Notes under the pieces: generated by a model
What the model saw: only the letters and a program-made list of their open reading frames with translations
Databases searched by the model: none
Told to the model about the DNA's origin: nothing
Sequence record: OK254197.1
Source: Escherichia phage PNJ1902
Length of the DNA: 64,000 nt
Reading direction: 5' to 3' (one strand)
Part shown: piece by piece, positions 1 to 64,000 of the stretch
How positions within the stretch are numbered: the stretch's first letter is position 1
How the letters are laid out: each line of letters begins with the position of its first letter
Made by a program: the position numbers and the translations under genes

Positions 1-197
1 TTGACCCAACTAATTGAGACAACATTGATATTCTACCTCTAATAGGATAGAGCTTGTATGGTAATTCTTTCCGTTTCTCAAATAGAATAAGTCTACGTTG
101 AGAAAACGTGCCAGGCAACTTCCTGTTATCTAGCACATATTTATTATACCTTGTTGTAATTACGGAATAATCACCTTCTTGCTCAATTGATACAAAC

Positions 198-218
198 GCC
201 CGTAAAGCATATACGGGC
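198..218 (-). terminator. Hairpin downstream of DNA polymerase gene (possible intrinsic terminator)
   Basis: GCCCGTA...TACGGGC 7-bp stem immediately 3' of the minus-strand pol stop; weak T-run. Confidence 0.3.
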
Positions 219-227
219 AATTTGAAA

Positions 228-2795
228 TCAAGCACCGAGAATCCTTCTCACGTTATCCAAATCTTTACATACAGCAATAAACTTATCATCCTTGTATTTG
301 CTATGATCTGGATGCTCTTTATCCATTGCAGCTAGTTTCTTATACTCGAACTCTGCATCAAGTAATACACCCTTGACATAACGAGTATATTCATCATCAT
401 CAATACAAGCGATTGATGGGTGCTGTTTCTTCATCTTACCACAAGAGTAGTCACGAGAACCTCCAGCTTCAGAATCTGAATCAATACCAATCGGACAGCC
501 AGGAATACTGATACCACGGTCTTTCTGAATATTACGAATCAGGATTTCATTGTATTGATCAATCAAGTCTTCACGAACAATAGCAACCACGGAGTCGTGA
601 ACCAGCATAACAATCTTCATCTCTTGTTCTAGGCCAAGAGAAATGATCTCATTATCTGCGTCTACAGCACCTAAAAGGAGACTATCAGAAGAAGCAGACT
701 GAATGATTGCGTTAAATCCAGAACGAATTTCTTCACCCTGAACACCACGGTCTTCGGAATGAATATTATGCAGACGACGCTTACGACCAAAGTGGCTATA
801 GATAAATCCATGATTCTTGATCTGATCGTGGCACTTATCAATCCAACGCTTAAGCTGTGGGAACTGACCGAAGTAAGTTTCAATGTACTCTTTAGCATCT
901 GCAACAGTACACTCTACAAACGGTTCGCCTGTCTTAGCAGCCTGCTCCAGAAGAGCTTCGTTAACAGAATGAGCTACTTTAGCTGGGCCAGAACCATATA
1001 GAATACCAAAGGTGATTGCTTTAGCTGCTTGACGCAGAGCTGGGAATAACTTTTTAACATCACGAGGCTCGCATTGGAGTTTAAATACCATGTGTGCGAT
1101 GTTAGAGTGGAAGTCAGGGTATTTATCAGGTTCATTTCTCATGTTGATAAATACTTGTTGCATATTTCTATCACCAGATAGAACAGCAGCATAATAAACT
1201 TCCGCAGTTGTTAAGTCCCATGCGATTACACGATACCCAGGAGGAGCTACTACACAACCCTTGATAATAGATTCATCACGAGGTAACTGTTGCAGGTTCA
1301 GTTTACCAGAAGAACTCAGACGACCAGAAGTAGTCATATGTTCGTGGAAACCAGTACGAATGCAACCATCAGCATCAATACTCAGAAGAATTTTCTCAAC
1401 GTAAGTAGAGATCAGCTTAGTCAGCTTACGAATCTCTAGTAGAGTCTTAGCAATTGGATGCTGCGTAGACAATTCGTTCAGAGCTTCTGCATCTGTAGAG
1501 TCTGCTCCAGTATCCGTCAATTTACCTGTTGGAGTTAAGCCAACATAGTCAAACAGAAGAACACGGAGTTGTTTAACAGAGTTTGGGTTAAACGCTTCGT
1601 TCTGATCCTTCTCTAGCTGAACGACTTCTGGATAAGTATACAGCTTCTCACGAGCTTTATTCAGATTATGGGTTAACTGGTACTGAGCTTCTTTTAAACG
1701 ATCAATAGAAATAGGTACACCACGATCCTCAACACGCTGGAGAAATACGCAACCAGGCATTAGAACATCATAATACAGACTGCAAAGTTTTTCATTCTTC
1801 TCAATTTTTGGTAAGAAGAAGTTGTGCAAACGTATAGTGGCATCGGTATCTTTTGCAGCGTAAGGCCACATAATATCAAACGGAATTAAATCATAGGTGA
1901 AATCTTCTTTCTTGATTTTATGTGTTTTGCAGTAATCATCCTTGAACTTATCTAGTTCAAAGTCATAGTCACCCATATCGGTATACTTCATTGCTAAAGA
2001 TTTCAAGCCATGAGTACCACGACGCTCATCTAGAACATAATGCTGCAACATGGTATCATGGAGCCTACGTTCTTTATGTGCTTTATCAAAAGTAAGTCCC
2101 AGATGGTACTTATAAAAGTGCATATCAAACTTCAAGTTGTGAAAAACAATAATGTGGTTTTCACTATCCAGAATTTTCTGGAGATAATATACTGCAACCT
2201 CTGTGAGACAATCAGAATCGATATATACACCCTGATACTCTTGGTGAGACATAGAAACACCAAGCAGATAACCATCTCGACAGTATAGTGCTGAGGTTTC
2301 GGAGTCGAATGCGACAGGTCCGATAACCATATTATACACCATCTTGATATATTCTTCCGCCTCATCGGGGTCAGTAATAGGACGGTAATCACCAGCTTTT
2401 GCAATCTTCTCACGACCATTGATAATATCGTGGATACTCTCTACTGTTGCATCAAAAACTGGTTTCATTTCAGGCTTAAAGTGTAACTGGGCTGGGCTGA
2501 TACTCGCAATCCAGTTAGCATATCCATTATACTCTACACGTTTACCAGTATAGTCACCGATACCTTTCTTACCTGCAAAATATAGGAAAGGTTCAGCACC
2601 TACTAGTATAACAAAATCATAATCATTCGGATCAAATGGGTTTTCTGGTGTTCCAATAGTAATATGTTTTTTAAGCAAACGACCAGATAACTTCTCGTTA
2701 CACATATGGAATACATCAACTTCCTCGCCATATAGCTGGAAATGTTTATCGTAACGAGTGTTATTTAGAGCTTTATCAACTACTGCGATTTTCAA
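228..2795 (-). CDS. DNA polymerase, family A (Pol I-like) with 3'-5' exonuclease domain
   Basis: 855 aa; position after primase/helicase as in T5; C-terminal palm region with conserved Pol A-type residues (…RRxAKxxxFGxxYG…, HDS/E motif). Confidence 0.85.
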   Translation of the reverse strand: MKIAVVDKALNNTRYDKHFQLYGEEVDVFHMCNEKLSGRLLKKHITIGTPENPFDPNDYDFVILVGAEPFLYFAGKKGIGDYTGKRVEYNGYANWIASISPAQLHFKPEMKPVFDATVESIHDIINGREKIAKAGDYRPITDPDEAEEYIKMVYNMVIGPVAFDSETSALYCRDGYLLGVSMSHQEYQGVYIDSDCLTEVAVYYLQKILDSENHIIVFHNLKFDMHFYKYHLGLTFDKAHKERRLHDTMLQHYVLDERRGTHGLKSLAMKYTDMGDYDFELDKFKDDYCKTHKIKKEDFTYDLIPFDIMWPYAAKDTDATIRLHNFFLPKIEKNEKLCSLYYDVLMPGCVFLQRVEDRGVPISIDRLKEAQYQLTHNLNKAREKLYTYPEVVQLEKDQNEAFNPNSVKQLRVLLFDYVGLTPTGKLTDTGADSTDAEALNELSTQHPIAKTLLEIRKLTKLISTYVEKILLSIDADGCIRTGFHEHMTTSGRLSSSGKLNLQQLPRDESIIKGCVVAPPGYRVIAWDLTTAEVYYAAVLSGDRNMQQVFINMRNEPDKYPDFHSNIAHMVFKLQCEPRDVKKLFPALRQAAKAITFGILYGSGPAKVAHSVNEALLEQAAKTGEPFVECTVADAKEYIETYFGQFPQLKRWIDKCHDQIKNHGFIYSHFGRKRRLHNIHSEDRGVQGEEIRSGFNAIIQSASSDSLLLGAVDADNEIISLGLEQEMKIVMLVHDSVVAIVREDLIDQYNEILIRNIQKDRGISIPGCPIGIDSDSEAGGSRDYSCGKMKKQHPSIACIDDDEYTRYVKGVLLDAEFEYKKLAAMDKEHPDHSKYKDDKFIAVCKDLDNVRRILGA

Positions 2796-2855
2796 ATTTA
2801 ATCTCCTCTTGGTAAGTAAGTATAACTTCAGTGTTTCTTCTCTAACTTACCAATA

Positions 2856-2886
2856 TATTATACCAAATCTTTAAGCGATTCAGCAA
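2856..2886 (-). promoter_or_regulatory. Putative sigma70 promoter for the polymerase gene
   Basis: RC gives TTGCTG-19 nt-TATAAT; lies in 3' end of primase ORF. Confidence 0.35.
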
Positions 2887-3748
2887 CTAAAATTTCAATA
2901 CGTTTTGCTAACATATCAATTTCATCTTTGTTTAAATCACCTGGATCTTTGCCTTCAGGCAGGAGAAAGTTAGCAACTACAGGTGTTAAACGCGTTTTTG
3001 TACGAATTAGCTTGGCCAACGCTTGTGCAGCTTTATTACCAGAAGCATCATTATCTAGTAAGATAACAACAACTTTTACACCAGCAATAATATAAGGACT
3101 GAACTTATCTGCAATGTTATCTGAAGTGAACTGATGTGTACCAAAGCAGCAAGAAGCATAGTCTATACCATTATCCTCTAGGTTCAGCATATCAAAGATA
3201 CCTTCAACTAGAATAAGAACTGGAGTATTATATCGTACAGGGAAAATCGGTGGTGAAACTTGTTTTGGTTTTACTAAGTATTTAGGAGGGGCAGAACTGT
3301 TTATAGAACGACCCAAAAATAGGATATTGCGTCCAACAGCATCTGTGATTGGGAATACAATTCTGCCTTCCCAGTCTGCTTGGTGTTGGAAAGCAAAATA
3401 TTTCTTCAAGGTCTTAGAACTTATACCTCGGAAATCACCTTCGAAAAGGTAAGCAGATTCAGGAATTGCAAGATTTGTAGATCCATTCCTAATCTCTGAA
3501 ATCTTTTTACGTACCTGCGATAGTCTTGGGGACTGTCGGTACTGAGTCTCATTAAAATAATGGTAAATGCTCGGTATACCTTTACCGAAGCCACAACTCA
3601 AGCAGTGCATAATACCTGTTTCAGGATCAATACGCAAACTTGGGTGTTTATCGTCATGATCTGGATTGAGACAACAGATGAGGATGTCCCCACCTGTGTC
3701 TTTATATTCAATGCCTTTCAGATCAAGTAGTTCTGTTATTCTACTCAT
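2858..3748 (-). CDS. DNA primase (zinc-finger + Toprim)
   Basis: 296 aa; CHC2-type Zn motif (HCLSCGFGKG), Toprim E...DxD (EGIFD ... DNDASG). Confidence 0.7.
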   Translation of the reverse strand: MSRITELLDLKGIEYKDTGGDILICCLNPDHDDKHPSLRIDPETGIMHCLSCGFGKGIPSIYHYFNETQYRQSPRLSQVRKKISEIRNGSTNLAIPESAYLFEGDFRGISSKTLKKYFAFQHQADWEGRIVFPITDAVGRNILFLGRSINSSAPPKYLVKPKQVSPPIFPVRYNTPVLILVEGIFDMLNLEDNGIDYASCCFGTHQFTSDNIADKFSPYIIAGVKVVVILLDNDASGNKAAQALAKLIRTKTRLTPVVANFLLPEGKDPGDLNKDEIDMLAKRIEILVAESLKDLV

Positions 3749-5268
3749 ATATCGCTGGCCTGTTCACCTGTTGAATTTTCAGTTTTGTCTTTCTTAGCAC
3801 GTTTAGGTTGAGCTGGCTTATCCTTCTCAATAGGGATAACGAACTCAGCTTCCATTTGAGATATATCTTCCATTGCTAGGTTGGTAGTGTTATCCATTCG
3901 CAGAGTTTCCCAGTTCATTTTAGGCATAAACTTCACGCTATCAGAAGAACGAGTCTTAACGAAGTCAAACATAATAGCACCTTGACCATTATCAGCTTTT
4001 GCAGCATTAAGATTAGCAGCCATGTCAGCGGAATCAAGAATCCCCTTTGACATACGTGTTCTACCGTCTTGATCGATCTGGTAAGGAGCTACACCAGCCA
4101 CGTTATGTTTCTGGCAGATAGATTTGAAAGACGAGCTAACAACCATCTGTTCTTTCCAGTCATACATATCAATGGTTTTAGAGTCTGGAAGTCGGGTTTG
4201 GTTAATATAGTCCAGTAAAGCTACTGTAACTTTATCTCCATATCTAGCAACTAATTTATTTAGTTCTACGTCAACTGTTGTAATAGACAGCTCAGGGTCA
4301 TAAACAATAATCATAGGAGTATGTAGTTCATATCCCTCTATTAGCTTACTCTCCATATCGTAGAAATCGCTCATCTTAGCCATTGTGTACTGTTTAACGA
4401 AGCTATCGAAAAGCTCTTCACCTCCATTAAACATTCTAGCTCTAGTTCTGGCCAATCTCAACAGAGCTGCACCTTCTAGAGTATTATTACGCATTGCTAA
4501 TGCTGATACACCAGCTAACATGGCTAGATTACGTCTAAATACTTCATGTTCTTTCATCTCAATTGAGAAGTATGGAGCAATATCTCCATTCAAATATTGC
4601 TGAACCTGTATGTTTGAACAGATAATGGATTTACCAGTACCACGCCAACCACCAAGCAGTAACGTTTCTGTGCGAGCTAAACCAATTTGAGCGTCGAACT
4701 CATTACAAATACCAAGAGCGATTAAGTTCAGTTTGGTATCTTCTTCTCTCTGGAAAATACGCATGTTATCTGCGTTGAATACTTTTCCAGTATTCGTTAC
4801 TTTCTCTTCTAATTTTAAGTGAAGGGAGGCAACTCGGTTGAGAATTTCTCCCTGATCCAGCATTGTTAAATCTTGAAGCACGTCTGTTTCTAGAAGCTTC
4901 AGGAATAAATCCTGCGTATATTCGGCTTCTAGGACTTCAAGTGCCTGTTCCATGCTCACTTCTGGAATTTGAGTGTTAGCTAAGACGACTAGAGCTTGAG
5001 AAAGGCGGGCGTTCCTATTAGCTTCAAGCATAAGTGCGTCAATGGACGGCATTGTGTTATATTTTTTATAATAATTCTGGACGGCTTGGTAAATTGAGGA
5101 GAAAGCGTCATTAAAATGATCTTTATGCAGTTTTGAGAATGTTTCCAATGCTATTTGCTTCTGTTCGGAAGCTAGAAGCATCTTCAACACTACAGCTTGC
5201 ACGTTAAACAAGGTCATTCTCCTTTGCACGCTTTCGTGCCTTCTAAATGCAAAAAGGGGAAGGAGCAT
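3745..5268 (-). CDS. DnaB-like replicative helicase
   Basis: 507 aa; Walker A GGWRGTGKS; overlaps primase by 4 nt; RBS GGAGG upstream. Confidence 0.65.
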   Translation of the reverse strand: MLLPLFAFRRHESVQRRMTLFNVQAVVLKMLLASEQKQIALETFSKLHKDHFNDAFSSIYQAVQNYYKKYNTMPSIDALMLEANRNARLSQALVVLANTQIPEVSMEQALEVLEAEYTQDLFLKLLETDVLQDLTMLDQGEILNRVASLHLKLEEKVTNTGKVFNADNMRIFQREEDTKLNLIALGICNEFDAQIGLARTETLLLGGWRGTGKSIICSNIQVQQYLNGDIAPYFSIEMKEHEVFRRNLAMLAGVSALAMRNNTLEGAALLRLARTRARMFNGGEELFDSFVKQYTMAKMSDFYDMESKLIEGYELHTPMIIVYDPELSITTVDVELNKLVARYGDKVTVALLDYINQTRLPDSKTIDMYDWKEQMVVSSSFKSICQKHNVAGVAPYQIDQDGRTRMSKGILDSADMAANLNAAKADNGQGAIMFDFVKTRSSDSVKFMPKMNWETLRMDNTTNLAMEDISQMEAEFVIPIEKDKPAQPKRAKKDKTENSTGEQASDI

Positions 5269-5299
5269 AGCCCCCTCCCCTTAGGTTTAATTTACCAGA

Positions 5300-6067
5300 T
5301 TATTCAGCAGCCGCAGCTTTTGCATCCAGTTTAGCACGCTTAGCGGCACCATCATAGTCCTTAGCAACCAGACCACGACGAGACAGCATAGATTTAACAC
5401 CGCGCTCAGACTTACCAGTTTTCTCAGCGATCTCAGCAACAGTCATGTTAACCAGATCCAGACCTTCTAACAGATCTTCACGAGTTTTAGCACTTGAAGT
5501 TTCCTGTACCGGCATAGCAGCGATACGACCTTCACGAAGCAGGCTCAGAGCTTTACCACGGATCTGCTTGATATTACGACCGAAGTGAGCAGCGATAGCT
5601 TCAATAGTAGCACCAGCAACAACCTGATTAACAAAATCAGTTTCTTCATCCGGAGTAAAGGAACGAACAGCGGCAGCTTTTTCGGTTGGCTTAACAGAAG
5701 CGGTCATTTCCAGACTCAGGATCTTACCCTGTACCTGTTTAGCACCGAACTGACCACCAGCTACAGCAGCAGCGATTTCAGCATAGGTATACTGACCAGC
5801 ATGAGCGTTCAGGAAATCAACCAGTTCAGCTTCCTGCTCAGGAGTCCACGGGGATTTCTGTACTTCGTTAGCTTTTTGTACTTCAAAACCTTCTTTACGC
5901 AGTTTAGAGCCAACAGAGCGAGCAGTAACATCTTTGCCAGTTTCAGCAGCCAGTTCAGCAGCGATAGCAGCTACTTGTTCTTGAGAGATTACAGCAACAC
6001 CCAGAGCAGTGGCTTTTGCTTTCAGAGACTCAGTTACACCTTCTACGTTCCAGTTCAGTTTAGACAT
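5300..6067 (-). CDS. Ala/Lys-rich DNA-binding protein (T5 D5-like)
   Basis: 255 aa, repetitive Ala-rich composition; position between ligase and helicase as in T5. Confidence 0.4.
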   Translation of the reverse strand: MSKLNWNVEGVTESLKAKATALGVAVISQEQVAAIAAELAAETGKDVTARSVGSKLRKEGFEVQKANEVQKSPWTPEQEAELVDFLNAHAGQYTYAEIAAAVAGGQFGAKQVQGKILSLEMTASVKPTEKAAAVRSFTPDEETDFVNQVVAGATIEAIAAHFGRNIKQIRGKALSLLREGRIAAMPVQETSSAKTREDLLEGLDLVNMTVAEIAEKTGKSERGVKSMLSRRGLVAKDYDGAAKRAKLDAKAAAAE

Positions 6068-6842
6068 TATTATTTTTCTCCAATAGTTCTTTAATCGACA
6101 GGATTTCTATCCCATTCGTTTCGGCTTTCTTATAAGATGAGGAAGAACGTTTTGATTCATCCTCACAGATTAGGTATTTGACGTCTTTAGTAACGGATTT
6201 CTTAACCGTATACCCTAGACTTTCTAAATAGTTTGTTGCATCCGTTCTATTTGCAAAATCTTGCAAAGATCCGGTAATACATACCGCGATTCCTTTTGGC
6301 TGGGCAACTAATTCATCTGTAATGATGATATTAGCTTTTGCACCTCTGATACCTGTTGAGAATTTCCACGGTAGTTCGATAACATCCTTGCCTTGTGGGG
6401 AATTTAGCCAGGCTTTATAGTTTTCTCCAGCCTTACCGTCAGCCTTCACATCGTGGAAGCTAGTGCAATTTTGGGATAATTTCTTTGCTGCAACCTCTCC
6501 AATTAGAGGGATTCCTAAAGAACCGAGAACTGAACCAAAGTCAATGTCTCCGCGAACTTTAGTATTTAATTCGCTAATTAACTTAGCGGCAACCTTGCTA
6601 CCCACGGCTCTAACCAAATCTTCTTCGGTTAGGTAAAATAGTTCTGAAATCTTCGTCAGCTCCAGCTTCTCAATAGTTTTTGGGCCAAAGCCCTTTAACT
6701 TCATTTTTGAACAGAAGTTCTCAATTAACTTACTTGATTGCGCTGGACAGTTGGACTTATTCCGACAGAATAATTGTCCGTTGACAAGATCTAGCTTAGA
6801 ACCACAAGAGGGACATTGTGTTGGAATTTCGATTTTCATCAA
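6060..6842 (-). CDS. NAD-dependent DNA ligase, C-terminal part (Zn finger, HhH, BRCT-like)
   Basis: 260 aa; CPSCGSKL...C Zn ribbon, HhH-like GFGPKTIEKL. Confidence 0.8.
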   Translation of the reverse strand: MMKIEIPTQCPSCGSKLDLVNGQLFCRNKSNCPAQSSKLIENFCSKMKLKGFGPKTIEKLELTKISELFYLTEEDLVRAVGSKVAAKLISELNTKVRGDIDFGSVLGSLGIPLIGEVAAKKLSQNCTSFHDVKADGKAGENYKAWLNSPQGKDVIELPWKFSTGIRGAKANIIITDELVAQPKGIAVCITGSLQDFANRTDATNYLESLGYTVKKSVTKDVKYLICEDESKRSSSSYKKAETNGIEILSIKELLEKNNNV

Positions 6843-6869
6843 ATTTCTTCCTTATCAATTTATATAAAT

Positions 6870-6898
6870 ATTATAGCAAGTATTTAAGCATTTAGCAA
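6870..6898 (-). promoter_or_regulatory. sigma70 promoter (T5 early type) for ligase C-part gene
   Basis: RC: TTGCTA-17-TATAAT followed by ATAAATTGA leader. Confidence 0.7.
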
Positions 6899-7041
6899 CT
6901 ACAATTTTAACTAACTTTGCTTACCCTCGCCATAACTTTCTATCCCTCAACTGAATGATAATAGTATATACCTAAGCGGCGAAAATGTCAATAACCACTT
7001 TATAATTCCGATATGGTAGATGGGTAGCAAAGGGTTATGTA

Positions 7042-8013
7042 TTAATCGTATACTCGCTCTACGATGCACGGGATTACACCACCAGCACGAATTACTCGAA
7101 TCTGGCAACCGATCTCTAGATCGAGAGAGTTAATATAATCAACGTTATTAAGAGTCGCTTTAACAATTGTAGCATCATCAATAATTACCGGTTCGAAATA
7201 ACCAACTGGAGTTACTTTACCAGAAGCCCCTACCTGCCATTCAACTTTAGTAAGAGTTGTAATCTCGCCTTCTTCATCCTCTTTAATAGCGAATGCTCCA
7301 CGAGGAAATTTATTAGTCCAGCCTTCACGGAAGAATTTGTTGTTGTCATTAATACGAACAACTTTACCATCCGTCGGAATCCATTTAAAGAAGGAACGCA
7401 CATTAACAACTGTTAAGAAGTCCTCATTCTCTAGCCAGAGCATATCTTTTAAATACGATTCTGTAATACCTACAGATTCAGCAGAACACTGGATACCGTA
7501 TGCAACGAAGATTAGACCACCTTCTCCGATACGTTGTACGAAATCATCACTATCTTTGAGGTTAATAGCACCAGAGGCAAAGTTACGTTTATTTTCTACT
7601 TCTTTTGTAATTAGAACTTCACCAGTGATTTGAGTAGGTACTTTTTGGGAAATCTTTTTAGGGATGTTCAGCAATCTTACGTTGCTTGTGACATCATTCC
7701 CTAGAATGCCATTACCACGAGTTAGTGCTTGAACAAATTCGCCATTAATATATAACAGAGAAATCGCACAACCATCTAACTTATCAGTTTCTACCTGACC
7801 TAATGGATTAAACGGAGGTTTATCTCCACGATTATAATAAACTTTCTGTAAAGAATACATACGATACAGATGTGGAATATCTCCCTTAGGCCCAATCTCT
7901 TCTTCTAACGGAAATCTTTTAATCAGACGATCATATTCTTCGTCAGAGATTAAAGACATGCCTTGATAATATGCTTCTTGACAGCGTTTAATAAATTCTT
8001 TTACATTAGTCAT
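7042..8013 (-). CDS. NAD-dependent DNA ligase, N-terminal part (adenylation + OB fold)
   Basis: 323 aa; adenylation motif KLDG (…TDKLDGCAISLLY…). Confidence 0.8.
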   Translation of the reverse strand: MTNVKEFIKRCQEAYYQGMSLISDEEYDRLIKRFPLEEEIGPKGDIPHLYRMYSLQKVYYNRGDKPPFNPLGQVETDKLDGCAISLLYINGEFVQALTRGNGILGNDVTSNVRLLNIPKKISQKVPTQITGEVLITKEVENKRNFASGAINLKDSDDFVQRIGEGGLIFVAYGIQCSAESVGITESYLKDMLWLENEDFLTVVNVRSFFKWIPTDGKVVRINDNNKFFREGWTNKFPRGAFAIKEDEEGEITTLTKVEWQVGASGKVTPVGYFEPVIIDDATIVKATLNNVDYINSLDLEIGCQIRVIRAGGVIPCIVERVYD

Positions 8014-8044
8014 TTATTTATATCTCTCATCAATTTATATAAAT

Positions 8045-8073
8045 ATTATATAATAAAACTGAGTTGAAAGCAA
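8045..8073 (-). promoter_or_regulatory. sigma70 promoter for ligase N-part gene
   Basis: RC: TTGCTT-17-TATAAT, conserved leader ATAAATTGATGAGAG. Confidence 0.7.
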
Positions 8074-8083
8074 ATACATTTAT

Positions 8084-8116
8084 AAAGAAAAAGCCAAGAA
8101 CTAGGCATTCTTGGCT
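8084..8116 (-). terminator. Intrinsic terminator (minus strand)
   Basis: GCCAAGAA...TTCTTGGC hairpin followed on minus strand by T-run. Confidence 0.55.
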
Positions 8117-8409
8117 TTGAGTTCTTCAGCTCGTTTCTGTACTTCATGTAAAACCTCAGATTCACTAAGAATCTGTGTAAACGCATAGAAAAGCTGTGAT
8201 GTTGTTTCTAGGGTGTAAGGAAAAGAGAAGCCAGATTTCGTTGGAAACCATTCATCATTAATATCAAGAAGCCAGTAACGAATACCCATGTATAGATTCC
8301 CACGAAATTCAGATACTGTTAATCTTACTTGTTCTCCCTCCTTCTCCCAGAGTATGATGGACTGGTCATCAACGTGTCCTTCATAGTTTTGATTTACCTG
8401 TTCGCTCAT
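8101..8409 (-). CDS. Hypothetical protein
   Basis: 102 aa ORF in minus-strand operon. Confidence 0.5.
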   Translation of the reverse strand: MSEQVNQNYEGHVDDQSIILWEKEGEQVRLTVSEFRGNLYMGIRYWLLDINDEWFPTKSGFSFPYTLETTSQLFYAFTQILSESEVLHEVQKRAEELKAKNA

Positions 8410-8459
8410 TTACATATCCCAAATACACAAAAAGCCCCATATAGGGGCTAATTGGTTTC

Positions 8460-8756
8460 TTATCGGCCTACTGGAGAAGCACGATCTAACTCTGATTGGA
8501 GGCTAGTCACACGACGGACTTTCTCGACAGGAATAAAACGGAAGCTATCATTAGTACGAGAGAAGACAAGGATCTCATCATCTTTCGCTTTACGAATACG
8601 TTCACGTTTAATACGCTCAGCCAGATATTTATCTTGGGCTGGATCAAATTCCATCGTACCCTGAAGGTACGTGGTTCCTTTCTGACGAAGTTTCTCGTAA
8701 TGAAGATAAAACTCACCAAATTTTTCACATTGTGCGATAATTTCAGCTTTGGTCAT
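8460..8756 (-). CDS. Hypothetical protein
   Basis: 98 aa ORF. Confidence 0.5.
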   Translation of the reverse strand: MTKAEIIAQCEKFGEFYLHYEKLRQKGTTYLQGTMEFDPAQDKYLAERIKRERIRKAKDDEILVFSRTNDSFRFIPVEKVRRVTSLQSELDRASPVGR

Positions 8757-8792
8757 AACTGTGTTCCTTTTGTTGGTGGATTTATCTAAAAA

Positions 8793-9203
8793 TTACTTAG
8801 TGATAGCTCGGATTGCTTCTGCCAGATGAGCGGCTGCTTTACCGGTCAGTTTGTCGATAATTGCATCATCCAGAAAATCTGGTGCTAGGCCAGCATCAGA
8901 GAATGCTGAACGAAGATCGGCATGAGCTTGGGCTTTGGAAGTACGAGAACCACCAGAAGCTTTTTCTCCAGTAGATGCGCTAGATTTAGAAGCAGAGCCA
9001 GCAGCTTTCTTGATATACAAACCTGCTTTAGTCAGCTTCATACGAAAACCGTTCGGAGTTACACCATTTTCCTGGGCAATTTCGCTAACAATTTCCATGC
9101 TAACACCCGGACGTTCATCCTCTGGGAATTGCTCCATACGAGCAACGTATTCGGAAGACATTTTTTCGAACAGTTCATCAGTCCACTGAGTTGGAGTAGT
9201 CAT
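8793..9203 (-). CDS. Hypothetical protein
   Basis: 136 aa ORF preceded by promoter at 9261-9289. Confidence 0.55.
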   Translation of the reverse strand: MTTPTQWTDELFEKMSSEYVARMEQFPEDERPGVSMEIVSEIAQENGVTPNGFRMKLTKAGLYIKKAAGSASKSSASTGEKASGGSRTSKAQAHADLRSAFSDAGLAPDFLDDAIIDKLTGKAAAHLAEAIRAITK

Positions 9204-9260
9204 ATTTTATATTTCCTTAATTAAGAATTAAACAGAATAGTTCTTTCAAACTATGAGAAT

Positions 9261-9289
9261 ATTATATCAAGAATTATAGGATTAAGCAA
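9261..9289 (-). promoter_or_regulatory. sigma70 promoter
   Basis: RC: TTGCTT-17-TATAAT. Confidence 0.65.
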
Positions 9290-9309
9290 CTGAAATTTTT
9301 CGGTAACTG

Positions 9310-9564
9310 CTACACATCTAGCTCAACAATCTCCCAATCATCCGCTAGAGCTTCTTCTAGAGTAAGGTTTACTTGACGGATAAGTGGGGATTCCATACCG
9401 TTCTCCCACACATGTTCAGTCACTGTACCCTGCTCTACGTTAAATTCTAAAACCACTGTAAAGTGTTTATTATTTTCCCAGCAATCTCGCTGGAGATATT
9501 TTACGTCCCCAGCTTTCAGCAAATCTGTTAGCTTACTCACGGCGTTTTCCTTTTTCTTTATCAA
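9310..9564 (-). CDS. Hypothetical protein
   Basis: 84 aa ORF. Confidence 0.45.
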   Translation of the reverse strand: MIKKKENAVSKLTDLLKAGDVKYLQRDCWENNKHFTVVLEFNVEQGTVTEHVWENGMESPLIRQVNLTLEEALADDWEIVELDV

Positions 9565-10237
9565 ATTTCAAGGCAGCCTTAACAGCTTCATTAATTAATG
9601 AAATTACTTCTTCACGAGTCCACTTGTACCCTAGAGATTTTACGTCAACCCCTAATTTTTCCAGATGTTTAACAGAAGCCAGCTCGTAATTCATATAATG
9701 GACGTTCTGTTGTTTGCCTTCTGATAGAAGCCATACACGATAGCAACCAACAGGATTATCCATTGCTTTTTTGATTTCACCAATACACTGGTATCCAGGA
9801 ACCCAAACAAGCTCACCAACTGCAAATTCTTCTGCTACAGCATCATCAGGAATAATTGGAGGATTCAATGGATCTACAATATCGTTCAAACGAAGTAGAG
9901 CACCATATCGTTCCAGAACAGATTTAACCATTGCTACAGAGCGGTAATTACGATCGGCAATTTCTTCGAAAGAATCACCAGATAAATACTGCTCAATAAC
10001 GTTAGCTAACTCAATGCCTTCAATGAGTGTGCCACGTTTCTTTTTCTTCATTTCGGCAACTTGAATCTGGCGGTCTTGCCATTCTTCAATCATCCTTTCC
10101 ATAGTTGGATTGGATGATACGCCGAGCATTTCACATGCTGCTTTCTTAGTACCACCGTTCTCCAGATGCTCTATAACCTTTTTAAAGACTTCATCCGGGA
10201 TTTCATGGATATGTTTCTTTCTACGAGAACCAGCCAT
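9533..10237 (-). CDS. HTH-containing hypothetical protein
   Basis: 234 aa; N-terminal helix-turn-helix-like segment; first gene after PN25-type promoter. Confidence 0.55.
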   Translation of the reverse strand: MAGSRRKKHIHEIPDEVFKKVIEHLENGGTKKAACEMLGVSSNPTMERMIEEWQDRQIQVAEMKKKKRGTLIEGIELANVIEQYLSGDSFEEIADRNYRSVAMVKSVLERYGALLRLNDIVDPLNPPIIPDDAVAEEFAVGELVWVPGYQCIGEIKKAMDNPVGCYRVWLLSEGKQQNVHYMNYELASVKHLEKLGVDVKSLGYKWTREEVISLINEAVKAALKFDKEKGKRRE

Positions 10238-10268
10238 ATTTAAACTCCTCTCTCAAATTTATGAATCT

Positions 10269-10297
10269 ATTATACAGAAAAATTTTCCTGAAAGCAA
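10269..10297 (-). promoter_or_regulatory. T5 PN25-type early promoter
   Basis: RC of 10243-10305 reads AAAATTTATTTGCTTTCAGGAAAATTTTTCTGTATAATAGATTCATAAATTTGAGAGAGGAG, matching the published T5 PN25 promoter/leader as I recall it. Confidence 0.85.
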
Positions 10298-10305
10298 ATA
10301 AATTT

Positions 10306-10548
10306 TTACGATTCCTTGAGCAAAGAAGCAAGTTCAGCATAGACTTTATCTAACTCAAAGCCGATGCGAAGAGACACGTTTGTTTTCCGTTGTTTAAGTA
10401 ACCACTCGGATATGTTAGGGATGCCAGCTAATCTATGTGGTACCACCCTACATAGCTTCTCCGAAGTGTCGTAAACAGGAACTTTACGCTCTTTTACTGG
10501 GAACTTCCTTGTTTCCCATTTTTTATTCTTCACTGTCATTTCTAGCAC
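10306..10548 (-). CDS. Hypothetical protein
   Basis: 80 aa ORF between PN25 region and helicase gene. Confidence 0.35.
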   Translation of the reverse strand: MLEMTVKNKKWETRKFPVKERKVPVYDTSEKLCRVVPHRLAGIPNISEWLLKQRKTNVSLRIGFELDKVYAELASLLKES

Positions 10549-13312
10549 CTAGCTCTGCCATTGCTTCATCATGCATATGTTTCTCCTCATCAGTCATAAA
10601 CTTATATGGGATTGGCATACACTCGATTTTACAATAGGTTCTGTACCAGTCTACAATATTCTCCGTGTTCATATCCTTACCAATACCCATCATACCAAGA
10701 TACATTCTCGCATATTTTGGGTTAGCACTCTGACCTGTTTTAAGGAAGAAATCTTTCTTCTTACCTTTCAGAGCTTCTATGAATGGTTTGATAGTGACAT
10801 TTGAACACTTCTTAATATCTTCCCAGAACATCTCGTGCATTTTATGGAAGAATGCCGCTCGATCATTCGGTTTATCTTTGATATATTGTTCAACGTGCTC
10901 AACTGTTACATCTTTAATAGACTCAAGATGATAGTAGCGAACAAGAAGTAGTTTAGCCTCATACGCATCTGCATGGCGTGGAGCACAATAATCAGGAGTT
11001 GAATACAAAATGGCTTTGATTCGCTCTTCCGTATACTCTTTTCCTGCACCTTCGATAGTTCCCCAGCTTTCACTGAAAATATCAATAGTTGCACCCTGAT
11101 CAAGCAAGTAATAACGTAAGGTACTAGTATAGTTTCTAGATTCCAGCTCTCTACGACGTGCGTATAATTGCTGTGCTAACTCCAGCCAACCTTCATCAAT
11201 GTTATATTGTTCAGAACCTGCGGAGAATCCACTCGTAGATTTATCAATAAAATAATAAATGTTCTGAGCGCCACGGTCGCGCCTGATTGCTTGGAAACGC
11301 ATGTTTGGCGCTTGGTTACTGGTTCTAGTAATAACGAATACGTTATCAAAGTAGTTGAAGTCAACGCCACTCGTTACGGATGGACTACATAATAAGCAAT
11401 CAATTTGTTGATCAATTAGCTCATTAGTTGTGTAATCCAGAATACGTCGAATATCTACATCAGACGTAGAATTTGAGTGGATTTCCTTAACTAGGGCACC
11501 TGTATTACGACGTAATGCCATACCCTTCTCATTCAGTTCATCCGGCCCACAGTCAGATACTAGGATAGATTTCTCACCCATCTCTAGAGAAGTCTGAAGT
11601 GCAACCCAAATACTGGATTCATCCGGGAACTCATAAGCATGAGCTTTTGACAGCATCTTACGGTGATGGTTGTAAAATGCAACCGGTTTATCAAAATCAA
11701 TTAGAGAACCGTAGGCTTCAATCGTCTCAGCACTAATATCACCATCAGATAAGATTACAGTTTTAGCTGTCATGAGGATGTCACGTAGAACTTGAATACA
11801 TTCGCGACGTTGTTTAACAACGGGGGCGAATAATAGATCATTCATTACAGCGTCACATTCATCAATAAAAATGGTGTCTATTTGACCAATAAAACTCTTG
11901 AACTTATGCAAAGAGTGAATAGTTGTGGACATACGGTCAATAGCGCCACGCTTAAAATTAAGCATATCTACAGACTTATCATATTGTCCTGCACTAAATT
12001 TCTTAGCATTTGAAGATACCAGCGCTCTAGTATTTGTAACTGCTAAAAAGTTGCCAGGAAGAACACCTGCGTCCAGCCATTTAGTTACTGCCGTAGTTTT
12101 ACCAGTACCAAGACTTGCCTTAACAAATGTTATATGGCCTTTTGGGGGCACAATGTTAATCTTCAGGTATGGAACTTCTGGTGGAGAATCCACTTCTAAT
12201 TTCTTGAGTGGAACACCTTTCAGATTTAATGGAATCTCACGTTTAGAATTATTAACAAACGCTTTGAGAGCCTGCTTGCGACCGTTATTAAAGTAATCTT
12301 GAATATTACGACTATTATCTTTAGTTGCAATATATTCAGATAAAGCGGGTTTAATCTCACGTTCTAGCCATGCGAAATCAACACCATCCTCTAATGCTCT
12401 ATGGTATAGTTTGGGGATAATACGCAAGTACACCCCATCCTCAGCTTCTTCCAATTCGCTGATGGTTTCTTCTACTTTATCAGACGCGATCTTTTTGCCT
12501 TTAATTTGGTCAAGTAAGGAATAGAATTCCTCTTTAAACTCTCCTCTAGTTGTTTCATAATCAACCAGATTATTGGGCAAATTTACCTTCGAACCTTTAA
12601 CATACACCAGACGTGGCTTACTCTCCGCTTTAAACGGATCTACAATACCATCGCTAAATAAAGGGTCGGCAAAATAGTGAAGCTGGACAGATGAATAATA
12701 AGCTAAGTCGGCAATGTCAAAACCGAATTTTTGCTTACTACTATCGTTGATGGATGTAAATAAGAACTTTAGCTGACCCTGAGTTACCTTGACGTTAGAT
12801 TCTAGCATTAAGTGCATTCGGATACCTGGTTTTAGGCCAGCCGAAGATGATGCATGAGCAATAAACCCTGCATCAAGAGGAAACATGTCCTCACTAATAC
12901 TATTCAACATCTTAATAATGTGGCGGGCCATGCCTACAAGATTAAACTTGTCGTACCCACCGGTATCTAGGATACCATCCACGTCCATAGCAATAATATT
13001 GCTGGGGTTGGATACATTAAAGTTACCTTTCTTACGCCGCACGTTATTTTTAGGTGCAAGACATCGACCTCGTACCGCAACGATATGAGGATCAGACGTT
13101 AAACGTCTCATAAGTGGTAACATTTCGGCAAGGCTTTGCGGGTCATGCTCTTCTATTACATCAAATTTGAAGGGCATAGAGGCTGGTTTACCTTCTGGAT
13201 GCTCTTTCGAGAATCGCTTGGCAAAGGTATAATCCTCCGCTTTGATTTCTCGCCAAATACCTGTTGCTAAATCACGAGAAAATCCGGCGTGACCTTGAAG
13301 AATAGAAAACAC
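10523..13312 (-). CDS. Large SF2-type helicase / putative replication-origin-binding protein
   Basis: 929 aa; Walker A GTGKTT, Walker B-like IFIDECD. Confidence 0.6.
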   Translation of the reverse strand: MFSILQGHAGFSRDLATGIWREIKAEDYTFAKRFSKEHPEGKPASMPFKFDVIEEHDPQSLAEMLPLMRRLTSDPHIVAVRGRCLAPKNNVRRKKGNFNVSNPSNIIAMDVDGILDTGGYDKFNLVGMARHIIKMLNSISEDMFPLDAGFIAHASSSAGLKPGIRMHLMLESNVKVTQGQLKFLFTSINDSSKQKFGFDIADLAYYSSVQLHYFADPLFSDGIVDPFKAESKPRLVYVKGSKVNLPNNLVDYETTRGEFKEEFYSLLDQIKGKKIASDKVEETISELEEAEDGVYLRIIPKLYHRALEDGVDFAWLEREIKPALSEYIATKDNSRNIQDYFNNGRKQALKAFVNNSKREIPLNLKGVPLKKLEVDSPPEVPYLKINIVPPKGHITFVKASLGTGKTTAVTKWLDAGVLPGNFLAVTNTRALVSSNAKKFSAGQYDKSVDMLNFKRGAIDRMSTTIHSLHKFKSFIGQIDTIFIDECDAVMNDLLFAPVVKQRRECIQVLRDILMTAKTVILSDGDISAETIEAYGSLIDFDKPVAFYNHHRKMLSKAHAYEFPDESSIWVALQTSLEMGEKSILVSDCGPDELNEKGMALRRNTGALVKEIHSNSTSDVDIRRILDYTTNELIDQQIDCLLCSPSVTSGVDFNYFDNVFVITRTSNQAPNMRFQAIRRDRGAQNIYYFIDKSTSGFSAGSEQYNIDEGWLELAQQLYARRRELESRNYTSTLRYYLLDQGATIDIFSESWGTIEGAGKEYTEERIKAILYSTPDYCAPRHADAYEAKLLLVRYYHLESIKDVTVEHVEQYIKDKPNDRAAFFHKMHEMFWEDIKKCSNVTIKPFIEALKGKKKDFFLKTGQSANPKYARMYLGMMGIGKDMNTENIVDWYRTYCKIECMPIPYKFMTDEEKHMHDEAMAELGARNDSEE

Positions 13313-13810
13313 AACAATACTCCTGTGTTGGTTAATCGAAAATCTTTTCTTTAGGACTATTCAGAAAGAATAGAACAACTATTACTACTGTTTACGTAAA
13401 CATCAATTATCATCAAGCAATATGAATAAGTTATCATATCTCAGTGCTGTGCTCTCTTCGCTCATATACAGAATAGAACCTAGGTCATTGGCCGCTAAGC
13501 CGATTCTATTTGTCCTCACTATCCTATTGGTAGGTGACTACTGTACGTGCCGCCATTCGCTGCTCTTTTCGTTCGCACCCCCATATAAAGCTCTGCCTAT
13601 ATAACGAGCTAAATATGCACGGTTTGGATTTACCTTTCCGAATTCAGGGTACACAGATCACTTAATTGAAGATTAACTAATGCAATATAAACACTAGTAA
13701 TAGTTAAAACAACCCTTAATGGGGCAGCCTAACTGTTCCGTATCGCGGATTGTAAACAAGAAAAATTAGCAAAATCAATTTTTACTAATGTCTCTCAATT
13801 CAATATAAAT

Positions 13811-13839
13811 ATTATATCAAGATTTTGGGCATCCGGCAA
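13811..13839 (-). promoter_or_regulatory. sigma70 promoter
   Basis: RC: TTGCCG-17-TATAAT; fires toward helicase gene across ~480 nt ORF-poor leader. Confidence 0.55.
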
Positions 13840-13933
13840 GTAAAATTTTCCGGATGGTGCTATCAGTGTCTTTGAGCATAGAGAAAACCGAGCCAAAATG
13901 ACTCGGTAATCAGAGTTCAGCTAATAAAAATCA

Positions 13934-14323
13934 TTAGTCATTTAATCCCGGAACATAGATCCCAACACGGCTTAACTGTTCTTTAGCTTCTGCGAGAATA
14001 TCTGGAGTGTACTCCCAAATATCATCTTCCACCTGTAAAAGATGGGGCGAACAACCGTCACCAGGCACACGACATATGGCCAAACCACGTGGATGGAATA
14101 TAGAGAAGTTTAGGGCAACAATTAAACCCATAGCGGACAATTCATTCCAGTCCATCTCCCACTCCCTGGCATATCCAGATAGGAAAACGCCAATGCATGG
14201 ATCATCTATTTGCTGCTCAGGAAAAGTGAAGGAGGCTTGTCTTACCCCCAACCAACGTTGTAGCAGCTTCTCCGCACGTTTCACCAAACTAGGGTCAATC
14301 TGACGCCAATATACTTGTTCCAT
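13934..14323 (-). CDS. Hypothetical protein (paralog of 14333-14761)
   Basis: 129 aa; shares PCIG ... MGLxxALN(F/Y) ... (Y/M)(V/I)PGL motifs with neighbour. Confidence 0.55.
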   Translation of the reverse strand: MEQVYWRQIDPSLVKRAEKLLQRWLGVRQASFTFPEQQIDDPCIGVFLSGYAREWEMDWNELSAMGLIVALNFSIFHPRGLAICRVPGDGCSPHLLQVEDDIWEYTPDILAEAKEQLSRVGIYVPGLND

Positions 14324-14332
14324 TCTGCCTCC

Positions 14333-14761
14333 TTAAGCAGTTAAACCTGGGATCATATACCCGAAACGGCGAAGTTTCTGAATCCCCTCATTTACTTCTT
14401 CCGGTGAGTAAGACCAACCATAACGTTCATTAACCTGAAAACCAGGAGATTCACTAGTTTTATAGTTAACAACGAGGCGATGCTTAACAGGCATAAACAG
14501 CTTATAATTTAACGCAAAAACTAAGCCCATTTCGTCTAACTCTTTCCAGCCGACAATCTCTTCAAGACCCTCCTCTACCTGAACAATTAAACCAATACAG
14601 GGAGCCTCATCAATATCATCTTTAAAAGCAAAGGAGATTTCGTTATTCTCACACCATATTTTCAAGGAATTAATAGCCTCATTATACAGGCTAGAGGGGA
14701 GAGTACGCCAAAAGTTAACTAAAATTGGGTTAACTTCTTTAGAGAAGACATTATTGAACAT
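14333..14761 (-). CDS. Hypothetical protein (paralog of 13934-14323)
   Basis: 142 aa; same motif set as neighbour. Confidence 0.55.
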   Translation of the reverse strand: MFNNVFSKEVNPILVNFWRTLPSSLYNEAINSLKIWCENNEISFAFKDDIDEAPCIGLIVQVEEGLEEIVGWKELDEMGLVFALNYKLFMPVKHRLVVNYKTSESPGFQVNERYGWSYSPEEVNEGIQKLRRFGYMIPGLTA

Positions 14762-14763
14762 AT

Positions 14764-15270
14764 TTACACCTTAAATTGTTGTAAGGATTTACACATTTCA
14801 AGATCTGGGCTAAATTCTAGCATATAGCTAACAGCTTTTAAATCTTGAAGATTTATCCCAGTCCTACCGTTGACTATAACCGTTGGATACTGATACATCA
14901 TAGCACCCGCATCATCAAGCACACACCAATGTTTGAGCTTATGATTTTCAACAAAGCGAAGAACAGAATTACCCCTAGATAATCCACCCCCAGTAAAATC
15001 CGTTGTACCAAGAAAACGATCGATAAGACCTAATCTGGTCATAATCTGAACGTTCTCCATTTCATTTCTGACAGAAAACCAAGATGATACTCCAACAATC
15101 ATTATCGGAGAAGGACGAATAAAGTCCTGAAAAGCCTTGAGAAGCGGTTTGAAAACCCAATCACTTCCAAAGAAAATCTTTTCATCATCAGGTGCATGAT
15201 GGTGGGAGATGCTCGAATTGAGCACCCCATCAATATCTAGAAAAATAATTGGAGTATTACTTATTTCCAT
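14764..15270 (-). CDS. HAD-superfamily phosphatase-like protein
   Basis: 168 aa; N-terminal FLDIDGVL (DxDG motif I) and VLDDAG (motif IV-like). Confidence 0.5.
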   Translation of the reverse strand: MEISNTPIIFLDIDGVLNSSISHHHAPDDEKIFFGSDWVFKPLLKAFQDFIRPSPIMIVGVSSWFSVRNEMENVQIMTRLGLIDRFLGTTDFTGGGLSRGNSVLRFVENHKLKHWCVLDDAGAMMYQYPTVIVNGRTGINLQDLKAVSYMLEFSPDLEMCKSLQQFKV

Positions 15271-15466
15271 TTTTGTTCCTTTCTAAGAACGTATCATACT
15301 CAACCGTATCAACATATATAACACCATAGTCATCGGATTTATAGTCCATTTCCCACAGCTCACAGCGATAGCACCAACTACCATCCGCCCACACAAATAT
15401 ATCATCGGGATGTGTATACACAGGTTTAACTATGGACATATCTGTTTCCCTTGCTTCTCGACACAT
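15257..15466 (-). CDS. Hypothetical protein
   Basis: 69 aa ORF. Confidence 0.4.
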   Translation of the reverse strand: MCREARETDMSIVKPVYTHPDDIFVWADGSWCYRCELWEMDYKSDDYGVIYVDTVEYDTFLERNKNGNK

Positions 15467-16262
15467 AAGGTCTACCCTCTAAATGAGCTTCTACACGAGC
15501 AATAAAATTAGGGTCACTAAAAGCATCTACCGCACCTTTACTCCAGTAGGGGATACCACGTTCTTCTAGCTGGTACATCTCACTACGAGTCATACCTTGA
15601 TAGCCCGGTTCCGCCGCTAGGGCACTATCATAGTAGTTAACAACCATAAGTTTCGCAGCAGTCAAATTAAGAACAGGAAATAATTCCCAGTAGAAGTTAA
15701 TTACTTGGTTAGAGCAACCAACCACAATGATCATATCTTGACTGGTAATACCATCAAAAACATTATACATTTCTGCGTATGCAGGAGCATGCTCCCCAAA
15801 GAAGATTACATTAGGTTTAACCCATTTATAATCATCTGGGTCAATAGAATTGTATCCTACATCAATAATCCGTTTATTGCTACTATTGTAGCTATCAGCT
15901 ACAACAACCTCTTTTAAATATCCGTGAATGTGCAGAATGTCACTATGTGGAACGCCAGCACGCTCAATAAGGTCATCAACGTTGGTAGTCAAGTTTACTA
16001 CTTGACCTGGATATTGTTTATACCATTCACCAATACGCAAATGCGCAAGATTGGGTTCAACAGTTTTTAGCTCTTCACGACGCTTGTTGTAAAACATATG
16101 GGTTTTATGGTAAAAATTACCACGAAAGGCATGAATATTACATACTTCTTCTAGGTCATAATCATCCCACAGTGCTTTACCACTAGCAGTATCAGTACGA
16201 AAAGCTCGTACACCACTTTCAACACTCAAACCTGCACCGCTAATAATAATTAATCTACGCAT
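15426..16262 (-). CDS. Sir2 (sirtuin)-family protein, apparently lacking Zn-binding cysteines
   Basis: 278 aa; GAGLSVESGVRAFR (sirtuin GAGISxxSGIPxFR), TNVDDL, catalytic-type HG; no CxxC pairs. Confidence 0.6.
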   Translation of the reverse strand: MRRLIIISGAGLSVESGVRAFRTDTASGKALWDDYDLEEVCNIHAFRGNFYHKTHMFYNKRREELKTVEPNLAHLRIGEWYKQYPGQVVNLTTNVDDLIERAGVPHSDILHIHGYLKEVVVADSYNSSNKRIIDVGYNSIDPDDYKWVKPNVIFFGEHAPAYAEMYNVFDGITSQDMIIVVGCSNQVINFYWELFPVLNLTAAKLMVVNYYDSALAAEPGYQGMTRSEMYQLEERGIPYWSKGAVDAFSDPNFIARVEAHLEGRPYVSRSKGNRYVHS

Positions 16263-16476
16263 TTTTCACCTGTTCTCTGAAGTTTTGCCCAATACTGTCT
16301 AATAGCTCAGCTAATTCTTTATTGCCTTTCTCCATGAAGGTATTGGCAATAACTTCTAGCATAGTAGCGCAGGATTCAACACCATCCTTATAGCCAGTCT
16401 CCCAGTGCTGCATTAATGCGTTTTCCAAAGCGGAGTTTAAACCCTTATCTGGCAGCATCAGCTTCGAGAATGCCAT
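16255..16476 (-). CDS. Hypothetical protein
   Basis: 73 aa ORF. Confidence 0.4.
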   Translation of the reverse strand: MAFSKLMLPDKGLNSALENALMQHWETGYKDGVESCATMLEVIANTFMEKGNKELAELLDSIGQNFREQVKNA

Positions 16477-16648
16477 AAAGTTTCTCCTCTAGTTCCATAA
16501 CACGATTTTCATAAGAGGCACGCAACTTTTCAATTGCCAGCGCACGCACTGTAACCTCATTAGAATTAATAGCTAACTGGGCCAGGTCTTCTGTTTCCAT
16601 ACGTCCGTTGTAAATTAAGCGATATTTAAGATGTTTTACGTTTTTCAT
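16445..16648 (-). CDS. Hypothetical protein
   Basis: 67 aa ORF. Confidence 0.4.
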   Translation of the reverse strand: MKNVKHLKYRLIYNGRMETEDLAQLAINSNEVTVRALAIEKLRASYENRVMELEEKLYGILEADAAR

Positions 16649-16657
16649 TCTTGTTCC

Positions 16658-16939
16658 TTAGTTCTGTACTGTAAACTCATTCTTATCACAGTGAGCATAA
16701 TAATACCCATACATACGATAAATTTTCACAGCCTTAGTAGACCCCTTCGATTCTTCATAATCAATCCAGAGCCACTTGTCTTTACCTACATAATGTACCC
16801 GAAACTTCTTAACTTTCTTATCATTCCATGTTGCAACAACACGACGATAATCAAATCCTCCCAACCAATCTAGAGCCTTACGTTCTTCGCTAGGCTCTCC
16901 AAAATGGGAGACATCTACTTTAGGAAGCAACTCACTCAT
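16658..16939 (-). CDS. Hypothetical protein
   Basis: 93 aa ORF, first gene after promoter 16968-16996. Confidence 0.5.
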   Translation of the reverse strand: MSELLPKVDVSHFGEPSEERKALDWLGGFDYRRVVATWNDKKVKKFRVHYVGKDKWLWIDYEESKGSTKAVKIYRMYGYYYAHCDKNEFTVQN

Positions 16940-16967
16940 AGCTTTCTCCTCTCAAATTTATAAATCT

Positions 16968-16996
16968 ATTATATATAAATTTTTGGCTGAAAGCAA
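16968..16996 (-). promoter_or_regulatory. sigma70 promoter (T5 early type)
   Basis: RC: TTGCTT-17-TATAAT + ATAAATTTGAGAGGAG leader. Confidence 0.7.
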
Positions 16997-17038
16997 ATAA
17001 AATAAAAGCCAGGTCGACTAGCAACCCGGCTGATTAGC

Positions 17039-18913
17039 TTATTTAGCTCGAATATCCTGATGTTTCACCCTGCCCATCACCTCGTGCTGTTTGCCGGGGT
17101 TAAATGGACGAGCACCCGGATTTCCAAGATACCCACAAACTCGACGAGTTACTTCAAGAGTTTCGGGGTCATGATTACCACAGATAGGGCACTTAAATCC
17201 ATCTTCGGATGCTATTGTTTCACCTAAGAATCCACATTTACCACAAGAATCCACTGGGGTATTAATACCGAAATAATGAACCTTACTAGCAGCATAATTA
17301 ATAACCCATTCCAGTGCATCTGGGAATCGTTTCATATCCGGTAGTTCTACATAGGAAATGCACCCACCAGAAGCAATAGGAGTAAAGTTAGATTCATAAT
17401 CAAATTTCACATTGGGAGCAACTTTACGTTCTACATCAAGGTGGTGCGAGTTAGTGTAGTATCCTTTGGACAGAATATCTTCATGCTCTGGGAAATATTC
17501 ACGGTCTAGACGACAAAAACGGTCACATAGGGATTCTGATGGTGTAGCATACAGGCTATAACCTAATTTAGTTTCTTCCTTCTTCTGATCGACTCTATCC
17601 CGCATGTATTGCAATACACGCTGAACAAACTTGATGCAGGTCTCGGACATTGTGTCTACCTCTTTGCCAAACATGAACTGTAGCATTTCATGGCAACCAA
17701 TATACCCTAGAGATACAGAAGCACGGTTATAGAAATGATCGAATACATATTCATCAGGCCCCAAGCGTAACCCAAAGGCTCCTGACATATAGAGGATAGG
17801 TGCAGCTTTAGCTTGAATGTATTTTAAGCGATCAACTCTCCATTCCAACGCTTTTAATGCTGTATCCACACGTAGCTCAAGCAAATCAAAGAATAGATCA
17901 ATATTTCCTTCAGCTTCGATAGCAATTCTAGGCAAGTTTACAGAAACAACACCTAAGTTATTACGACCGGCAGTTTCACCATCTTCTGTAGCAGCTAGGA
18001 ATGAACGGCAGCCCATAGAAACTTTGTAGTCTCCAGTAACCTCTACAACCTTGTCATAGCTGATATAATCTGGATACATACGTTCAGCAGTACATTTCAT
18101 AGCTAACTTCTTGATGTCATAATTAACATCTCCTGGTTTCATATTTACTCCATCACGAAGTACAAATACCAGTTTCGGGAAGATAGCTGTACGTTTATTG
18201 ATACCTAAACCATCCATGCGTACTTTCAGTATTGCTTTCTGTACTAGACGTGCTTCCCAAGAAGTTCCTAGACCAAAACCAAAGGTAATAAATGGACTCT
18301 GACCATTAGAGTTGAACATGGTATTGATTTCATATTCTAAACCCTGACAAGCGTCATAGACTTCTTTTTCAGTCATCTCCGTAGCCATTACGGATGCTTT
18401 GGCTTCATCCTTAGTCCAACGTTTTGCAAACGCATGATTTTTATCATAGGATTTACGTACATAAGGGGCTAATACTTCATCAAGGCGATCTACAGAAGTA
18501 CCACCATACTGATGGGAGCTAACCTGAGTGATAATCTGAGCAGTAATAGCCGCCGCAGTAGTGATAGAGTTTGGAGTGCTAATTTCAGCATTACCAACCT
18601 TCATACCATTCTTCAACATATCTTCCAGAGCTACCAGACAACAGTTAGTCATACCTAATGCAGCATAATCAGCATCATGGAAATGAATATCCCCAATCAT
18701 ATGAGCATTTCGAATCTGAATTGGCATTTCTTCTAGAATCAGATACTTACTCAATTCACCTGCAAGCATATCCCTTTGTGTAGGGAAACGTTCTGAGGGT
18801 TTATTAGCATTATTAAACAGCAGCTCTTCATCTGCTGACCCTTCGATAATCTCTTTGCAGTTTCTAATTAACGCCTGCATTTCTTTATACTTTAATTCTT
18901 CATTGCGATTCAT
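17039..18913 (-). CDS. nrdD: Anaerobic ribonucleoside-triphosphate reductase (class III)
   Basis: 624 aa; C-terminal glycyl-radical motif RVCGYLG and Zn-ribbon CGKCGF...CPICG. Confidence 0.8.
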   Translation of the reverse strand: MNRNEELKYKEMQALIRNCKEIIEGSADEELLFNNANKPSERFPTQRDMLAGELSKYLILEEMPIQIRNAHMIGDIHFHDADYAALGMTNCCLVALEDMLKNGMKVGNAEISTPNSITTAAAITAQIITQVSSHQYGGTSVDRLDEVLAPYVRKSYDKNHAFAKRWTKDEAKASVMATEMTEKEVYDACQGLEYEINTMFNSNGQSPFITFGFGLGTSWEARLVQKAILKVRMDGLGINKRTAIFPKLVFVLRDGVNMKPGDVNYDIKKLAMKCTAERMYPDYISYDKVVEVTGDYKVSMGCRSFLAATEDGETAGRNNLGVVSVNLPRIAIEAEGNIDLFFDLLELRVDTALKALEWRVDRLKYIQAKAAPILYMSGAFGLRLGPDEYVFDHFYNRASVSLGYIGCHEMLQFMFGKEVDTMSETCIKFVQRVLQYMRDRVDQKKEETKLGYSLYATPSESLCDRFCRLDREYFPEHEDILSKGYYTNSHHLDVERKVAPNVKFDYESNFTPIASGGCISYVELPDMKRFPDALEWVINYAASKVHYFGINTPVDSCGKCGFLGETIASEDGFKCPICGNHDPETLEVTRRVCGYLGNPGARPFNPGKQHEVMGRVKHQDIRAK

Positions 18914-18942
18914 TATACTCTCCTTCTCTAACTAAGACTACT

Positions 18943-18971
18943 ATTATAACTCATTCGAGGGCGGATGTCAA
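18943..18971 (-). promoter_or_regulatory. Consensus sigma70 promoter for nrdD
   Basis: RC: TTGACA-17-TATAAT. Confidence 0.7.
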
Positions 18972-19022
18972 CAATATTTTACTATAAAGTTCTGTAACAT
19001 GATCTGAGTCAAAAAATTTTAT

Positions 19023-19051
19023 TTGCCAATCTCTATTAAAAATTGTATAAT
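19023..19051 (+). promoter_or_regulatory. sigma70 promoter
   Basis: TTGCCA-17-TATAAT. Confidence 0.55.
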
Positions 19052-19163
19052 CACGCACTCGTGCACGCGATATAAAATGATTATCTAGTATCACACATCT
19101 CACGTTAAAAGCAAGCAAATTTTTTATTTAAATGCAATATCATAGGCTTATTTAAAATTGTAG

Positions 19164-19192
19164 TTGCTTTTTACTGTATATATTGGTATAAT
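19164..19192 (+). promoter_or_regulatory. sigma70 promoter for phoH operon
   Basis: TTGCTT-17-TATAAT. Confidence 0.65.
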
Positions 19193-19256
19193 ATATTTGT
19201 AAGTTGATAAACAAGATCTTTTTGTTGATCCTCTGTTAGCGAAGTACACTATAGGA

Positions 19257-20018
19257 GTGTTATTTATGGGAAAAGCACGTCAAAAAAGAGAGAACCGCAA
19301 TGGTTCAAGAAAGCGTGGCAACAAATATGAGAACAACGTAATTCAGGCTGATTTTTCTAATGATTACGCTAATCCAGTTGCTAAATCCCTAGTAGGTAAA
19401 AACCGCGAGCAAAAATCATATATCAATATGATCAAGAACAACACAGTGACTGTGGGTATCGGTGAGCCGGGTACTGGTAAAACCTTTATTCCGTCCGTTC
19501 TTGCAGCTCAGGAACTCGTAGACATTCACTCAGATATTGAGCAAGTGATCCTCGTACGTCCTAATGAACCTCTAGGTAAGTCTCTTGGTATGCTTCCTGG
19601 TGATCTAGCGGAAAAGCTAGAGCCTTGGTTGGAACCAATAGCTGATGGTATGAAATGGGCCATCGGCGATCATGCATATAAGGGATATGTCGAACGTCAG
19701 AAAATTAAATTTTTGGCTATCGAACATGCTCGTGGCAGAACTTTCAACAACTCCTATGTAATTGTCGATGAAGCTCAGAATATTTCCGTTGAGGCAATGA
19801 TTTGTCTCCTAACTCGTGTAGGACAAGACTGCCGTTTAATTATCTGCGGAGATATAGCTCAGAAAGACATTAAAGGTGACTCAGGTCTAGCACTCCTTAT
19901 GGAAGTCTATGAAAAATACGAAAATGCCCCATTCTCAATGATCGAATTGATTGATAACGTTCGTTCTGCTGAGTCTAAAGCATTCTATGACATTTTTAAA
20001 GACATGGGGAAGGTGTAA
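19257..20018 (+). CDS. phoH: PhoH-like ATPase
   Basis: 253 aa; Walker A GEPGTGKT; Walker B VIVDEAQN. Confidence 0.8.
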   Translation: MLFMGKARQKRENRNGSRKRGNKYENNVIQADFSNDYANPVAKSLVGKNREQKSYINMIKNNTVTVGIGEPGTGKTFIPSVLAAQELVDIHSDIEQVILVRPNEPLGKSLGMLPGDLAEKLEPWLEPIADGMKWAIGDHAYKGYVERQKIKFLAIEHARGRTFNNSYVIVDEAQNISVEAMICLLTRVGQDCRLIICGDIAQKDIKGDSGLALLMEVYEKYENAPFSMIELIDNVRSAESKAFYDIFKDMGKV

Positions 20019-20019
20019 T

Positions 20020-20262
20020 ATGGGAAACGTCGTTCATCTGAGCCGTAAAACTAAAATACATCGTACTTCACTGAGTGCTGCTAATATGATTACACGTAAG
20101 GAAGGGGAAGAAAGTCCTAAGACAACCCTAGCGTGGAAAATTGTAACCTCAAATCCAAATAAACCATTCAATTATAACGAGCTGAGCACCTCCATAGATA
20201 TTCTATTAAAAGAGGCAGCTAGAGCTAAAGTAATTGAACAAGCTAAAAAGCTAGACTGGTAA
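20020..20262 (+). CDS. Hypothetical protein
   Basis: ~80 aa; ATG overlapping phoH stop; table ORF 19951 has a longer, probably spurious N-terminus. Confidence 0.45.
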   Translation: MGNVVHLSRKTKIHRTSLSAANMITRKEGEESPKTTLAWKIVTSNPNKPFNYNELSTSIDILLKEAARAKVIEQAKKLDW

Positions 20263-20268
20263 TATACA

Positions 20269-20301
20269 GGGCCTGGGTATGAAAATACCCGGGCCTTTTC
20301 T
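20269..20301 (+). terminator. Intrinsic terminator
   Basis: GGGCCTGGGTAT...ATACCCGGGCC hairpin + TTTTCT. Confidence 0.65.
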
Positions 20302-20383
20302 ATCAGAAAATTTTATTTGCCTAATGACCGATAATAAAGTAGAATATTCCTTAAATCCTGATAACTATAAAAAGGAAAGCCAA

Positions 20384-22714
20384 ATGAGCCATCGCATTGA
20401 AAAAGTAATTAAACGTGACGGTACTGTAGAAGACTTTGCTCCCGAAAAAATCAATGGTTGGGCAGAGTATGGTTGCAAAACAGTTGATGTAAGTTGGTCA
20501 GCCATTACTATGGCTGCTCAAAAAACTCTGCCTAAAGGGGTTGTAGATTCCGACACTCTGATGGATGCATTAATTAAAGCTGCTGAAAGTCTTATTAAAG
20601 ATAATCCAGCATATGATGTGCCAGCAAAGGAATTACGTCTTGCGCAAATGCGTAAACGCCTTTATGATTCTTTCGAACCACCTTCTCTACGCTTCTTCCA
20701 TGATCACATGGTTAGCGTAGGTGCATGGGAAGACATGAGTGCATGGATTACCGATGAGCAATTTGAAGCTCTGAATCAAGTTATCGACCATGATCGTGAT
20801 CGTCTTTTTACTAGTGGTGGACTGAAACAGTTCTTTGATAAGTATTCCCGTCGTAACATAGCCACTGGTGAAATTTATGAAACTCCGCAGTTTGCCTACA
20901 TGGGTATGGCAATGGCGATGTTATCTCAACCTAACTGGACAATTCTAGATGCAATCGACCTCTACAACGCAATGTCACTCCACAAAATCAACGTTCCTAC
21001 GCCGCCACTGGTTGGTCTGCGCTCTAGTGACCGTGGATTTGCTAGTTGCTGTCTCGTGGATTCCACTGACACGTTGGATTCAATCGACACCGCCGAGCAC
21101 ATCGTCTTCAAAATGGTCGCAGCCAGAGCGGGAATCGGGTATCATCTTGAAAGCCGATCAATTGCTGATCCGGTGCGAAATGGGGCATTCCCGCATTCCG
21201 GAAAACTGCCATATTATCGACACATTGACCGCTCAGTAAAGGCCAATACTCAGCAAACTCGTGGTGGTTCTGCCACAGTGTCTTATCCGTACTTCGACCC
21301 TGAAATCATTCAATTGATGCAGGTTAAGCAACAACGTGCTACAGATGAGAATAAAATCGATAAGATGGATTATTCTCTGAGCTTTAACAATCTTTTGTTA
21401 AAACGTTATCTTAAAAACGAAGATATTACGCTAATGTCATACTTCTATGCTCCAGAAGTTCATGAAGCGTTTTATAGTGATGACGAGGCTAAATTTGAAG
21501 AAATCTACGTGGCAGCGGAGAAACGTGTGGCATCTCTTACAAAGATCGACCACGAAGGAAAAACAGTTCCTGCAGCTCCTAAAGTCTCTGCAAAAGAAAT
21601 CCTAGATACTTGGCTACGTATCCGAATGGAAACAGGACGTATGTATGCTCACCACATTGGGGAATCTAATCGTCACGGTAACTTCCTTGATCCGATCCGT
21701 ATGACAAACCTTTGTGTTGAAATTACTCAGCCTACACGCCCGTTCCATCACATTACAGAGCTGTACAAGACAAAAGAGCAGCTTGATCAAATGAAGCCGG
21801 AGGATATTGGTGAAGTATCTCTGTGTAACTTAGGTGGTGTTGTACTTGGACGCATGGAATCTCTGGCTGAGTGGGAAAAAACTTGCTACATCCTTCTGAA
21901 ATTCGTTGATACAATTATTGAAATTCAGGATTATCCGTTCCCAACTATGGAATATACGGCTAAGAAACGTCGTAATGTTGGTATTGGCCTGATGAACGCA
22001 GCAGGTGCAATGGCAGCAGAAGGTCTGGCTTACGAAGGTATTGAAGCTCGTAACTGGATTCACCGTGAGGCTGAAAAACTGTCTTACTTCCTGCATAAAG
22101 CCTCTGTACGCCTAGCTAAAGAACAGGGTGCATGTGAGTGGTTTGATCGTACTAAACCATCTAAAGGAATCCTGGTAATCGACACGTACAAGAAAACTGT
22201 TGATGAACTGGTATCCGTAGGTCTAGAAATGGATTGGGAGTCTCTGCGTGCAGATATTCTGAAATATGGTATGCGTAACTCTGTTCTGACTGCTCAGATG
22301 CCAGGAGAAAGTTCTTCTGTTCTGTTAGGTGTTACTAACTCTATCGAACCACCTCGTAAGATTGTATCTATCAAGGGTAGTGCAGTAAATAAAGTAATTG
22401 CAATTGCTCCAGGTGCAACCGATTGGGAAACGTTAATGAGCTATAAACTGGCTTATGATGTAGATCGTATCGAGTGGATCAAGTGGGTAGCAACTATGCA
22501 GAAATTCTTCAGTCAGTCTATCAGTACGAATATGTACTATGACTACACCAAGTTTGAGAATGAAATCATTCCTGGCCCAGTAGTAGTTCGTGATTTCATG
22601 ACTGCTGTTAAGTATGGATGGAAAACTTGGTATTATGCTAACTTCAATACCGCAAATGGTGGAGGTGCTGGAGAAGAAGCAGCCGGTTGTGCATCCGGTG
22701 GTTGTACTATTTAA
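20384..22714 (+). CDS. nrdA: Ribonucleoside-diphosphate reductase large subunit (class Ia)
   Basis: ~776 aa from ATG at 20384 (MSHRIEKVIKRDGT ATP-cone start) with RBS AAAGGAAAG; catalytic-site cysteines present. Confidence 0.85.
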   Translation: MSHRIEKVIKRDGTVEDFAPEKINGWAEYGCKTVDVSWSAITMAAQKTLPKGVVDSDTLMDALIKAAESLIKDNPAYDVPAKELRLAQMRKRLYDSFEPPSLRFFHDHMVSVGAWEDMSAWITDEQFEALNQVIDHDRDRLFTSGGLKQFFDKYSRRNIATGEIYETPQFAYMGMAMAMLSQPNWTILDAIDLYNAMSLHKINVPTPPLVGLRSSDRGFASCCLVDSTDTLDSIDTAEHIVFKMVAARAGIGYHLESRSIADPVRNGAFPHSGKLPYYRHIDRSVKANTQQTRGGSATVSYPYFDPEIIQLMQVKQQRATDENKIDKMDYSLSFNNLLLKRYLKNEDITLMSYFYAPEVHEAFYSDDEAKFEEIYVAAEKRVASLTKIDHEGKTVPAAPKVSAKEILDTWLRIRMETGRMYAHHIGESNRHGNFLDPIRMTNLCVEITQPTRPFHHITELYKTKEQLDQMKPEDIGEVSLCNLGGVVLGRMESLAEWEKTCYILLKFVDTIIEIQDYPFPTMEYTAKKRRNVGIGLMNAAGAMAAEGLAYEGIEARNWIHREAEKLSYFLHKASVRLAKEQGACEWFDRTKPSKGILVIDTYKKTVDELVSVGLEMDWESLRADILKYGMRNSVLTAQMPGESSSVLLGVTNSIEPPRKIVSIKGSAVNKVIAIAPGATDWETLMSYKLAYDVDRIEWIKWVATMQKFFSQSISTNMYYDYTKFENEIIPGPVVVRDFMTAVKYGWKTWYYANFNTANGGGAGEEAAGCASGGCTI

Positions 22715-22723
22715 TAAAAACAA

Positions 22724-22750
22724 GGAGATCTTCGGGTCTCCTTTTTCTTT
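22724..22750 (+). terminator. Intrinsic terminator
   Basis: GGAGATCTTCGGGTCTCC hairpin + TTTTTCTTT. Confidence 0.65.
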
Positions 22751-22820
22751 GAAATTTTACTTGCTAATCGCTACCAGATTTGCTATAATATTCCTGAAAT
22801 AGTGAGAAAGAGGAAAATCA

Positions 22821-23966
22821 ATGACTACTTTACTAAACCTGAATTGGGATCATACTAACGCTGACCTTTTCCTGGGAGATTCTCTCGGTATCGCAGATTA
22901 TGTACGTGTAGCACACCCAGAACTAGAACGTCTAGCACTTTTGCAACGCTCTCAATTTTGGACTGAAACTGAAATCAGTCTAGAAGCAGATAAGAAACAA
23001 TGGCCTAATCTCCCACGTGAAATTCAGGAAATTACACTCCTGAACTTAGCATGGCAGACTCAAACTGATTCCTTTATCAGTCGTGCTCCTGAAGCAGCTA
23101 TTATGCCGCTTGTAAGTCGTCCAGAATTGGAAGGTATGCTCAAACAGTGGAGCTATTTTGAAGACCTGCATAGTCGTGCTTATAGCAATATTATTCGTAA
23201 TGTGCTAACTGATCCAGCAGAATTTATTGATTCTGTAACCAAAAACCAAGAAGCATTCGCACGCATCGCTGATTCTGTTGAACTATTCGATGAACTGTAC
23301 CAGTTAGGTCAGTATTTCATCGCAGTACGCGATCATCGTGGTGACAATACATATCCAGAAACTGAGTTCCCTGAAGTTAAACGTGAAACTCAGGCTAAAC
23401 TATTAGACGCTTACTTTGCGATCTACGGTCTGGAAGCAATGCAGTTTTACGCATCCTTTGCATGTACCTTTGCATTAGCAGAAAACGATATTCTGCAAGG
23501 TATTGCTAAAAATCTGCAATTAATCGCTAAAGATGAAGCTCTGCACACTCAGATGTCCAAAGCAATCATCCAGATTATGTTTCAACAATTTGACAAAGAT
23601 CTGGTAGAGGAAGCAGTGGCTAAAGCACCAGCACAGCTCCTGAAAACTCTGAAAACTGAAATTGAATGGGGTCATTTCATTTTCAAAGGTCGTAGTCTGA
23701 TTGGCTTGAATGCAGAACTTCTAGAAGAATATCTGTACTTTGTGGGGCGTAATGCATTTATGCACATCGGTGTAGAATGGCCAAGTAACCTGCCGGTAAT
23801 CACCAAGAACCCTATTCCATGGATCATGAACTGGTTGGATACCACTTCTTTACAGCCTGCTCCACAAGAAATCCAGATTGGTGCAGCATATCGTGTAGGT
23901 CAGGTAACTGAGACCTCTACTGATACTCTGAAAGATCTGGGCAATGAATTTGGAGATTTCTTATGA
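22821..23966 (+). CDS. nrdB: Ribonucleoside-diphosphate reductase small subunit
   Basis: 381 aa; di-iron ligand pattern and position after nrdA. Confidence 0.8.
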   Translation: MTTLLNLNWDHTNADLFLGDSLGIADYVRVAHPELERLALLQRSQFWTETEISLEADKKQWPNLPREIQEITLLNLAWQTQTDSFISRAPEAAIMPLVSRPELEGMLKQWSYFEDLHSRAYSNIIRNVLTDPAEFIDSVTKNQEAFARIADSVELFDELYQLGQYFIAVRDHRGDNTYPETEFPEVKRETQAKLLDAYFAIYGLEAMQFYASFACTFALAENDILQGIAKNLQLIAKDEALHTQMSKAIIQIMFQQFDKDLVEEAVAKAPAQLLKTLKTEIEWGHFIFKGRSLIGLNAELLEEYLYFVGRNAFMHIGVEWPSNLPVITKNPIPWIMNWLDTTSLQPAPQEIQIGAAYRVGQVTETSTDTLKDLGNEFGDFL

Positions 23967-24496
23967 TAACGGCATTATATGCAGTTGGGCCGAATGGGGA
24001 GTTCGGCCTCCGAGGTAAACTCCCCTGGGGTTCCTTCAAAGAAGAACTAGATGCTTTCTACTCTCAACTGGACGTGTTGAACCCAGATAACATCATCATT
24101 GGTGCGGGCACTTATTTAGCACTTCCAGAAGTTGTTCGGCAACGTATGATTGGAGAATCTGACCTCTTTATTCGTGCGGATCGTCCTCTGCCTGATGATA
24201 TTAAACATGGTATTTACACTCCAATTTCTAAGATTGGGGATACATTACCTACATTCTTAAAAGATCAACAGACAGTGGTTTTAGGTGGCGCAACATTATT
24301 GTACGAAATGTATATTCATGGACATATTGAAAGTGCTTTTGTATCCACAATCTTTAGTAATCAAAAACTAGAGGCAGATGTACATCTGGATAATACGATT
24401 CTAGATTACAACTATGAATCTACTCGTTTAGTTTACGCAACTGGCGCAAACAGTGATAACAGCCTGCGATTTGTACAGGAATTGGTTACTTATTAA
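23963..24496 (+). CDS. Dihydrofolate reductase
   Basis: 177 aa; overlaps nrdB stop; sits between nrdB and thymidylate synthase. Confidence 0.65.
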
Positions 24497-25350
24497 TGGA
24501 TCAGTATATCGAAGTTGGAAAACGTATTCTATCAGAGGGTCAGTGGGTAACGAATCCTAGAACAGGGGTTCGTTGCCTAACTATTATTGACGCAGATTTT
24601 ACTTTTAACGTAGGTGCAGGTGAATTCCCCCTTATTACTACCCGTAAGGCGTTTGCAAAACAAGCAATAATGGAAATGATTGGGTATCTACGTGGATATG
24701 ACTCAGCAGCACAATTCCGCGCTATTGGTGTTAACACATGGAATGCTAATGCAAATGAAAACTTAGCTTGGCTAGACAATCCATACCGTAAAGGTGAGGA
24801 TGATATGGGGCGAGTCTATGGTGTTCAAGGACGTCAGTGGACTAATTCCGATGGTCTTATGTTTGACCAACTAGCCAAGATTTATCATAATCTGAAGAAG
24901 GGCATTGATGATCGTGGGGAAATTCTAACATTCTGGAATCCGGGAGAGTTCTCAAAGGGTTGCTTACGTCCATGTATGCACACTCATCAGTTCTCTATTT
25001 TGGGAGATACATTATACCTGAACTCTTTCCAGAGATCTAATGACTTCCTGTTAGGCCAAGTATTTAACATGGTTCAGTGCTATACGCTTCTAGCATTAAT
25101 GGCACAGATTACAGGCCTTAAACCAGGAATTGCACGCCAGAAGATTATCAATCTTCATATCTATGAGGATCAGTATAATGTTTTGATGGAGCATAAGCAA
25201 TTCGATCGTGAACCTTTTGCACATCCTACTCTAGAAATCAATCCAAATATCCGAACTCTGGAGGATGTATTGACCTGGGTAAGTAAGGATGATTTTACTG
25301 TCCGTGGTTACGAACACCACCCTGCTATTGCATATCCATTCACTGTGTAA
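24496..25350 (+). CDS. Thymidylate synthase
   Basis: 284 aa; active-site region CLRPCMHT... Confidence 0.75.
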
Positions 25351-25356
25351 TTTAAA

Positions 25357-25380
25357 TAGCCCTTCGGGGCTATTATATTT
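25357..25380 (+). terminator. Intrinsic terminator
   Basis: TAGCCCTTCGGGGCTA hairpin + T-rich tail. Confidence 0.55.
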
Positions 25381-25443
25381 AAATTTCATTTGCTTATTTA
25401 GTGAAATTTAAATATAATATATTTTATAAATTGGAGGCATATA

Positions 25444-25725
25444 ATGATCTCAGCCAAAGAAGCTCAAGAACTTGCAGGATTAACAGAAGTACCTGCATTT
25501 CTAAAGTTTATAGAAGAAAAGATCGTAGAAGCTGCTAAGTCTGGAAATACAGAAGTAATTATTCGAGATAATCCTTACGCTAGGTGGCTATATAATCCTA
25601 GAGAAATGCCAGGAGCAGCTAAATCGGTACTAAAAACCTTATCGGATAAGGGGTATCATATCTCTCAATACTACCGAGAAGCTGCCTTTGTAGACATGGG
25701 TCTTAAAATTAGTTGGGAGGTATAA
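25444..25725 (+). CDS. Hypothetical protein
   Basis: 93 aa ORF. Confidence 0.5.
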   Translation: MISAKEAQELAGLTEVPAFLKFIEEKIVEAAKSGNTEVIIRDNPYARWLYNPREMPGAAKSVLKTLSDKGYHISQYYREAAFVDMGLKISWEV

Positions 25726-26201
25726 TGTCGGTTTTCCACATTTACACAGATGGTGCTTGTAAGTCTAACCCAGGTCCAGGTGCTTGGGGTTTTATTGTCT
25801 ATAATGATAACGACGATCGTTTAGGTTCTAAATCTGGTTATAATCCTAAAACTACAAATAATGAGATGGAACTCACAGCTATTGTAGAGGCTTTACGTTG
25901 GTCTGTTAAAAAAGATAATAGACCAATTGCTATCTATACTGACTCTGCTTATTGCAAAAATGGCATGGAAAGTTGGATGTTTTCTTGGCAAAGGAAAGGC
26001 TGGAAGAAAGCAGATGGTGAAGCTCCTCTTAATCTAGAACTTTGGCAGGAAGCATTTAAATTAACACAGCAGTATATCAACTTTCATAATACTAACCCTA
26101 CCTTTATTAAGGTTAAAGGACACTCTGGTATTAGTGGTAATGAAGCTGTAGATGCATTGTGTAATACAGTTATTACTGAAGCTGAAATGGCTGAGATGTA
26201 A
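25725..26201 (+). CDS. Ribonuclease H
   Basis: ~158 aa from ATG 25725 (RBS GGGAGG); MSVFHIYTDGACKSNPGPGAWG... RNase HI N-terminus. Confidence 0.75.
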   Translation: MSVFHIYTDGACKSNPGPGAWGFIVYNDNDDRLGSKSGYNPKTTNNEMELTAIVEALRWSVKKDNRPIAIYTDSAYCKNGMESWMFSWQRKGWKKADGEAPLNLELWQEAFKLTQQYINFHNTNPTFIKVKGHSGISGNEAVDALCNTVITEAEMAEM

Positions 26202-26221
26202 TAAATAAATTAAAAATTCAC

Positions 26222-26250
26222 TTGCTTAAAGCCCTCTAATTTAGTATAAT
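26222..26250 (+). promoter_or_regulatory. sigma70 promoter (T5 early type)
   Basis: TTGCTT-17-TATAAT preceded by AAAAATTCA. Confidence 0.65.
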
Positions 26251-26277
26251 ATTCGTATTGAAAGTGAGGAGGGCTTT

Positions 26278-26562
26278 ATGCGGATTTATAACTCAAATTC
26301 ATTAGGATTTAAGCCATTGAGAAAACGTGCACAATCACCTCGTCAAATAAGAAAGGCTAATATTGGTGAGCCAGAAACACGTCTTCCACCTCCTCCAGAG
26401 CAACGTTTAGTTTATCTGGACGAAGAGTTAGCTGAACGCGAAAGAAAAGCTCAAGAAGAGATTGAGCGTAAGAAAATGTGTACTGCTCCAGCCTACTCCA
26501 AAGGAGCTTATCAGTATATCTATACAGCCGAGGAGGCTAAAGATGCGGGGCGTAAAAAATGA
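26278..26562 (+). CDS. Hypothetical protein
   Basis: 94 aa ORF. Confidence 0.5.
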   Translation: MRIYNSNSLGFKPLRKRAQSPRQIRKANIGEPETRLPPPPEQRLVYLDEELAERERKAQEEIERKKMCTAPAYSKGAYQYIYTAEEAKDAGRKK

Positions 26563-27008
26563 AGATTACCGAATTTAAAGGTACTTATAGTTTCTTATCT
26601 AACTTTTATTTATCACCAATTACTTTCGAATACCTAAACGAGATATGGCATGCTGATACTGTAGAACATGCTTTTCAGGCTATGAAATCCGACCAAAAAG
26701 ATGATGTAGCTCATGTACTGCGCTCCCTAAATGCAGGAGTTGCCAAACGTAGAGGACGTAAATTAACTCTACGCTCTGACTGGGATAAGGTAAAAGATGA
26801 TGTAATGCTAGAGCTTTTACGGTTAAAGTTTGCAATCCCTGATTTGAGAGACAAACTGTTAGCAACAAAAAATGCAACTTTGATCGAAGGAAATACCTGG
26901 GGAGATACATATTGGGGTGTTTGCCGAGGCATCGGGGATAATACTCTAGGTGTTCTTTTGATGCAGGTAAGGTCTGAAATTAAAAGAAGCTTACAGTTAA
27001 TAAATTAA
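26559..27008 (+). CDS. NADAR/YbiA-like domain protein
   Basis: 149 aa; LSNFY...HAFQAMK motifs typical of the YbiA/NADAR family. Confidence 0.5.
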   Translation: MKITEFKGTYSFLSNFYLSPITFEYLNEIWHADTVEHAFQAMKSDQKDDVAHVLRSLNAGVAKRRGRKLTLRSDWDKVKDDVMLELLRLKFAIPDLRDKLLATKNATLIEGNTWGDTYWGVCRGIGDNTLGVLLMQVRSEIKRSLQLIN

Positions 27009-27016
27009 AAATTCAT

Positions 27017-27045
27017 TTGCTAAATGCTTCAAATTCTCGTATAAT
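27017..27045 (+). promoter_or_regulatory. sigma70 promoter (T5 early type)
   Basis: TTGCTA-17-TATAAT. Confidence 0.7.
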
Positions 27046-27083
27046 ATACTTCATAAATTGATAAACAAAAAGGAAAACAAATA

Positions 27084-27599
27084 ATGGCTAAGCAGAAAAA
27101 CGCAAAAACTCAAGCAGCTCCGGCAGTTAAAACTTTCCCGCAGACCGAGGCTAATCGCAAAGCTCGCCTGGAACGTCACCTGCGTAAGCATCCTACCGAT
27201 ACCCAGGCTGCGCAAGCACTGAATAATCCGGCTCCGATTCGTCAGAAGCCTAAAGCTAAAAATGCCACCCGTAAATCCTACAAAATGGTTATGTATGTAG
27301 AAAATTACGGCCACAAATCTGTCCCAGTTTCCCTGAGCTTTAACGCTGGGGCTGAATTGTTCTCTCGTAATGGTATGTCTATGAAAGACTATGAGAAGGC
27401 AGTTAACCAGAAGCGTAAACCAACAGCAGATGTATTGCGCGATACTCGTGGACAGTTTGGTTCTGTTAAGCCAAATATCTTTGGCGTAGAGTATAGTAAA
27501 GATAATGTTCGTGCTCTGTGTTACGGTGTAGGCATTAAGTTCACGGGTGATTCTGCTTGTAAATCTGCTAAACCAGCTCGTAAGCGTAAAGCGAAGTAA
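27084..27599 (+). CDS. Basic hypothetical protein
   Basis: 171 aa, Lys/Arg-rich termini. Confidence 0.55.
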   Translation: MAKQKNAKTQAAPAVKTFPQTEANRKARLERHLRKHPTDTQAAQALNNPAPIRQKPKAKNATRKSYKMVMYVENYGHKSVPVSLSFNAGAELFSRNGMSMKDYEKAVNQKRKPTADVLRDTRGQFGSVKPNIFGVEYSKDNVRALCYGVGIKFTGDSACKSAKPARKRKAK

Positions 27600-27609
27600 T
27601 AGATAAATA

Positions 27610-27623
27610 GGGGCGAAAGCCCC
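27610..27623 (+). terminator. GC hairpin (weak terminator candidate)
   Basis: GGGGCGAAAGCCCC, no clear T-run. Confidence 0.3.
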
Positions 27624-27663
27624 TACAATCGATTAATTCTCTAACTAATCAAGGATATTTTTT

Positions 27664-27879
27664 ATGTTCTCTAAGAAACCACGTTCTGTTACTGAAATTG
27701 TTGCTTCCTTTACCACTATCACTGATGAGCTTCAAGCTCGTATTGAGGCTGATCAAAAAATCGCAGCTGATATTCAGAAACAGCAGGAAGAACTCGCTTT
27801 AAAGTTGGCTGAAACTAACAAGAGTGAAAAATCTGCCCAAACTATTATGGAAAATATCCTTAAACTGCTGGGCAAGTGA
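27664..27879 (+). CDS. Hypothetical protein
   Basis: 71 aa ORF. Confidence 0.45.
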   Translation: MFSKKPRSVTEIVASFTTITDELQARIEADQKIAADIQKQQEELALKLAETNKSEKSAQTIMENILKLLGK

Positions 27880-27887
27880 TTTAAATC

Positions 27888-27908
27888 AGGGGGCAAAAGC
27901 CCCTCTTA
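27888..27908 (+). terminator. Hairpin terminator candidate
   Basis: AGGGGGCAAAAGCCCCT + CTTATTT. Confidence 0.4.
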
Positions 27909-27920
27909 TTTGGAGAAACT

Positions 27921-28142
27921 ATGCGTAATTTTGTAGCAAAGAATGATTTTAACCGTGCTAGCACCCATAAGTCAGCTAGGGATTATACACGACTTTCTAG
28001 TCATGAGGTAATGGATTTAGCAGTGGATGAGTTAGACTTAGATGACCCCTATATGGAAGAGAACTGGGATGTCAGTGAGGATATGCTTCCTGGTTTTAAA
28101 GACCCCAAGAAGTGGGAGTCTATTAAAGAGACAGCTCTTTAA
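27921..28142 (+). CDS. Hypothetical protein
   Basis: 73 aa ORF. Confidence 0.45.
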   Translation: MRNFVAKNDFNRASTHKSARDYTRLSSHEVMDLAVDELDLDDPYMEENWDVSEDMLPGFKDPKKWESIKETAL

Positions 28143-28170
28143 TAGTTTTCTACACAATAAAGGATAAGTT

Positions 28171-28872
28171 ATGAAAGTAAAACCATTTGGTATGCTAGAT
28201 ATTGAATCTCTAGGAACTCCAGGAGATTGTGGTACTACTCATATCGCAATGCCTTCTTTCGCTTTTGTGGCTATGCATGGAATTGATAAAGACCCTGATC
28301 TAGTATTTGTTACTTTGGATGTGCAAGATCAACTTAATTCTGGTGCCAAAGTTACAGCATCTACTCTAGCATTCTGGATGGATCAAGCTAAAAATAGTCC
28401 GTCTGCTATCCACATTATGGAAGCTATGAAGGAACGTAATCCAAAACTGATTGCCTTCCAAAATGGTAAACATCATTGCACTAATAAATTAGGCTCAAAC
28501 TATGCTGCCTTCTCTATGGCTCAAAATATTATGGAGTTGGCTCTAGGCGAAAATGCTTTGTATTATGGCAATGGCCCAGAGTTTGATATGACTATCTACT
28601 CTGCAAATACGTTCCATGCTGGAACCAATGAAGAGGTAGTTCCGTGGAAATTCTGGAATTTGGGCAATGTTCGATCTCTTCGTAATCTCTGGATGCAAGC
28701 TGGATACAGTTATAAAGCTCTAGAGACCGAAGGTATTAGCTGGGCAATAGCTAAAATGGAGAAGATGGACACTATTCGTTATGGGATCTATCCGGTTAAG
28801 CACGACCCAGCATTCGATGCCTTAGTTGAGAGCTATTGTGTTGCAGCTATGATCGAAAAAATGAAAATTTGA
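28171..28872 (+). CDS. Putative DEDDh-type 3'-5' exonuclease
   Basis: 233 aa; Exo I-like LDIES and Exo III-like HDPAFDAL motifs. Confidence 0.45.
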   Translation: MKVKPFGMLDIESLGTPGDCGTTHIAMPSFAFVAMHGIDKDPDLVFVTLDVQDQLNSGAKVTASTLAFWMDQAKNSPSAIHIMEAMKERNPKLIAFQNGKHHCTNKLGSNYAAFSMAQNIMELALGENALYYGNGPEFDMTIYSANTFHAGTNEEVVPWKFWNLGNVRSLRNLWMQAGYSYKALETEGISWAIAKMEKMDTIRYGIYPVKHDPAFDALVESYCVAAMIEKMKI

Positions 28873-28873
28873 T

Positions 28874-28902
28874 TTGCTTCCGGCTCCAAAATTCTGTATA
28901 AT
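28874..28902 (+). promoter_or_regulatory. sigma70 promoter (T5 early type)
   Basis: TTGCTT-17-TATAAT. Confidence 0.65.
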
Positions 28903-28942
28903 ATATTCATAAATTTGAGAAAACAATAAAAGGAAAACAAAT

Positions 28943-29125
28943 ATGCCAGTATCTAAAAATGTTCGTAAAAATGGTAAGAAAGCTACTCGTGATCTGGGTA
29001 TCCGTCGTATGGCTGAACGTCAATCAGGTATCCAGAAAATCTTTAATCTACTAAATCGTGCTAATCCTAAAATTGATAACAGTAACGATACTGTTCTGCG
29101 CACTCTGCTGGCAATTGGTCTGTAA
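28943..29125 (+). CDS. Hypothetical protein
   Basis: 60 aa ORF. Confidence 0.4.
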   Translation: MPVSKNVRKNGKKATRDLGIRRMAERQSGIQKIFNLLNRANPKIDNSNDTVLRTLLAIGL

Positions 29126-29178
29126 TAGACCAAATTTAAACAAATTCAAATCTCAAACTTCATATAAGGAAGCAAATA

Positions 29179-29817
29179 ATGACTACTCGTATTTCTAAAA
29201 CTCGTGCTCTGGCAACTATCAAATCTCTGGAAGCTAAAATCCGTAAAGCTACTGAACAGCAGCTTCTGATCGCTGTTGGTGAAGGTAAGGATAAAAACCA
29301 GGTTGTAGTTGGCGCTGCAATCGAAGTAGCCGATCTGTCTACTCGTATTAAGACTGATTTCCAGTCTCTGCTGGATATGATGTCTAAGCGTGATAGTATC
29401 AAATCTGCTCTGATTAAGAGCAATGCAGAAACAATCGTTGAGATTGGTTCTCGTAAGATGACTGTTGCGGAAGCAATTGAAGCTAAGCGTTCTATGGAGC
29501 TTAAAGCTCAGCTGCTGGCTAACATGCGTAAGCAGTTCCATGCCGCTACGGTTAAGTTTAATACGCAGAAAGCACAGTTTGACGCTAAATATGAGCGTTT
29601 GCAGGATAGCATGGCTACCCGCGATAAGAAAACTTCCGAAGATGAAGTTAAAATGCAGCTCAACCTGCTGGAACTCAAGAATACTCCATTCTTGATTGAT
29701 CCGCTGGAACTGGAGAAGCTGATTAAGCAGCATGACGAGGAATACCAGGACTTTGCAACAAATGTTGACTTTGTTCTGTCCGAGTCTAACGCCTCTACCT
29801 TCATTGAAGTAGAGTAA
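29179..29817 (+). CDS. Coiled-coil hypothetical protein
   Basis: 212 aa; overlapping reverse-strand ORFs judged spurious. Confidence 0.55.
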   Translation: MTTRISKTRALATIKSLEAKIRKATEQQLLIAVGEGKDKNQVVVGAAIEVADLSTRIKTDFQSLLDMMSKRDSIKSALIKSNAETIVEIGSRKMTVAEAIEAKRSMELKAQLLANMRKQFHAATVKFNTQKAQFDAKYERLQDSMATRDKKTSEDEVKMQLNLLELKNTPFLIDPLELEKLIKQHDEEYQDFATNVDFVLSESNASTFIEVE

Positions 29818-30200
29818 TAATTTAAAAGCTAGTAAATCGGTAGACGAAAGCCTAAGCATCTTACCTCGCAGCAGCGGTTGAAATACGAGGTTAAATAAGA
29901 CCGCTGACCATACTATAAAGTATAATCTATTGGAGATTATGTTTATTACACCAGCCTTTTAAGCTGACACGTAAGAACAAAGCGTCGTTGATATTACCGA
30001 CACAACTTCAAAGATCAACATTTAAGTATGAAAGCTGAAAAGTTTAAAGAACTCAAACTTCTAAACTTCTAAAGCTAAAAGATGCAAAGTATTCGTTGAT
30101 GATTCAAACCCTAGATCAAAGGTACATGGCTCATAAGATATGGCCTGTGGCGCCTCTAGGCTGTTTATCGGTTTACTAGTTTCACAATTTAAAAATGTAT

Positions 30201-30229
30201 TTGCTAATCTACTAAATTATATGTATAAT
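30201..30229 (+). promoter_or_regulatory. sigma70 promoter (T5 early type)
   Basis: TTGCTA-17-TATAAT. Confidence 0.65.
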
Positions 30230-30259
30230 ATATTTTTAAATTGATGAAACGAGGCTATT

Positions 30260-30577
30260 ATGACTTTTCATATTTTGATTGATGATGTGCGTAATCTTCA
30301 CGGAATGGACATTATCATTCGAACCCCAGAAGCCGCTGTAGAGTTTCTGAATAAAACTGATACCACAGGCCATTTTGTTTATATGGATAATGACTTGGCT
30401 GTAGATGGTATGGAAGGTTATCAAATTCTTCGTTTACTCTTAGAATTTGGGCAGAGACCAAAGAAAGTGGTACTAGTAACCTCGAACCCAGTAGCTAAGC
30501 AAAATATGCGTAATGATTTGCTTGACTTAGGGTATAAAGAAAATCCCAATCGTGTTGAATATGATTGGCAGGAGTAA
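30260..30577 (+). CDS. Stand-alone receiver (CheY-like) domain protein
   Basis: 105 aa; DD near N-terminus, central Asp, VVLVTS and downstream Lys consistent with receiver fold. Confidence 0.4.
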   Translation: MTFHILIDDVRNLHGMDIIIRTPEAAVEFLNKTDTTGHFVYMDNDLAVDGMEGYQILRLLLEFGQRPKKVVLVTSNPVAKQNMRNDLLDLGYKENPNRVEYDWQE

Positions 30578-30582
30578 AAAGA

Positions 30583-31032
30583 ATGAAGGCAGCTTTGCTT
30601 TTAGTAGCTGCCCTTACCTTCAGCTTTAGTAGTCAGGCATCGCACGATGCAAAAGAAATAGATTGCATTGCTAAAAATATCTATTTCGAGAGTCGTGGTG
30701 AGGGCATAAAGGGAATGACGGCGATTGCACATGTTACTAAAAACCGTGTAAACTCCGGTAAATTCCCAGATTCCTACTGTAAAGTAGTATATCAGTCTAA
30801 CCAGTTCTCTTGGGTATCTAAGAGACCAAAAGTTGATAAAACCGATGAGGCTTGGCAAACAGCCAAGAATTTAGCTAGAGTGATATACTACGTTGATTTA
30901 CCACAAGATCCTACACATGGAGCACTATACTTCCATAGTGGTAAAGATAAACCTTATTGGACAAAGAAGTTTAAGAAAACAACTAAGATTAAGGGACATA
31001 CGTTTTATAAACCTGTTGTCACTAAAACTTAA
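30583..31032 (+). CDS. Secreted SleB-like cell-wall hydrolase
   Basis: ~149 aa from ATG 30583; signal peptide then NIYFESRGEG...AHV..NR motif. Confidence 0.6.
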   Translation: MKAALLLVAALTFSFSSQASHDAKEIDCIAKNIYFESRGEGIKGMTAIAHVTKNRVNSGKFPDSYCKVVYQSNQFSWVSKRPKVDKTDEAWQTAKNLARVIYYVDLPQDPTHGALYFHSGKDKPYWTKKFKKTTKIKGHTFYKPVVTKT

Positions 31033-31040
31033 AAATTTAC

Positions 31041-31069
31041 TTGCTTAAATACTTAAATTTCTGTATAAT
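31041..31069 (+). promoter_or_regulatory. sigma70 promoter (T5 early type)
   Basis: TTGCTT-17-TATAAT. Confidence 0.65.
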
Positions 31070-31100
31070 ACTTCCATAAACTAATGAGAGGAAGCGAAAT

Positions 31101-31271
31101 ATGAAATCAGTTGTAATTATTGGTGTTAACACTCGCGGTATTCGTACTACGAAAACTGTTAAAACATCTAACGTGGCTGAAATTACTACTAACCCTAAAA
31201 AGTTTGATTTCGCCAAAGTCTCGGCAGTTATGACAGAACAATCTTTTAACCAAGCGTTAGGAATGAAATAA
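31101..31271 (+). CDS. Small hypothetical protein
   Basis: 56 aa ORF with RBS GAGGAAG, below 60-aa table cutoff. Confidence 0.4.
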   Translation: MKSVVIIGVNTRGIRTTKTVKTSNVAEITTNPKKFDFAKVSAVMTEQSFNQALGMK

Positions 31272-31714
31272 TGGAAGAGAATATTTTAGATGTTTTGCGT
31301 AGAGCTTTGCAGGATTCTAAGTTTAATGGTTCTGATAAAGAAGTCGCTAAAAGCTACCAGACCATAATCGGGGATCTTCAGCGTATTGATAAAGATTTCA
31401 TCACTTCTGAACAATTTGTGTCTTATCTCAAAGCTCAACTAAAAAGCATTAACCAGATGAAAGCTAAACTTCATGGTCAAGATCTTGATAGTTATAGCTT
31501 GCAGTCTGCTCAGTATGAGTACATTCTAAATAAATGGTTGCAGGAGTATCTGCCTCCTCAGTTATCTGATACTGAGATTCGTAAATACTTTGCAGAATTA
31601 GTTAAGCTAAACCCTGGAATTACAAAGGGTATGCTGATGAAAGCGATTAAGGAAGAATTTCCTGGGCGTTATGATGGCGGTACTGCTGCTCAGATTGCTG
31701 GCGAATTTAATTAA
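31271..31714 (+). CDS. GatB/YqeY-domain protein
   Basis: 147 aa; C-terminal ...MLMKAIKEEFPGRYDGGTAAQIAGEF typical of YqeY family. Confidence 0.5.
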   Translation: MEENILDVLRRALQDSKFNGSDKEVAKSYQTIIGDLQRIDKDFITSEQFVSYLKAQLKSINQMKAKLHGQDLDSYSLQSAQYEYILNKWLQEYLPPQLSDTEIRKYFAELVKLNPGITKGMLMKAIKEEFPGRYDGGTAAQIAGEFN

Positions 31715-31722
31715 AAATTTAT

Positions 31723-31751
31723 TTGCTAAATGCCTTTAAATTCTGTATAAT
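31723..31751 (+). promoter_or_regulatory. sigma70 promoter (T5 early type)
   Basis: TTGCTA-17-TATAAT; fires into ~800-bp ORF-free segment. Confidence 0.7.
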
Positions 31752-31973
31752 ATATTCATAAATTAGGGAACAGCGAGCCGATTACGCTGAGTGCAGAATC
31801 CCAACCGGAGCGCATTGAATAGAGTCGGTGGGTTAGTTGTAAAACTAGTACACAGGGGGCGGCAATCCCGGTTAGTGGCTAGAACGTGTAAAATGAGGCG
31901 TCTGAAACCTCTCCCCTAAACTCTTCTCTAATTTATAAATAGTGGGGTGTGGAAATCACTTATGTAGTAACAC

Positions 31974-32047
31974 TGCCGTCCTAGTATAATTGGTATTATC
32001 AAGCCGTAACTGGTGGAAGATGTAGGTTCGAATCCTACGGTCGGTAA
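31974..32047 (+). ncRNA. tRNA-like element (degenerate)
   Basis: GTAGGTTCGAATCCTAC T-arm and 6/7 bp acceptor pairing, tRNA-sized, but no clean D or anticodon arm. Confidence 0.25.
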
Positions 32048-32548
32048 GAACTGGATAACTGGTGCTTTTAATGTAAAAGCTTCCGAGGTTAGTTGCGCAC
32101 TGCCTAAACCACGCGGTAGTTGGTTCCAGACTAGCCAACCAGTCTGCTGAATAGTTTTATTACGATTTAACTATGTCCAGACTAAAGAAGAACTTTAGAA
32201 GGTATTCTAGGATAGTGAAGTTCTTTCTCCATATCGGAGTAGTTTTTCAAGCTATCCACAAAGTGGGAAATGCTGACATGAGAGATGTCACTAATGGTGC
32301 ACAATAGCACAGGTAATTCGCGATAATTCCTGTTGAGTAGCAGCAAAAGGCGGGAAGTCATGACCCCAAGCCTAACCGAGTCCTCAATATACCGCAGGAC
32401 ATAACCACTAAGTCACCCTGACTTAAACTGGAAAATAATAGACGTTACCGTATTTTGTCTTGAAATACTTAATGAGTGAGACTTATGACTCTCCCGGTAT
32501 CGTCTGTATTTTTAAGAGTTTTTACGAGAGTTCTTAAAAATACTTAAA

Positions 32549-32623
32549 CGGGGTGTAGTCTAAGGGAGAGGCAGGAGTCTTCTAAATTCCTTTATGCAGG
32601 TTCGAATCCTGTCACCTCGGCCA
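32549..32623 (+). tRNA. tRNA-Arg (anticodon UCU), tentative
   Basis: Hand fold: acceptor CGGGGTG/CACCTCG, anticodon stem GGAGT/ATTCC loop CTTCTAA, T-arm GCAGG-TTCGAAT-CCTGT, encoded CCA. Confidence 0.45.
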
Positions 32624-32657
32624 ATTTTATTAACTGTAACTAAAACAAAGGAAATAT

Positions 32658-33605
32658 ATGTTTGCTACTAAAAACACTAAAGAACTGACTTATGAGCAAA
32701 AATTAATGCGTAATATCAAACGTTGGGGTATTGGGGCTGCAGTTGGTTTGGTAGGTTTAGTTCTGGCTCTTAACTCTTACACTGTTGTTCAAGACGGTAC
32801 TGTTAAAACCCAGACTTTCCTGGGTAAAGTTGACCCTAGCCCAGTATTACCCGGCTTTCATATTGTAAATCCTTTTGCTTCTTTCGATACTTTTAGTACT
32901 AAAGATATTGCTCTAAAATTAGATAAACTTCAGGTTCCTAGTCAGGATAAGTTTAAATCCACTGTTGACCTGACTGTTATGTTGCAGTTTGATGGTTCTA
33001 AGGCACCGATTAACCGTATTAATGCAGGTACTCAGGATCAAGCATTAGACAAATATGTAACTGAAAAATTACTGTCTACTATTCGTGAGTTTGGTAAGTC
33101 TGTACCTAAAGCACAAGATTTATTTGATGCTAAAATTCAGGCTCAATTGCAAACCGCAATTCAACAGGAAGTTGAAGAGTATGCACGCCCATATGGTTAC
33201 ACAGTTAAGCAGGTGTTTCTTCAGGATATTACTTTGCCACCGGTAATCATGGAACAGGTACAGAATACCAAAGTTCGTGAAGAGCAAGTTAACGCTGCGA
33301 AAGCTGAACTTGCCCGCGTTGAACAGGAAGCACAGCAAAAAGTTAAACAAGCAGAAGCAGATCGTGAAGCTCGCAACAACCAAGCTATTGCTAATGAACG
33401 TGACGCAGATGCTAAACTGTACGCAGCTAAGAAAGAAGCTGAAGCTAACGCCGCACTGCAACGTACCATTACTCCTGAGATGATTCGTTGGAAACAACTG
33501 GAAGTTGAAATGATTCGTGCTCAGAAGTATCAAGGTGGTGTACCTCAGACTGTAGTTGGCACTGGCTATGATGGTCAAATGATTATGGATATGCGTAACA
33601 AGTAA
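32658..33605 (+). CDS. SPFH/band-7 (prohibitin-like) membrane protein
   Basis: 315 aa; N-terminal TM helix, SPFH-like core, C-terminal Ala/Gln/Glu coiled coil. Confidence 0.55.
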   Translation: MFATKNTKELTYEQKLMRNIKRWGIGAAVGLVGLVLALNSYTVVQDGTVKTQTFLGKVDPSPVLPGFHIVNPFASFDTFSTKDIALKLDKLQVPSQDKFKSTVDLTVMLQFDGSKAPINRINAGTQDQALDKYVTEKLLSTIREFGKSVPKAQDLFDAKIQAQLQTAIQQEVEEYARPYGYTVKQVFLQDITLPPVIMEQVQNTKVREEQVNAAKAELARVEQEAQQKVKQAEADREARNNQAIANERDADAKLYAAKKEAEANAALQRTITPEMIRWKQLEVEMIRAQKYQGGVPQTVVGTGYDGQMIMDMRNK

Positions 33606-33630
33606 TAGTTACACGTAATCTTCGAACTAA

Positions 33631-33662
33631 GCCCGCGTTTTCTCCGAGAGCGCGGGCTTTTC
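33631..33662 (+). terminator. Intrinsic terminator
   Basis: GCCCGCG...CGCGGGC hairpin + TTTT. Confidence 0.7.
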
Positions 33663-33683
33663 TGTATTTAAGGCAAAAGAAAA

Positions 33684-33712
33684 AGCCCCTAAGTCTTTCG
33701 ACTAGGGGCTTT
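33684..33712. terminator. Bidirectional hairpin terminator candidate
   Basis: AGCCCCTAAG...CTAGGGGCT flanked by A-run upstream and T downstream; lies between convergent genes. Confidence 0.5.
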
Positions 33713-33929
33713 ACTGTTTGGTTCTTTAGAACCATATACTCTTGTTACAGCAACCACCCATACGGGAGGCCAATCTTGACTGAAAATCTACTCTAGGGGG
33801 CAGGATAAGAGTAGGCTTAAAGGCAAACGGATTGAACGCCGGTATTTGCGTAAACATTGCTGGAGAGCAACAACGTGCTACAGGCATTGGGCAGCACGAA
33901 ACAGATTTTCTGCAACACATAATTCCTCC

Positions 33930-34346
33930 TTAGGAGTTATTACCACCATTTTGAGCTTTTGCAACTTGGCTTTGGCAGAAGCTATTAAACTTACCCATAA
34001 GTGATACAAGCTGCTTCCCATCCTCTGTCTTTGCGAAGTCTTCGAAAAGGGCTAGTACTGCCTGTCCTTCCGCAGAAACCTGCGGTTGTTGGGTTTGTTG
34101 CTGAACTTGCTGCTGCGGCATCTGTTGCTGCATTTGTTGGGGCATTTGCGACTGCCCGCTCATTTGCTGCATCATTTGCATAGGACTCACACTTCCAGGG
34201 TTTTGCTGGAGTTGTTGCTGCATCTGTTGCGCTTCTGCTAAACGCTGTTGCAATTGTTGTAAGTAGGGGTTATCCAGACCCGGAATGGGCTGCTGGGAGC
34301 CCATACTTTGATTAAGTCCGTTATTTACAAAACCATATTTACTCAT
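33930..34346 (-). CDS. Gln-rich low-complexity protein
   Basis: 138 aa; long Q/M-rich repeats. Confidence 0.45.
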   Translation of the reverse strand: MSKYGFVNNGLNQSMGSQQPIPGLDNPYLQQLQQRLAEAQQMQQQLQQNPGSVSPMQMMQQMSGQSQMPQQMQQQMPQQQVQQQTQQPQVSAEGQAVLALFEDFAKTEDGKQLVSLMGKFNSFCQSQVAKAQNGGNNS

Positions 34347-34367
34347 AATGGGCTCCTCCCCTTAATA

Positions 34368-35354
34368 TTAAGCCGGCAGTTTAGCCTGCAGACCAGCCAG
34401 AGTCTGAGTGATAGCACCAAGACTTAAAGCGATTTGATTAATTACCTGACCGTTAGCACCACTACCCGCAGCGATTGCTTCACGTAGGCGACATGCGTCT
34501 AACTCGTCCTGGATACGTGCAGTAGTTACACCAGCGATCGCAGTCTGAAGTTCACAGCAACATTCAGCGATCTGACGTTCCAGAGAGTTCTGGTTAGCAC
34601 ACATCTGAGCCTGAACAGCGGCAAACTGGTTATTAGTTTGTAAAGTCTGCTGGAAAGCGATCTGTGCAGAATCAAACTTATCTTGTGCACGAGCTATCTG
34701 GTTAGCTGCGAAAGATTGATCAATCTGGCGAGAAAGATCGAACTGACCCTGAATAACGTTGCGAGTTTCCTGGCAGATCTGATTAGACAGATTAGCACCT
34801 GTACCATAGATCGTAGTTAGTACAGACTGAGTATCACGGCTCTGGTTTTGGGATGTCTGGCTAAAACCATTGTTAACTGCGCTTAAAACAGCCCCAGTAC
34901 CCTGGTTAGCTTCTGTACGAGTAGTGTTAATAGCTGCTAGAATACTAGCGGTATCTTGATTCTGAAGTACTGCATCAACTGCGCTACCATCACCAACTAC
35001 ACCACGTCCACCGAATCCACCGAAACCACCGAATCCGCCTGTTAATAGAGCACCGATTAGGATAGCTCCGAATAGTCCCATACCTTCACCACCGAAAGCA
35101 CCTGCGTTTGCTGGGTAACCACCTAGTAGGCCAGGGAAGCCACTAGTGAATACGTTTACTGGTTCTTGCATTTTATGTTTTCCATGTTTATGACAATGTT
35201 CATCATCGTCATCTTCTTCATCATCATGTTCACGATGTTTTTCTTCGTAGGCTCTGACCTTCTCCCACTTTTTCTTATCTGATTCCTCGTGACGGTGCAG
35301 TTCTGCTGCAACGCTAGCGACGGTCTCAGGACTCTTAGCTACTTCTTCTGTCAT
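34368..35354 (-). CDS. Gly-rich membrane-associated hypothetical protein
   Basis: 328 aa; acidic/His-rich N-terminus, GGFGGFGGFGG glycine-zipper segment, Q/A-rich coiled region. Confidence 0.5.
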   Translation of the reverse strand: MTEEVAKSPETVASVAAELHRHEESDKKKWEKVRAYEEKHREHDDEEDDDDEHCHKHGKHKMQEPVNVFTSGFPGLLGGYPANAGAFGGEGMGLFGAILIGALLTGGFGGFGGFGGRGVVGDGSAVDAVLQNQDTASILAAINTTRTEANQGTGAVLSAVNNGFSQTSQNQSRDTQSVLTTIYGTGANLSNQICQETRNVIQGQFDLSRQIDQSFAANQIARAQDKFDSAQIAFQQTLQTNNQFAAVQAQMCANQNSLERQIAECCCELQTAIAGVTTARIQDELDACRLREAIAAGSGANGQVINQIALSLGAITQTLAGLQAKLPA

Positions 35355-35419
35355 TTTTTAACACCTCCTAGTATATAGAAAATGTGTGTCTCTTTGATCA
35401 CTCATCCATAACATATACT

Positions 35420-35447
35420 TTACACTACCCCAACAAAAATGTCAAGG
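35420..35447 (-). promoter_or_regulatory. Putative sigma70 promoter
   Basis: RC: TTGACA-17-TAAAGT. Confidence 0.35.
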
Positions 35448-35561
35448 GGTCTTTAAAAATTGCCCCCGGATTTTTAGTGGGGTCACAAATTTTGGTCCTC
35501 ACCACTTATCTGCTACCCTTAAGTGCCCTATGATTTTCCTCTAAAAAGTTAAAAATTTTGA

Positions 35562-35590
35562 TTGCTTGAATGCTAAATTCTCTGTATAAT
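35562..35590 (+). promoter_or_regulatory. sigma70 promoter (T5 early type)
   Basis: TTGCTT-17-TATAAT + ATAAATTTGAGAGAGG leader. Confidence 0.7.
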
Positions 35591-35620
35591 ATATCTATAA
35601 ATTTGAGAGAGGAATAAGAT

Positions 35621-36139
35621 ATGAATGTTGATGAGCTAACACAGCACCTCTTATCTAGAGGATTTGATACAGATAAATATCATTGCTGGTTAAGCCCGGA
35701 AGGGTGGCTAACAGTCCCATTGTATGACTTCTCTGGGATGTTGCGGGGCTATCAGACGTATAATCCTTCTGCTCCAAAAGGGCATGGTAAGTGCCCCTTT
35801 GAGGCTAAATATTTTACCTACTCCACTACACAGTGTGTATGGGGACTAGAAACTCTCAATGGAGATGAAAAAGTAGTATTGATTGCTGAATCTGTATTTA
35901 AGGCAGTTGCATTACATAATGCTGGTTATCCAGCCCTAGCAATGTTGGGTTCTACCCCAGGAAAAGCGTTATTAAAGCAACTGAAATTACTACCTTTTAA
36001 ATTGGTAGCTGTCGGGGATAATGATCCTGCGGGTGAAAAATTTGCTAGAAAATTGAACGGCTTTGTTTCTCCTGTAGATGTGGATGAGATGTCTACCGAA
36101 AACTTGAAAAATTTTCTTGCTATGAAGCTAAATTTCTAA
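35621..36139 (+). CDS. Toprim-domain protein
   Basis: 172 aa; conserved Glu (LIAES) and DxD (GDNDPAG). Confidence 0.5.
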   Translation: MNVDELTQHLLSRGFDTDKYHCWLSPEGWLTVPLYDFSGMLRGYQTYNPSAPKGHGKCPFEAKYFTYSTTQCVWGLETLNGDEKVVLIAESVFKAVALHNAGYPALAMLGSTPGKALLKQLKLLPFKLVAVGDNDPAGEKFARKLNGFVSPVDVDEMSTENLKNFLAMKLNF

Positions 36140-36160
36140 TATAATATATCTTATAAATTC

Positions 36161-36249
36161 GGAAGAATAGCATAACGGTATTGCAGCAGATTGCTAATCT
36201 GTCGGTTTGAAATATAGCCTTGTGGGTTCGATTCCCACTTCTTCCGCCA
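36161..36249 (+). tRNA. tRNA-Ser (anticodon GCU), class II
   Basis: Hand fold: acceptor GGAAGAA/TTCTTCC, loop TTGCTAA, long variable arm, T-arm GTGGG-TTCGATT-CCCAC, CCA encoded. Confidence 0.55.
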
Positions 36250-36255
36250 GATTTT

Positions 36256-36333
36256 GGTTCTCAAGCTCATATGGTATGAGCACCCGGCTCATAACCGGAA
36301 GGTACGTAGGTTCGAATCCTCGGGGAGCCACCA
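36256..36333 (+). tRNA. tRNA with CAU anticodon (Met/Ile2), tentative
   Basis: Acceptor GGTTCTC/GGGAGCC (2 GU), loop CTCATAA, TTCGAAT T-loop with weak 3-bp T-stem. Confidence 0.45.
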
Positions 36334-36351
36334 ATTAAATAGAGGTCACAA

Positions 36352-36540
36352 ATGGATCTATATATAGTTTATGTTGTGTTTATTCAAGATAGAGAATACC
36401 CGGATGAATATAAAAAAGGATATAGGCTAGCCAGAGCTACCTCTGAAGCCCAAGCTATGGATAAAGTGGCAGATTATATGATTACGGTAGAAAACGTACA
36501 CTATATAGACTACCTCGAAGCCTCAAAAGTAATTGACTAA
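36352..36540 (+). CDS. Hypothetical protein
   Basis: 62 aa ORF. Confidence 0.45.
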   Translation: MDLYIVYVVFIQDREYPDEYKKGYRLARATSEAQAMDKVADYMITVENVHYIDYLEASKVID

Positions 36541-36549
36541 GGAGACTAT

Positions 36550-36735
36550 ATGTCCAAGTTTCAAGAACTCAAGCAAGAGCTAGAAGAATGTGCCTGCCCT
36601 GAGTGTAGGGGAATTGGTGAAAGTTCTGATGCAGAAGCAGGAGATACTTTTTGCAATATCTGGGTTTGCCCAAATTGCAGTGGTACAGGTATTAATCCTA
36701 ACTGTGGTATTTCCCTAGATATTGAACGAGGATAA
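36550..36735 (+). CDS. Cys-rich small protein
   Basis: 61 aa; CxxC...CxxC pattern. Confidence 0.45.
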   Translation: MSKFQELKQELEECACPECRGIGESSDAEAGDTFCNIWVCPNCSGTGINPNCGISLDIERG

Positions 36736-36836
36736 TACCTATGAAACTAAAAGATTATTATATTGGTTGGTTTGTGGGACTAGTAGTAGGATTTTCACTA
36801 GGCTATAATATGTATCAACTAATAAACTGATTACAC

Positions 36837-36913
36837 GGGGGTGTAATCGAATTGGCATAGGTACTGGACTTAAAATTCAGGTTTTGTGGGTTCGAATCCC
36901 ACCACCCCTACCA
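36837..36913 (+). tRNA. tRNA with apparent UAA anticodon but class I (short variable arm) architecture
   Basis: Acceptor GGGGGTG/CACCCCT, anticodon stem CTGGA/TTCAG loop CTTAAAA, 5-nt variable loop, T-arm GTGGG-TTCGAAT-CCCAC, CCA encoded. Confidence 0.45.
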
Positions 36914-37088
36914 AATTAAGGAAATAAGATGTATAGACATCCACCTCCGCCAACACGTCGTTCTAGGGAAGTTATCCTCATGGAATTGACTAAAAACTTC
37001 AAGGCAACTCTTGAAGACAGAGATCTAGGCACGGATGAAGACATTGATTTTATTTGTAGACTATTAAAGATGAAACTGGAGAAAAAAC

Positions 37089-37295
37089 ATGGCTAATCCT
37101 GAAATTACAGCACAACGTTTCATGCTTAAAGGCATGATTGCTGAGGCAGGTATAACTCAAGAGGTTGCAGATTTTCATAAGCAATTTCTTGACATTATAA
37201 CTCTAGCTAAAGAGACTGGAGAAAAAGAGCATGGAGCGGCAATTATGGCTATATCTCTTATTAGTCTAGACTTGGCTGAAGAATCTGGAATTTAG
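37089..37295 (+). CDS. Hypothetical protein
   Basis: 68 aa ORF. Confidence 0.45.
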   Translation: MANPEITAQRFMLKGMIAEAGITQEVADFHKQFLDIITLAKETGEKEHGAAIMAISLISLDLAEESGI

Positions 37296-37325
37296 CTCCT
37301 CCAAACAGAATTTTTAAAAATGTAC

Positions 37326-37355
37326 TTGCCTTTTGCTTTAAATTTCTGATATAAT
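37326..37355 (+). promoter_or_regulatory. sigma70 promoter
   Basis: TTGCCT-18-TATAAT. Confidence 0.6.
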
Positions 37356-37385
37356 AGTTATATAAATTGATGAAGGAGTTAATGA

Positions 37386-37661
37386 ATGCAAAATCGTGTT
37401 ATAGCAGCTGGTATTGAAAGTGCAATCTGTAAATCCTGGGAAGGCTGGGAAGGTGAGATTGAATGGCTTTATTTCTACGATGTAGAACTTCTGCCGGAAA
37501 TTAAAGCTAAATGTATTGAAGCTGGCATGGCTCCAGATGCAAAAGCTGATATTGATATTTCAATGTCTGAACTTAAAGGTCGTGTAATTACTGTTAGTGA
37601 TGAGGGCGAAGAAGTTTTCGAACTTCCGTTCTCCTTAACTGTCGCTCCTAAGTTCGACTAA
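37386..37661 (+). CDS. Hypothetical protein
   Basis: 91 aa ORF with RBS AAGGAG. Confidence 0.5.
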   Translation: MQNRVIAAGIESAICKSWEGWEGEIEWLYFYDVELLPEIKAKCIEAGMAPDAKADIDISMSELKGRVITVSDEGEEVFELPFSLTVAPKFD

Positions 37662-37692
37662 CTAATACAGCACTGAGCAAGTTCTTTAAAAT

Positions 37693-37726
37693 TTGACTTG
37701 CTCAGTGCCTTAAAACTTGGTATAAT
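37693..37726 (+). promoter_or_regulatory. sigma70 promoter driving tRNA cluster
   Basis: TTGACT/TTGCTC-17-TATAAT. Confidence 0.65.
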
Positions 37727-37793
37727 AGTTATCTAATTTGGAAACATATTTAAAAGTGTTTAAATTAGAATTTTTTTGAATACTTCTAAATAT

Positions 37794-37881
37794 GGGGAAA
37801 TATTCTGTAAGTGGTAGCAGAGCTGACTGTAAATCAGTTGTCATTGCGACTCGGGTGGTTCGACTCCATCTTTCCCCACCA
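37794..37881 (+). tRNA. tRNA-Tyr (anticodon GUA), class II
   Basis: Acceptor GGGGAAA/TTTCCCC, loop CTGTAAA, ~15-nt variable arm, T-loop TTCGACT, CCA. Confidence 0.6.
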
Positions 37882-37887
37882 ATTTAA

Positions 37888-37964
37888 GTCCTGTTAGACA
37901 AACTGGTAAAGTCACTACCCTTTCAAGGTAGGATTTGCGGGTTCGATCCCCGCACAGGACGCCA
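37888..37964 (+). tRNA. tRNA-Glu (anticodon UUC)
   Basis: Acceptor GTCCTGT/ACAGGAC, anticodon stem CTACC/GGTAG loop CTTTCAA, T-arm GCGGG-TTCGATC-CCCGC, CCA. Confidence 0.65.
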
Positions 37965-37972
37965 ATTCCTGC

Positions 37973-38049
37973 ATTCCTAGAGTGTTACTGGACAGCATGT
38001 CGGTCTCCAAAACCGTACGGTCTAGGTTCGAGTCCTAGTAGGTTTGCCA
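37973..38049 (+). tRNA. tRNA-Trp (anticodon CCA), acceptor stem with two U-U mismatches
   Basis: Anticodon arm CGGTCTCCAAAACCG as in E. coli tRNA-Trp; T-arm CTAGG-TTCGAGT-CCTAG; acceptor ATTCCTA/TAGGTTT. Confidence 0.5.
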
Positions 38050-38055
38050 AAATTT

Positions 38056-38130
38056 GCACCTTTAGCTGAGATGGATTAGCGCTTGCCTGAAGAGCTTGAG
38101 AGGTTCGTTCGATACGAACAGGGTGCACCA
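38056..38130 (+). tRNA. tRNA-Phe (anticodon GAA), tentative
   Basis: Acceptor GCACCTT/AGGGTGC, loop CTGAAGA at canonical position, anticodon stem with two U-U mismatches, T-arm GTTCG-TTCGATA-CGAAC. Confidence 0.45.
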
Positions 38131-38147
38131 ATTTGAAGGAGCTGCTT

Positions 38148-38420
38148 ATGCATCCTGAAAACTTCTTTATTTACTGCGCGGATAAGTCGCTGAAACGTAG
38201 AATTAACAAAGTCTATCATTATCGTGCTAGTCAACAGCCTTATGTATACGCTTTTGACGGTGATCACATTCCATTAGAACAATTATCTTGTGATTACATG
38301 ATATTGAAGAACTTTGACGAGACAAAGATCTCAAGCGTTCACAATCGACAGAATCCATTAACGTGGAAATATAAGAAGAAAAAGAAAGGCATCAAATTCT
38401 TAAAAAATGTAGTTGCTTAG
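38148..38420 (+). CDS. Hypothetical protein
   Basis: ~90 aa from ATG 38148 with RBS AAGGAG (table start 38133 is TTG). Confidence 0.5.
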   Translation: MHPENFFIYCADKSLKRRINKVYHYRASQQPYVYAFDGDHIPLEQLSCDYMILKNFDETKISSVHNRQNPLTWKYKKKKKGIKFLKNVVA

Positions 38421-38441
38421 TTTCCAAAAGTTCTGTATAAT
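38413..38441 (+). promoter_or_regulatory. sigma70 promoter
   Basis: TTGCTT-17-TATAAT. Confidence 0.65.
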
Positions 38442-38489
38442 AATTACATAAATTGAACTGGAGAAGCAACATGATAGAATAAGATAAAT

Positions 38490-38565
38490 CGACCGTTGGC
38501 TGAATGGCTTAGGCGAAGGATTGCAAATCCTTTTTATGTGAGTTCAAATCTCATGCGGTCGTCCA
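38490..38565 (+). tRNA. tRNA-Cys (anticodon GCA)
   Basis: Acceptor CGACCGT/GCGGTCG, anticodon stem AAGGA/TCCTT loop TTGCAAA, T-loop TTCAAAT, CCA. Confidence 0.6.
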
Positions 38566-38717
38566 ATTTGCTGAAAGAATTGTTTTAACAATTCAGGCAC
38601 GCGTAGGAACACTGTCTCCGTAATTGAAAGATGAGGCACGGTTTGGAGAGGTATGCCGCTACACGCTACGGTGCTAACTCCGTCTAGGTGAAAATCCTAG
38701 TCAGCAATATAAATTTA

Positions 38718-38800
38718 GGGTCGTTAGCCAAGCGGTTTGGCGGTGGACTGTTAATCCATGTCGAAAGACAACGTAGGTTCGAATCCTACACGGCCCGCCA
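38718..38800 (+). tRNA. tRNA with class II architecture (13-nt variable arm, G73) but apparent GUU anticodon
   Basis: Acceptor GGGTCGT/ACGGCCC, 3-bp D stem, anticodon stem GTGGA/TCCAT loop CTGTTAA, variable hairpin GTC-GAAA-GAC, T-arm GTAGG-TTCGAAT-CCTAC. Confidence 0.4.
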
Positions 38801-38902
38801 AATTCTGTGTAGAGTTAAGTAAACCGGTAGCCAACCAGCTATCATTGCTGACATCGAATTCAGCCACAGATACCATTTTCATTAATAACTGAGGAAACAA
38901 GC

Positions 38903-39088
38903 ATGTCCAAGAATGTAATTGCGCAGCTAGAAGTTCATCGTGATAGCACTATCAACAATATTGAAGTTGAGAAGAAATACATCGAAGAACTTAAACATGA
39001 TATACTAGTAAGTCTTAATCGTCTTAATGTACGAAAAGAGTTTCTTAAGGAACTTAATGCAGCTATTGAAAAACTCAAAGCTGAGTAA
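38903..39088 (+). CDS. Hypothetical protein
   Basis: 61 aa ORF with RBS GAGGAAACAAGC. Confidence 0.45.
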   Translation: MSKNVIAQLEVHRDSTINNIEVEKKYIEELKHDILVSLNRLNVRKEFLKELNAAIEKLKAE

Positions 39089-39097
39089 ATGAATTAT

Positions 39098-39174
39098 GCG
39101 ACAGGGGCTGGCTTGGTAATGGTACTCCCCTGTCACGGGAGAGAATGTGGGTTCGAATCCCATCGGTCGCGCCA
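39098..39174 (+). tRNA. tRNA-Asp (anticodon GUC)
   Basis: Anticodon stem CTCCC/GGGAG loop CTGTCAC, T-arm GTGGG-TTCGAAT-CCCAT, CCA. Confidence 0.6.
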
Positions 39175-39200
39175 AATTAAACTAGCACGAGAAATATGCT

Positions 39201-39548
39201 ATGATTAATGCTAAAGAAGAGTTGTTACTTGCCCTAAAGAATACTAATTCTGAAGTTAAGTGTATTAAGATAGAATTCGGTTATTATGGAGACAAAGAAG
39301 TTTGGGTATTGCCCGTAGGTTATACAGAAAAAGATATTGAAGATTTTCTAAATAATCTAGACTTTAAATATGACTCGGGTTTCGGTGGACAATTGCTTTA
39401 TGGTAACGTATGGTTTACTGATGGAACTTGGTTAGAACGTGGTGAATATGATGGTTCTGAATGGTGGGAGTATAAGACTACACCAGCAATCCCTGAGGAA
39501 TGCCGAACAATTAATGGTGAAGTAGATAATACTTTACGGTTAAACTAA
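39201..39548 (+). CDS. Hypothetical protein
   Basis: 115 aa ORF. Confidence 0.55.
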   Translation: MINAKEELLLALKNTNSEVKCIKIEFGYYGDKEVWVLPVGYTEKDIEDFLNNLDFKYDSGFGGQLLYGNVWFTDGTWLERGEYDGSEWWEYKTTPAIPEECRTINGEVDNTLRLN

Positions 39549-39553
39549 TAAAA

Positions 39554-39660
39554 TTTCAGTGCAGAACACGGAGCTAGCAATTCGGAAGTGCTGACTCATG
39601 ATAAGCTGCCTATGTACTTGCGAAGCGGTCGTGTCCAAGACTCGGACTCTTGCACTGAAA
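39554..39660 (+). ncRNA. Hairpin-closed structured element (candidate small RNA)
   Basis: 10-bp terminal inverted repeat TTTCAGTGCA/TGCACTGAAA enclosing ~87 nt, no ORF. Confidence 0.3.
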
Positions 39661-39670
39661 ACAATCAAAC

Positions 39671-39791
39671 ATTCTAGCGTGGTTGATGGGGAAACCAGCT
39701 TGGCTAGGGCAGAAGCTCGTTCGATTCGAGTGAAAGAATGGTTCTCGTAAGTCCGCACAAGTGATAACAGGTTCGAGTCCTGTCTAGAATG
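39671..39791 (+). ncRNA. tRNA-like cloverleaf with ~48-nt insertion in the anticodon loop
   Basis: Perfect 7-bp acceptor ATTCTAG/CTAGAAT, D stem TGGT/ACCA, anticodon stem GCTTG/CAAGT enclosing 55 nt, T-arm ACAGG-TTCGAGT-CCTGT. Confidence 0.4.
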
Positions 39792-39806
39792 ACACTATAA
39801 AGTTTA

Positions 39807-39920
39807 CTTATTATGTAGGTTCCGATAGATCGGCGGGTCTATTCTGGCATTTAAGAGAGGTCTCGCAAACTTCTTTGTCAGCCGTGGGGTTGGTAGCCTC
39901 CAGGTGGCCTACACAATAAG
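39807..39920 (+). ncRNA. Hairpin-closed structured element (candidate small RNA)
   Basis: 13-bp inverted repeat CTTATTATGTAGG/CCTACACAATAAG (12/13 match) enclosing ~88 nt with internal CCGATAGATCGG hairpin. Confidence 0.3.
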
Positions 39921-39940
39921 TAAATTTATTAAAAATTCAT

Positions 39941-39969
39941 TTGCTATTCTGCTTAATTCTCTGTATAAT
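39941..39969 (+). promoter_or_regulatory. sigma70 promoter (T5 early type)
   Basis: TTGCTA-17-TATAAT. Confidence 0.7.
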
Positions 39970-40001
39970 ATATTTTATAAAGTGAAGAGAAGGAAAGCAA
40001 A

Positions 40002-40160
40002 ATGAAACACAAGATAGCTCAAGTTTTTATGGCATTATGGTGTATGCCAGTAGCTATAACAGCATTTAATCTAGATACTTTTACTATAGAAGAAAAATGT
40101 ATCGGGTTAGTTAGCGGCTTTAGTATGCTGGGCTTATCCTTGTTGTGGTTGAAGAAATAA
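40002..40160 (+). CDS. Small hydrophobic protein
   Basis: 52 aa ORF with RBS AGGAAAG, hydrophobic core; below table cutoff. Confidence 0.4.
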   Translation: MKHKIAQVFMALWCMPVAITAFNLDTFTIEEKCIGLVSGFSMLGLSLLWLKK

Positions 40161-40164
40161 TATT

Positions 40165-40242
40165 CTCCGTGTAGCTCAGTTTGGCCAGAGCGTTTCGTTT
40201 GGGGCGATAGGGTCGGGGGTTCAAATCCTCCCACGGAGACCA
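40165..40242 (+). tRNA. tRNA-Pro (anticodon UGG)
   Basis: Acceptor CTCCGTG/CACGGAG, D arm GCTC...GAGC, loop TTTGGGG, T-loop TTCAAAT, CCA. Confidence 0.55.
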
Positions 40243-40248
40243 AACAAT

Positions 40249-40326
40249 TGCGGGTTAGATCTCTGGTAGAGATCGCTAGTCTCATAAGCTAGAAAGAGGT
40301 AGGTTCGATTCCTGCACCCGCTTCCA
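40249..40326 (+). tRNA. tRNA with CAU anticodon and unpaired 1:72 (initiator-like), tentative
   Basis: Acceptor TGCGGGT/ACCCGCT with U1-U72 mismatch, D stem GATC/GATC, anticodon stem CTAGT/GCTAG loop CTCATAA, CCA. Confidence 0.5.
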
Positions 40327-40346
40327 TTTTAATAGAGGATTTCGAA

Positions 40347-40514
40347 ATGAAAGTATTTCGATTAGTAGTAAGTGACAAACGTTTAGGTAAGAATACATCA
40401 AAATCCTTAATCGCTCATTACGGTAAAAATTGGGATGAAGTAATGGCAGAGTTTAATACTAATCACCCTTACTTGAAAGTTCACTCTATTAAAGAAGTAT
40501 ACAATGGTTACTAA
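40347..40514 (+). CDS. Small hypothetical protein
   Basis: 55 aa ORF with RBS GAGGA; below table cutoff. Confidence 0.35.
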   Translation: MKVFRLVVSDKRLGKNTSKSLIAHYGKNWDEVMAEFNTNHPYLKVHSIKEVYNGY

Positions 40515-40515
40515 T

Positions 40516-40594
40516 AGATCGCTAGCTCAATAGGTTTAGTAGCATCCGACTTTTAATCGGAAGGTTCTGGGTTCGAGTCCCAGGCGATCTACCA
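40516..40594 (+). tRNA. tRNA-Lys (anticodon UUU)
   Basis: Acceptor AGATCGC/GCGATCT, anticodon stem TCCGA/TCGGA loop CTTTTAA, T-arm CTGGG-TTCGAGT-CCCAG, CCA. Confidence 0.6.
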
Positions 40595-40612
40595 ATTTCA
40601 AGAAAAACGCAG

Positions 40613-40641
40613 TTGCTTGATGCTTAATTTCTTGTTATAAT
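40613..40641 (+). promoter_or_regulatory. sigma70 promoter
   Basis: TTGCTT-17-TATAAT; followed by ~230 nt ORF-free transcribed spacer. Confidence 0.65.
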
Positions 40642-40879
40642 ATTTATATAAATTGATGAGGAGAGATCCTCATCATAGTTCACTAAGGTATTAGCTCGAC
40701 CTAGGACTGGCTGCCAAAAAGCACGATCCCTTCTACTTGGGAGAAGTTCTAGATTAGTCCACTAGATTCAGCGGCAACTGAATAGTGTATCGGGTTTGCG
40801 AGATGACGCAGTTCCTTCCGCTCGAAGCGAAGGTGCTGTAGTTACGCCGAGCTAATAGCCTTAGTAAACTAAAGATTTT

Positions 40880-40954
40880 GGGCGGTTAGTTTATCTGGGA
40901 AAATACCTGACTTGCACTCAGGAGTGAGGAGTTCGACTCTCCTACTGTCCACCA
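40880..40954 (+). tRNA. tRNA-Ala (anticodon UGC)
   Basis: Anticodon stem CCTGA/TCAGG loop CTTGCAC, T-arm AGGAG-TTCGACT-CTCCT, CCA. Confidence 0.6.
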
Positions 40955-40972
40955 AATTAAAGGGTATGTAGT

Positions 40973-41473
40973 ATGAAGGTAGCTAAAAATGGGAGAAAAG
41001 ATAACTTAAATGAGTTAGAAATATTCCTCCACAATAACAAACTAGACGTAACCGCTAGTAATTACATGCAAATAGCTCTATGGTATAATGGGTATATAGT
41101 TAGGAAGGCCAATCCTAGTAAGGATAAGAAGTCAAATACATACCAAAAGAGACTAGAGCATAGCTATCAAAGATCCCTAAGAGTAGTACAGCTTTATTGT
41201 TATATCAATAATATAAATAATAAGCTGGGATATATTTATATAATATCTAATCCAGCTTTTCCAGGCTGGTTTAAAGTAGGAGCAGCCAAAGATGCTGAGA
41301 CTAGATTAAATACCTATCAAACATACTCCCCTTTTCGGGACTATGTATTAGAGTATTATAAACTAGTAGATAATTATGAACTCAAAGAAAAAGAAATCCT
41401 AAGTTCTTTTTCATCTAGAAATAATGAGTGGGTTCATGCTCCACTTGAAGAAATAATTGCTTGCGTGGCGTAA
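40973..41473 (+). CDS. T5orf172-domain (GIY-YIG-like) protein
   Basis: 166 aa; GYIYIISNP...KVGAA...RLNTYQT motif; 3' end overlaps tRNA-Leu start by ~15 nt. Confidence 0.55.
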   Translation: MKVAKNGRKDNLNELEIFLHNNKLDVTASNYMQIALWYNGYIVRKANPSKDKKSNTYQKRLEHSYQRSLRVVQLYCYINNINNKLGYIYIISNPAFPGWFKVGAAKDAETRLNTYQTYSPFRDYVLEYYKLVDNYELKEKEILSSFSSRNNEWVHAPLEEIIACVA

Positions 41474-41541
41474 TTGGTAGACGCGCGATCCTTAGGAGTT
41501 CGTGTTAATTCGTGTGGGTTCGAGTCCCTCCGCAAGCACCA
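41459..41541 (+). tRNA. tRNA-Leu (anticodon UAG), class II
   Basis: Perfect acceptor GCTTGCG/CGCAAGC, Leu-type D arm, loop CTTAGGA, long variable arm, A73, CCA. Confidence 0.55.
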
Positions 41542-41653
41542 AATTTGATGGTCAGAGTAAATTAAACCTACTATCTCGGTTGAGCTGTTTTAATGGGTTC
41601 GAATCCCAGCGAGGCGTAACTGCCTGGTGTGATAGGGGCATCATCTTATTATT

Positions 41654-41744
41654 GGAAGAGCAAATCGAATTGGCGACGAAAACCGCTTGGAAAGTGGCTG
41701 ACTGGTAAAACGGCTTGAGAGTTCAAATCTCTCCTCTTCCGCCA
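41654..41744 (+). tRNA. tRNA-Ser (anticodon GGA), class II
   Basis: Acceptor GGAAGAG/CTCTTCC, loop TTGGAAA, ~18-nt variable arm, T-arm GAGAG-TTCAAAT-CTCTC, G73, CCA. Confidence 0.5.
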
Positions 41745-41757
41745 AACAATTTATATG

Positions 41758-41851
41758 GTAGGTCAATCCAACGGCTGGCGCTGGACTCCGACTTGAAATC
41801 GGTTGATCGTAGTGATACGGTGTAAGGGTTCGATCCCCTTACCTACCTCCA
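41758..41851 (+). tRNA. tRNA-Ser (anticodon UGA), class II
   Basis: Perfect acceptor GGTAGGT/ACCTACC, loop CTTGAAA, long variable arm, T-loop TTCGATC, CCA. Confidence 0.5.
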
Positions 41852-41856
41852 AATCT

Positions 41857-41988
41857 TGAAGTATGCCGGAATTGGTAGACGGGGCTGCCTAAAAGGTTTA
41901 TAGAGAACATCCACTCTCTACAACATACCTCATAAAGCGGCTGAGATAAATGGTCTATCTCGTGAAGGTTCAAGTCCTTCTGCTTCTT
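41857..41988 (+). ncRNA. Class II tRNA-like cloverleaf with ~41-nt insertion in the anticodon loop
   Basis: Acceptor TGAAGTA/TGCTTCT (6/7, U1-U72), U8-G9, Leu-type D arm, anticodon stem GCTGC/GCGGC enclosing 48 nt, variable hairpin GAGATA...TATCTC, T-arm GAAGG-TTCAAGT-CCTTC; no encoded CCA. Confidence 0.4.
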
Positions 41989-42102
41989 GATACATCTATG
42001 GCTCAAAGTGTAACGGTGCTATTTGATGCTCTTAGTAAGACTTCCCCGACATGCGTTCGGGAGTAAGCTGCTAAGGCTAGGGTAGAAGAGTTTCGGAGAG
42101 CC

Positions 42103-42222
42103 GCCACAATTGAAAATTCGTACTCGTCTTGAGCTGCGTGCAATAGGAGATAACTTGATTAGTATTCTAGAACATGCTAATTGAGGAAGGTTTCGCTAAC
42201 CCTGCGAGTTTTCAATTGTGGC
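42103..42222 (+). ncRNA. Hairpin-closed structured element abutting tRNA-His
   Basis: 14-bp perfect inverted repeat GCCACAATTGAAAA/TTTTCAATTGTGGC enclosing ~92 nt; right arm overlaps tRNA-His 5' end. Confidence 0.3.
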
Positions 42223-42294
42223 TATATCATAATTGGTTAATGATCCTGATTGTGAATCAGGCCTATGTGGATTCGAATTCCACTAGCCACCCCA
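42218..42294 (+). tRNA. tRNA-His (anticodon GUG)
   Basis: Perfect acceptor GTGGCTA/TAGCCAC, anticodon stem CCTGA/TCAGG loop TTGTGAA, T-arm GTGGA-TTCGAAT-TCCAC, C73, CCA. Confidence 0.6.
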
Positions 42295-42319
42295 AATTAA
42301 CTTAAATAGGAAATAAAAT

Positions 42320-42514
42320 ATGGCTGATTTCTGCAAACAATGCTCCATTGATATGTGGGGCAGAGATACTGGTGATCTTTCTGGTTTGATTACAGAAGCT
42401 GAAGTTAAAGAAGGCTACGGTGCTGTTGTGATTTGCGAGGGATGCGGAGTTATTCGAGTAGATCATGAAGGCAAACGTTTGGAAGAATCTGAGCCAACAA
42501 CAATTTTTCCGTAG
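42320..42514 (+). CDS. Cys-rich small protein
   Basis: 64 aa; CxxC...CxxC; RBS GGAAATAAAATATG. Confidence 0.5.
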   Translation: MADFCKQCSIDMWGRDTGDLSGLITEAEVKEGYGAVVICEGCGVIRVDHEGKRLEESEPTTIFP

Positions 42515-42526
42515 AATAAAAATTAT

Positions 42527-42602
42527 TGGGATGTAGATCAATTGGCAGATCGTCGGCCTCTGACTCCGAAGGTTCCACGTTCGATCCGTGGCATCCCAGC
42601 CA
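42527..42602 (+). tRNA. tRNA-Gln (anticodon CUG)
   Basis: Perfect acceptor TGGGATG/CATCCCA, D stem GATC/GATC, loop CTCTGAC, T-arm CCACG-TTCGATC-CGTGG, CCA. Confidence 0.6.
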
Positions 42603-42608
42603 AATAAT

Positions 42609-42684
42609 TGGAGAGTAGTGTAACGGTTAGCACAACGGCCTTTGACTCCGTTAATGGTAGGTTCGATTCCTCCTTCTCCAGCCA
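42609..42684 (+). tRNA. tRNA-Gln (anticodon UUG)
   Basis: Acceptor TGGAGAG/TTCTCCA, anticodon stem ACGGC/TCCGT loop CTTTGAC, T-loop TTCGATT, CCA. Confidence 0.55.
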
Positions 42685-42692
42685 AACAATAA

Positions 42693-42768
42693 GCGGTTAA
42701 GCACACGGGTTGTGCCGCAGGCCTTCCAAGCCTCGCTGAGTAGGGTTCGATTCCCTCTAGCCGCTCCA
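42693..42768 (+). tRNA. tRNA-Gly (anticodon UCC)
   Basis: Anticodon arm GGCCTTCCAAGCC as in E. coli tRNA-Gly(UCC), 3' end GCTCCA. Confidence 0.6.
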
Positions 42769-42784
42769 ACTTTAAGGAAACGTT

Positions 42785-43039
42785 ATGCACGTTTTTGAAT
42801 TTCGTAATAAAAGTACCGATAAACGAGTTATTGTTATTGGGGAAACATACCGAGCATACGAACAAACTGACGGCTCTGTTATCCTGAATGATGAGAAAGG
42901 AGGTTTTAGCTTTTATCCAGAAGAACCTTATGAAGAGTTTCGAAAACAATTTAACCTAGACTGGAGAAAGCATTTAAACACTGTTGCTTCATCTGTAATA
43001 CTGCCAACTACCAGTACTGAGTCCTCTAATGGCCGATAA
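42785..43039 (+). CDS. Hypothetical protein
   Basis: 84 aa ORF with RBS AAGGAAACG. Confidence 0.5.
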   Translation: MHVFEFRNKSTDKRVIVIGETYRAYEQTDGSVILNDEKGGFSFYPEEPYEEFRKQFNLDWRKHLNTVASSVILPTTSTESSNGR

Positions 43040-43193
43040 CCTAAAAGTAAAGATCGATAAACAAAAGAAACGTGTAGAAGTAGAGATTGGTGAAGAACGT
43101 GTAGCCTTCACCTTTGAATTTCTACAACAAATGGCAATGACAGTTATGACTGACAAGTCTCCTATTATTGAAAAAGAAATCCCGTTGGAATAA
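43029..43193 (+). CDS. Small hypothetical protein
   Basis: 54 aa ORF overlapping previous stop; below table cutoff. Confidence 0.35.
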   Translation: MADNLKVKIDKQKKRVEVEIGEERVAFTFEFLQQMAMTVMTDKSPIIEKEIPLE

Positions 43194-43201
43194 CGGGTTC
43201 T

Positions 43202-43288
43202 GCTGGGTTGGCAGAATGGTTGAATGCACCTGATTTGTAATCAGGAGGAGTAATCCCGTTGCAGGTTCGAATCCTGTGCCCAGCACCA
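43202..43288 (+). tRNA. tRNA with class II architecture (15-nt variable arm, A73) but apparent UGU anticodon
   Basis: Acceptor GCTGGGT/GCCCAGC, 3-bp D stem with 11-nt loop, anticodon stem CCTGA/TCAGG loop TTTGTAA, T-arm GCAGG-TTCGAAT-CCTGT, CCA. Confidence 0.4.
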
Positions 43289-43302
43289 ATTTAAGGATTA
43301 GT

Positions 43303-43470
43303 ATGTTTAAACTCCTAGTAGTTATCTGGTATAGCCAATCAAACAGAGCTAATACCTCTCACGTTATAGACTTTAATACTAAAAATGAAGCTGAAGAAGC
43401 ATATGCTAATTTAATACAACGTAATAAAGAATCTCGTAGTATAGTTTATGAAGTGACTAAACTTTATTAA
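43303..43470 (+). CDS. Hypothetical protein
   Basis: 55 aa from ATG 43303 with RBS AAGGA. Confidence 0.4.
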   Translation: MFKLLVVIWYSQSNRANTSHVIDFNTKNEAEEAYANLIQRNKESRSIVYEVTKLY

Positions 43471-43478
43471 AAATTCAT

Positions 43479-43507
43479 TTGCCTTCTCTCTTATTTCTTG
43501 TTATAAT
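43479..43507 (+). promoter_or_regulatory. sigma70 promoter (T5 early type)
   Basis: TTGCCT-17-TATAAT + ATAAATTAATGAGAGG leader. Confidence 0.65.
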
Positions 43508-43537
43508 ATTTATATAAATTAATGAGAGGGAAACCAA

Positions 43538-43831
43538 ATGAAACGTTATCTTTCTGTTATGTTCCAAACTGGTGGTCAACGCTATACTTATGAATTTCCT
43601 AGCTCTTGGAAGATCAAAGAAGGTGATCAAGTAGTAGTGTTAACACCGCGCGAGGGTTTCAAGGTAGTAACGGTTAAGCAAGTATTTCCAAAAGATCGTG
43701 AACCAGCTAAAGGCATTCGCTATAAGATGATTCATGGTGTAGTTCGTCAAGTACCACGAGCGGAAGTCGAAATCAAAGTAGATAAAGATGGTAAACTTAA
43801 ATATACCTCTTGCTTAGACGAGTTGCTATAA
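43538..43831 (+). CDS. Hypothetical protein
   Basis: 97 aa ORF. Confidence 0.55.
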   Translation: MKRYLSVMFQTGGQRYTYEFPSSWKIKEGDQVVVLTPREGFKVVTVKQVFPKDREPAKGIRYKMIHGVVRQVPRAEVEIKVDKDGKLKYTSCLDELL

Positions 43832-44037
43832 TGAGAATTACTTTCACAGAAAAGATTATGGGTAATGGTGTTATGATCATTACCGCATGGGATGGTAATC
43901 AGTGGTGTAGTGTTTCAGGTATTAAGCCTGAAGAACAAACACTAGAAAATATCTCAAAGATTAAGCGAAGAATGGCAGAACGTGCACGACTTCCAGGTGC
44001 GCCTAGAAATGGTAAACGTTCTGCAATTAAATATTAA
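43831..44037 (+). CDS. Hypothetical protein
   Basis: 68 aa from ATG 43831 (TAATG overlap). Confidence 0.45.
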   Translation: MRITFTEKIMGNGVMIITAWDGNQWCSVSGIKPEEQTLENISKIKRRMAERARLPGAPRNGKRSAIKY

Positions 44038-44038
44038 T

Positions 44039-44115
44039 GCTTCGGTAGCTTAGCGATCTAAAGCACTCGGCTGATAACCGAGAGATCGGGGGTTTAAATC
44101 CCTCCCGGAGTACCA
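44039..44115 (+). tRNA. tRNA-Ile (anticodon GAU)
   Basis: Acceptor GCTTCGG/CCGGAGT, anticodon stem CTCGG/CCGAG loop CTGATAA, unusual T-loop TTTAAAT, CCA. Confidence 0.55.
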
Positions 44116-44211
44116 AATTTAGGAATTAAGACTATGCGTCCAGGAAAGTTTAAAAAAGCTAATTGGTCTAAAGAGTATAAAGAATACTTACTTAGTCTAG
44201 TAAAACATAAC

Positions 44212-44287
44212 AGTTAGTTGGCAGAGTGGTTATGCACCTCCTTCATACGGAGCGACTACAGTGGTTCAAATCCACTACTAACTACCA
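44212..44287 (+). tRNA. tRNA with CAU anticodon (Met or Ile2)
   Basis: Perfect acceptor AGTTAGT/ACTAACT, loop TTCATAC, T-arm AGTGG-TTCAAAT-CCACT, CCA. Confidence 0.55.
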
Positions 44288-44324
44288 TTAAAATAGCTAG
44301 AGATAGCTAAATTTAGGAGCAGCT

Positions 44325-44519
44325 ATGTTAACAATTAAAATAATGTCAGCCAAGAATGGTGAACATATCCATACGGGCAAAAGCGTAAGCTTTAATCCTA
44401 GAAATAAGAGATTGGCTATAGTTGGAGTAGATCAAGCCATCTTTTTAAAAGAAGATGAAGTAGCATACGTCATGAACCAAACTGGTAAGACAGTTTCCGT
44501 ATACTATGGAAAAGTATAA
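44325..44519 (+). CDS. Hypothetical protein
   Basis: 64 aa ORF with RBS AGGAGC. Confidence 0.5.
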   Translation: MLTIKIMSAKNGEHIHTGKSVSFNPRNKRLAIVGVDQAIFLKEDEVAYVMNQTGKTVSVYYGKV

Positions 44520-44561
44520 AGAATAAAGAGCTGAGCCAAATTCTAACATCGGGGAGATCTA

Positions 44562-44930
44562 ATGAAAGCATATCAAAATCTTAAATCTGGCGTAATTAAC
44601 CTTGTTCATGAAAATCAGATTATTCAGCTATACTCCGACAATGGTGAACTTAAACAGAAAGTTCTAGTTGAAGATCTAGAAGGTATCACACCACAATTCG
44701 ATCCCGAAGCCTTCCGTGAAGTCAAAGTGGAAGTCGCCCCTCAAATCGAAGGTGGTCAGCACCTAAATGTCAATGTGTTAAGCCGTGATCAGCTTTTGGA
44801 TGCGCAGAAACATCCTGAAAAATATCCTCAGTTGACCATCCGTGTTTCCGGGTACGCTGTACGTTTTAATGCACTGACTCGTGAACAGCAGAACGACGTT
44901 ATTAGTCGTACATTTACTCAGGCGATGTAA
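44562..44930 (+). CDS. Hypothetical protein
   Basis: 122 aa ORF with RBS GGGGAG. Confidence 0.55.
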
Positions 44931-45011
44931 TGGGGTTTGGATACGATTTCTACCAGCTACGCAAGGTAGTCGAGCAAACTCCATTTATCTCCCAAGTTTT
45001 AGGAGAAATGT

Positions 45012-45317
45012 GTGGATCGAGCATTAAGACGCCATCACCGGCAACGTGTGAAGAACAACCGCAAGAAGTATTGGACAGTCTTTCCACATGAAGAAAGCCC
45101 TAAGCGGTTAGGTATTGTCACTACTACTCCTTGCATCTGTTCTTGTTGGATGTGTGGGAACCCTCGCAAATACTATAAGAATAGTAAAGCAGGCATGAAA
45201 ACCTCGGAGATCCGGAAAATGGAAGCGATGATTGCTGACATCACCTATACTGGTGGTATTTCAAATGATGAATTTGATGGCTTCGTGGCGTTCGAAGATG
45301 AACGCCCCGATCTGTAA
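45012..45317 (+). CDS. Cys-containing hypothetical protein
   Basis: 101 aa; probable GTG start 6 nt after AGGAG. Confidence 0.5.
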   Translation: MDRALRRHHRQRVKNNRKKYWTVFPHEESPKRLGIVTTTPCICSCWMCGNPRKYYKNSKAGMKTSEIRKMEAMIADITYTGGISNDEFDGFVAFEDERPDL

Positions 45318-45326
45318 TTAATAACA

Positions 45327-45362
45327 AACCCCAGCTATTGAATAAGTAGTCTGGGGTTTTTC
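45327..45362 (+). terminator. Intrinsic terminator
   Basis: AACCCCAG...CTGGGGTT hairpin + TTTTCT. Confidence 0.65.
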
Positions 45363-45438
45363 TGTATAAAGGTACATAATATATGTATAATAAAATTCAT
45401 CCACATTAGGTTAATTTAAAAGACTTAATGGAGGTAAT

Positions 45439-45786
45439 ATGAGCCGTACTTACCGTAAACAATCTGGTGATCAGTGGTGGAAGTCTAAAGAACAATTCTC
45501 TCAAGAATATTCTTTCCTCAAAGAAAATGGCTACTGGATTCGTGTTATTTATGCCAAATCTTGGGATGACATCAAGAAAGAAATGAAGGAAGCAACCATT
45601 CGTAATGAGAAAAAGGATGGTTATAACTGGAATTCTATTAGTAAGAATGTTAAGTGGCATTCTAATAAAATGGTTCGTCAAGGGAATCGTCAAGAACTCC
45701 ACCGCGTGATGAAAGATCCAGAAAATTATGACTATAATCGCGATCATGACATGCGTAAGCGTGGATTATGGTGGTGCTATGACTAA
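45439..45786 (+). CDS. Hypothetical protein
   Basis: 115 aa ORF with RBS GGAGGT. Confidence 0.55.
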   Translation: MSRTYRKQSGDQWWKSKEQFSQEYSFLKENGYWIRVIYAKSWDDIKKEMKEATIRNEKKDGYNWNSISKNVKWHSNKMVRQGNRQELHRVMKDPENYDYNRDHDMRKRGLWWCYD

Positions 45787-45803
45787 ATTCTGAAATAATT
45801 CAT

Positions 45804-45832
45804 TTGCTAAACCTCTCTTTTCTTGCTATAAT
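45804..45832 (+). promoter_or_regulatory. sigma70 promoter (T5 early type)
   Basis: TTGCTA-17-TATAAT. Confidence 0.7.
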
Positions 45833-45862
45833 ATGTTTATAAATTGATGAGAGAGGTTTGAA

Positions 45863-46144
45863 ATGAAAACTCGTCTAGACTGTGCTGTTCATGTTCTTGA
45901 ACATGATGTTGCAGGAACCTGTATGTCTTACCACGAAGCAGGTCGTTTAATTAAAGAACGTGTGGCAGATGTGTGCGGATTGAAGATTACTGCTGAGGAA
46001 GCTGATGATCTTTTAGGCCAAGCACTGGAGAAAACCGAAATGTTTCTCTGCGATTCTTGTTCTTGGTGGTGTGAAGCTCACGAACGTTCTTTCAACGATT
46101 ATGATGTATGTCGTGACTGTAGTGGGGAGGATGAAGATGAATAA
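45863..46144 (+). CDS. Cys-rich (Zn-binding-like) small protein
   Basis: 93 aa; CDSCSWWC ... CRDC. Confidence 0.5.
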   Translation: MKTRLDCAVHVLEHDVAGTCMSYHEAGRLIKERVADVCGLKITAEEADDLLGQALEKTEMFLCDSCSWWCEAHERSFNDYDVCRDCSGEDEDE

Positions 46145-46436
46145 GTTTATTATTGCACTGGTGATCTCCGCAGTTAGTTTAGGTTCTCTAGCGTCTACCA
46201 AAGTTTCTATGAAAAATGGCAGTGTTAAAGTCCAACAGAACGGCATTATTACCGAGTATGGTAAAGTTCGTGATGTTAAGGAACGTAATGGTAAAGTAGA
46301 AATCTATACTAATAAAAACTTCTCTACTCCAGCCGTTACTATTAGCAAACGCGGTGAAATAACCACTCAACGTACTAATAGCTCCAGTTCTTTTACTTGT
46401 CGTTATGATTGCGACTTTGAAGGTGAAGATGAATAA
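46137..46436 (+). CDS. Secreted/lipoprotein-like small protein
   Basis: ~99 aa from ATG 46137; N-terminal signal peptide. Confidence 0.5.
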   Translation: MNKFIIALVISAVSLGSLASTKVSMKNGSVKVQQNGIITEYGKVRDVKERNGKVEIYTNKNFSTPAVTISKRGEITTQRTNSSSSFTCRYDCDFEGEDE

Positions 46437-46824
46437 TTTAGACCCTAGAATTAAATTTGCAATTACAGAAATCCAAGATCAAATTGATGAGGATTTCACT
46501 GTTTGGTCAAGGTCTGGTAATGGAGAATATTGCCAGCTTTATAGTATGAAAATGGGTATCTCAATTGAGCTTAATATCAACTCTGAAGGTAGAGTAGAAG
46601 CCCGACCCATGTTCAGTGTTCCAGGCTTCTCTGGATTTGTTGCAGGTATAAAATTGTGTCTACCAAATAACCATCTTCATCGAGTTATTTGTCAGCTAGA
46701 GACTATTAAGCATTTCTTACCAGAAGGTAACATTAATGACTACTACCATGAAGTTGTAGCAGCTCATATGATGAAAGAAACTAAACGTAGGAGAGAAGAA
46801 CGTGAAAAGACTAAACATCAATAG
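46429..46824 (+). CDS. Hypothetical protein
   Basis: 131 aa from ATG 46429 overlapping previous stop. Confidence 0.5.
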   Translation: MNNLDPRIKFAITEIQDQIDEDFTVWSRSGNGEYCQLYSMKMGISIELNINSEGRVEARPMFSVPGFSGFVAGIKLCLPNNHLHRVICQLETIKHFLPEGNINDYYHEVVAAHMMKETKRRREEREKTKHQ

Positions 46825-47098
46825 CACGGTGCAGATTCCAGCAACTAAGGATGTTTTAACATTCCTACGTAGTGAGAATACCCAGTTTTGGCATGACTAT
46901 ATTCAGGAAAATAAAAATAATCCAGATGTAGTTGCCTTTGCCAAAAAACGTATCGAAGAATATAAAGATCCAGAGATTAAAGATGGGATGATTACTATGC
47001 AATTGTGGGTAGCCATGAATACGTTTGGACCCACTATGAGTCTAGGAGTTACTCCACTGTTTACTAATATTCTAATTAATGAAAAGGATCTGAAATGA
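46802..47098 (+). CDS. Hypothetical protein
   Basis: 98 aa ORF (possible GTG start). Confidence 0.45.
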   Translation: MKRLNINSTVQIPATKDVLTFLRSENTQFWHDYIQENKNNPDVVAFAKKRIEEYKDPEIKDGMITMQLWVAMNTFGPTMSLGVTPLFTNILINEKDLK

Positions 47099-47379
47099 TT
47101 ATCTCTCCATTTGCTCTTTGGTTCGTCATTGGATCTATAGTAGCTATTTACAGCTTGGTTGATGATCTGTATATTTCTAAGAATAAAGATGTAATATTAT
47201 ACGTTATACATAAAACTCGACCGTTAGATCTGTCTCCTCTTGATGATAAAACATTACTCAGATGTGCTAGATCTATGATATTTATTGTGGATATTCTTCT
47301 AGGCCCAACATCTGTGTTTTTCTTTTATAGAAAAACTCGTAATATGAAAAAATTTAAAGCTGAAATGCAGAATACCTAA
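47095..47379 (+). CDS. Small membrane protein
   Basis: 94 aa with two hydrophobic segments. Confidence 0.5.
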   Translation: MIISPFALWFVIGSIVAIYSLVDDLYISKNKDVILYVIHKTRPLDLSPLDDKTLLRCARSMIFIVDILLGPTSVFFFYRKTRNMKKFKAEMQNT

Positions 47380-47489
47380 AGAACTCGCGTAGGACCGAGT
47401 TGCGTCACCTGCAACTGTTACGGATAAGGGAGTCGTGCCCCTTAGTGCGGTAAGTGGTGAGGTGGCTGCTAGCCCTAACTGGAGATAAT

Positions 47490-47834
47490 ATGACTATATT
47501 ACTAATTCTTGTTACAACCTGGTTTTTAATCAGTGCTGGATATGCGATAGCTATTATTAGACATTTGGATGAATATTCTGCTGAATGGTTTGTTAAGTAT
47601 CTACGTATTGATGATCAAGAACAGAAGTTTAAAGATGAAAAGCAGAAAAAAGCAGTAAATAATATGACAGCCAAAGAATACTTGTTCTACATGCGTATTG
47701 TAGGGTTCTTTGGACTATTAGTTGCTGGCCCAATTGGTTCCACCATTGCTCCATATAAGGAAACAGTTGCTGACATCAAATTGTGGAGAAATGCAGGGGT
47801 ACTGCACAAAGCTAGAAAAACTAATATTACATAA
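47490..47834 (+). CDS. Membrane protein
   Basis: ~114 aa from ATG 47490 (RBS GGAGATAAT); hydrophobic helices. Confidence 0.5.
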   Translation: MTILLILVTTWFLISAGYAIAIIRHLDEYSAEWFVKYLRIDDQEQKFKDEKQKKAVNNMTAKEYLFYMRIVGFFGLLVAGPIGSTIAPYKETVADIKLWRNAGVLHKARKTNIT

Positions 47835-47877
47835 GATTGACACTAAGTCAACTTACTAGCAAAAGCAAATAATGACA

Positions 47878-47915
47878 AAGCCCAGCCTGCACTTTTGCGA
47901 CTGGGCTATTTTTAT
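47878..47915 (+). terminator. Intrinsic terminator
   Basis: AGCCCAGC...GACTGGGCT hairpin + ATTTTTAT. Confidence 0.65.
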
Positions 47916-47928
47916 AATAAAATTTTAG

Positions 47929-47957
47929 TTGCTTAGATGCCCAAACTTTTGTATAAT
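47929..47957 (+). promoter_or_regulatory. sigma70 promoter (T5 early type)
   Basis: TTGCTT-17-TATAAT. Confidence 0.7.
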
Positions 47958-47988
47958 ATGTTTATAGATTGAGGCAAGAGGATTAAAT

Positions 47989-48687
47989 ATGAGGATTATT
48001 TCTAAGTTCGCCGATGTGTATGATTTGCAGAACAGTTTGTTCGACCCAGATCGTGTGTGGGAACGTAAAACTGAGGAGTTACTGGTTAAAGTAACTGATG
48101 ATGCAGAAAAGAACATTGTGCATACTCGCCAGGTATTTCGTGATGGTTCGCTATCTTTCCATGGTGATTTCGAATATTTTGTAAACCCACTATTTGTTGC
48201 AGGTGAAGTTTACTGGTTACACGAGCTGTACTGCTGGCATCCAGCATTTAGCTTCAAAACGTTTAATCTCGACACTATGTTCGATAAAATGGAAGAGATG
48301 GGATTGCATGCTCGCTCTTACTTAATGGATAAGAGTCGTGGAGATGTTCGTGAAACAATGCGTGATTTGCTCGCTGAAGCAAAACCTAAAGCAGAACGTA
48401 TCTTATCCGAACTGCGTGTACCGATTGCATATGTGAAAGGTATTAAAAAGAACGATAACGATGATGTTCGTAACTTCGTGATTCAGACTAACATTCGTTT
48501 CCATCAGTCAGGTATTCCGTGGCAGGAAATTGAAAGTAACTTATACCGTTTACACCAAGTTCTCGAACAGTATATCTTCGGTGTACTAGGAACTGGTGAG
48601 CCTGATATGATTAAAGTATCAGATAAAGACAGGTTAGCAGCGCATGGATTTGATACAAAAACTTCTTTCAGGAATATGGCACGGTAA
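47989..48687 (+). CDS. Hypothetical protein
   Basis: 232 aa ORF with RBS AAGAGGA. Confidence 0.6.
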   Translation: MRIISKFADVYDLQNSLFDPDRVWERKTEELLVKVTDDAEKNIVHTRQVFRDGSLSFHGDFEYFVNPLFVAGEVYWLHELYCWHPAFSFKTFNLDTMFDKMEEMGLHARSYLMDKSRGDVRETMRDLLAEAKPKAERILSELRVPIAYVKGIKKNDNDDVRNFVIQTNIRFHQSGIPWQEIESNLYRLHQVLEQYIFGVLGTGEPDMIKVSDKDRLAAHGFDTKTSFRNMAR

Positions 48688-49093
48688 GTGGTATATCCTG
48701 GGAGCAGGTCTAGCGATAGGCATCGGGTTCGGTGCTTATCACTTAGTAGATAGAGTGGAGACTTTAGCGGGAGATCTTGCAGTAGCTACTAAAAAGATCT
48801 CTTCTCTAGAGACTTCCCTTAATAAGGTGAAAGCTGAAAGCGAACTTCGTGAGACTAGAATGAATCAGTATTTCACAATGAATAATATTTCGCAAGCAGA
48901 TCTAGACAAAAAGATTAAGCAGCTAGATAAAGCTCTTAGTCGTCAAGATGTTATCGCTGCAAAGCCTGGATTGGTAACATTAATTGCTAAAAAGCAGAAT
49001 AAAGAGTTCGAGGAAAGATTAGCATGTTTAACTGGAAACTTGGAGTACTGCTCGCAGCCACAATCACAATCACAGGCTGTGCAGAAGAAATAA
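48644..49093 (+). CDS. Membrane-anchored coiled-coil protein
   Basis: 149 aa; N-terminal TM helix. Confidence 0.45.
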   Translation: MDLIQKLLSGIWHGKWYILGAGLAIGIGFGAYHLVDRVETLAGDLAVATKKISSLETSLNKVKAESELRETRMNQYFTMNNISQADLDKKIKQLDKALSRQDVIAAKPGLVTLIAKKQNKEFEERLACLTGNLEYCSQPQSQSQAVQKK

Positions 49094-49377
49094 AACCAGA
49101 GCCATCTCATGAGTTAAAGCAAGCTCATGTAGACTGGCCTAAAGGACTTCAACCTTGTAGCTTTGACTTTAAGTTTGAAAAGAAATTAGCTACAAATGGA
49201 GAAGATGGCGTAGTAGTTGTTATACCATACAAAGATTGGAATGCAAAAGCAAAATGTGAGGAAGCAGTTTACTCTTACATTTCACGACTGACTGGTATGG
49301 TCTGCTTCTATCGTCAAGATTTACAAGAAAAACGTTGCTTAGTTTACTATCCACCCATTACAAATAGGAAAGATTAA
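49024..49377 (+). CDS. Putative lipoprotein
   Basis: 117 aa; signal peptide with lipobox ITGC. Confidence 0.5.
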   Translation: MFNWKLGVLLAATITITGCAEEIKPEPSHELKQAHVDWPKGLQPCSFDFKFEKKLATNGEDGVVVVIPYKDWNAKAKCEEAVYSYISRLTGMVCFYRQDLQEKRCLVYYPPITNRKD

Positions 49378-50129
49378 TGTCAGTATTAGTCGGTTTACAT
49401 GGTGAAGCTGGTTCGGGAAAAGATACCGTTGCAAAATTAATTATCGATTGGTGTAATGACACATATCCAACGTGTTTATCACGTCGTTACAGTTTTGCTA
49501 AGCCCGTTTATGAACTTGCATCTGTAATCCTCGGTGTAACTCCAGAGTTTCTAGGAGAGCGCAAGGGAAAAGAGATTGACCAATGGTTTACGGTCACACA
49601 ATCTCAATTGGAGCGAGCCAGAGATGTGTGGTTTAAGTACGGTATCGATAAGTTTGAAGATTTCTCGTACGTTTGGCCTATTTTTGAGGAAAAATATCTT
49701 AATCCTCAACAACTTATCTCAGAGAGTAAAGAAGACGGACTTTATAGTTTATTTATTTCTCCGAGAAAAATGTTACAGCTCGTAGGGACAGAGCTAGGAA
49801 GGCAGCTGGTGCATGAACGCATTTGGCTCATAATTCTGGAGCAATCCATCGCTAAAGACGACCCAGATGTCGCCGTAATAACAGATGTTAGATTCCCCAA
49901 TGAAGGAGAGTTACTCAGAGAAACAAACCATTTAGATATGGATTCTTTGATAGTAAATGTAGTGCCCGCTGAGCAGAAGTTCACTATTAAATCAGATCAT
50001 CCATCTGAAAGTGGTATTCCTGCAAAATATATTACTCACGAATTAGTTAATAAATTCGATGGTATCAATAACCTTAAACTAGAAGTTTATAACTTCTGTG
50101 ACTTAGAGCTAGAACCACTAGTTGGATAA
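49377..50129 (+). CDS. Deoxynucleoside monophosphate kinase-like P-loop protein
   Basis: 250 aa; Walker A GEAGSGKDT at N-terminus. Confidence 0.55.
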   Translation: MSVLVGLHGEAGSGKDTVAKLIIDWCNDTYPTCLSRRYSFAKPVYELASVILGVTPEFLGERKGKEIDQWFTVTQSQLERARDVWFKYGIDKFEDFSYVWPIFEEKYLNPQQLISESKEDGLYSLFISPRKMLQLVGTELGRQLVHERIWLIILEQSIAKDDPDVAVITDVRFPNEGELLRETNHLDMDSLIVNVVPAEQKFTIKSDHPSESGIPAKYITHELVNKFDGINNLKLEVYNFCDLELEPLVG

Positions 50130-50141
50130 TCAAGGATCGCT

Positions 50142-50741
50142 ATGACTAATAAAAAAGAAGAAAAGACTAACCTGTTTCACTCCATTCGCCAATCTAATGA
50201 GTATACCTTTTTCTTTGATGAAGAATTAGGCCCGCCGGATGAATACCGTGATTTATCAATGGTACTTATGCAGGCACATGAGGACGACGAAATTAATCTG
50301 ATGATTAATGGCCCGGGTGGTTATGTTGATACTGCTGCACAGTTATCTAACTTAATTGCTAATTGCCGTGGAACAGTTATAGGACATCTGGTTGGTCCTA
50401 GTGCTTCTGCTTACTGCACAATTTTCCTATCCTGTCATGGATGGGTAGTACATCCACATGCTACGCTAATGGGACACACGTTCTCTGGCGGATTCTGTGA
50501 GAAGGGTCAAGAAATCAAGAAAGCCTATGAATCTTACAACAAGTTCGTAGAAGATATGATGTTAGATGTCTACTATCCGTTCTTCTCAATAGACGAAATC
50601 GACGAGATGGTAAAAGACAACAAAAATATCTATCTAGATAGCAAAGAAATCCATAAGCGTATTGAAATCTTGGCAAAATATCGATCTGAGCAATATAATA
50701 AAGCCCAGTTACCTCAACCAGAAGAGCATAACGAAGGGTAA
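50142..50741 (+). CDS. ClpP-like serine protease
   Basis: 199 aa; INGPGGYV (ClpP INSPGG-like), downstream Ser and His. Confidence 0.55.
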   Translation: MTNKKEEKTNLFHSIRQSNEYTFFFDEELGPPDEYRDLSMVLMQAHEDDEINLMINGPGGYVDTAAQLSNLIANCRGTVIGHLVGPSASAYCTIFLSCHGWVVHPHATLMGHTFSGGFCEKGQEIKKAYESYNKFVEDMMLDVYYPFFSIDEIDEMVKDNKNIYLDSKEIHKRIEILAKYRSEQYNKAQLPQPEEHNEG

Positions 50742-50750
50742 GTAATTTTA

Positions 50751-50784
50751 AGCCAGGGTTTAACGACCCTGGCTTTTCTTTTAT
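50751..50784 (+). terminator. Intrinsic terminator
   Basis: AGCCAGGG...CCCTGGCT hairpin + TTTTCTTTT. Confidence 0.7.
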
Positions 50785-50897
50785 CTAAAATTCTTCTTGA
50801 CAACGACAAAATTTTATGCTCCAGAAGTGATCTTTAAAAACACATTGTAATTTTCCTCCAAAATTAGTATAATGGTACTGGTTAGAGGAGGTTACAA

Positions 50898-51554
50898 TTG
50901 GAAAAGTTCTTACAATTATTAACGGTACTGCTCCAAGAAGCGAAAGATCCAGCATCGCTTCTTAAACGTCTGCTAACTATCTTAGTTGCTGTCATTATTT
51001 TCTTATTTGTTAGTAATACTAGTGAGGTGATGTCATTCTTAAAGACTTTCTCCACGTCTGCGGTTCTACAGGATGTTCAAACTCAAAGGATAGATAACTT
51101 TCCTAATGTAGCTAGAGAAAAGAGCATGGTACTCTTTTCTCAAACGGGTGCGGATGCTGTTTTTGTCGTCAAGTATAAACCCGATGCCATTAATGATTAT
51201 TCTAACATTATTGCATGGGAAAGCAATGCGCAATTAGATAGGGCTGACTTGGCCGATAAAGCGGTAAATAAAACGTCTGAGCTATATAGACGTCACTTGG
51301 AAGGCTTTAACTACGCATCGGATTTAAGTGTAAAAGTAAATAAATACATGGGGTTAAATATACCTGCGTTTAAGAACGTTACTTTTAATTACATATACAC
51401 TTGTCCGTATTTCAATCTAAACAATATCTATGCTGGATATATTGGTATTGCTTGGAAAGATAATCCTGTAGATGCAGCCGATTCTGAGAAATTTAACGAG
51501 TATTTAACAAAGCTCTGTTCCCCACAACAGAGATCTTTAGGTAGATCAATATGA
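50898..51554 (+). CDS. Putative holin
   Basis: 218 aa; N-terminal TM segment; immediately upstream of and overlapping endolysin gene. Confidence 0.55.
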   Translation: MEKFLQLLTVLLQEAKDPASLLKRLLTILVAVIIFLFVSNTSEVMSFLKTFSTSAVLQDVQTQRIDNFPNVAREKSMVLFSQTGADAVFVVKYKPDAINDYSNIIAWESNAQLDRADLADKAVNKTSELYRRHLEGFNYASDLSVKVNKYMGLNIPAFKNVTFNYIYTCPYFNLNNIYAGYIGIAWKDNPVDAADSEKFNEYLTKLCSPQQRSLGRSI

Positions 51555-51964
51555 GTTTTAAATTTGGTAAAAATAGCGAAAAACAATTAGCTACCGTTAA
51601 GCCAGAGCTACAAAAAGTAGCTCGTAGAGCTTTAGAATTATCTCCGTATGATTTCACGATCGTACAGGGTATTCGTACAGTAGCACAAAGTGCCCAGAAT
51701 ATCGCTAATGGTACTTCATTTTTAAAAGATCCTAGTAAAAGCAAGCATATTACTGGGGATGCACTTGATTTTGCTCCATACATTAATGGCAAAATTGATT
51801 GGAATGATTTAGAAGCATTTTGGGCAGTTAAAAAGGCTTTTGAACAAGCTGGTAAAGAACTAGGCATTAAACTTCGCTTTGGTGCTGATTGGAATGCTTC
51901 GGGAGATTATCATGATGAAATAAAACGTGGTACCTATGATGGCGGTCATGTCGAACTAGTTTAA
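51551..51964 (+). CDS. Endolysin, L-alanyl-D-glutamate peptidase (M15 family)
   Basis: 137 aa; Zn-ligand pattern H-x6-D (HITGDALD) and C-terminal GGH. Confidence 0.75.
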   Translation: MSFKFGKNSEKQLATVKPELQKVARRALELSPYDFTIVQGIRTVAQSAQNIANGTSFLKDPSKSKHITGDALDFAPYINGKIDWNDLEAFWAVKKAFEQAGKELGIKLRFGADWNASGDYHDEIKRGTYDGGHVELV

Positions 51965-51975
51965 TTAATAACTTA

Positions 51976-51998
51976 GGCGGGAATATTCCCGCCTTTTT
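51976..51998 (+). terminator. Intrinsic terminator
   Basis: GGCGGGAATATTCCCGCC + TTTTT. Confidence 0.75.
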
Positions 51999-52041
51999 AG
52001 GCAAAGGGGGCTTTAATAATTTTTGAAGATAGGAGAAAGCC

Positions 52042-52458
52042 ATGTTTGCAGAACTATTCACTATGATGCTGCTAGGTATCTGGAAAATAAGTCTAGTAGT
52101 ATTCGTTTTAATGATAGTCTTTACTATCCTTGCATTAACTACCCGAAATAGCTTATTAATAAAGGTTATTCACGGACTAGAGTATATAATTATGGGTTCA
52201 TTCGGCGTTTGTAAATGCAATTGCCATAGAGATACGAAATATTGTTGGTTATGGATGGAACTAGAGAATCCTATATCCATAGCTTTGGCTGTTTCATTCG
52301 GCATGATTCTTATGGCCCTTACTCTAGCATTAATACCTTTGATGTTAGCTGGGGGAGTTACAGCGTATTTCACCCTTTTCTCCCCGATACTTATGTACTC
52401 AATTTACCCAATAACTATGTATCTAGTTAGGAAAAGATTTATACATACAGTAGATTAA
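52042..52458 (+). CDS. Multi-pass membrane protein
   Basis: 138 aa; several hydrophobic helices. Confidence 0.5.
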   Translation: MFAELFTMMLLGIWKISLVVFVLMIVFTILALTTRNSLLIKVIHGLEYIIMGSFGVCKCNCHRDTKYCWLWMELENPISIALAVSFGMILMALTLALIPLMLAGGVTAYFTLFSPILMYSIYPITMYLVRKRFIHTVD

Positions 52459-52471
52459 GATAAAAAAGTAG

Positions 52472-52500
52472 TTGACTTTTAGCCCTAGTTATTATATAAT
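52472..52500 (+). promoter_or_regulatory. sigma70 promoter
   Basis: TTGACT-17-TATAAT. Confidence 0.7.
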
Positions 52501-52533
52501 ATATACATAAATTAGTTAAGAGAGGTATATATT

Positions 52534-52965
52534 ATGTCTGATCGTTTCTATACTCAAATGGCGGAACATTTTCGTATACCACATTACGAGCTAAACATTG
52601 CACTCCGTGATCATGACTCTCCTGAGTACAAAAAGCTCGAAAAGAAAGCGGAAAAATCTATTGATACAAAGGTAGGTGCATCTATGTCTAAGGGCAAAAA
52701 GTTAACTCGTCTTGATCTTAATAAAATTTTAACTGAACTTTTGGGTACTGATATTGAAGGTGCTAAATTACCGCTTCTTGTACTAGAGACTATGATTAAA
52801 AAGGTCAAAAATAAAGAGTATAAAAAGGTAGAAGTCCCAGAAGGCAGATTGAAGGCTCCTTATCAGGAAGCATTAACCGAGTGTTTGGGTGTAAATCTTG
52901 ATCTAAGCACCGCAACCGTAAAAACTATGAAAAACTTCTTAGAGGCCATTAATAACTATGAGTAA
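52534..52965 (+). CDS. Hypothetical protein
   Basis: 143 aa ORF with RBS AGAGAGG. Confidence 0.55.
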   Translation: MSDRFYTQMAEHFRIPHYELNIALRDHDSPEYKKLEKKAEKSIDTKVGASMSKGKKLTRLDLNKILTELLGTDIEGAKLPLLVLETMIKKVKNKEYKKVEVPEGRLKAPYQEALTECLGVNLDLSTATVKTMKNFLEAINNYE

Positions 52966-53248
52966 ATTAGTATATCTATTGAAAGGTTCCACTTGCAATC
53001 CTTGCAAAATGTTTGAGCCAGTATTTGATAAAGTAGTCAATGACTATAATTTGGAAATCCATAAAGAGACTGATAATACAGAATTAATGCAGAAATTTGG
53101 TGTGCGCCAAGTTCCTGTAGTAGTTCTGGCAGATCGCTTACCTAATGGTCGAGTAGAAGCTAATCATATTCTGATTGGACGTCAGCTTCGTAAAGAAACT
53201 ATGCACGAAGCTATTAAAAATTTCCTGGATGATAATCCAGAGGACTAA
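52958..53248 (+). CDS. Thioredoxin/glutaredoxin-like protein
   Basis: 96 aa; CNPC redox motif near N-terminus. Confidence 0.5.
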   Translation: MSKLVYLLKGSTCNPCKMFEPVFDKVVNDYNLEIHKETDNTELMQKFGVRQVPVVVLADRLPNGRVEANHILIGRQLRKETMHEAIKNFLDDNPED

Positions 53249-53255
53249 TAAACAA

Positions 53256-53286
53256 AGCCTGATCTTAGCTGATCAGGCTTTTATTT
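53256..53286 (+). terminator. Intrinsic terminator
   Basis: AGCCTGATC...GATCAGGCT hairpin + TTTATTTT. Confidence 0.65.
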
Positions 53287-53289
53287 TAC

Positions 53290-53318
53290 TTGCTTTTTGC
53301 TAAAAATTTTGGTATAAT
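53290..53318 (+). promoter_or_regulatory. sigma70 promoter
   Basis: TTGCTT-17-TATAAT. Confidence 0.6.
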
Positions 53319-53345
53319 AATTATATAAATTGATTGGAGGATTAA

Positions 53346-53591
53346 ATGTTAGCGGAACAAGCAAAACGTTTAGCCAGGATAAATAGAGCTACACTCCTTA
53401 AGAGCAGAAAGAAACCATATAAATACGTTAAAAAGAGAATAGTTTCTTCTGTGGAGATTGGGGGTTCTTTTGTACAGTTTAATCGTGATGAAATTAGTTA
53501 TGAAGCTATAAAAGCCCTATATAAAGAGGGTTATAATCTCCAACTATCTAATGATTATGGCACAACTATTTTAACTGTTATTTGGGAATAA
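53346..53591 (+). CDS. Hypothetical protein
   Basis: 81 aa ORF with RBS GGAGGA. Confidence 0.5.
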   Translation: MLAEQAKRLARINRATLLKSRKKPYKYVKKRIVSSVEIGGSFVQFNRDEISYEAIKALYKEGYNLQLSNDYGTTILTVIWE

Positions 53592-54457
53592 TTATGAAAA
53601 AAGAATTTAATGTACATAAAACTCTAGTAGTGCCGGATGACGCCAACTTGTTTTTCGTTGGTGATATTCATGGATGCAACGATTTACTAGAAGATGCGTT
53701 GAAATTAGCTGGGTATAATAGCAAAAAAGATTATGTAGTATGTGTTGGTGACTTAATTGACCGAGGCACACAAAACTTACAAGTTTTAGCCAAATTCCTG
53801 TATAATCCACGTTTTATTAGTGTCCGTGGTAATCATGACCAATTTATGATTGTAGGAGATTGGGCTAATTGGATGTATAATGGTGGTATGTGGGCCATGA
53901 ATGAACTAGATGCAGACACCATTAAAAATATTGCCGAAGATATGGCTGAAAAAATGCCAGTATTCCTAACTGTTAGACATCGTGGTAAGAAATTTGGTGT
54001 TGTTCACGGTGGTGTACCTTTTACATACAAAGAATGTGGTAATGAAGTAGAAACCCCAGTATGGGATAATCTTATTGCACAAGTAGAAGCAGCTAAGGAA
54101 GACCCACATGACCATCCTGGATACCATATTGAACCATATTTATGGGATCGAGATGTAATCCAAGAAATAGGCTTCTACTTGTCCAAAAATAGTGAGGAAC
54201 ACCCGTATTTCCAGCGTTATGCAGGATTTAAAGAAAAATACATGGTAGAAGTGCCAGAAGTTAAAGGTGTAGATTTCGTGTTTCACGGACATACTGGAGT
54301 TCCTTACCCACTTCTTTATAAGAACCGTGTTTATCTTGATACTGGCGGTGTTTTCAACGGGCAGTTGACGGTTGCGCAAGTTAACGATGAAACTGGCAAA
54401 ATCACCACATTTACCACACTCCGGGAAGATAGCTGTGGTGTACAGAGGGTTCTTTAA
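53582..54457 (+). CDS. Ser/Thr protein phosphatase (calcineurin-like metallophosphoesterase)
   Basis: 291 aa; GDIHG, GDLIDRG, GNHD motifs. Confidence 0.75.
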   Translation: MGIIMKKEFNVHKTLVVPDDANLFFVGDIHGCNDLLEDALKLAGYNSKKDYVVCVGDLIDRGTQNLQVLAKFLYNPRFISVRGNHDQFMIVGDWANWMYNGGMWAMNELDADTIKNIAEDMAEKMPVFLTVRHRGKKFGVVHGGVPFTYKECGNEVETPVWDNLIAQVEAAKEDPHDHPGYHIEPYLWDRDVIQEIGFYLSKNSEEHPYFQRYAGFKEKYMVEVPEVKGVDFVFHGHTGVPYPLLYKNRVYLDTGGVFNGQLTVAQVNDETGKITTFTTLREDSCGVQRVL

Positions 54458-54978
54458 TGAAAGTTTGTTTTTGGAGTGATCTCCACTTGGGGCATGCAAA
54501 TATTACTAAATTCAGACCAATCTTCTCTACTATGGAAGAGCATGACGAATTTATTATGGATACTATTACATCCGTGAAAGATAAGCGTACAGTATTCTAT
54601 ATTTTAGGAGACGCATTTGTATCTAGAAATGGTTTGGAAAAGTTCGAAAAACTCTTTGGCAATGTTAGAACTACGTTAGTTTTGGGAAACCACGACTTAG
54701 AACGAGAAGGATTATCTTTCAAAGACTTAATAGGGGTTGTAGATAACGTACAATCACTAGTTAAGTATAAAAACTTCTGGCTTTCCCATGCTCCAATACA
54801 CCATGGGGAGCTGAGGGGTAAGAAGAACTTACATGGGCATACTCACTTTGAGCTAATGGGGGATCCTCGTTATATTAACGTTTGTGTCGAGTATGCAAAA
54901 TCACCAGTACGTCTGGAAGACATCATGAGTGGTAAGTATACCTCACATGATAAAACTAGCTGGATGTTAAATGTCTAA
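54457..54978 (+). CDS. Calcineurin-like metallophosphoesterase
   Basis: 173 aa; GDAFVSRNG, GNHD, HGHTH motifs. Confidence 0.6.
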   Translation: MKVCFWSDLHLGHANITKFRPIFSTMEEHDEFIMDTITSVKDKRTVFYILGDAFVSRNGLEKFEKLFGNVRTTLVLGNHDLEREGLSFKDLIGVVDNVQSLVKYKNFWLSHAPIHHGELRGKKNLHGHTHFELMGDPRYINVCVEYAKSPVRLEDIMSGKYTSHDKTSWMLNV

Positions 54979-55086
54979 GTATATAGCTGAGGCTATTATT
55001 AAACGAATCATACAAGCGATAGCAATACTTATAATCATTTGTATTGCTATTGGTACAGGATTAGGCATTTTAATTAAAAGTTTTAT

Positions 55087-55115
55087 TTGCTAAAATGCTT
55101 AAGTTTCTGTATAAT
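55087..55115 (+). promoter_or_regulatory. sigma70 promoter (T5 early type)
   Basis: TTGCTA-17-TATAAT. Confidence 0.7.
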
Positions 55116-55145
55116 TACTTTATAAATTGATGAGAAGGAATCAAA

Positions 55146-55577
55146 ATGAACAAAGTTGATAAAGCTCTAGTTTTCGCAGCAGCAGATAAGTTTGAACAAG
55201 TTAAGGCAACTTTCCGAACCTTGTTCCAGTCTTACGTTCAGGATAAGTCTAATCCTATCTCTGAACGTTTGATGGTCTGGGAATGTCATGCTTGCAATGC
55301 CCTATTAATTGCGGATTATCGTAGCGATATAGATAAAGATCTGTGCGAAATTCTTATCGCTGAGGAGGCAGAACGTTATCAGTTAATCTCTTTCCAAGAT
55401 TTGGCGGAGCATATCATTCCTGATGATCTTTGGGATAAATACTATGGGGATCCTGAAGATGAAGGAATGACTCCAGAAGCCTGTATTGAGCTAATCTGCA
55501 AAAATCATCCTGAAATTGCAGAGAAATTTGAAAAAGTTTTTGCTTCTGAGTTCTCCGGCGTTGTTAACGATTGGTAA
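55146..55577 (+). CDS. Hypothetical protein
   Basis: 143 aa ORF with RBS GAAGGAA. Confidence 0.55.
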   Translation: MNKVDKALVFAAADKFEQVKATFRTLFQSYVQDKSNPISERLMVWECHACNALLIADYRSDIDKDLCEILIAEEAERYQLISFQDLAEHIIPDDLWDKYYGDPEDEGMTPEACIELICKNHPEIAEKFEKVFASEFSGVVNDW

Positions 55578-55594
55578 GTAATTAAAAAATTCAG

Positions 55595-55623
55595 TTGCTT
55601 TAAGCCTTAAAATTCTGTATAAT
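55595..55623 (+). promoter_or_regulatory. sigma70 promoter (T5 early type)
   Basis: TTGCTT-17-TATAAT. Confidence 0.7.
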
Positions 55624-55655
55624 AAGTTCATAAATTAATGAGAGAGGAAATTCTA

Positions 55656-55907
55656 ATGGAAAACATGACTAAAAACGAAATGGCTAACGTTCTGGCAATT
55701 CTCCTCGACATGCAGGGTTTTGAGGGTCAGCTCATGAAGATGTCTATTCCGGCAATGAAAAAGATGTATGATTCTCTAAATAAGAATGCTATGGCATTCA
55801 ACCTCGCAAAACAGGAAGCACGTTTTGCGAAAGAACATCAGGCTACTGCTGAACGCCGTGCAGCATCTTTTGAGCGTGAAGTTAAGCAACTGAAAGGTAA
55901 GAAATAA
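55656..55907 (+). CDS. Hypothetical protein
   Basis: 83 aa from ATG 55656. Confidence 0.5.
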   Translation: MENMTKNEMANVLAILLDMQGFEGQLMKMSIPAMKKMYDSLNKNAMAFNLAKQEARFAKEHQATAERRAASFEREVKQLKGKK

Positions 55908-56070
55908 TGGAAAGAGTATCAATCTCAATACTGTCATTCCTTATAGGAATACTAATATATAATATAGTTGCTCTTAATGTACACTTAACTGAGGTAGACA
56001 AATCTCTCCATGAGTTAAATGTAGAAATGTGTAAATTAGTCCCGGATAACGAAAAATGTAGGGGTACTTA

Positions 56071-56352
56071 ATGTTAATTGAAATTCTTATTGGATTGCTA
56101 GTGCTTATGACACTAGTAGCTATAGGTGGGATTATTGGTATTGTAAGCATACGAAAAAATATGGAGAGTATGCTTATTACTAATAGTGGACTTCATTGCC
56201 GCTTAATAGAACAAGAACAAGATATTGAACTAGCGCAAAGACGCTCAGATATTCTAAAAGAAAAACTAAACAATATTGAAGCAATAGCTGGGAATACAAA
56301 ATTACCTAATAAAGTAATGCGTGCACAGATAATTACGGAGATTAAAAAATGA
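56071..56352 (+). CDS. Small membrane protein
   Basis: 93 aa; N-terminal TM helix. Confidence 0.45.
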   Translation: MLIEILIGLLVLMTLVAIGGIIGIVSIRKNMESMLITNSGLHCRLIEQEQDIELAQRRSDILKEKLNNIEAIAGNTKLPNKVMRAQIITEIKK

Positions 56353-56594
56353 TGATGTTTATTCTAGCGTTTTATCTAATTGTGGTTGGTGTACTGGTTA
56401 CTAAGTATCACACATGGGCACCAAAGAATGTTGTTAAGGTAGCTTTATTTGTTATTCCAGTTCCACTTATTATCTTTTCTATGCTACTGGTAATGTTAGT
56501 TGGTAAAGTAACAAAAACCGATATTAAACGAATTGCGGATGAATTGCAACAGTCTTGTGATATGGTAGAGGACATTCTTAAAGATGAAGCTTAA
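56349..56594 (+). CDS. Small membrane protein
   Basis: 81 aa; two hydrophobic segments. Confidence 0.45.
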   Translation: MMMFILAFYLIVVGVLVTKYHTWAPKNVVKVALFVIPVPLIIFSMLLVMLVGKVTKTDIKRIADELQQSCDMVEDILKDEA

Positions 56595-56910
56595 TTTTAA
56601 TGAATTAAATACCTTACATGAGATATTACAGTTTGTGAATAATAATATTAGTATTCCAGATAATACATTAGAAGTTCTCATGTTAATCGAGAAAAAGGTA
56701 GGGATTGAAATTGAGGACTCTTGGAAACCACTTTCTGTATTAACACCTCTTAATATGAAAGTGATAGTTAAAAATATCGATACTGGTGAAGAATGTAAGA
56801 TGATTCGTAAAGAGCTAGCTGATAGTTATTCACCAAAGTCTGTAGTAATGTATCATGATGACACACCTAAGGTTCTACAGACAGCTAATTACGTATGGCG
56901 TCTCCCATGA
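56584..56910 (+). CDS. Hypothetical protein
   Basis: 108 aa ORF. Confidence 0.5.
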   Translation: MKLNFNELNTLHEILQFVNNNISIPDNTLEVLMLIEKKVGIEIEDSWKPLSVLTPLNMKVIVKNIDTGEECKMIRKELADSYSPKSVVMYHDDTPKVLQTANYVWRLP

Positions 56911-57009
56911 TTGATTTAGTACCAATTACTGCGGGGCTATTAGCACTATTAGTGCTTGCAGTTTTTATTATAGTGGAGCAGGCCAAAGTAATAAGGAGAC
57001 TTAAAAACA

Positions 57010-57210
57010 ATGATAAAACGTCTTGTTTATCAGGCACCAAAGATTGTAACTGAGTATTTTGTATTACTGCCTCAGATTGTATTTCTAACAGCATTATTTA
57101 ATATACTTTTTCGACATCTAGGAATAACAGAAAATATCTTCTACACTTCTGGACTACTTCCTTTTATGTACGAAGGCATCATCGTGGCAATTAACGGAGT
57201 TCGTAAATGA
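57010..57210 (+). CDS. Small membrane protein
   Basis: 66 aa ORF. Confidence 0.4.
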   Translation: MIKRLVYQAPKIVTEYFVLLPQIVFLTALFNILFRHLGITENIFYTSGLLPFMYEGIIVAINGVRK

Positions 57211-57668
57211 CAGCACTACAACAACTACAGAATTACTGGTTTGATAACCAATTTAACGATCTCTTCATCCAGTTGTTTGTCGAAACGAACGGACGCTTCA
57301 ACTACCGATTCTTTAATAAGTTTCACGAAACAAAATTCTCGCATACAGAAATTAATACAGCGATCCAAGACCTAACTGGTTCTAAAGTAGTTCAATATCG
57401 TGAAGTAGACTTTACACCAGATTGTTTTGGGTTTGAATTGTTTAAGAAAGCATATAAATTTGGTAAGTTTGAGGATGCTCGTCAATGGGTTCATGATTTC
57501 TGGTACAACACTGATATTGTTCCTAGTCGTGTACTGATTCTTAACTGGATTGCTAAACAACATCCGCCTAAAGCTCAATCGTCCTTCTTACCAACTGACA
57601 CAGGAAACCTCTACCATGACAGAAAAGAAAAATCCATTGCTGGAGCAGATGAAGGAATGGGAGAGTAA
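57207..57668 (+). CDS. Hypothetical protein
   Basis: 153 aa ORF. Confidence 0.55.
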   Translation: MTALQQLQNYWFDNQFNDLFIQLFVETNGRFNYRFFNKFHETKFSHTEINTAIQDLTGSKVVQYREVDFTPDCFGFELFKKAYKFGKFEDARQWVHDFWYNTDIVPSRVLILNWIAKQHPPKAQSSFLPTDTGNLYHDRKEKSIAGADEGMGE

Positions 57669-57987
57669 TATTGAATCTGGTCTAGTAGACGGAGAAGATA
57701 TTGTTAACTCCATGTTAGAAGTAACAATAGATAATATTGATCCTATTTTGGCCAGTGAAACTTCAGATCTTATAGGACTTTCTATTGCATTTGATTCTTT
57801 GGGTCGGTTAGCCTTAGATGACGAAGAGATAACTAAAGAAGATCTTGCGAAGGCCATGGATATGGCTATTGTAGCTTACATTAGTAAACGCACTGATGAA
57901 CTCGGCAAACAGATCAAAAAGCGTGATACAACATTAAATCTTATGGAAACGGCCACTATTTTAAGAAGTGGTAAACAACTTCATTAA
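57616..57987 (+). CDS. Hypothetical protein
   Basis: ~123 aa from ATG 57616. Confidence 0.45.
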   Translation: MTEKKNPLLEQMKEWESNIESGLVDGEDIVNSMLEVTIDNIDPILASETSDLIGLSIAFDSLGRLALDDEEITKEDLAKAMDMAIVAYISKRTDELGKQIKKRDTTLNLMETATILRSGKQLH

Positions 57988-57994
57988 TTCTAGA

Positions 57995-58026
57995 GGCCAG
58001 GACTTAATTGTTCTGGCCTTTTGTGT
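57995..58026 (+). terminator. Intrinsic terminator
   Basis: GGCCAG...CTGGCC hairpin + TTTTGTGTTT. Confidence 0.6.
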
Positions 58027-58041
58027 TTCAAGGAACTTCAG

Positions 58042-58245
58042 ATGCAAGTATATGTACTTACTAGAGATATAAATGAGTATAATCAGGATGGTGAATATTT
58101 TGTAAAGGTATTCGCTGAAAAGCCAAGTAAACAACAATTATTAGATGCTGGAGTACCAGAAGACCAGGCTAAGTGTATACTACAAGATAAAGAATTTACT
58201 GGTGATGCTTACGAATGTTTCTACCTTAGCTGTGAGAATATCTAA
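58042..58245 (+). CDS. Hypothetical protein
   Basis: 67 aa from ATG 58042. Confidence 0.45.
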   Translation: MQVYVLTRDINEYNQDGEYFVKVFAEKPSKQQLLDAGVPEDQAKCILQDKEFTGDAYECFYLSCENI

Positions 58246-58246
58246 T

Positions 58247-58693
58247 ATGAGAGAAAAAGTAAATGAATTACTAATCGAGGAAGCTAACAACTTTCCAATA
58301 AACAGGTTTATCAAATCGGATGGATCTATTAATAGAACTAAGATTAAGCAGCTACATCCTGACTTTCAACAAGAAGCACTAAACCTTATATTTATCAAGA
58401 AAGCTATTGCAGTTCATGGAGCTTTCTTTGGATATGAGCGTGTAAATTACAAAACAATGCAACAGCAAGTCGAGATCTATTGTCCAGATCATGATGGTTA
58501 TTACTGGCAAACTGCTAGATCTCATTTAGAAGGGCATGGTTGTCGACTGTGTGCACACAAGGTTGTGCAGCGTGTCACAGATTATGGAACCTATACCGTA
58601 CCAGCATGTTATCATAAATTTGTAGTTGACGATAATCATATAGTTTGGTATAATAAGTTTTCAAAGTTAAGAATGGAGATAAATAGTGAGTAG
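58247..58693 (+). CDS. Hypothetical protein, paralog of N-terminal half of 60714-61442
   Basis: ~148 aa; shared stretch KQLHPDFQQEALNLIFI...GYERVNYKT...QTARSHLEGHGC. Confidence 0.55.
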   Translation: MREKVNELLIEEANNFPINRFIKSDGSINRTKIKQLHPDFQQEALNLIFIKKAIAVHGAFFGYERVNYKTMQQQVEIYCPDHDGYYWQTARSHLEGHGCRLCAHKVVQRVTDYGTYTVPACYHKFVVDDNHIVWYNKFSKLRMEINSE

Positions 58694-58976
58694 CTATATT
58701 ATATGGTCAAATCCATTAGCAGCACTTAGTAACAAACTATTTAAAACAACATGGGGCTATAATGAAATAGACTTAAGCAGTCGCCCCATACCAAATACAT
58801 GCTCTCTAGTCCCAGATCTGTATAAAGTAGTAATAAATAACGTAGAATATTTGGTTGACGAATTTGACAGAAGGTATATACTAGAGTGCATTTATGATAA
58901 CAATACATCAATGAATGAACTAATAGATCATGCCCAAATGTGTGATAAAAGCTGGATGTTAATATGGAAATCATAG
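58686..58976 (+). CDS. Hypothetical protein
   Basis: 96 aa ORF. Confidence 0.45.
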   Translation: MSSYIIWSNPLAALSNKLFKTTWGYNEIDLSSRPIPNTCSLVPDLYKVVINNVEYLVDEFDRRYILECIYDNNTSMNELIDHAQMCDKSWMLIWKS

Positions 58977-59197
58977 CAATTATTTTAGTAGTTATGTTAT
59001 TCATCGTAGTACTTGTATCTTTTGCTATTATGCGTAGAGCTAGAGAACTAGCAGAAGATCTAATAAAATTACGTGGTGAGGTAGCGGGTCTAAAACTACA
59101 ACGTGAAGCTCTCAAGCTATTCGTAGCTCAAGGTAGTGTAGAGCATACAGCAGAAGACTTCATCATATATCTCAAACGTTACATGGGAGTTAAATAA
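58964..59197 (+). CDS. Small membrane protein
   Basis: 77 aa; N-terminal TM helix. Confidence 0.45.
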   Translation: MEIIAIILVVMLFIVVLVSFAIMRRARELAEDLIKLRGEVAGLKLQREALKLFVAQGSVEHTAEDFIIYLKRYMGVK

Positions 59198-59382
59198 TGG
59201 AAACTCTTTTTCTTTTAATGCTCGTAGGTTCTCTGTTACTAATACTAGCACTTCTACTAATCTGCAACATTCTTAACAACAAGAATCTAGAATTAAAGTG
59301 TGAGAACCAAATCCTTAATCGTGAACTTAAACAATATAACATCGCAGCCCATAAACTATTAGACAAACTGGAGAATAAATAA
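59197..59382 (+). CDS. Small membrane protein
   Basis: 61 aa; hydrophobic N-terminus. Confidence 0.4.
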   Translation: METLFLLMLVGSLLLILALLLICNILNNKNLELKCENQILNRELKQYNIAAHKLLDKLENK

Positions 59383-59996
59383 TGTTTACACAACAACCTA
59401 TTCAAGTAGTACCAGACCATGAACTGAACACATGGGATTATAGCTTTAAAGATTTAATTGCTACTGTACAATTCAAATCTATGAAGCTAACATTTGCACA
59501 CAATGACCTTAGAGCCTGTAAAGATCTTGAAAGTAAGCTCGAAGATGCTCGTAAGATTTTTGGCAAGGCTCGCATCCCAGCTGATAATCTAATTAACGCA
59601 TTAATCGATGCAGGGTACAAACTTGTGAAGACTGAGGTGAACCGCCCTAGTACTCCAGTGACTATTAGAGATCCGTGGCAGTCAGGGACAATCTCAATGC
59701 TGAATAACTCCGATAAAAGATTAATGTCGGATTTGCACAATGTTCCTTGTGGGGGTGTGGTAAGTAGTACGCAGTCATATAAGTTTGCGGAAGATTACGG
59801 CCCTTCTGTACAGTTGAAACATACTCAAGAAGCTTTTGAATCTGATATGCAAAGCGTAGCACCTGCGGATGCTGGAGTTTCTAGGAGTTCTGTTTGTACT
59901 ATTCATTTTAATAATCCTAGTAAACATGGAAGTTTAGAGGATGCTATTATGGAGGCGTTGGGAGCTGCTCTTAATGAAGATAAGAGAGGTAATTAA
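59382..59996 (+). CDS. Hypothetical protein
   Basis: 204 aa ORF. Confidence 0.55.
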   Translation: MFTQQPIQVVPDHELNTWDYSFKDLIATVQFKSMKLTFAHNDLRACKDLESKLEDARKIFGKARIPADNLINALIDAGYKLVKTEVNRPSTPVTIRDPWQSGTISMLNNSDKRLMSDLHNVPCGGVVSSTQSYKFAEDYGPSVQLKHTQEAFESDMQSVAPADAGVSRSSVCTIHFNNPSKHGSLEDAIMEALGAALNEDKRGN

Positions 59997-60721
59997 TGAG
60001 TATAAAAAAGAATTTAGCAGAGATTATTAAGTTAGCTAGAGCTTGTAATGGGAAATATGTTTCTCAGCTTAATGAACTAGAGGCACATGCAGTAGCATTT
60101 TGTGCAGAGTTTTATCCTGCATACCTTAATGCTAGTGGACAGCCCAAATATAATAAAGATGCAGGAGAAGTTACGTTAGCTCCTTCATATATTAGCTTGC
60201 GTCGTCTAATCCAAACTGTTGATCCTACTATTAAAGGATTCTCAGCAGATTCATTCCACGTCTTTGCAGATAAAGAACTCCCGTATTTTAAAGAAGGAAA
60301 TGCAAAGTCATGTTTAGAATGTTATCCAAATATTCTGATGATTCCTCAAAAGCAATGTAAATACGATCATCTTCCTAGACTTACAAAGAAAGTAGAACCA
60401 CCTTATTCTTCTCTATCTGAATTAAAGCTAGGAATTGTATCTACACTTGCGCAGGTTCATCTAAGTATAGTTGACGACTCAACAACATCTAATCCTATTC
60501 TAGATGCTGCACACTTTGAAATTTTACGTGATCCTGAACAAGCTAGAAAAGTTGCAAAGTCTGTTAAGTTTGATATATCAACAATTCTTGACACTAAACA
60601 AGAAACTAGACCTAGAGGAAGTGTAGATTATTCTGCACTAAATTCCGAGTCATCTTATTTAGCAACATTCCTTTTCATGGCGTCAAAAGGGGTTATTCTA
60701 AAGGTTAATAAAGATGGATGA
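59996..60721 (+). CDS. Hypothetical protein
   Basis: 241 aa ORF. Confidence 0.55.
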   Translation: MSIKKNLAEIIKLARACNGKYVSQLNELEAHAVAFCAEFYPAYLNASGQPKYNKDAGEVTLAPSYISLRRLIQTVDPTIKGFSADSFHVFADKELPYFKEGNAKSCLECYPNILMIPQKQCKYDHLPRLTKKVEPPYSSLSELKLGIVSTLAQVHLSIVDDSTTSNPILDAAHFEILRDPEQARKVAKSVKFDISTILDTKQETRPRGSVDYSALNSESSYLATFLFMASKGVILKVNKDG

Positions 60722-61442
60722 TTTACGTGCTGAAATTAATAAAAAGCTACGCGAGGAAGCCAGGAGGTTTCCTCTTAAAAACTTTTTGAAGTCAAATGGC
60801 TCTACTAATATAACGAAGATTAGGCAACTTCACCCTGACTTCCAACAAGAGGCCTTAAACCTTATCTTTATTAGGAAAGCTTTAAAAGTCCAGAAAGAAG
60901 AGTATGGGTATGAAAGAGTTAATTATAAGACAGCCAATCAGTTAGTAGAGATATGGTGCTATAAACACAAAGGATACTTTATGCAAACTGCTAGATCTCA
61001 CCTAGATGGGCACGGTTGTTTACAATGTGCTAGAGAAAGCAACCTCAATACACCTATCGAGAAACCGGAAGTAGAAGAAGATGTTCAGTTCCCCACATAT
61101 CTCTATATCTTCTCTAATAAAGATCAGTCTAGGAAGAAATTAAAGACAAAGATTGGGGTTTCTAGAGAGCCACATCAAAGGTTTAAGAATCTAGAGTATG
61201 ATAAATTACGTGTGCCGGGTTTTGAAGATATGGAAGTATTTGGTATCTACCAATATAAGAAAGGATCGAAAGAACTCGCTTACAAAATAGAACACCAAGC
61301 ACATAAATTTTTCGAGAATAAATTTGCTAATCATTATAAATTCGATGGAGCAAAAGAGATATTCAACATTAAAGCTGTAGAGGCAGAAGAATATCTATTA
61401 AGTCAAGGTTGCATAAAAATTTACCCAACTCCAAACTCATGA
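60714..61442 (+). CDS. Two-domain protein: N-terminal domain paralogous to 58247-58693 plus C-terminal T5orf172 (GIY-YIG-like) domain
   Basis: 242 aa; C-terminal YLYIFSN...KIGVSREP...RFKNL motif. Confidence 0.55.
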   Translation: MDDLRAEINKKLREEARRFPLKNFLKSNGSTNITKIRQLHPDFQQEALNLIFIRKALKVQKEEYGYERVNYKTANQLVEIWCYKHKGYFMQTARSHLDGHGCLQCARESNLNTPIEKPEVEEDVQFPTYLYIFSNKDQSRKKLKTKIGVSREPHQRFKNLEYDKLRVPGFEDMEVFGIYQYKKGSKELAYKIEHQAHKFFENKFANHYKFDGAKEIFNIKAVEAEEYLLSQGCIKIYPTPNS

Positions 61443-61469
61443 CAAAAATTTAAAAGTAACGAAATTTGC

Positions 61470-61499
61470 TTGACATTCGTGAGAATAATGTGTTATAAT
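61470..61499 (+). promoter_or_regulatory. Consensus sigma70 promoter firing into the repeat locus
   Basis: TTGACA-18-TATAAT, no ORF downstream. Confidence 0.55.
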
Positions 61500-61851
61500 A
61501 ATCTCATAGATTAAAAACATCAACTTGTTTTTACCTCTAGGCCGTAGATTTACATCATTCCTCGTAGGAAAACACTTGATGACGGTTCTGCTCGCAGGTT
61601 CTCGTCAATTGTTCTTCCACACCGAGACTTAGGAGGATGTATCAAATCGCACGCGCCTAGAGGGGCTAACTCTCATGAAATGGGGGTATATTTACTTTTA
61701 AATAACTAAAAATATTTAAAGGCAATATCTGTGTTCAAGATGATACACCGGTTGCCTCTCATCTGCTAGGATGGCACAACACTTTCTCCTAGACTCCTAA
61801 GTTTCTAGGAATAGTTGAACACTACCTCTAGCGTTTACACTAAACTTTAAA

Positions 61852-62587
61852 TCGGATTTGCACATGTTCTAGGGCAGTTTTTCACCTACTATAAATATCC
61901 TAGGCCGGTTTTCCTATACAGGGCGGTTATGGGGAGGGCGGTTATTTCTAGACAACATTTTTTGAAAACACATTTCTGGATTTTACTGTCGGATTTGCAC
62001 ATTGTGTTTCTAGAAATTTATGGTCGGATTTGCACAATTGCCTAAGTTTTTAGGAACATATAATCTCCTGAAAATGGCAGCATTATTTCGGGCCGAAGGC
62101 CCATGTTTGCCTGAGTTTTTGGAGCCACAGAAATTTTCACTTGTCAAACTATTTTGCCCCATTTTGCTAATAAAATTTTACTTTATCTCCTCTAATCTCA
62201 AATTAACCTAAATCTTCTCAACTCTTCCCCAAAATCCCCGCAAATCGGGTGCCCCGCACCAAACATGCGCCCCTCCAGTTTCTCCTCTTATTTTCTCTCG
62301 CTCTCTCATCTTCTCCCCAAACCCACACAATCACACACCCTCCAATCGAAGTCACAAAAATCTTGTCGGATTCGCACATCTTAATCCTAGAAAAACCATG
62401 TCGGATTTGCACATACCCCACAGGATTCGAACGCAGTTCGTGATTGCTGGAGTTTTTGGGAAAATTCATTGTCGGATTTGCACACTATAAAAATTTTTCG
62501 GGTCGGATTTGCACACTACCAAAAATTGTCGGATTCGCACATACACGCCCGCACGTAACACCCGTGGAGCAATGTCGGATTTGCACA
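61852..62587 (+). repeat. Array of 9 direct repeats GTCGGATT(T/C)GCACA
   Basis: Copies at 61852, 61988, 62023, 62365, 62400, 62471, 62502, 62528, 62574, all same orientation. Confidence 0.8.
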
Positions 62588-62616
62588 AAAGCGCAGGGCA
62601 ATTGCCCTGCGCTAAA

Positions 62617-62830
62617 ATACGAATGATAATAAGAATCATTCTCATTTAAAAAGCGGAATGAGAATGATAATAATTCGCATTTAGAAAGTGAAATGATAAT
62701 CATTATCATTTAAAAAGCGGAATGATTCTCATTTAAGAAGTGAAACGATTCTCATTTAAGAAGTGAAACGATTCTCATTTAGAAAGTGAAATGCAAATGA
62801 TAATGATTCTCATTTAAGAATGGAAGTGAG
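62617..62830 (+). repeat. Tandem ~22-bp repeats (GATTCTCATTTAAGAAGTGAAAC-like)
   Basis: At least 8 imperfect copies; two identical adjacent units around 62727-62772. Confidence 0.7.
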
Positions 62831-62847
62831 AAACACTATTATTTAAG

Positions 62848-62929
62848 TTATCCACAGACTTATCAACAGCACGATTTGACTTGACAAAATTCTAGCCGTT
62901 TTGAAGCGTTATCAACAGACTTATCCACA
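62848..62929 (+). promoter_or_regulatory. Cluster of four DnaA-box-like 9-mers
   Basis: TTATCCACA at 62848 and 62921; TTATCAACA at 62860 and 62909; same orientation. Confidence 0.55.
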
Positions 62930-63150
62930 GCTTATCCTACTGTATAAATATACAGTATTCCTACGCAGCGAATAATTCTAATATACCGCTAAAACGCTCT
63001 CAAACGCATTCTAACGCGTTTAATTTTGTTGGGGATACTAAAACAAGGGCAAAATTGGAGGAGGCTTGAAAATTAGTTAGCCCGCTAACGATCACACAAG
63101 GCGACACGTAACACCCTAACCATTAGCAGGCTAACCATCGCGGGCGCGGT

Positions 63151-63173
63151 CAAATGAGAATGATTCTCATTTG
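63151..63173. repeat. Perfect 23-bp palindrome
   Basis: CAAATGAGAAT-G-ATTCTCATTTG. Confidence 0.7.
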
Positions 63174-63213
63174 AGAATTGGGGGCACTTCCAGATAGTTG
63201 CGCCCCGTGATTA

Positions 63214-63408
63214 TTAGTCGGGTAGTCGATGCGTGATTTTTTCCTCCTCCCCATAGGAATCTACCAAATACTGATAATAACCATCGTGATCATAAATCAC
63301 TTTATCATAATCGCCACGCTCGACCGCTTGTCGGTTTTCCGGCGTATCGGGCACGTAAAAAATATCAACCATTGTACTAGTTTTGGTTACAACAATTTTA
63401 TTGCTCAT
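63214..63408 (-). CDS. Hypothetical protein
   Basis: 64 aa ORF beyond the repeat locus. Confidence 0.4.
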   Translation of the reverse strand: MSNKIVVTKTSTMVDIFYVPDTPENRQAVERGDYDKVIYDHDGYYQYLVDSYGEEEKITHRLPD

Positions 63409-63681
63409 AATAACGCCCTAGTAAATATATTTTTGCCAATAGTGGCGAACGTTATCGCCACCAGCGGAATCATTAGCGGCCTTACTATTACCAACGAAAG
63501 TATATAATCTCATTAGTATTATTTTCCTTGCATTAATTTATATATAACGAACATCCCGCAAAACTGCCCTAATATAGTGCAGACAACAAGGGATAACACA
63601 ATATTGCCGATCATGTTATAAGTAACCATACCAGTAATAAGGGATAGCGCATACCCTAGCAAAGCAATATAAACAGCCATA

Positions 63682-63978
63682 TTATTTACCTATTTTTCGA
63701 AACGCTGTTTCAATACTATCAGCCGTGGATTGAATATATGCGCCTTTCATTATCAGGCGCTCAGTGCATACTTTACGGAAAATATTAATAAAATCATCTT
63801 CATTTTCTGCGATTAATGCCTCACCCATAACCTGAACGTCGCAAGATGCAAAGGTCAAAAATTGAAACGCTAGTTCACGGGCAACGACCGCATTGATTTT
63901 ATAATGCGCCTTTCCCTCGTAAATATTAATAACGCCCTTATATGCTGGCGAAAGCTGGTTTAAATAGTTTGCTAACAA
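63682..63978 (-). CDS. Hypothetical protein
   Basis: 98 aa ORF. Confidence 0.45.
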   Translation of the reverse strand: MLANYLNQLSPAYKGVINIYEGKAHYKINAVVARELAFQFLTFASCDVQVMGEALIAENEDDFINIFRKVCTERLIMKGAYIQSTADSIETAFRKIGK

Positions 63979-64000
63979 TGCCGGGCGGCAGTTAGCAACA

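Follow-up and report, generated by a model that had tools for sequence, protein, structure and literature searches.

Tandem DUF7415 paralogues at the end of the early nrdD operon of a T5-like phage: an old duplication and a tentative role as accessory binding proteins

Two adjacent genes of a T5-like phage, here named B and A, are close to certainly tandem paralogues of one small phage protein family. Sequence comparison dates their duplication to before the split between Markadamsvirinae and Sugarlandvirus and indicates that purifying selection holds both copies. As to function, the DUF7415 pair has the appearance of an accessory binding protein made early in infection, more than of an established anti-defence factor, and the reading preferred here, to which a probability of roughly 40% is assigned, is that of an early non-enzymatic protein-binding factor that acts on the replication or dNTP-supply machinery of either the phage or the host. 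The features on which the argument relies are listed by their positions in the window, i.e., the whole stretch of 64,000 nucleotides that was analysed.

13887 to 13907, minus strand: intrinsic terminator (terminator scan) just past A, with a 9-bp stem and the tail TTTCTCT, closing the nrdD-Sir2-HAD-B-A operon.
13934 to 14323, minus strand: paralogue A (ORF listing), 129 aa, orthologue of T5.107, a two-lobed DUF7415 protein.
14324 to 14332, minus strand: spacer of 9 nt from the stop of B to the start of A, GGAGGCAGA on the coding strand, holding the Shine-Dalgarno sequence for A (read from the sequence).
14333 to 14761, minus strand: paralogue B (ORF listing), 142 aa, orthologue of T5.106, a two-lobed DUF7415 protein.
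14764 to 15270, minus strand: HAD_SAK_2 phosphatase-like protein, T5.105 orthologue and upstream neighbour in the same operon (Pfam PF18143, E=2e-20).
15426 to 16262, minus strand: Sir2-family protein, T5.102 orthologue in the same operon (Pfam SIR2, E=8e-25).

The original prediction placed the adjacent ORFs of 129 and 142 aa exactly and ascribed ordered motifs to them, a description that stands: all four motifs occur in both proteins and in identical order (DPCIGV/APCIGL, MGLIVALN/MGLVFALN, FHP/FMP, and VPGL/IPGL). Pairwise alignment of A and B shows a significant similarity, far above chance, with 39 identities in 124 positions (31%), one gap, and E=3e-19 in BLASTP, and a Smith-Waterman score of 153 compared with 27.4 +/- 4.5 in 2000 shuffles (z=27.6). 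Moreover, both proteins match Pfam PF24187 (DUF7415), with 108.5 bits for A and 123.5 bits for B at a gathering cut-off of 27 bits, and both are full-length matches of phrog_2502 (residues 1-129 of A, E=9e-61; residues 11-142 of B, E=2e-62). The family is already catalogued, as Pfam DUF7415, PHROG 2502, and a pVOG, and, since A and B belong to the same family in all three, their paralogy is implicit in the public databases. In the literature, a full-text search found no main text naming DUF7415, PF24187, phrog_2502, or T5.106/T5.107; the main text of the phiR2-01 proteomics paper leaves the homologue unmentioned, and other phage essentiality preprints do not cover T5-like phages. Word-index protein searches returned close T5-like relatives only, with uninformative names.

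The region 13700-15300 matches 525 phage records, and the best match (97.7%) is to Salmonella phage HMD-P4, a Tequintavirus, which identifies the window as that of a T5-like phage. At the protein level, B shares 91% amino acid identity with T5.106 (YP_006934) and A 92% with T5.107 (YP_006935), both annotated as 'hypothetical protein' in T5. The early operon of T5 runs from nrdD (T5.099) through two small ORFs, Sir2 (T5.102), the phrog_5116 ORF(s), and HAD_SAK_2 (T5.105) to T5.106 and T5.107, and its gene order, spacing, operon, terminator, and downstream origin-binding gene are all as in the window; T5 has two copies of the small phrog_5116 ORF upstream, whereas the window has one, and otherwise nothing material differs. 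In the window, B starts 2 nt past the HAD stop codon, and B and A are the final pair of genes in the co-transcribed early nrdD-Sir2-HAD operon. A rho-independent terminator is annotated at the equivalent place in T5, and a terminator is located there also in phages Sugarland and Slocum. Past the terminator, a non-coding stretch of about 620 bp that includes a promoter-like site separates the operon from the gene for a 929-aa origin-binding helicase, the T5.108 orthologue. An Rfam scan of positions 13200-15000 returned no RNA family.

A survey of copy number finds the pair to be near-universal in Markadamsvirinae. Specifically, tblastn with the C-terminal half of A gave 1322 places in 886 phage records; among the matches listed, every record at an identity of at least 74% has two places, and the totals fit the presence of both copies in nearly all of the approximately 437 Markadamsvirinae records. 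Klebsiella phage Sugarland (Sugarlandvirus) carries a tandem pair composed of gp118 (B-type) and gp117 (A-type) and has no HAD gene, while single copies are found in Pectobacterium phage My1, where the copy is of the A-type, and in Serratia phage Slocum, where the gene directly follows Sir2 and the locus includes neither nrdD nor HAD. Neighbour-joining unites the B-type copies, Sugarland gp118 among them, in one clade (98% bootstrap) and places the A-type copies elsewhere. The position of Sugarland gp118 inside the B clade implies that the duplication is older than the Markadamsvirinae/Sugarlandvirus split. The dN/dS ratios calculated by the Nei-Gojobori method range from 0.06 to 0.12 for B and from 0.10 to 0.33 for A, similar to those of the operon neighbours (0.04-0.09 for HAD and 0.07-0.20 for Sir2). 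The separate clades, together with ratios of 0.06-0.33 over the two copies, bear out the earlier claim of an old tandem duplication retained under selection.

The pair belongs to a much larger set of relatives. An exhaustive HMM search over 1.84 billion cluster representatives retrieved 158 proteins at E<=1e-3, of which about 20 are two-lobed and more than 110 cover only profile positions ~55-112, corresponding to the C-terminal lobe; these single-lobe relatives are 60-110 aa long when they stand alone, and in larger proteins they form a domain at the N- or C-terminus. A Pfam scan assigned all 80 of the relatives scanned to DUF7415. The profile of the stand-alone domain aligns with the C-halves of the T5 family with a probability of 99.8% and E=1e-28 in hhalign. 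As judged from these profiles, the widespread DUF7415 module is the C-terminal lobe (~55 aa) only, predicted as a helix-helix-beta-hairpin with the motif DWNxxSxxGLIxxINxEILHPxGLAxxRDPxTGxSxGxLV..DGxWEY; the consensus of the stand-alone members reads IDWNxxSxLGLIxRINxEILHPLGLAxxRxPETGxSxGxLV..DGxWEY. The motif is conserved in phages of hosts as diverse as Pseudomonas, Shewanella, Klebsiella, and Proteus. Stand-alone DUF7415 proteins (PF24187; PHROG 2502 and 3954), such as gp054 of Klebsiella phage JD18 and the P2-like prophage gene beside gpA, have the ~55-aa module and its motif in common with the T5-type proteins, which differ from them in having an extra N-terminal lobe, a C-terminal helix ending in (I/V)PGL, a tandem pair of genes, and a B copy devoid of HPxGLA. 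Related-locus searches seeded with single distant members (P0049 and P0061) found no loci.

The two copies are not equivalent with respect to this module. With the canonical form defined by the near-invariant residues W..(S)..GL..(I/L)N...(L)HPxGLA..(R)...G.S, paralogue A carries all of it, as DWNELSAMGLIVALNFSIFHPRGLA...GCSP...WEY, including FHPRGLA and DGCSP (family form DWNELS..GL..LN..FHPxGLA..G.SP). Paralogue B conforms in part: it keeps W, GL, LN, and P, and has M in place of H and KHR in place of GLA (FMPVKHR). In the alignments, HPxGLA is lost across the whole B clade, with Sugarland gp118 reading LLRESYI at this position. Since the single-copy Slocum protein retains HPxGLA, the loss in B came after the duplication.

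The AF2 model of B (pLDDT 87.9, pTM 0.82) has the secondary structure elements b14-16, a23-36, b42-46, and b55-62, followed by b66-70, a72-77, a80-92, b94-99, b104-110, and a120-132, with an overall order of b-a-a-b-b, then b-a-a-b-b-a. No counterpart of the DUF7415 module was found among solved structures. The proteins are acidic: the pI is 4.65 for A, 4.75 for B, and 4.2-4.9 for 19 other two-lobed members, and it lies below 6 in 36 of 46 stand-alone members, which argues against nucleic-acid binding. Most of the residues conserved in the module (W, L, I, G, P, N, and S) belong to the hydrophobic core or to turns. When the Pfam DUF7415 profile (53 positions) is run on separate halves, all four score above threshold (71 and 59 bits for the N-halves of B and A, 53 and 52 bits for their C-halves), which suggests that each gene is an internal duplication, although the scoring of both halves may merely reflect how the Pfam seed alignment was constructed. 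In other comparisons, Smith-Waterman alignment of N-half and C-half gives a z below 1.1, and the HMM of the stand-alone domain scores 29 N-halves at no more than 2 bits, a level that shuffled sequences reach as well. Alignment of a broad N-half profile with the stand-alone profile in hhalign is in register, with only P=0.002 and a probability of 14%, and that of the T5-family halves alone is weak and out of register, pairing the N-terminal helix with the C-terminal helix. An internal DUF7415 repeat in each protein is hence plausible but unproven: the topology of the B model agrees with it, and the independent sequence tests do not confirm it.

In terms of genomic neighbourhood, the association of DUF7415 with replication and nucleotide-supply genes is recurrent, not exclusive, as seen in both gene order and domain fusions. 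In all seven Demerecviridae loci inspected, no other gene comes between DUF7415 (one copy or the pair) and the terminator, beyond which lies the origin-binding gene. Among T4-like phages, Jiaodavirus (JD18) and Bragavirus (PM2) have a single-domain gene flanked directly by nrdD, which it overlaps or abuts, and by nrdG. Slopekvirus and Pseudotevenvirus have the DUF7415 gene two positions after a NUDIX hydrolase gene. A hyperplastic region, or a single inherited event, may account for the link to nrdD in the T4-like phages. Among the 80 loci of the stand-alone module in IMG/VR, 30 are within 300 nt of a homologue of the P2 gpA replication initiator, 16 have a D12-type DNA methyltransferase within 300 nt, 20 occupy the gpL-gpX interval of the late operon in P2-like prophages, a typical accessory-gene slot, and 21 are in other contexts. 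Fusion partners include dATP/dGTP pyrophosphohydrolase and DUF3850/ASCH (two cases each), thymidylate kinase, Cox, PGDYG, DUF551, and a ClpX-type zinc finger. In P2-like prophages, the single-domain relatives are found at accessory positions, often beside an orphan DNA methyltransferase.

A further parallel is offered by P2 Orf91 (DUF3850/ASCH), which is encoded just after P2 gene A, so that its location beside a replication-initiator gene resembles that of T5.107 before T5.108. Some Orf91 relatives (e.g., P0077) are DUF3850-DUF7415 fusions, and these explain the remark in the T5 record that T5.106 is 'similar to ORF91'; however, P2 Orf91 itself does not match the DUF7415 profile, and the T5 proteins have no ASCH domain.

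Genome-wide knock-down data set T5.107 apart from its neighbours. In the CRISPRi-ART screen, T5.107, called 'of entirely unknown function', is one of 17 'Fit' T5 genes, with a mean fitness of -2.90 and p=0.0215, whereas T5.106 (-3.28, p=0.17), the Sir2 and HAD genes of T5, and T5.108 are 'Not Fit' (Adler et al., Nat Microbiol 2025, PMC11879866 supplement). The effect of T5.107 is marginal, and the T5 screen is insensitive, missing many genes that are expected to matter, T5.108 being an example. The asymmetry in fitness does match the asymmetry in sequence, in that the canonical copy A is the one that scores. The lower fitness upon knock-down of T5.107 on laboratory E. coli points to a core rather than a host-specific role.

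With a module of ~55 aa, too small for an active site, acidic members, and conserved residues confined mostly to the core and turns, DUF7415 is most likely a non-enzymatic unit for protein binding or oligomerisation. In the T5-type proteins, the N-terminal lobe, which may be a degenerate second module, would pack on the C-terminal lobe in cis. Paralogue A is probably the active copy, and B would be a diverged partner or a sub-functionalised copy, possibly in an A/B heteromer. Because the module recurs beside replication and nucleotide-supply genes, a replication or dNTP-supply role is proposed for the pair, which would most likely bind a component of this machinery early in infection and serve it as an accessory factor. 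The evidence on the binding partner, the A/B heteromer, and the replication or nucleotide role consists of gene neighbourhood and domain fusions in mosaic phage genomes and points to them weakly. T7 Ocr, T7 Gp1.2, and T4 Pin are examples of small, acidic, early phage proteins whose mode of action is to bind a protein of the host or the phage; in size, acidity, early expression, and the lack of enzymatic motifs, they resemble DUF7415, although the likeness would be one of working mode only, as they have no sequence or structural similarity to it.

A bolder extension of this proposal, speculative and somewhat improbable, regards DUF7415 as an unrecognised fold that serves P2-, T4-, and T5-like phages as a mobile binding module; in T5-like phages, a homo-oligomer would have become an asymmetric A/B complex with one canonical site through two successive duplications, an intragenic one followed by a tandem one, and T5.107 would be a core early factor that targets a conserved component of replication or dNTP supply. 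T5 is a classic model phage, most of whose early genes have no assigned function, and T5.107 is one of the very few of its genes of unknown function that a genome-wide knock-down screen marks as relevant to fitness. To this, the present analysis adds that T5.107 is the canonical copy of an ancient pair and that its core module occurs in three major groups of phages. T5.106/T5.107 are thus well defined and amenable to gene deletion, pull-down assays, and structure determination, and nothing already established is overturned.

The main rival of the replication/dNTP-supply reading, possible if doubtful, is that A and B are anti-defence or host-takeover inhibitors, namely small acidic early proteins that neutralise a host defence or housekeeping protein, with the duplication providing two specificities. 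This reading agrees with the small size, acidity, and early expression of the proteins, with the placement of stand-alone relatives in P2-like accessory slots (gpL-gpX or the end of the early operon), with the D12-type methyltransferase close to 16 of the 80 IMG/VR loci, and with the divergent allelic types of paralogue A in a mosaic operon. Conversely, PADLOC gave zero families at E<=0.1 for A, B, and three neighbours, in a library of defence rather than anti-defence proteins, and A and B have no NCBIfam match. The dN/dS values, well below 1, do not suggest an arms race, nearly all Markadamsvirinae have the pair, the motif is maintained across the very different hosts named above, and the fitness effect of T5.107 on laboratory E. 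coli suggests a core role. The near-universality of the pair, its purifying selection, its site in an early nucleotide-metabolism operon beside the origin-binding helicase gene, and the T5.107 effect leave the original prediction of host-range, immunity, or anti-defence factors without specific support.

The link with nrdD invites a narrower version of a nucleotide role, in which the pair would be an accessory factor of the anaerobic ribonucleotide reductase NrdD, acting in its activation, protection, or assembly. The pair shares an operon with nrdD in T5-like phages, the single-domain gene of two T4-like genera sits directly between nrdD and nrdG, and no nrdG was found near nrdD in the window. 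Such an NrdD-specific role is nonetheless unlikely: nrdD is missing from the locus of Slocum, which does have the DUF7415 gene, no nrd gene accompanies the module in P2-like prophages, and the sequence has no glycyl-radical or Fe-S motif. Moreover, if the CRISPRi-ART T5 screen was run under standard aerobic growth, as is assumed here, NrdD would be dispensable while T5.107 still scores as Fit.

A dedicated partnership with the upstream genes, in which A and B would be partners or regulators of Sir2 and HAD_SAK_2 within an NAD/ADP-ribose or RNA-repair module, is very unlikely. Its appeal derives from the position of Sir2, which adjoins DUF7415 on the upstream side in every intact Demerecviridae locus examined, and from Slocum, where the Sir2 stop overlaps the DUF7415 start. 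In phage DT57C, a natural deletion has left a 90-aa Sir2/HAD chimera, yet B and A are intact (89% and 91% identity to the window), and rV5-like and phAPEC8-like phages have the same type of Sir2 (52-60% identity) with no DUF7415 in the flanks. The DT57C deletion and the rV5-like phages with Sir2 but without DUF7415 largely refute the partnership and indicate that Sir2 and HAD are not obligate partners; in addition, Sir2 is absent from the vicinity of the module in its T4-like and P2-like carriers, and HAD is missing from Sugarland and Slocum. The independence of DUF7415 from the adjacent Sir2 and HAD genes is a further point added here. A linkage of HAD and DUF7415 in T4-like phages was also considered and rejected, as Proteus phage PM2 has both genes, far apart.

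Lastly, the idea that the products are an exonuclease, a tail protein, or a tail tube protein, which derives from the product names of some GenBank records alone, is hardly credible: Pfam, NCBIfam, and PHROGs match them to no nuclease or tail family, structure searches gave no nuclease or tail-tube fold and BFVD returns DUF7415 proteins only, no nuclease homology, fold, or catalytic motif identifies an exonuclease, no structural PHROG or Pfam match identifies a tail or tail tube protein, the early nrdD-Sir2 operon that contains the genes is distant from the structural module, and one protein bears three incompatible names across records. The labels found in these records are 'Phage exonuclease (ACLAME 70)', 'tail tube protein', and 'tail protein'. 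The T5 record, for its part, notes that T5.105 and T5.107 are similar to two nearby ORFs of Aeh1.

The operon that ends with the tandem DUF7415 paralogues A and B varies between related phages in both gene copy number and allele composition. The variation in copy number extends to a small ORF:
15257-15466, minus strand: phrog_5116 ORF.
This ORF is present in one copy in the window and in T5_ev212, and as a tandem pair in T5 (T5.103, T5.104) and phage bastian; it is a second, more recent copy-number polymorphism within the operon. Moreover, judging from protein identities, the operon is mosaic: Salmonella phage GSW6 shares with the window proteins 97% identity in Sir2, and only 64% in paralogue A and 76% in paralogue B. 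Such a disparity implies that recombination would have occurred inside the operon, between alleles of the Tequintavirus and Epseptimavirus types.

In Escherichia phage DT57C (NC_027356; locus at 3494-4599), a natural deletion has left a 90-aa chimera made of a C-terminal Sir2 fragment and the C-terminal end of the HAD protein, and in this phage the T5.106 and T5.107 orthologues are both intact. A partial HAD match, similar to the DT57C case, was observed in SelmaRatti. The complete gene in the window is as follows:
14764-15270, minus strand: T5.105 orthologue with a HAD_SAK_2 domain (Pfam, E=2e-20).
T5.105 is named "Sir2 (NAD-dependent deacetylase)" in the T5 RefSeq record, in many GenBank records and in the label of phrog_18062; for a protein with a HAD_SAK_2 domain, this name looks like a propagated annotation error.

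The same operon encodes an anaerobic ribonucleotide reductase:
17039-18913, minus strand: NrdD, 624 aa, with the glycyl-radical motif RRVCGYLG.
A gene for the NrdG activase was sought among the neighbours of nrdD in the window and none was found, and none of the small ORFs that separate nrdD from Sir2, three in number, has a match in Pfam. In the T4-like phages JD18 and PM2, nrdD and nrdG flank a single-domain DUF7415 gene.

On the other side of paralogue A, the position of a non-coding gap is kept across all Demerecviridae loci examined, and its features in the window are the following:
13313-13933: gap of ~620 bp between paralogue A and the origin-binding helicase gene, which may be a regulatory or an origin element.
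13907-13887, minus strand: terminator.
13839-13811, minus strand: promoter-like site, TTGCCG-17-TATAAT with TG.
13377-13394 and 13688-13705: arms of an 18-nt inverted repeat, 94% complementary and 293 nt apart.
An Rfam search over the gap gave no match.

In the profile search, several very long proteins (718-4520 aa) align many times over to positions ~85-125 of the profile, and in one of them (P0054) a unit of ~53 aa is repeated in perfect tandem. Such hits seem to be artefacts of repetitive or low-complexity sequence, not relatives, and were excluded. The following gene is located in phage P2:
5317-5646 of the P2 locus: Orf91, a DUF3850/ASCH protein encoded directly after replication gene A.
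When scored against the DUF7415 profile, P2 Orf91 gave no match. By eye, its C-terminal tail, HRILGEILPLTVKLA, looks like a decayed remnant of the DUF7415 module (RINHEILHPLGLA), and DUF3850-DUF7415 fusions (for example, the profile-search protein P0077) are found among Orf91 relatives.

Follow-up and report, generated by a model that had tools for sequence, protein, structure and literature searches.

The early promoters of a T5-like phage probably extend into a conserved initial transcribed sequence

Introduction

Phage T5 is well known for its very strong early promoters, and a related set was described in the T5-like phage AKFV33 (published 2012), where 32 promoters share TTGCTw, TATAATA, AAAAATT at -43 and TAAATT at +1 (PMC3326045). 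Much of what is understood about them comes from N25. According to passages of two papers that both cite Kammerer 1986 (PMC12464699, PMC5961368), the N25 segment +3..+20, exchanged as a block so that the share of +1..+7 is not separated, sets productive transcription about 10-fold via promoter escape. In vivo, promoter strength shifts more than 10-fold with changes in the initial transcribed sequence (ITS), and productive yield correlates with purine content (PMC5961368). T5 early promoters also share an ATATT discriminator, and the phage protein gpT5.026 cuts polymerase binding to an N25 -12/+2 non-template oligonucleotide about 8-fold; without gpT5.026, early transcripts rise (PMC7472727).

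The DNA analyzed here (the “window,” 64 kb of Escherichia phage PNJ1902) belongs to a T5-like Tequintavirus with 98.5% identity to Salmonella phage HMD-7. Its recurrent promoter motif is that of the T5 early promoters as carried by a close relative, and the family was already known: the consensus is common to AKFV33 and PNJ1902, promoter counts are similar (32 vs 35), and the T5 RefSeq promoter features (NC_005859) include orthologs of 32/35 units at 91-100% identity, the named ones being P-N25, P-N26, P-H207, P-D/E33, P15a-c, P14a/b, P13a/b, P11, P-F30 and P-K28a/b.

Results

Size and limits of the family

TTGCT-N16-18-TATAAT matches the window 25 times vs 0.43 expected (at most 4 among 100 shuffles), and TATAAT-N5-8-ATAAATT matches it 19 times vs 0.04 expected, on the transcribed strand in 19/19. 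With one mismatch and TTGAC-type -35 boxes allowed, and coding-strand sites only, the family comprises 35 units (Table 1): 26 on the + strand (19012-61523) and nine on the - strand (2833-18982). A generic sigma70 consensus scan of the window gave no enrichment (51 sites vs 52.9 in shuffles), so the enrichment is limited to the family-specific pattern.

The initial annotation had described “about 30” near-identical sigma70 promoters with an A-rich upstream element between 19023 and 61499. Its count was a fair one for the + strand, and both the sigma70 character and the upstream element are real; the range holds the + strand units and omits the nine on the - strand. Among the latter is the copy that it had matched to T5 PN25, which is indeed identical to T5 from -38 to +20 and lies upstream of the D2 helicase gene, outside that range. 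“Near-identical,” however, was too strong: pairwise identity among units goes from 0.99 (-10 box) through 0.79 (-35 box) and 0.72 (+1..+7) down to only 0.40 (spacer). The similarity falls in blocks at functional positions and is at background level outside -50..+18 (from +19 on).

Table 1. Promoter units of the PNJ1902 window and an associated terminator hairpin.
Feature	Position	Strand	Promoter elements	ITS or leader	Downstream feature
Unit, ortholog of T5 70987 (pol promoter)	2833..2897	-	-35 2886..2881, 18-bp spacer, -10 2862..2857	variant GTAAGTT	DNA polymerase start 2795
P-K28a ortholog	6846..6909	-	-35 6898..6893, -10 6875..6870, predicted start ~6863	ATAAATT	ligB ATG 6839
P-K28b ortholog	6939..7002	-	TTGACA-17-TATACT; tandem, upstream of P-K28a	without ATAAATT	
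Unit, ortholog of T5 65284	8021..8084	-		ITS ATAAATTGATGAGAG	ligA ATG 8013
P-N26 ortholog	9237..9300	-		variant ATAGTTT; long leader	D3 gene ATG 9203
P-N25 ortholog	10245..10308	-	-35 10297..10292, -10 10274..10269, predicted start ~10262	leader ATAAATTTGAGAGAGGAG	D2 helicase ATG 10237
Unit, ortholog of T5 58999	13786..13850	-	TTGCCG-17-TATAAT	ITS variant	no coding sequence within 120 nt
Unit, ortholog of T5 55708	16944..17007	-		ITS ATAAATTTGAGAGGAG	ORF ATG 16939
nrdD promoter (T5 53884)	18919..18982	-	TTGACA-17-TATAAT	without ATAAATT	ATG 18913
Atypical member	19012..19075	+	TTGCCA-17-TATAAT, A-tract present; GC-rich discriminator CACGCAC	without ITS motif	tandem, upstream of 19153..19216 unit
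Unit, ortholog of T5 53638	19153..19216	+		variant GTAAGTT	phoH ATG 19266
Terminator hairpin	22722-22743				precedes 22750..22813 (+) unit
Unit, ortholog of T5 50061	22750..22813	+		without ATAAATT	nrdB ATG 22821
Unit	25379..25443	+	7-nt discriminator	ITS ATAAATTGGAGG	ORF ATG 25444
Unit, ortholog of T5 46337	26211..26274	+		variant ATTGAAA	ORF ATG 26278
P-H207 ortholog	27006..27070	+		ATAAATT, promoter-relative position kept	coding sequence 38 nt past -10 box
Unit, ortholog of T5 44393	28863..28926	+		ATAAATT	coding sequence 40 nt past -10 box
Unit, ortholog of T5 43067	30190..30253	+		TTAAATT	ORF ATG 30260
P-D/E33 ortholog	31030..31093	+		ATAAACT	ORF ATG 31101
P16-17 ortholog	31712..31775	+		ATAAATT	non-coding stretch (T5 “RNAX” equivalent), then tRNA-Arg 32549
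P15a ortholog	35551..35614	+		leader ATAAATTTGAGAGAGG	ORF ATG 35621
P15b ortholog (36140)	36106..36170	+	predicted start ~36153	ATAAATT; without Shine-Dalgarno sequence	tRNA-Ser from 36161 (+9)
P15c ortholog	37315..37379	+	TTGCCT-18-TATAAT	ITS ATAAATTGATGAAGGAG	ORF ATG 37386
P14a ortholog	37687..37750	+		variant CTAATTT	tRNA-Tyr 37795
P14b ortholog	38402..38465	+		ATAAATT	tRNA-Cys 38490
P13a ortholog	39930..39994	+		ATAAAGT	ATG ~24 nt past predicted start (from the sequence itself, not from HMD-7 annotation mapping)
P13b ortholog	40602..40665	+		ATAAATT; stable predicted hairpin +7..+28, 9 pairs, around Shine-Dalgarno-like GAUGAGGAG	non-coding (T5 “RNA2H” equivalent)
P11 ortholog	43468..43531	+	TTGCCT-17-TATAAT	leader ATAAATTAATGAGAGGG	ORF ATG 43538
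Unit, ortholog of T5 26722	45793..45856	+		full leader ATAAATTGATGAGAGAGG	ORF ATG 45863
Unit, ortholog of T5 24443	47918..47981	+		ATAGATT	ORF ATG 47989
Unit, ortholog of T5 19368	52461..52524	+	TTGACT-17-TATAAT	ATAAATT	ORF ATG 52534
Unit, ortholog of T5 18550	53279..53342	+		ITS ATAAATTGATTGGAGG	ORF ATG 53346
P-F30 ortholog	55076..55139	+		leader ATAAATTGATGAGAAGG	ORF ATG 55146
Unit, ortholog of T5 16245	55584..55647	+		leader ATAAATTAATGAGAGAGG	ORF ATG 55656
Unit, ortholog of T5 13212	58615..58678	+	TTGACG-17-TATAAT	without ATAAATT	ORF GTG 58686
Last + strand unit	61459..61523	+	TTGACA-18-TATAAT	ATAGATT	no mapped coding sequence; adjoins sequence homologous to T5 terminal-repeat edge

Anatomy of a unit

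The upstream element has A at -45..-42 in 28-32/35 units, T at -40 in 32/35 and A at -37 in 30/35. The spacer is 17 bp long in 32/35 units, the discriminator 6 nt in 30 and 7 nt in the remaining five, and the start has the form Y-R(+1)-Y in 27/35. We place +1 at the A of ATAAATT because TATAATAGATTCAT spans -12..+2 of N25 (PMC7472727); the start sites of all units are predictions made from N25 alone.

What had been called a conserved leader is in fact two overlapping things: a promoter core at +1..+7 and a purine-rich run at +8..+18 with the Shine-Dalgarno sequence. The core, ATAAATT, is exact in 19/35 units and within one mismatch in 24/35. The run is 84% purine, with a pairwise identity of 0.40 vs 0.37 expected, and its likeness between units is mostly compositional; over +1..+20, purine content is 73% in the units vs 61% in internal ribosome-binding regions (p = 2.6e-6). 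The initial annotation had the leader supply the ribosome-binding site in almost every transcription unit, which holds for 20/35 units (5' UTR of 18-27 nt, most often 24-25 nt), the full ATAAATT...GAGAG leader occurring in only seven.

Exact ATAAATT in 19/35 units compares with 0.14 in local dinucleotide shuffles, 0/70 at other TATAAT sites and 0/68 in gene leaders not preceded by a promoter, so the similarity at +1..+7 cannot be reduced to a Shine-Dalgarno sequence plus AT-richness, the outcome against which the initial annotation had proposed shuffled controls. The motif sits 6-7 nt past the -10 box both where the coding sequence begins 25 nt beyond that box and where it begins 73 nt beyond it, and it is present within one mismatch at 8/15 tRNA and non-coding promoters; its anchor is the -10 box and not the start codon. 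The conservation of the leader is thus real, it is best explained by transcription, and what had been taken for a distinct RNA module is, for the most part, the promoter's own first seven transcribed bases.

Conservation and temporal class

Between orthologs, +1..+7 is 0.957 identical to T5 and 0.940 to phage S124, compared with 0.83 and 0.705 for third codon positions and 0.94 and 0.78 for the spacer. This is about the conservation of non-synonymous codon positions, and shows that the ITS is under purifying selection. A weight matrix built from -50..-7 only (the ITS left out) was run over the complete T5 genome and gave 31 sites; apart from a single one near 110.4 kb, at the llp gene, they fall within 13-75.5 kb. 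The late and pre-early regions contained none, and the ITS is missing from the T5 promoters annotated as late (PG25, PJ5) or pre-early. In T5, the family is restricted to the early class. Klebsiella, Proteus and Vibrio phages of the Demerecviridae have the same architecture, including CATAAA(T/G)T tied to matching promoters (p = 1e-3 to 2e-5), which shows that it is conserved across this family of phages.

Discussion

The units very probably serve as early-class promoters in a T5-like phage and are transcribed by the unmodified host sigma70 RNA polymerase, with the ITS belonging to the promoter. Each forms a single extended promoter spanning some 65 bp, which comprises an A-tract like a proximal UP element (-45..-41), the -35 box TTGCT(T/A), an A/T-rich spacer of 17 bp, a -10 box that matches TATAAT perfectly, a discriminator rich in A/T (A-T-w-T-T-Y), the predicted start (the A of Y-A-T), the ITS ATAAATT at +1..+7 and the purine-rich +8..+18. 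The +1..+7 core, lying within the polymerase footprint, would function as part of the promoter and tune scrunching and promoter escape, which come late in initiation, such that a very tightly bound promoter still fires fast. The purine run would also favor escape, and doubles as the Shine-Dalgarno sequence (GAGAGG) where the gene starts at about +25. The escape effect itself is taken from the literature on N25, whose sequence is identical in the PNJ1902 window, and we infer the same mechanism at the other 34 members. Easier escape accounts for the AT- and purine-richness of these leaders and not for the kept order T+2, A+3, A+4, A+5, T+7.

Confinement to the early class is compatible with a regulatory tag as well: the conserved discriminator and ITS (-6..+7) would label early promoters for shut-off or modulation by a phage factor, as a contribution to the early-to-late switch. 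We regard this as possible, if rather unlikely. The signature occurs in the T5 early region only, and the ATATT discriminator and the gpT5.026 effects (PMC7472727) count in its favor. Candidate factors would be the RNA-polymerase-binding gpT5.026 and the DNA-binding D5, whose orthologs can be placed in the window by synteny (at ~57207-57668 and ~5120-5887, respectively), and a D5-like protein is annotated in 3/3 distant phages that keep the motif. Against it, no sequence-specific binder of ATAAATT is known, and the effect of the native ITS has already been demonstrated as polymerase-intrinsic. A tag of this kind does not exclude the escape explanation; the two are compatible.

The initial annotation had taken the conserved leader to imply selection “beyond promoter strength,” for example on an mRNA stability or translation-initiation module. 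In that case selection would act on AUAAAUU and GAGAGG in the RNA, where they would serve as a translational enhancer rich in A/U or determine 5'-end stability. With a start codon at +19..+28 in 20/35 units the leader is the whole 5' UTR, a GAGAG-type Shine-Dalgarno sequence is found in 10/25 promoter-proximal genes vs 1/68 others, and no predicted fold pairs any of the first 5-6 nt. We nevertheless consider this unlikely as the primary cause: the spacing of ATAAATT is fixed to the -10 box, tRNA and non-coding RNA promoters also carry it, the 8-nt leader of P15b would go during tRNA 5' processing, the internal gene leaders lack it even though a translational enhancer would serve them equally, and predicted leader structure is no different from that of internal genes (p = 0.5). 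Nor is such a module supported by N25, since +3..+20 acts there via promoter escape. A role at the RNA level is plausible as a secondary contribution, not as the main driver; the specificity of GAGAG for promoter-proximal genes fits a dual constraint, and a translational role is also compatible with it.

Another reading, modeled on lambda PR', takes TAAATT at +2..+7 as an additional -10-like hexamer (TAnnnT), one that would be re-bound by sigma region 2 after escape and cause sigma70-dependent promoter-proximal pausing or sigma retention. TAnnnT is present at +2..+7 in 28/35 units vs 4/70 other TATAAT sites; most variant ITSs, and distant phages too, retain T+2, A+3 and T+7; and the consensus -10 box, 6-nt discriminator and Y-R(+1)-Y start are features linked to sigma-dependent pauses (PMC7876045). 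Yet A+4 and A+5 equal A+3 in conservation, for which a -10 resemblance gives no reason, and the second base of the extra hexamer lies at -1..+2 in PMC7876045 and at +3 in the PNJ1902 units. Moreover, the literature passages on N25 report that the native-ITS promoter escapes fast and in a single population, whether GreB is present or not; those passages show no sigma-dependent pause at the native ITS. Taken together, this makes pausing very unlikely as the reason for the conserved core.

It is most improbable that the units are alike merely by descent, as a promoter-leader cassette duplicated or moved in the manner of the promoter-stem-loop cassettes (PeSLs) of T4-type phages, with ancestry or use as a recombination substrate in place of position-specific selection: the spacer is weakly similar among units (0.40 vs 0.29 expected) and several homology breakpoints vs T5 and S124 fall inside units (S124 homology stops at the start codon, 53344), but within intergenic space breakpoints are not enriched in units (p = 0.3, 0.62, 0.065), the similarity is confined to functional blocks, and the consensus is retained by phages with a D2 protein of just 38% identity.

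The promoter family is the T5 early class

Over a 10-kb piece the window shares 98.5% identity with Salmonella phage HMD-7 and 97-98% with many further T5-like phages (Demerecviridae, Tequintavirus), and the window is collinear with T5 (NC_005859) in inverted orientation: positions 1-19000, with minus-strand genes, correspond to the replication genes of T5 from D2 to pol, and positions 19000-61500, with plus-strand genes, to its early region (from nrd/phoH past the tRNA genes to roughly 11 kb), the homology at the right end reaching the edge of the T5 terminal repeat. The promoters described here rank with the strongest that E. coli RNA polymerase is known to use, and one of them, N25, is the source of the “T5 promoter” widely used in expression vectors. 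Such a family was to be expected in a T5 relative.

Two patterns occur in the window far beyond chance: TTGCT-N16-18-TATAAT, with 25 exact matches vs 0.43 expected, and TATAAT-N5-8-ATAAATT, with 19 matches vs 0.04 expected, every one on the transcribed strand. A generic sigma70 consensus scan of the window gave no enrichment (51 sites vs 52.9 in shuffles), so the signal resides in the family-specific pattern. With one mismatch and TTGAC-type -35 boxes permitted and only coding-strand sites retained, the family comprises 35 promoters (“units”), 26 on the plus strand at 19012-61523 and nine on the minus strand at 2833-18982. The initial annotation had described about 30 near-identical promoters at 19023-61499; the family is real, with 26 units in that range, but the nine minus-strand members were omitted, and “near-identical” is too strong for promoters with a spacer identity of 0.40. 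The copy it had matched to T5 PN25 does agree base for base over the span listed in the table, but is located outside that range.

The family is the early promoter class of T5 and is already known. Annotated “regulatory promoter” features of the T5 RefSeq record overlap 32/35 units at 91-100% identity, in one-to-one orthology and with the same early-region location and orientation; the named orthologs include P-N25, P-N26, P-K28a/b, P-H207, P-D/E33, P16-17, P15a-c, P14a/b, P13a/b, P11 and P-F30. The units share with the T5 promoters TTGCTw, a 17-18 bp spacer, TATAAT(A), an A-rich -43 region and TAAATT at +1; they differ in that units 19046, 25413 and 61494 have no T5 match and in that a few window sequences deviate by 1-8%, and otherwise in nothing substantial. 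A weight matrix made from -50..-7 of the window units only, scanned over the whole T5 genome, found 31 sites, on the coding strand and at 13-75.5 kb (with one exception, at the llp gene near 110.4 kb), and none in the T5 late region and terminal repeats. The annotated T5 late promoters (PG25, PJ5, oad) and pre-early promoters are without the combined TTGCT and ATAAATT signature. No genome-wide data set of mapped T5 start sites was found in the literature searched.

In 2012 the genome of AKFV33, a T5-like phage, was published with 32 promoters that have TTGCTw and TATAATA spaced by 17-18 bp, AAAAATT in an AT-rich region at -43, and TAAATT in the region of +1 (PMC3326045). This published consensus is essentially what the initial annotation reported; the observation is confirmed and already known. 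T5 early promoters are bound and used by the E. coli sigma70 RNA polymerase and show early expression kinetics (PMC7472727, citing Gentz and Bujard, 1985).

Table. Selected sites in and around the promoter family
Feature	Position	Strand	Description
P-N25 ortholog	10245-10308	-	5' of D2 helicase gene; T5-identical from -38 to +20
Divergent region	18914-19266		Minimum of cumulative GC skew (18-20 kb bin)
Atypical member	19012-19075	+	A-tract, TTGCCA-17-TATAAT, GC-rich discriminator CACGCAC, no motif in the initial transcribed sequence
P16-17 to tRNA-Arg	31758-32549	+	About 790 nt, apparently non-coding; T5 “RNAX” stable RNA
tRNA-like Rfam match	31975-32046		Weak (35.5 bits), within the “RNAX” stretch; uncalled by ARAGORN
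P15b ortholog	36140-36161	+	Predicted 8-nt leader AUAAAUUC, tRNA-Ser from +9
tRNA (Rfam)	36256-36330		Missed by ARAGORN
P13b ortholog leader	40648-40700	+	Shine-Dalgarno-like GAUGAGGAG paired inside stable hairpin

Upstream anatomy

The -35 box is TTGCTN in 25 units, TTGCCN in four and TTGACN in five, and the spacer is 17 bp in 32/35 units and 18 bp in the other three. The conservation reported for an A-rich upstream element is borne out: the consensus is (T)TAAAA(A/T)T(T/G)(T/C)A-N-TTGCT(T/A), with A at -45..-42 in 28-32 of 35 units and a pairwise identity of 0.56 over -50..-36 vs 0.36 expected. By the same measure the units agree at 0.99 in the -10 box, 0.79 in the -35 box, 0.72 over +1..+7 and 0.40 in the spacer, and fall to background past +19 and upstream of -55. 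An extended -10 was rejected as a family feature, with TGn in only 14/35 units; TG directly abuts TATAAT in 12 further units, N25 included (CTGTATAAT).

The A-tract, which by sequence resembles an UP element directly 5' of the -35 box, agrees at -45..-41 with the consensus that PMC4132738 quotes for the proximal subsite, AAAAAARNR at -46..-38. It differs in being T-rich at -40..-38 (T-T/G-T/C, not R-N-R), and the distal subsite is not conserved among the units. In N25, AAATTTAT (-43..-36) and ATAAATTT (+1..+8) are reverse complements of each other, and the consensus sequences of the upstream element and of the initial transcribed sequence (ITS) show partial complementarity (4.9 of 7 vs 4.0 for a letter-shuffled ITS). 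An inverted repeat between the two was nevertheless rejected, there being no covariation within promoters (re-paired promoters gave the same value, p = 0.45), and we treat the complementarity as a coincidence of A/T-rich motifs or, at most, a symmetry at the level of the consensus.

The leader splits into a core and a purine run

The N25 sequence from -12 to +2 has been given as TATAATAGATTCAT (PMC7472727), which would place the transcription start at the A of ATAAATT, so that the conserved leader would consist of the discriminator and the ITS. The discriminator, A-T-w-T-T-Y, is 6 nt long in 30 units and 7 nt in five. ATAAATT is exact in 19 of the 35 units and within one mismatch in 24, vs 0.14 exact matches when the same 30 nt are shuffled locally by dinucleotides (at most 2 in 2000 shuffles); the window's 70 other TATAAT sites and the 68 leaders of genes without a family promoter all lack it. 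The +1..+7 core is a genuine position-specific element. It begins 6-7 nt past the -10 box even where the start codon is 25, 38, 40, 57, 61 or 73 nt away, and it is retained at tRNA and non-coding RNA promoters (P15b, P16-17, P13b). NAD capping of the RNA 5' end at the +1 A fits poorly, as neither a pyrimidine at -1 nor a U at +2 suits the published preference for capping.

The purine run is another matter. Over +8..+18 the pairwise identity is 0.40 vs 0.37 predicted by composition (84% purine), and an explanation of the leader by Shine-Dalgarno sequence and AT richness alone largely holds for this stretch and fails for +1..+7. The conserved leader of the initial annotation stands in its core; in its complete form, ATAAATT...GAGAG, it is found in seven units only. 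The claim that the leader supplies the ribosome-binding site holds for the 20 units with a closely following gene, in which the 5' UTR is 18-27 nt (mostly 24-25 nt) and the purine run contains the Shine-Dalgarno sequence. GAGAG-type Shine-Dalgarno sequences are found at 10/25 promoter-proximal genes vs 1/68 others (p = 4e-6), and purines make up 0.73 of +1..+20 vs 0.61 of the corresponding ribosome-binding stretch at internal genes (p = 2.6e-6).

A structured RNA leader was considered and rejected: an Rfam search of the whole window returned tRNA matches only, and the predicted folding energy of promoter-proximal leaders is no different from that of internal genes. Three of four example leaders (preceding a gene or a long non-coding stretch) have no significant structure; P13b alone folds stably, with a predicted hairpin of 9 pairs (-14.8 kcal/mol, z = -2.3).

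Selection on the core and depth of conservation

Between orthologous units the identity over +1..+7 is 0.957 vs T5 and 0.940 vs the Epseptimavirus S124. The corresponding values are 0.95 and 0.91 at first codon positions, 0.83 and 0.705 at third codon positions, 0.94 and 0.78 in the spacer, 0.93 and 0.80 in the discriminator, and 1.00 and 1.00 in the -10 box. By these comparisons, the core is under purifying selection of about the strength seen at non-synonymous codon positions.

Three distant phages, a Klebsiella phage (66% identity in the D2 protein), Proteus phage Stubb (47%) and Vibrio phage River4 (38%), have the whole architecture in their replication and early regions, (C/T)ATAAA(T/G)T behind a 6-nt discriminator included, and in each of them it is significantly associated with upstream-matrix sites vs other TATAAT sites (p = 1e-3 to 2e-5). 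Because it is kept in such distant phages, the similarity is not a leftover of recent duplication. To the known family our analysis makes a modest addition, namely the clean division of the leader into a promoter-anchored core and a Shine-Dalgarno-bearing purine run, the purifying selection on that core, and its presence in common in Klebsiella, Proteus and Vibrio T5-like phages.

The architecture, core included, spans genera and subfamilies of Demerecviridae that infect different Gammaproteobacteria. A limited literature search found no published family-wide comparison of Demerecviridae early promoters.

The leader as a probable extension of the promoter

The anchoring to the -10 box, the independence of coding context and the AT-rich-then-purine-rich composition together indicate that the conserved leader is best regarded as the promoter's downstream portion, with the core acting in transcription initiation. 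The perfect -10 box, good -35 box, A-tract and A/T-rich discriminator would together bind RNA polymerase so tightly that escape becomes the rate-limiting step; the native ITS would then aid escape, and the Shine-Dalgarno sequence embedded in the purine run would be under double constraint. One N25 study reports that replacement of +3..+20 by an “anti” sequence lowers productive synthesis about 10-fold and that the native ITS, with fast escape and few abortive products, is optimally suited to escape (PMC12464699). In older work, ITS changes altered promoter strength in vivo >10-fold, and purine content correlates with productive yield (PMC5961368). The window P-N25 is identical over +1..+20 to this “downstream sequence region” (Kammerer et al., 1986; Hsu laboratory, PMC12464699), and the other members have its +1..+7 core and purine richness. 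They differ from it in that function was measured on N25 only and as a +3..+20 block, whereas the family-wide, cross-genus conservation of the core is here a matter of sequence comparison. We infer that the escape mechanism may extend from N25 to the other 34 units. This model accounts for the composition of the leader, not for the exact base order that is kept. The data support keeping the native transcribed region when N25-type promoters are engineered.

The initial annotation had proposed selection “beyond promoter strength,” such as an mRNA-stability or translation-initiation module. An RNA-level module of this kind may contribute at the 20 gene-adjacent units, but it is not the main constraint, since the core is anchored to the -10 box, is kept at tRNA and non-coding promoters and is absent from the 68 other leaders; the proposal thus looked at the wrong level. 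It was partly right, however, in that both selection on the leader (evident in the +1..+7 ortholog identities) and the supply of a ribosome-binding site are real.

Compatible with a role in initiation, if rather doubtful, is the idea that the core is a temporal-class tag marking early promoters. The signature is restricted to the early class, orthologs of gene 026 and D5 are encoded in the window, and gpT5.026 weakens polymerase contacts with N25 at -5/+2 and damps early transcription (PMC7472727). Our results point to the stretch -6..+7 as the place to seek the mechanism that separates early from late T5 transcription.

A sigma70-dependent promoter-proximal pause element at +2..+7 is suggested by the hexamer TAnnnT, found there in 28/35 units vs 4/70 controls; we know of no Q-like factor in T5. 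The units have promoter features tied to such pauses, since they share with the lambda PR' pause element and with E. coli promoters that have a second -10-like region a consensus -10, a 6-nt discriminator, Y-R(+1)-Y and an early-transcribed TAnnnT hexamer (PMC7876045). Pause-linked hexamers, however, have their second base at -1..+2, ~11 bp past the true -10 (PMC7876045), whereas that of the units has it at +3, begins 14 bp from the first base of the -10 box and lies 1-2 nt further downstream, out of register. A+4 and A+5 would be left unexplained, and the passages searched in PMC12464699 describe fast escape for the native N25 ITS and mention no sigma-dependent, Gre-sensitive pause at +16..+20.

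More ambitious, and in our estimate improbable, is a core that serves as a contact element programming post-initiation events at early promoters only, through sigma70 retention or pausing or as the target of gpT5.026/D5 shut-off. The +1..+7 core, in whose consensus T+2, A+3 and T+7 are nearly invariant, is kept across Demerecviridae from Escherichia and Salmonella to Vibrio phages. If true, such a role would offer a sequence-level handle on the T5 early-to-late switch.

Mobile or recombinogenic promoter cassettes, like the PeSL (promoter plus stem-loop) cassettes of T4-type phages, were rejected: breakpoints vs T5, HMD-7 and S124 often fall inside units (19-33% vs 6% under a uniform null), but once the test is restricted to intergenic-permissive space the edges in units (±20 nt) number 10/32, 4/16 and 10/24 vs 0.257 expected, with no enrichment in intergenic/gene-boundary space (p = 0.3, 0.62 and 0.065). 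The T4-type early promoters are alike in that many similar strong promoters stand among small variable genes, some directly 3' of terminator hairpins; they differ in consensus, and the window units have no junction enrichment beyond their intergenic location.

Individual sites

Within the divergent region (see table), the atypical plus-strand member is arranged in tandem with the promoter of phoH and points away from that of nrdD, and its T5 counterpart (53776) has a GC-rich discriminator too (CCTGCGCC). The P15b promoter shares sequence with the 3' end of the coding sequence before it. The P13b leader, with no coding sequence after it, corresponds to the T5 stable RNA “RNA2H.” The tRNA genes of the window number 21 by ARAGORN and 23 by Rfam.

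The record of HMD-7, the closest relative, gives this region many product names that seem out of place among early genes, with small early ORFs labelled, for example, “tail tube protein,” “major capsid protein,” “tail length tape measure protein” or “antitermination protein Q.” Such names are unfit for inferring function.

In relatives, homing-endonuclease genes are inserted at or beside promoters (window 22791/22796 and 55577): T5 hegH lies between the -10 box and nrdB at the former, and at the latter an S124 endonuclease gene lies just 5' of unit 55584. At 53344 the homology with S124 stops at the start codon, so that the same promoter and leader would drive a different gene.

Follow-up and report, generated by a model that had tools for sequence, protein, structure and literature searches.

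The cREC family was defined in 2021 by comparative genomics (Iyer, Anantharaman, Krishnan, Burroughs & Aravind, PMC7824862) and was restated in 2022 (PMC9503650); its Pfam model, PF20274, bears the name cREC_REC, for "cyclic-phosphate processing receiver domain." In the parts of the two papers that deal with the family, its members are portrayed as divergent receivers that never occur with histidine kinases; certain phages and bacteria carry them in linkage with RNA ligases, sirtuins, Nudix proteins, and other NAD+/ADP-ribose enzymes, and Nudix fusions are also reported (PMC7824862, PMC9503650). Because of these links to RNA ligases and NAD+/ADP-ribose enzymes, the describers inferred that cREC proteins process cyclic phosphates, the predicted activity being the opening of 2',3'-cyclic phosphates on RNA or of the cyclic phosphate of an ADP-ribose derivative. 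In the same parts, the site is regarded as metal-independent (PMC7824862, PMC9503650), and the 2022 paper terms the family "experimentally uncharacterized" (PMC9503650). The literature searched yielded no study of the cRec domain later than 2022, no paper naming PF20274, and none on the function or essentiality of T5.084, the member carried by phage T5. No cREC member was found in the PDB, whether by sequence or by fold; a profile match to 4osz, a TAL-effector repeat protein, was an artefact of low-complexity repeats.

The window analysed here is a 64,000-nucleotide stretch of Escherichia phage PNJ1902 (OK254197.1). An initial annotation, made from the sequence alone, had taken one 105-aa ORF for a stand-alone CheY-like receiver in an early phage operon. 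Its product was compared with the described cREC family and with canonical receivers, and the surroundings of the gene were examined both in T5-like phages and across the family.

Results

The gene and its family

The window belongs to a T5-like phage, with ∼99% identity over the 3 kb tested to several Salmonella and Escherichia Tequintavirus genomes. The ORF was borne out exactly as first drawn, with 105 codons and a TAA stop at 30575-30577 (Table 1), and it is a real gene, above chance. Its T5 ortholog, T5.084 (96% identical), lies in the early region of that genome, with nucleotide-metabolism genes on one side and the tRNA cluster on the other, and the T5 record has a promoter annotated upstream of T5.084 at the position homologous to the promoter-like site in the window. 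Since the window is T5-like and the gene falls within the T5 early region, with a promoter-like site present, the earlier description of the surroundings as an early phage operon was reasonable.

The protein matched PF20274 (56.8 bits; cutoff, 27; E = 3.8e-15) over residues 4-87, corresponding to profile positions 2-86 of 88, and that it belongs to cREC is all but certain. The cREC_REC label was found precomputed on nearly all homologs, and some GenBank and UniRef entries identical or nearly identical to the T5-type protein already carry the cREC name. A match to PHROG 1479, whose function is unknown, was also obtained. Both the family and its T5-type member are already catalogued, so that there is nothing categorically new at the locus.

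Table 1. Features of the cREC gene and its surroundings in the PNJ1902 window
Feature	Position	Strand	Evidence and remarks
NADAR-domain gene	26559..27008	+	Pfam PF08719, 79 bits; 3.2 kb upstream of cREC
Rv2179c-like 3'-5' exoribonuclease domain gene (T5.087 homolog)	28171..28872	+	Pfam PF16473, 33.8 bits; 1.4 kb upstream
Promoter-like sigma-70-type site, TTGCTA-17-TATAAT	30201..30229	+	Near-consensus; precedes the cREC gene
Shine-Dalgarno GAGG	30251..30254	+	Read off the sequence; 5 nt before the cREC ATG
cREC-family gene	30260..30577	+	105 aa; T5.084 ortholog; encodes a minimal receiver fold
D8-D9-V10-R11 codons	30281..30292	+	Acidic pair ending β1, then family-specific Arg
R21 codon	30320..30322	+	Family-specific Arg right after β2 (AF2 model)
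D43-N44-D45 codons	30386..30394	+	DxD motif ending β3; D45 aligns with CheY N59 ("D+2")
T74-S75-N76 codons	30479..30487	+	Ends β4; N76 aligns with CheY E89 ("T+2")
SleB-like cell-wall hydrolase gene (Hydrolase_2)	30583..31032	+	Pfam PF07486, 89.5 bits; N-terminal hydrophobic leader
tRNA array	31975..44287	+	ARAGORN and Rfam; same strand as cREC; begins 1.4-2 kb downstream
tRNA-like element	31975..32046	+	Rfam tRNA match, 35.5 bits; Rfam only
tRNA-Arg	32549..32623	+	ARAGORN; first of 21 tRNA genes

Fold and conserved residues

An AlphaFold2 (AF2) model built on a 34-sequence alignment reached a pLDDT of 93.4 and a pTM of 0.85, and its secondary structure ran β1, loop, β2, α2, β3, α3, β4, α4, β5 hairpin. 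A 10-residue loop (residues 8-17) replaces α1 in this model, and the chain ends in a C-terminal β hairpin, with α5 missing. Receivers dock the DHp domains of kinases and Hpt domains through their α1/α5 surfaces, α1 being the main docking surface for histidine kinases. A receiver-related Rossmannoid fold is present in the T5-type protein, in agreement with Foldseek, and the best structural matches of the model were receiver domains. In the sequence comparisons, Pfam Response_reg (PF00072) scored 12.5 bits, below its cutoff of 30.2 (E = 0.17), the best PDB sequence matches to CheY had E values of 0.3-1, and hhalign against E. coli CheY gave a weak alignment (probability, 18.5%; E = 0.0013) in which D43, T74, and Y92 of cREC were paired with D57, T87, and Y106 of CheY. 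The CheY-like character claimed in the initial annotation thus held for fold and pocket, on the combined evidence of AF2, Foldseek, and hhalign, and failed for the family, on the PF00072 score: cREC is receiver-like in fold and pocket, and the canonical receiver family is excluded.

Conservation was computed over 160 relatives, nonredundant at 70% identity. The acidic pocket residues and the Ser/Thr to which the initial annotation had pointed were recovered as strongly conserved positions (D8 and D9, 98% each; D43, 100%; T/S74, 98%), and the 105-aa protein is, as had been stated, without an output domain. The conserved Lys was not confirmed, because CheY K109 pairs with N95, a position occupied by Lys in only 15% of the relatives, and K93 is Lys in only 19%. 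A fold other than a receiver and a key Asp not conserved in homologs, the two outcomes initially held to speak against a receiver, were not what was found, since the model and its Foldseek matches were receiver-like and the central Asp, D43, was conserved in every relative.

Beyond the receiver set, family-specific conservation (93-99%) was observed at R11 (94%), R21 (98%), H/N44 (95%), D45 (99%), G53 (99%), P67 (95%), and N76 (98%), and G47 was conserved at 93%. R11 sits two residues past the acidic pair, and D43-H/N44-D45 belongs to a D-x-D-L-G motif that ends β3. In receivers, the residues at D+2 and T+2 flank the access route to the phosphoryl group and tune the rate of autodephosphorylation; in cREC, these residues are D45 and N76. 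In HAD phosphatases, an Asp two residues past the nucleophile is the acid/base catalyst, and Ridder & Dijkstra (in 1999) and Immormino et al. (in 2015) are said to have found the active sites of receivers and HAD enzymes alike. Judged from the alignment, the pattern of conserved residues in cREC looks like a catalytic centre.

Distribution and selection

Synteny and dN/dS were examined with 29 Demerecviridae (T5-like) loci retrieved around RNase H, and cREC was present in 28 of them. Pairwise dN/dS values between cREC and its diverged T5-like orthologs were 0.07-0.19, indicating strong purifying selection. cREC belongs to the core genome of T5-like phages and is strongly constrained there.

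cREC was found in ∼490 phage records. For the wider family, an exhaustive profile search clustered at 50% identity gave 433 representatives, and a word-indexed profile search clustered at 90% identity gave at least 1576 clusters. The phages that carry the family have very different, unrelated hosts. Nearly all family members are stand-alone proteins of ∼100 residues; the longer ones had nothing beyond an HNH homing-endonuclease fusion or extensions without annotation, and domain fusions were therefore uninformative as a clue to function.

Neighbouring genes

In the window, cREC is followed downstream by the cell-wall hydrolase gene, then by a small gene of the DUF7616 family and one that is YqeY-like (the latter at 25 bits, below cutoff), and then by the tRNA array; a DUF7022 gene lies within 4 kb upstream. 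The hydrolase gene has its ATG 5 nt past the stop of cREC and its GGAG within the final cREC codons; because of this spacing and the overlapping ribosome-binding sequence, the two genes are probably cotranscribed. Their adjacency was seen in most T5-like loci, with a gap of ∼10 nt, but My1, a more distant phage, has lost it. The NADAR gene was missing at the corresponding place in T5 and SIA3lw and was found in only 6 of the 29 T5-like loci; therefore, it is a variable insertion and no fixed partner of cREC. No sirtuin, RNA ligase, Nudix, Macro, KptA, 2H, or HAD gene was found among the ∼40 window ORFs scanned. Two calcineurin-like phosphoesterases are encoded in the window, 23 kb from cREC.

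Across the family, 45 loci were collected and collapsed to 33 lineages at 55% identity, and Pfam was run on the 252 neighbour ORFs of these lineages that were 105 aa or longer and lay no more than 3.5 kb from cREC. HisKA and Hpt were absent from the called genes of eleven contigs and from the window ORFs scanned, as well as from the matches listed for the 252 neighbour ORFs of the 33 lineages; the sole HATPase_c match near cREC among those listed was gyrase B. Among the matches listed, no neighbour family occurred in more than 4 of the 33 lineages. The families recorded there were Metallophos (4 lineages), SF1 helicases (3 lineages), HD_4 and the Ribosomal_L12 C-terminal-like domain (2 lineages each), and the Rv2179c-like exoribonuclease and Hydrolase_2 (each in 2 lineages plus the PNJ1902 window). 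RNA-repair enzymes near cREC were singletons: RtcB ∼0.6 kb downstream of cREC in L035, a Thg1-like gene in L053, an RlaP-like gene in L016, and, once among the matches listed, a T4 Rnl1-type ligase. A PF09414 RNA ligase was also present on the P0262 contig together with cREC.

Proximity to tRNA genes

Closeness to tRNA genes was the clearest regularity in the surroundings of cREC. The distance between cREC and tRNA genes was compared with that of 80 thymidylate-synthase (ThyA) loci from the same collection, a single control family used without deduplication. Fisher P values were computed on contigs of at least 50 kb, which comprised 23 cREC lineages and 38 ThyA loci. A tRNA gene lay within 600 bp in 7/33 cREC lineages versus 0/80 ThyA loci (6/23 versus 0/38 on the long contigs; P = 1.8e-3), within 3 kb in 11/33 versus 1/80 (9/23 versus 1/38; P = 3.6e-4), and within 10 kb in 16/33 versus 6/80 (13/23 versus 6/38; P = 1.5e-3). 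All tRNAs found near cREC share its strand, and in lineages L011, L025, L048, L051, L054, and L058 the nearest was 25-240 bp away. In about half of the 33 lineages, a tRNA gene was more than 10 kb away or absent. RNase HI, tried as a second control family, was dropped, its retrieval consisting almost entirely of T5-like phages.

The proximity supports a role for cREC related to RNA or tRNA, and this support is suggestive only, because the comparison used one control family that was not deduplicated and because tRNA arrays may neighbour small early genes anyway; the two may colocalise for nonfunctional reasons. The describers' papers, in the parts that concern cREC, name RNA ligases and tRNA repair, and a positional association with tRNA arrays is absent from those parts (PMC7824862, PMC9503650).

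Discussion

The function of cREC is most likely enzymatic rather than signalling. The reading preferred here, whose likelihood is put a little short of an even chance, is that the T5-type protein, as a small phosphoesterase or phosphotransfer enzyme, works on the phosphate ends of RNA, with tRNA as the most plausible kind, or on related derivatives of nucleotides. The gene would be transcribed early from its own promoter, and the small phosphoryl-transfer or phosphoesterase enzyme that it encodes would probably depend on Mg2+, with the acidic cluster binding the metal. D43 would attack the phosphate ester or activate water on it, serving as nucleophile or as metal ligand; D45 would act as acid/base, like the Asp+2 of HAD phosphatases; N76 would position a water molecule; and R11 and R21 would bind phosphate, contributing the positive charge for which receivers rely on the Lys that is absent here. 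The preferred substrates would be RNA ends, notably those of tRNA, that carry 2',3'-cyclic or terminal phosphates, with ADP-ribose cyclic-phosphate by-products as an alternative, and the enzyme would help the tRNA supply of the phage to stay usable under host nuclease attack. The parts assigned to individual residues are proposed by analogy, and the metal dependence is drawn from receiver chemistry, whereas the describers consider the site metal-independent. Catalysis and substrate we likewise infer, the substrate class from genomic context.

A more specific version of this account is possible but doubtful. Under it, cREC would be a receiver fold without its kinase-docking helices that has become a phosphoesterase with a HAD-like DxD and that phages keep within or beside their tRNA arrays, where it heals tRNA ends damaged by host anticodon nucleases, as a core counter-defence function of T5-like phages, with the ends passed to host ligases (RtcB). 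Such end-healing would have to hand over to host enzymes, because the window ORFs scanned show no RNA ligase.

That cREC instead degrades nucleotide immune signals or NAD+/ADP-ribose derivatives (cADPR isomers/Thoeris, cyclic oligonucleotides, or ADPr-cyclic phosphate) as an anti-defence enzyme is rather unlikely. The describers, in the parts of their papers on the family, tie cREC to NAD+/ADPr-processing genes and Nudix fusions (PMC7824862, PMC9503650), and the NADAR gene upstream in the window would fit such a role. So would one Tad3 (Thoeris inhibitor) and one Acb3 (CBASS inhibitor) family gene, each found a single time in other lineages, at most 3.5 kb from cREC, and the APS-kinase gene and weak cytidylyltransferase-like gene near cREC in L012; counter-defence genes, moreover, are typically small, stand-alone, and expressed early, as is cREC. 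However, NADAR occurs in far fewer T5-like loci than cREC does (6/29 against 28/29), and Nudix, Macro, sirtuin, and 2H genes were not found among the window ORFs scanned. The core status of the gene and the purifying selection on it are also unlike the patchy occurrence of accessory anti-defence genes, and degradation of signals leaves the proximity to tRNA arrays unexplained.

Also unlikely is that cREC is a noncatalytic protein whose conserved pocket takes up a metal together with a phosphorylated ligand or protein, and that it serves as a regulator, adaptor, or sponge. Modulation of the adjacent secreted cell-wall hydrolase, or of an RNA-processing enzyme, is an example of what such a binder might do. 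The very small size of cREC and its stand-alone occurrence in nearly all of the at least 1576 clusters are consistent with binding, as are its close translational coupling to the Hydrolase_2 gene in T5-like phages and the presence of Hydrolase_2 near cREC in the two further lineages. On the other hand, the invariant set of DD, R, R, DxD, and T/S-x-N has the look of a catalytic centre, not of a surface for binding, and the hydrolase adjacency is lost in My1 and missing from most lineages. The hydrolase, furthermore, has an export leader and cREC has none, so that the two proteins would be found in different compartments.

Neither of the roles that the initial annotation had offered, interceptor of the host's two-component signalling and phosphate sink, was supported: the receiver-like fold and the conserved acidic pocket, phospho-acceptor Asp, Thr, and Tyr106-like aromatic would allow cREC to take phosphoryl groups away from histidine kinases of the host, from Hpt proteins, or from acetyl phosphate, or to disturb the signalling, and the invariant D45 and N76 at positions that tune autodephosphorylation would suit a fast sink, but the failure against PF00072, the lack in the AF2 model of α1 and α5, through which receivers dock kinases and Hpt proteins, and the poor conservation of the Lys required for phosphotransfer chemistry make these roles very improbable. 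Kinase and Hpt genes were also unseen among the called genes and the listed matches near the family members examined, on which the describers' accounts of the family agree (PMC7824862, PMC9503650), and since the family is spread over phages of very different, unrelated hosts, the targeting of one particular host kinase is less likely. Phosphorylation of cREC by small-molecule donors is possible.

Phage hijacking of two-component signalling would have been striking, and the evidence points elsewhere. What is added to the catalogued family is a clear separation of cREC from canonical receivers, a candidate catalytic role for individual residues, by analogy, at the DxD and T-x-N positions, the finding that the gene is core and strongly constrained in T5-like phages, and a quantified association with tRNA arrays. 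The matter concerns a family that is very widespread in phages, as the cluster counts and its core status in T5-like phages attest. Should cREC indeed process cyclic or terminal phosphates on tRNA or on nucleotide signals, it would be a new type of enzyme in phage counter-defence, and a receiver fold would serve as a catalyst rather than as a switch. The proximity to tRNA arrays narrows the search for the substrate, and T5, being genetically tractable, offers a good test system.

Comparison with known systems

With CheY and Spo0F receivers, cREC shares the flavodoxin-like parallel sheet and, at the same positions, the acidic pair, the phospho-acceptor Asp, the Thr/Ser, and the Tyr106-like aromatic. 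It differs from them in being without α1, α5, the conserved Lys, and a kinase partner and in having the extra invariant residues R11, R21, D45, and N76.

With HAD phosphatases, it has in common a nucleophile-type Asp followed two residues on by a second Asp, a Thr/Ser, and an acidic cluster of the Mg2+-binding type on a Rossmann-like sheet. In HAD enzymes, however, the DxD lies on the first strand and is accompanied by a cap or squiggle-flap, whereas that of cREC lies on β3. Membership in the HAD superfamily is out, cREC having a receiver topology and receivers as its structural matches; the likeness to HAD enzymes is one of mechanistic analogy.

2H phosphoesterases and T4 Pnkp-type end-healing enzymes open or remove the 2',3'-cyclic or terminal phosphates of cleaved tRNA, and religation becomes possible. 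The role proposed for cREC would be the same, and, like these enzymes, cREC is phage-encoded and, in its describers' account, tied to RNA ligases in certain phages and bacteria. Its fold and catalytic residues are unrelated to theirs, and the ligase partner is absent from the window ORFs scanned.

The closest system remains the described cREC family itself. The T5-type protein has the same DD, DxD, and (T/S)xN motifs and the same receiver-like fold, and it is likewise phage-borne, stand-alone, and without linkage to a histidine kinase. The T5-type locus differs in its company: the RNA ligase, sirtuin, Nudix, Macro, and 2H partners, of the kind to which the family owes its name, are absent from the ORFs scanned. 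In their place, cREC has as neighbours a secreted cell-wall hydrolase, a YqeY-like protein, and a tRNA array.

Divergent cREC alleles and cREC neighbors in other lineages

In two T5-like IMG/VR contigs (L161 and L166), cREC was found at the same location as in the window. It is only 51.5% identical to the window's cREC, whereas the genes flanking it have 93 to 97% identity. Judged from these identities, the divergent cREC at an unchanged location looks like an allelic replacement. Comparable cREC alleles, at ∼50%, were observed in the phages SelmaRatti and Kenya-K38. Within the window, no convincing ORF was found in the 440 bp upstream of the cREC gene (29818..30259), of which the promoter and Shine-Dalgarno sequence account for the last ∼60 bp only.

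In the lineage of the phage loci L003 and L004, a gene with the C-terminal domain of ribosomal protein L7/L12 overlaps the 3' end of cREC, and the same Pfam family gave two matches in the other batch of cREC-neighbor ORFs. Among the IMG/VR contigs L015 to L062, members of alignment A6, a single gene from each of the Tad3 (Thoeris inhibitor) and Acb3 (CBASS inhibitor) families was observed <3.5 kb from cREC.

Features of the window and of compared contigs, with coordinates and domain scores
Feature	Location	Strand	Remarks
Thymidylate synthase gene	24496..25350	+
NADAR-domain gene	26559..27008	+	Pfam, 79 bits
T5.087 homolog	28171..28872	+	Pfam, 33.8 bits (cutoff 27) for Rv2179c-like 3'-5' exoribonuclease domain
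T5.085 homolog	29179..29817		Neighbors T5.087 homolog; common label "tail fiber protein"
SleB-like cell-wall hydrolase	30583..31032	+	Early region; export leader
YqeY-like gene	31271..31714	+	Adjoins tRNA array; Pfam, 25.4 bits (just under cutoff 27)
tRNA-like element	31975..32046	+	Rfam, 35.5 bits (gathering score 29)
Glycine-radical domain protein, 122 aa	44562..44930	+	End of tRNA region; Pfam, 66 bits
Holin T and Peptidase_M15-type endolysin pair	50898..51964	+
Gene with L7/L12 C-terminal domain	L003 8306..8659; L004 6878..7231
cREC of L161	14341..14637
cREC of L166	14346..14642

Genes surrounding cREC in the window

The thymidylate synthase of the window is only 30% identical to the T5 and My1 enzymes, against ∼95 to 99% T5-like identity for the rest of the phage, which suggests that its thyA was swapped for one of a different type. 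The NADAR gene, inserted between the T5.090 and T5.089 homologs, was not found at the corresponding place in T5 or SIA3lw and was present in 6 of the 29 T5-like loci; it is therefore a variable accessory gene. Further downstream, homologs of T5.087 are labeled "putative metallopeptidase" in T5 and in many other records. The T5.085 homolog lies in the early region despite its usual label, and the Pfam search with it gave no match.

On the other side of cREC, the SleB-like hydrolase is additional to the pair of holin T and Peptidase_M15-type endolysin located elsewhere in the phage. The YqeY-like gene was found to fall into two allele classes across T5-like phages (92 to 100% versus 50 to 59% identity), and its GenBank labels are inconsistent, ranging over "tRNA amidotransferase," "recombination related exonuclease," and "GatB domain." The tRNA-like element, for which ARAGORN made no call, falls within the region homologous to T5 "RNAX," a stable RNA. 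The glycine-radical domain protein is similar to the stand-alone glycyl-radical "spare part" proteins.
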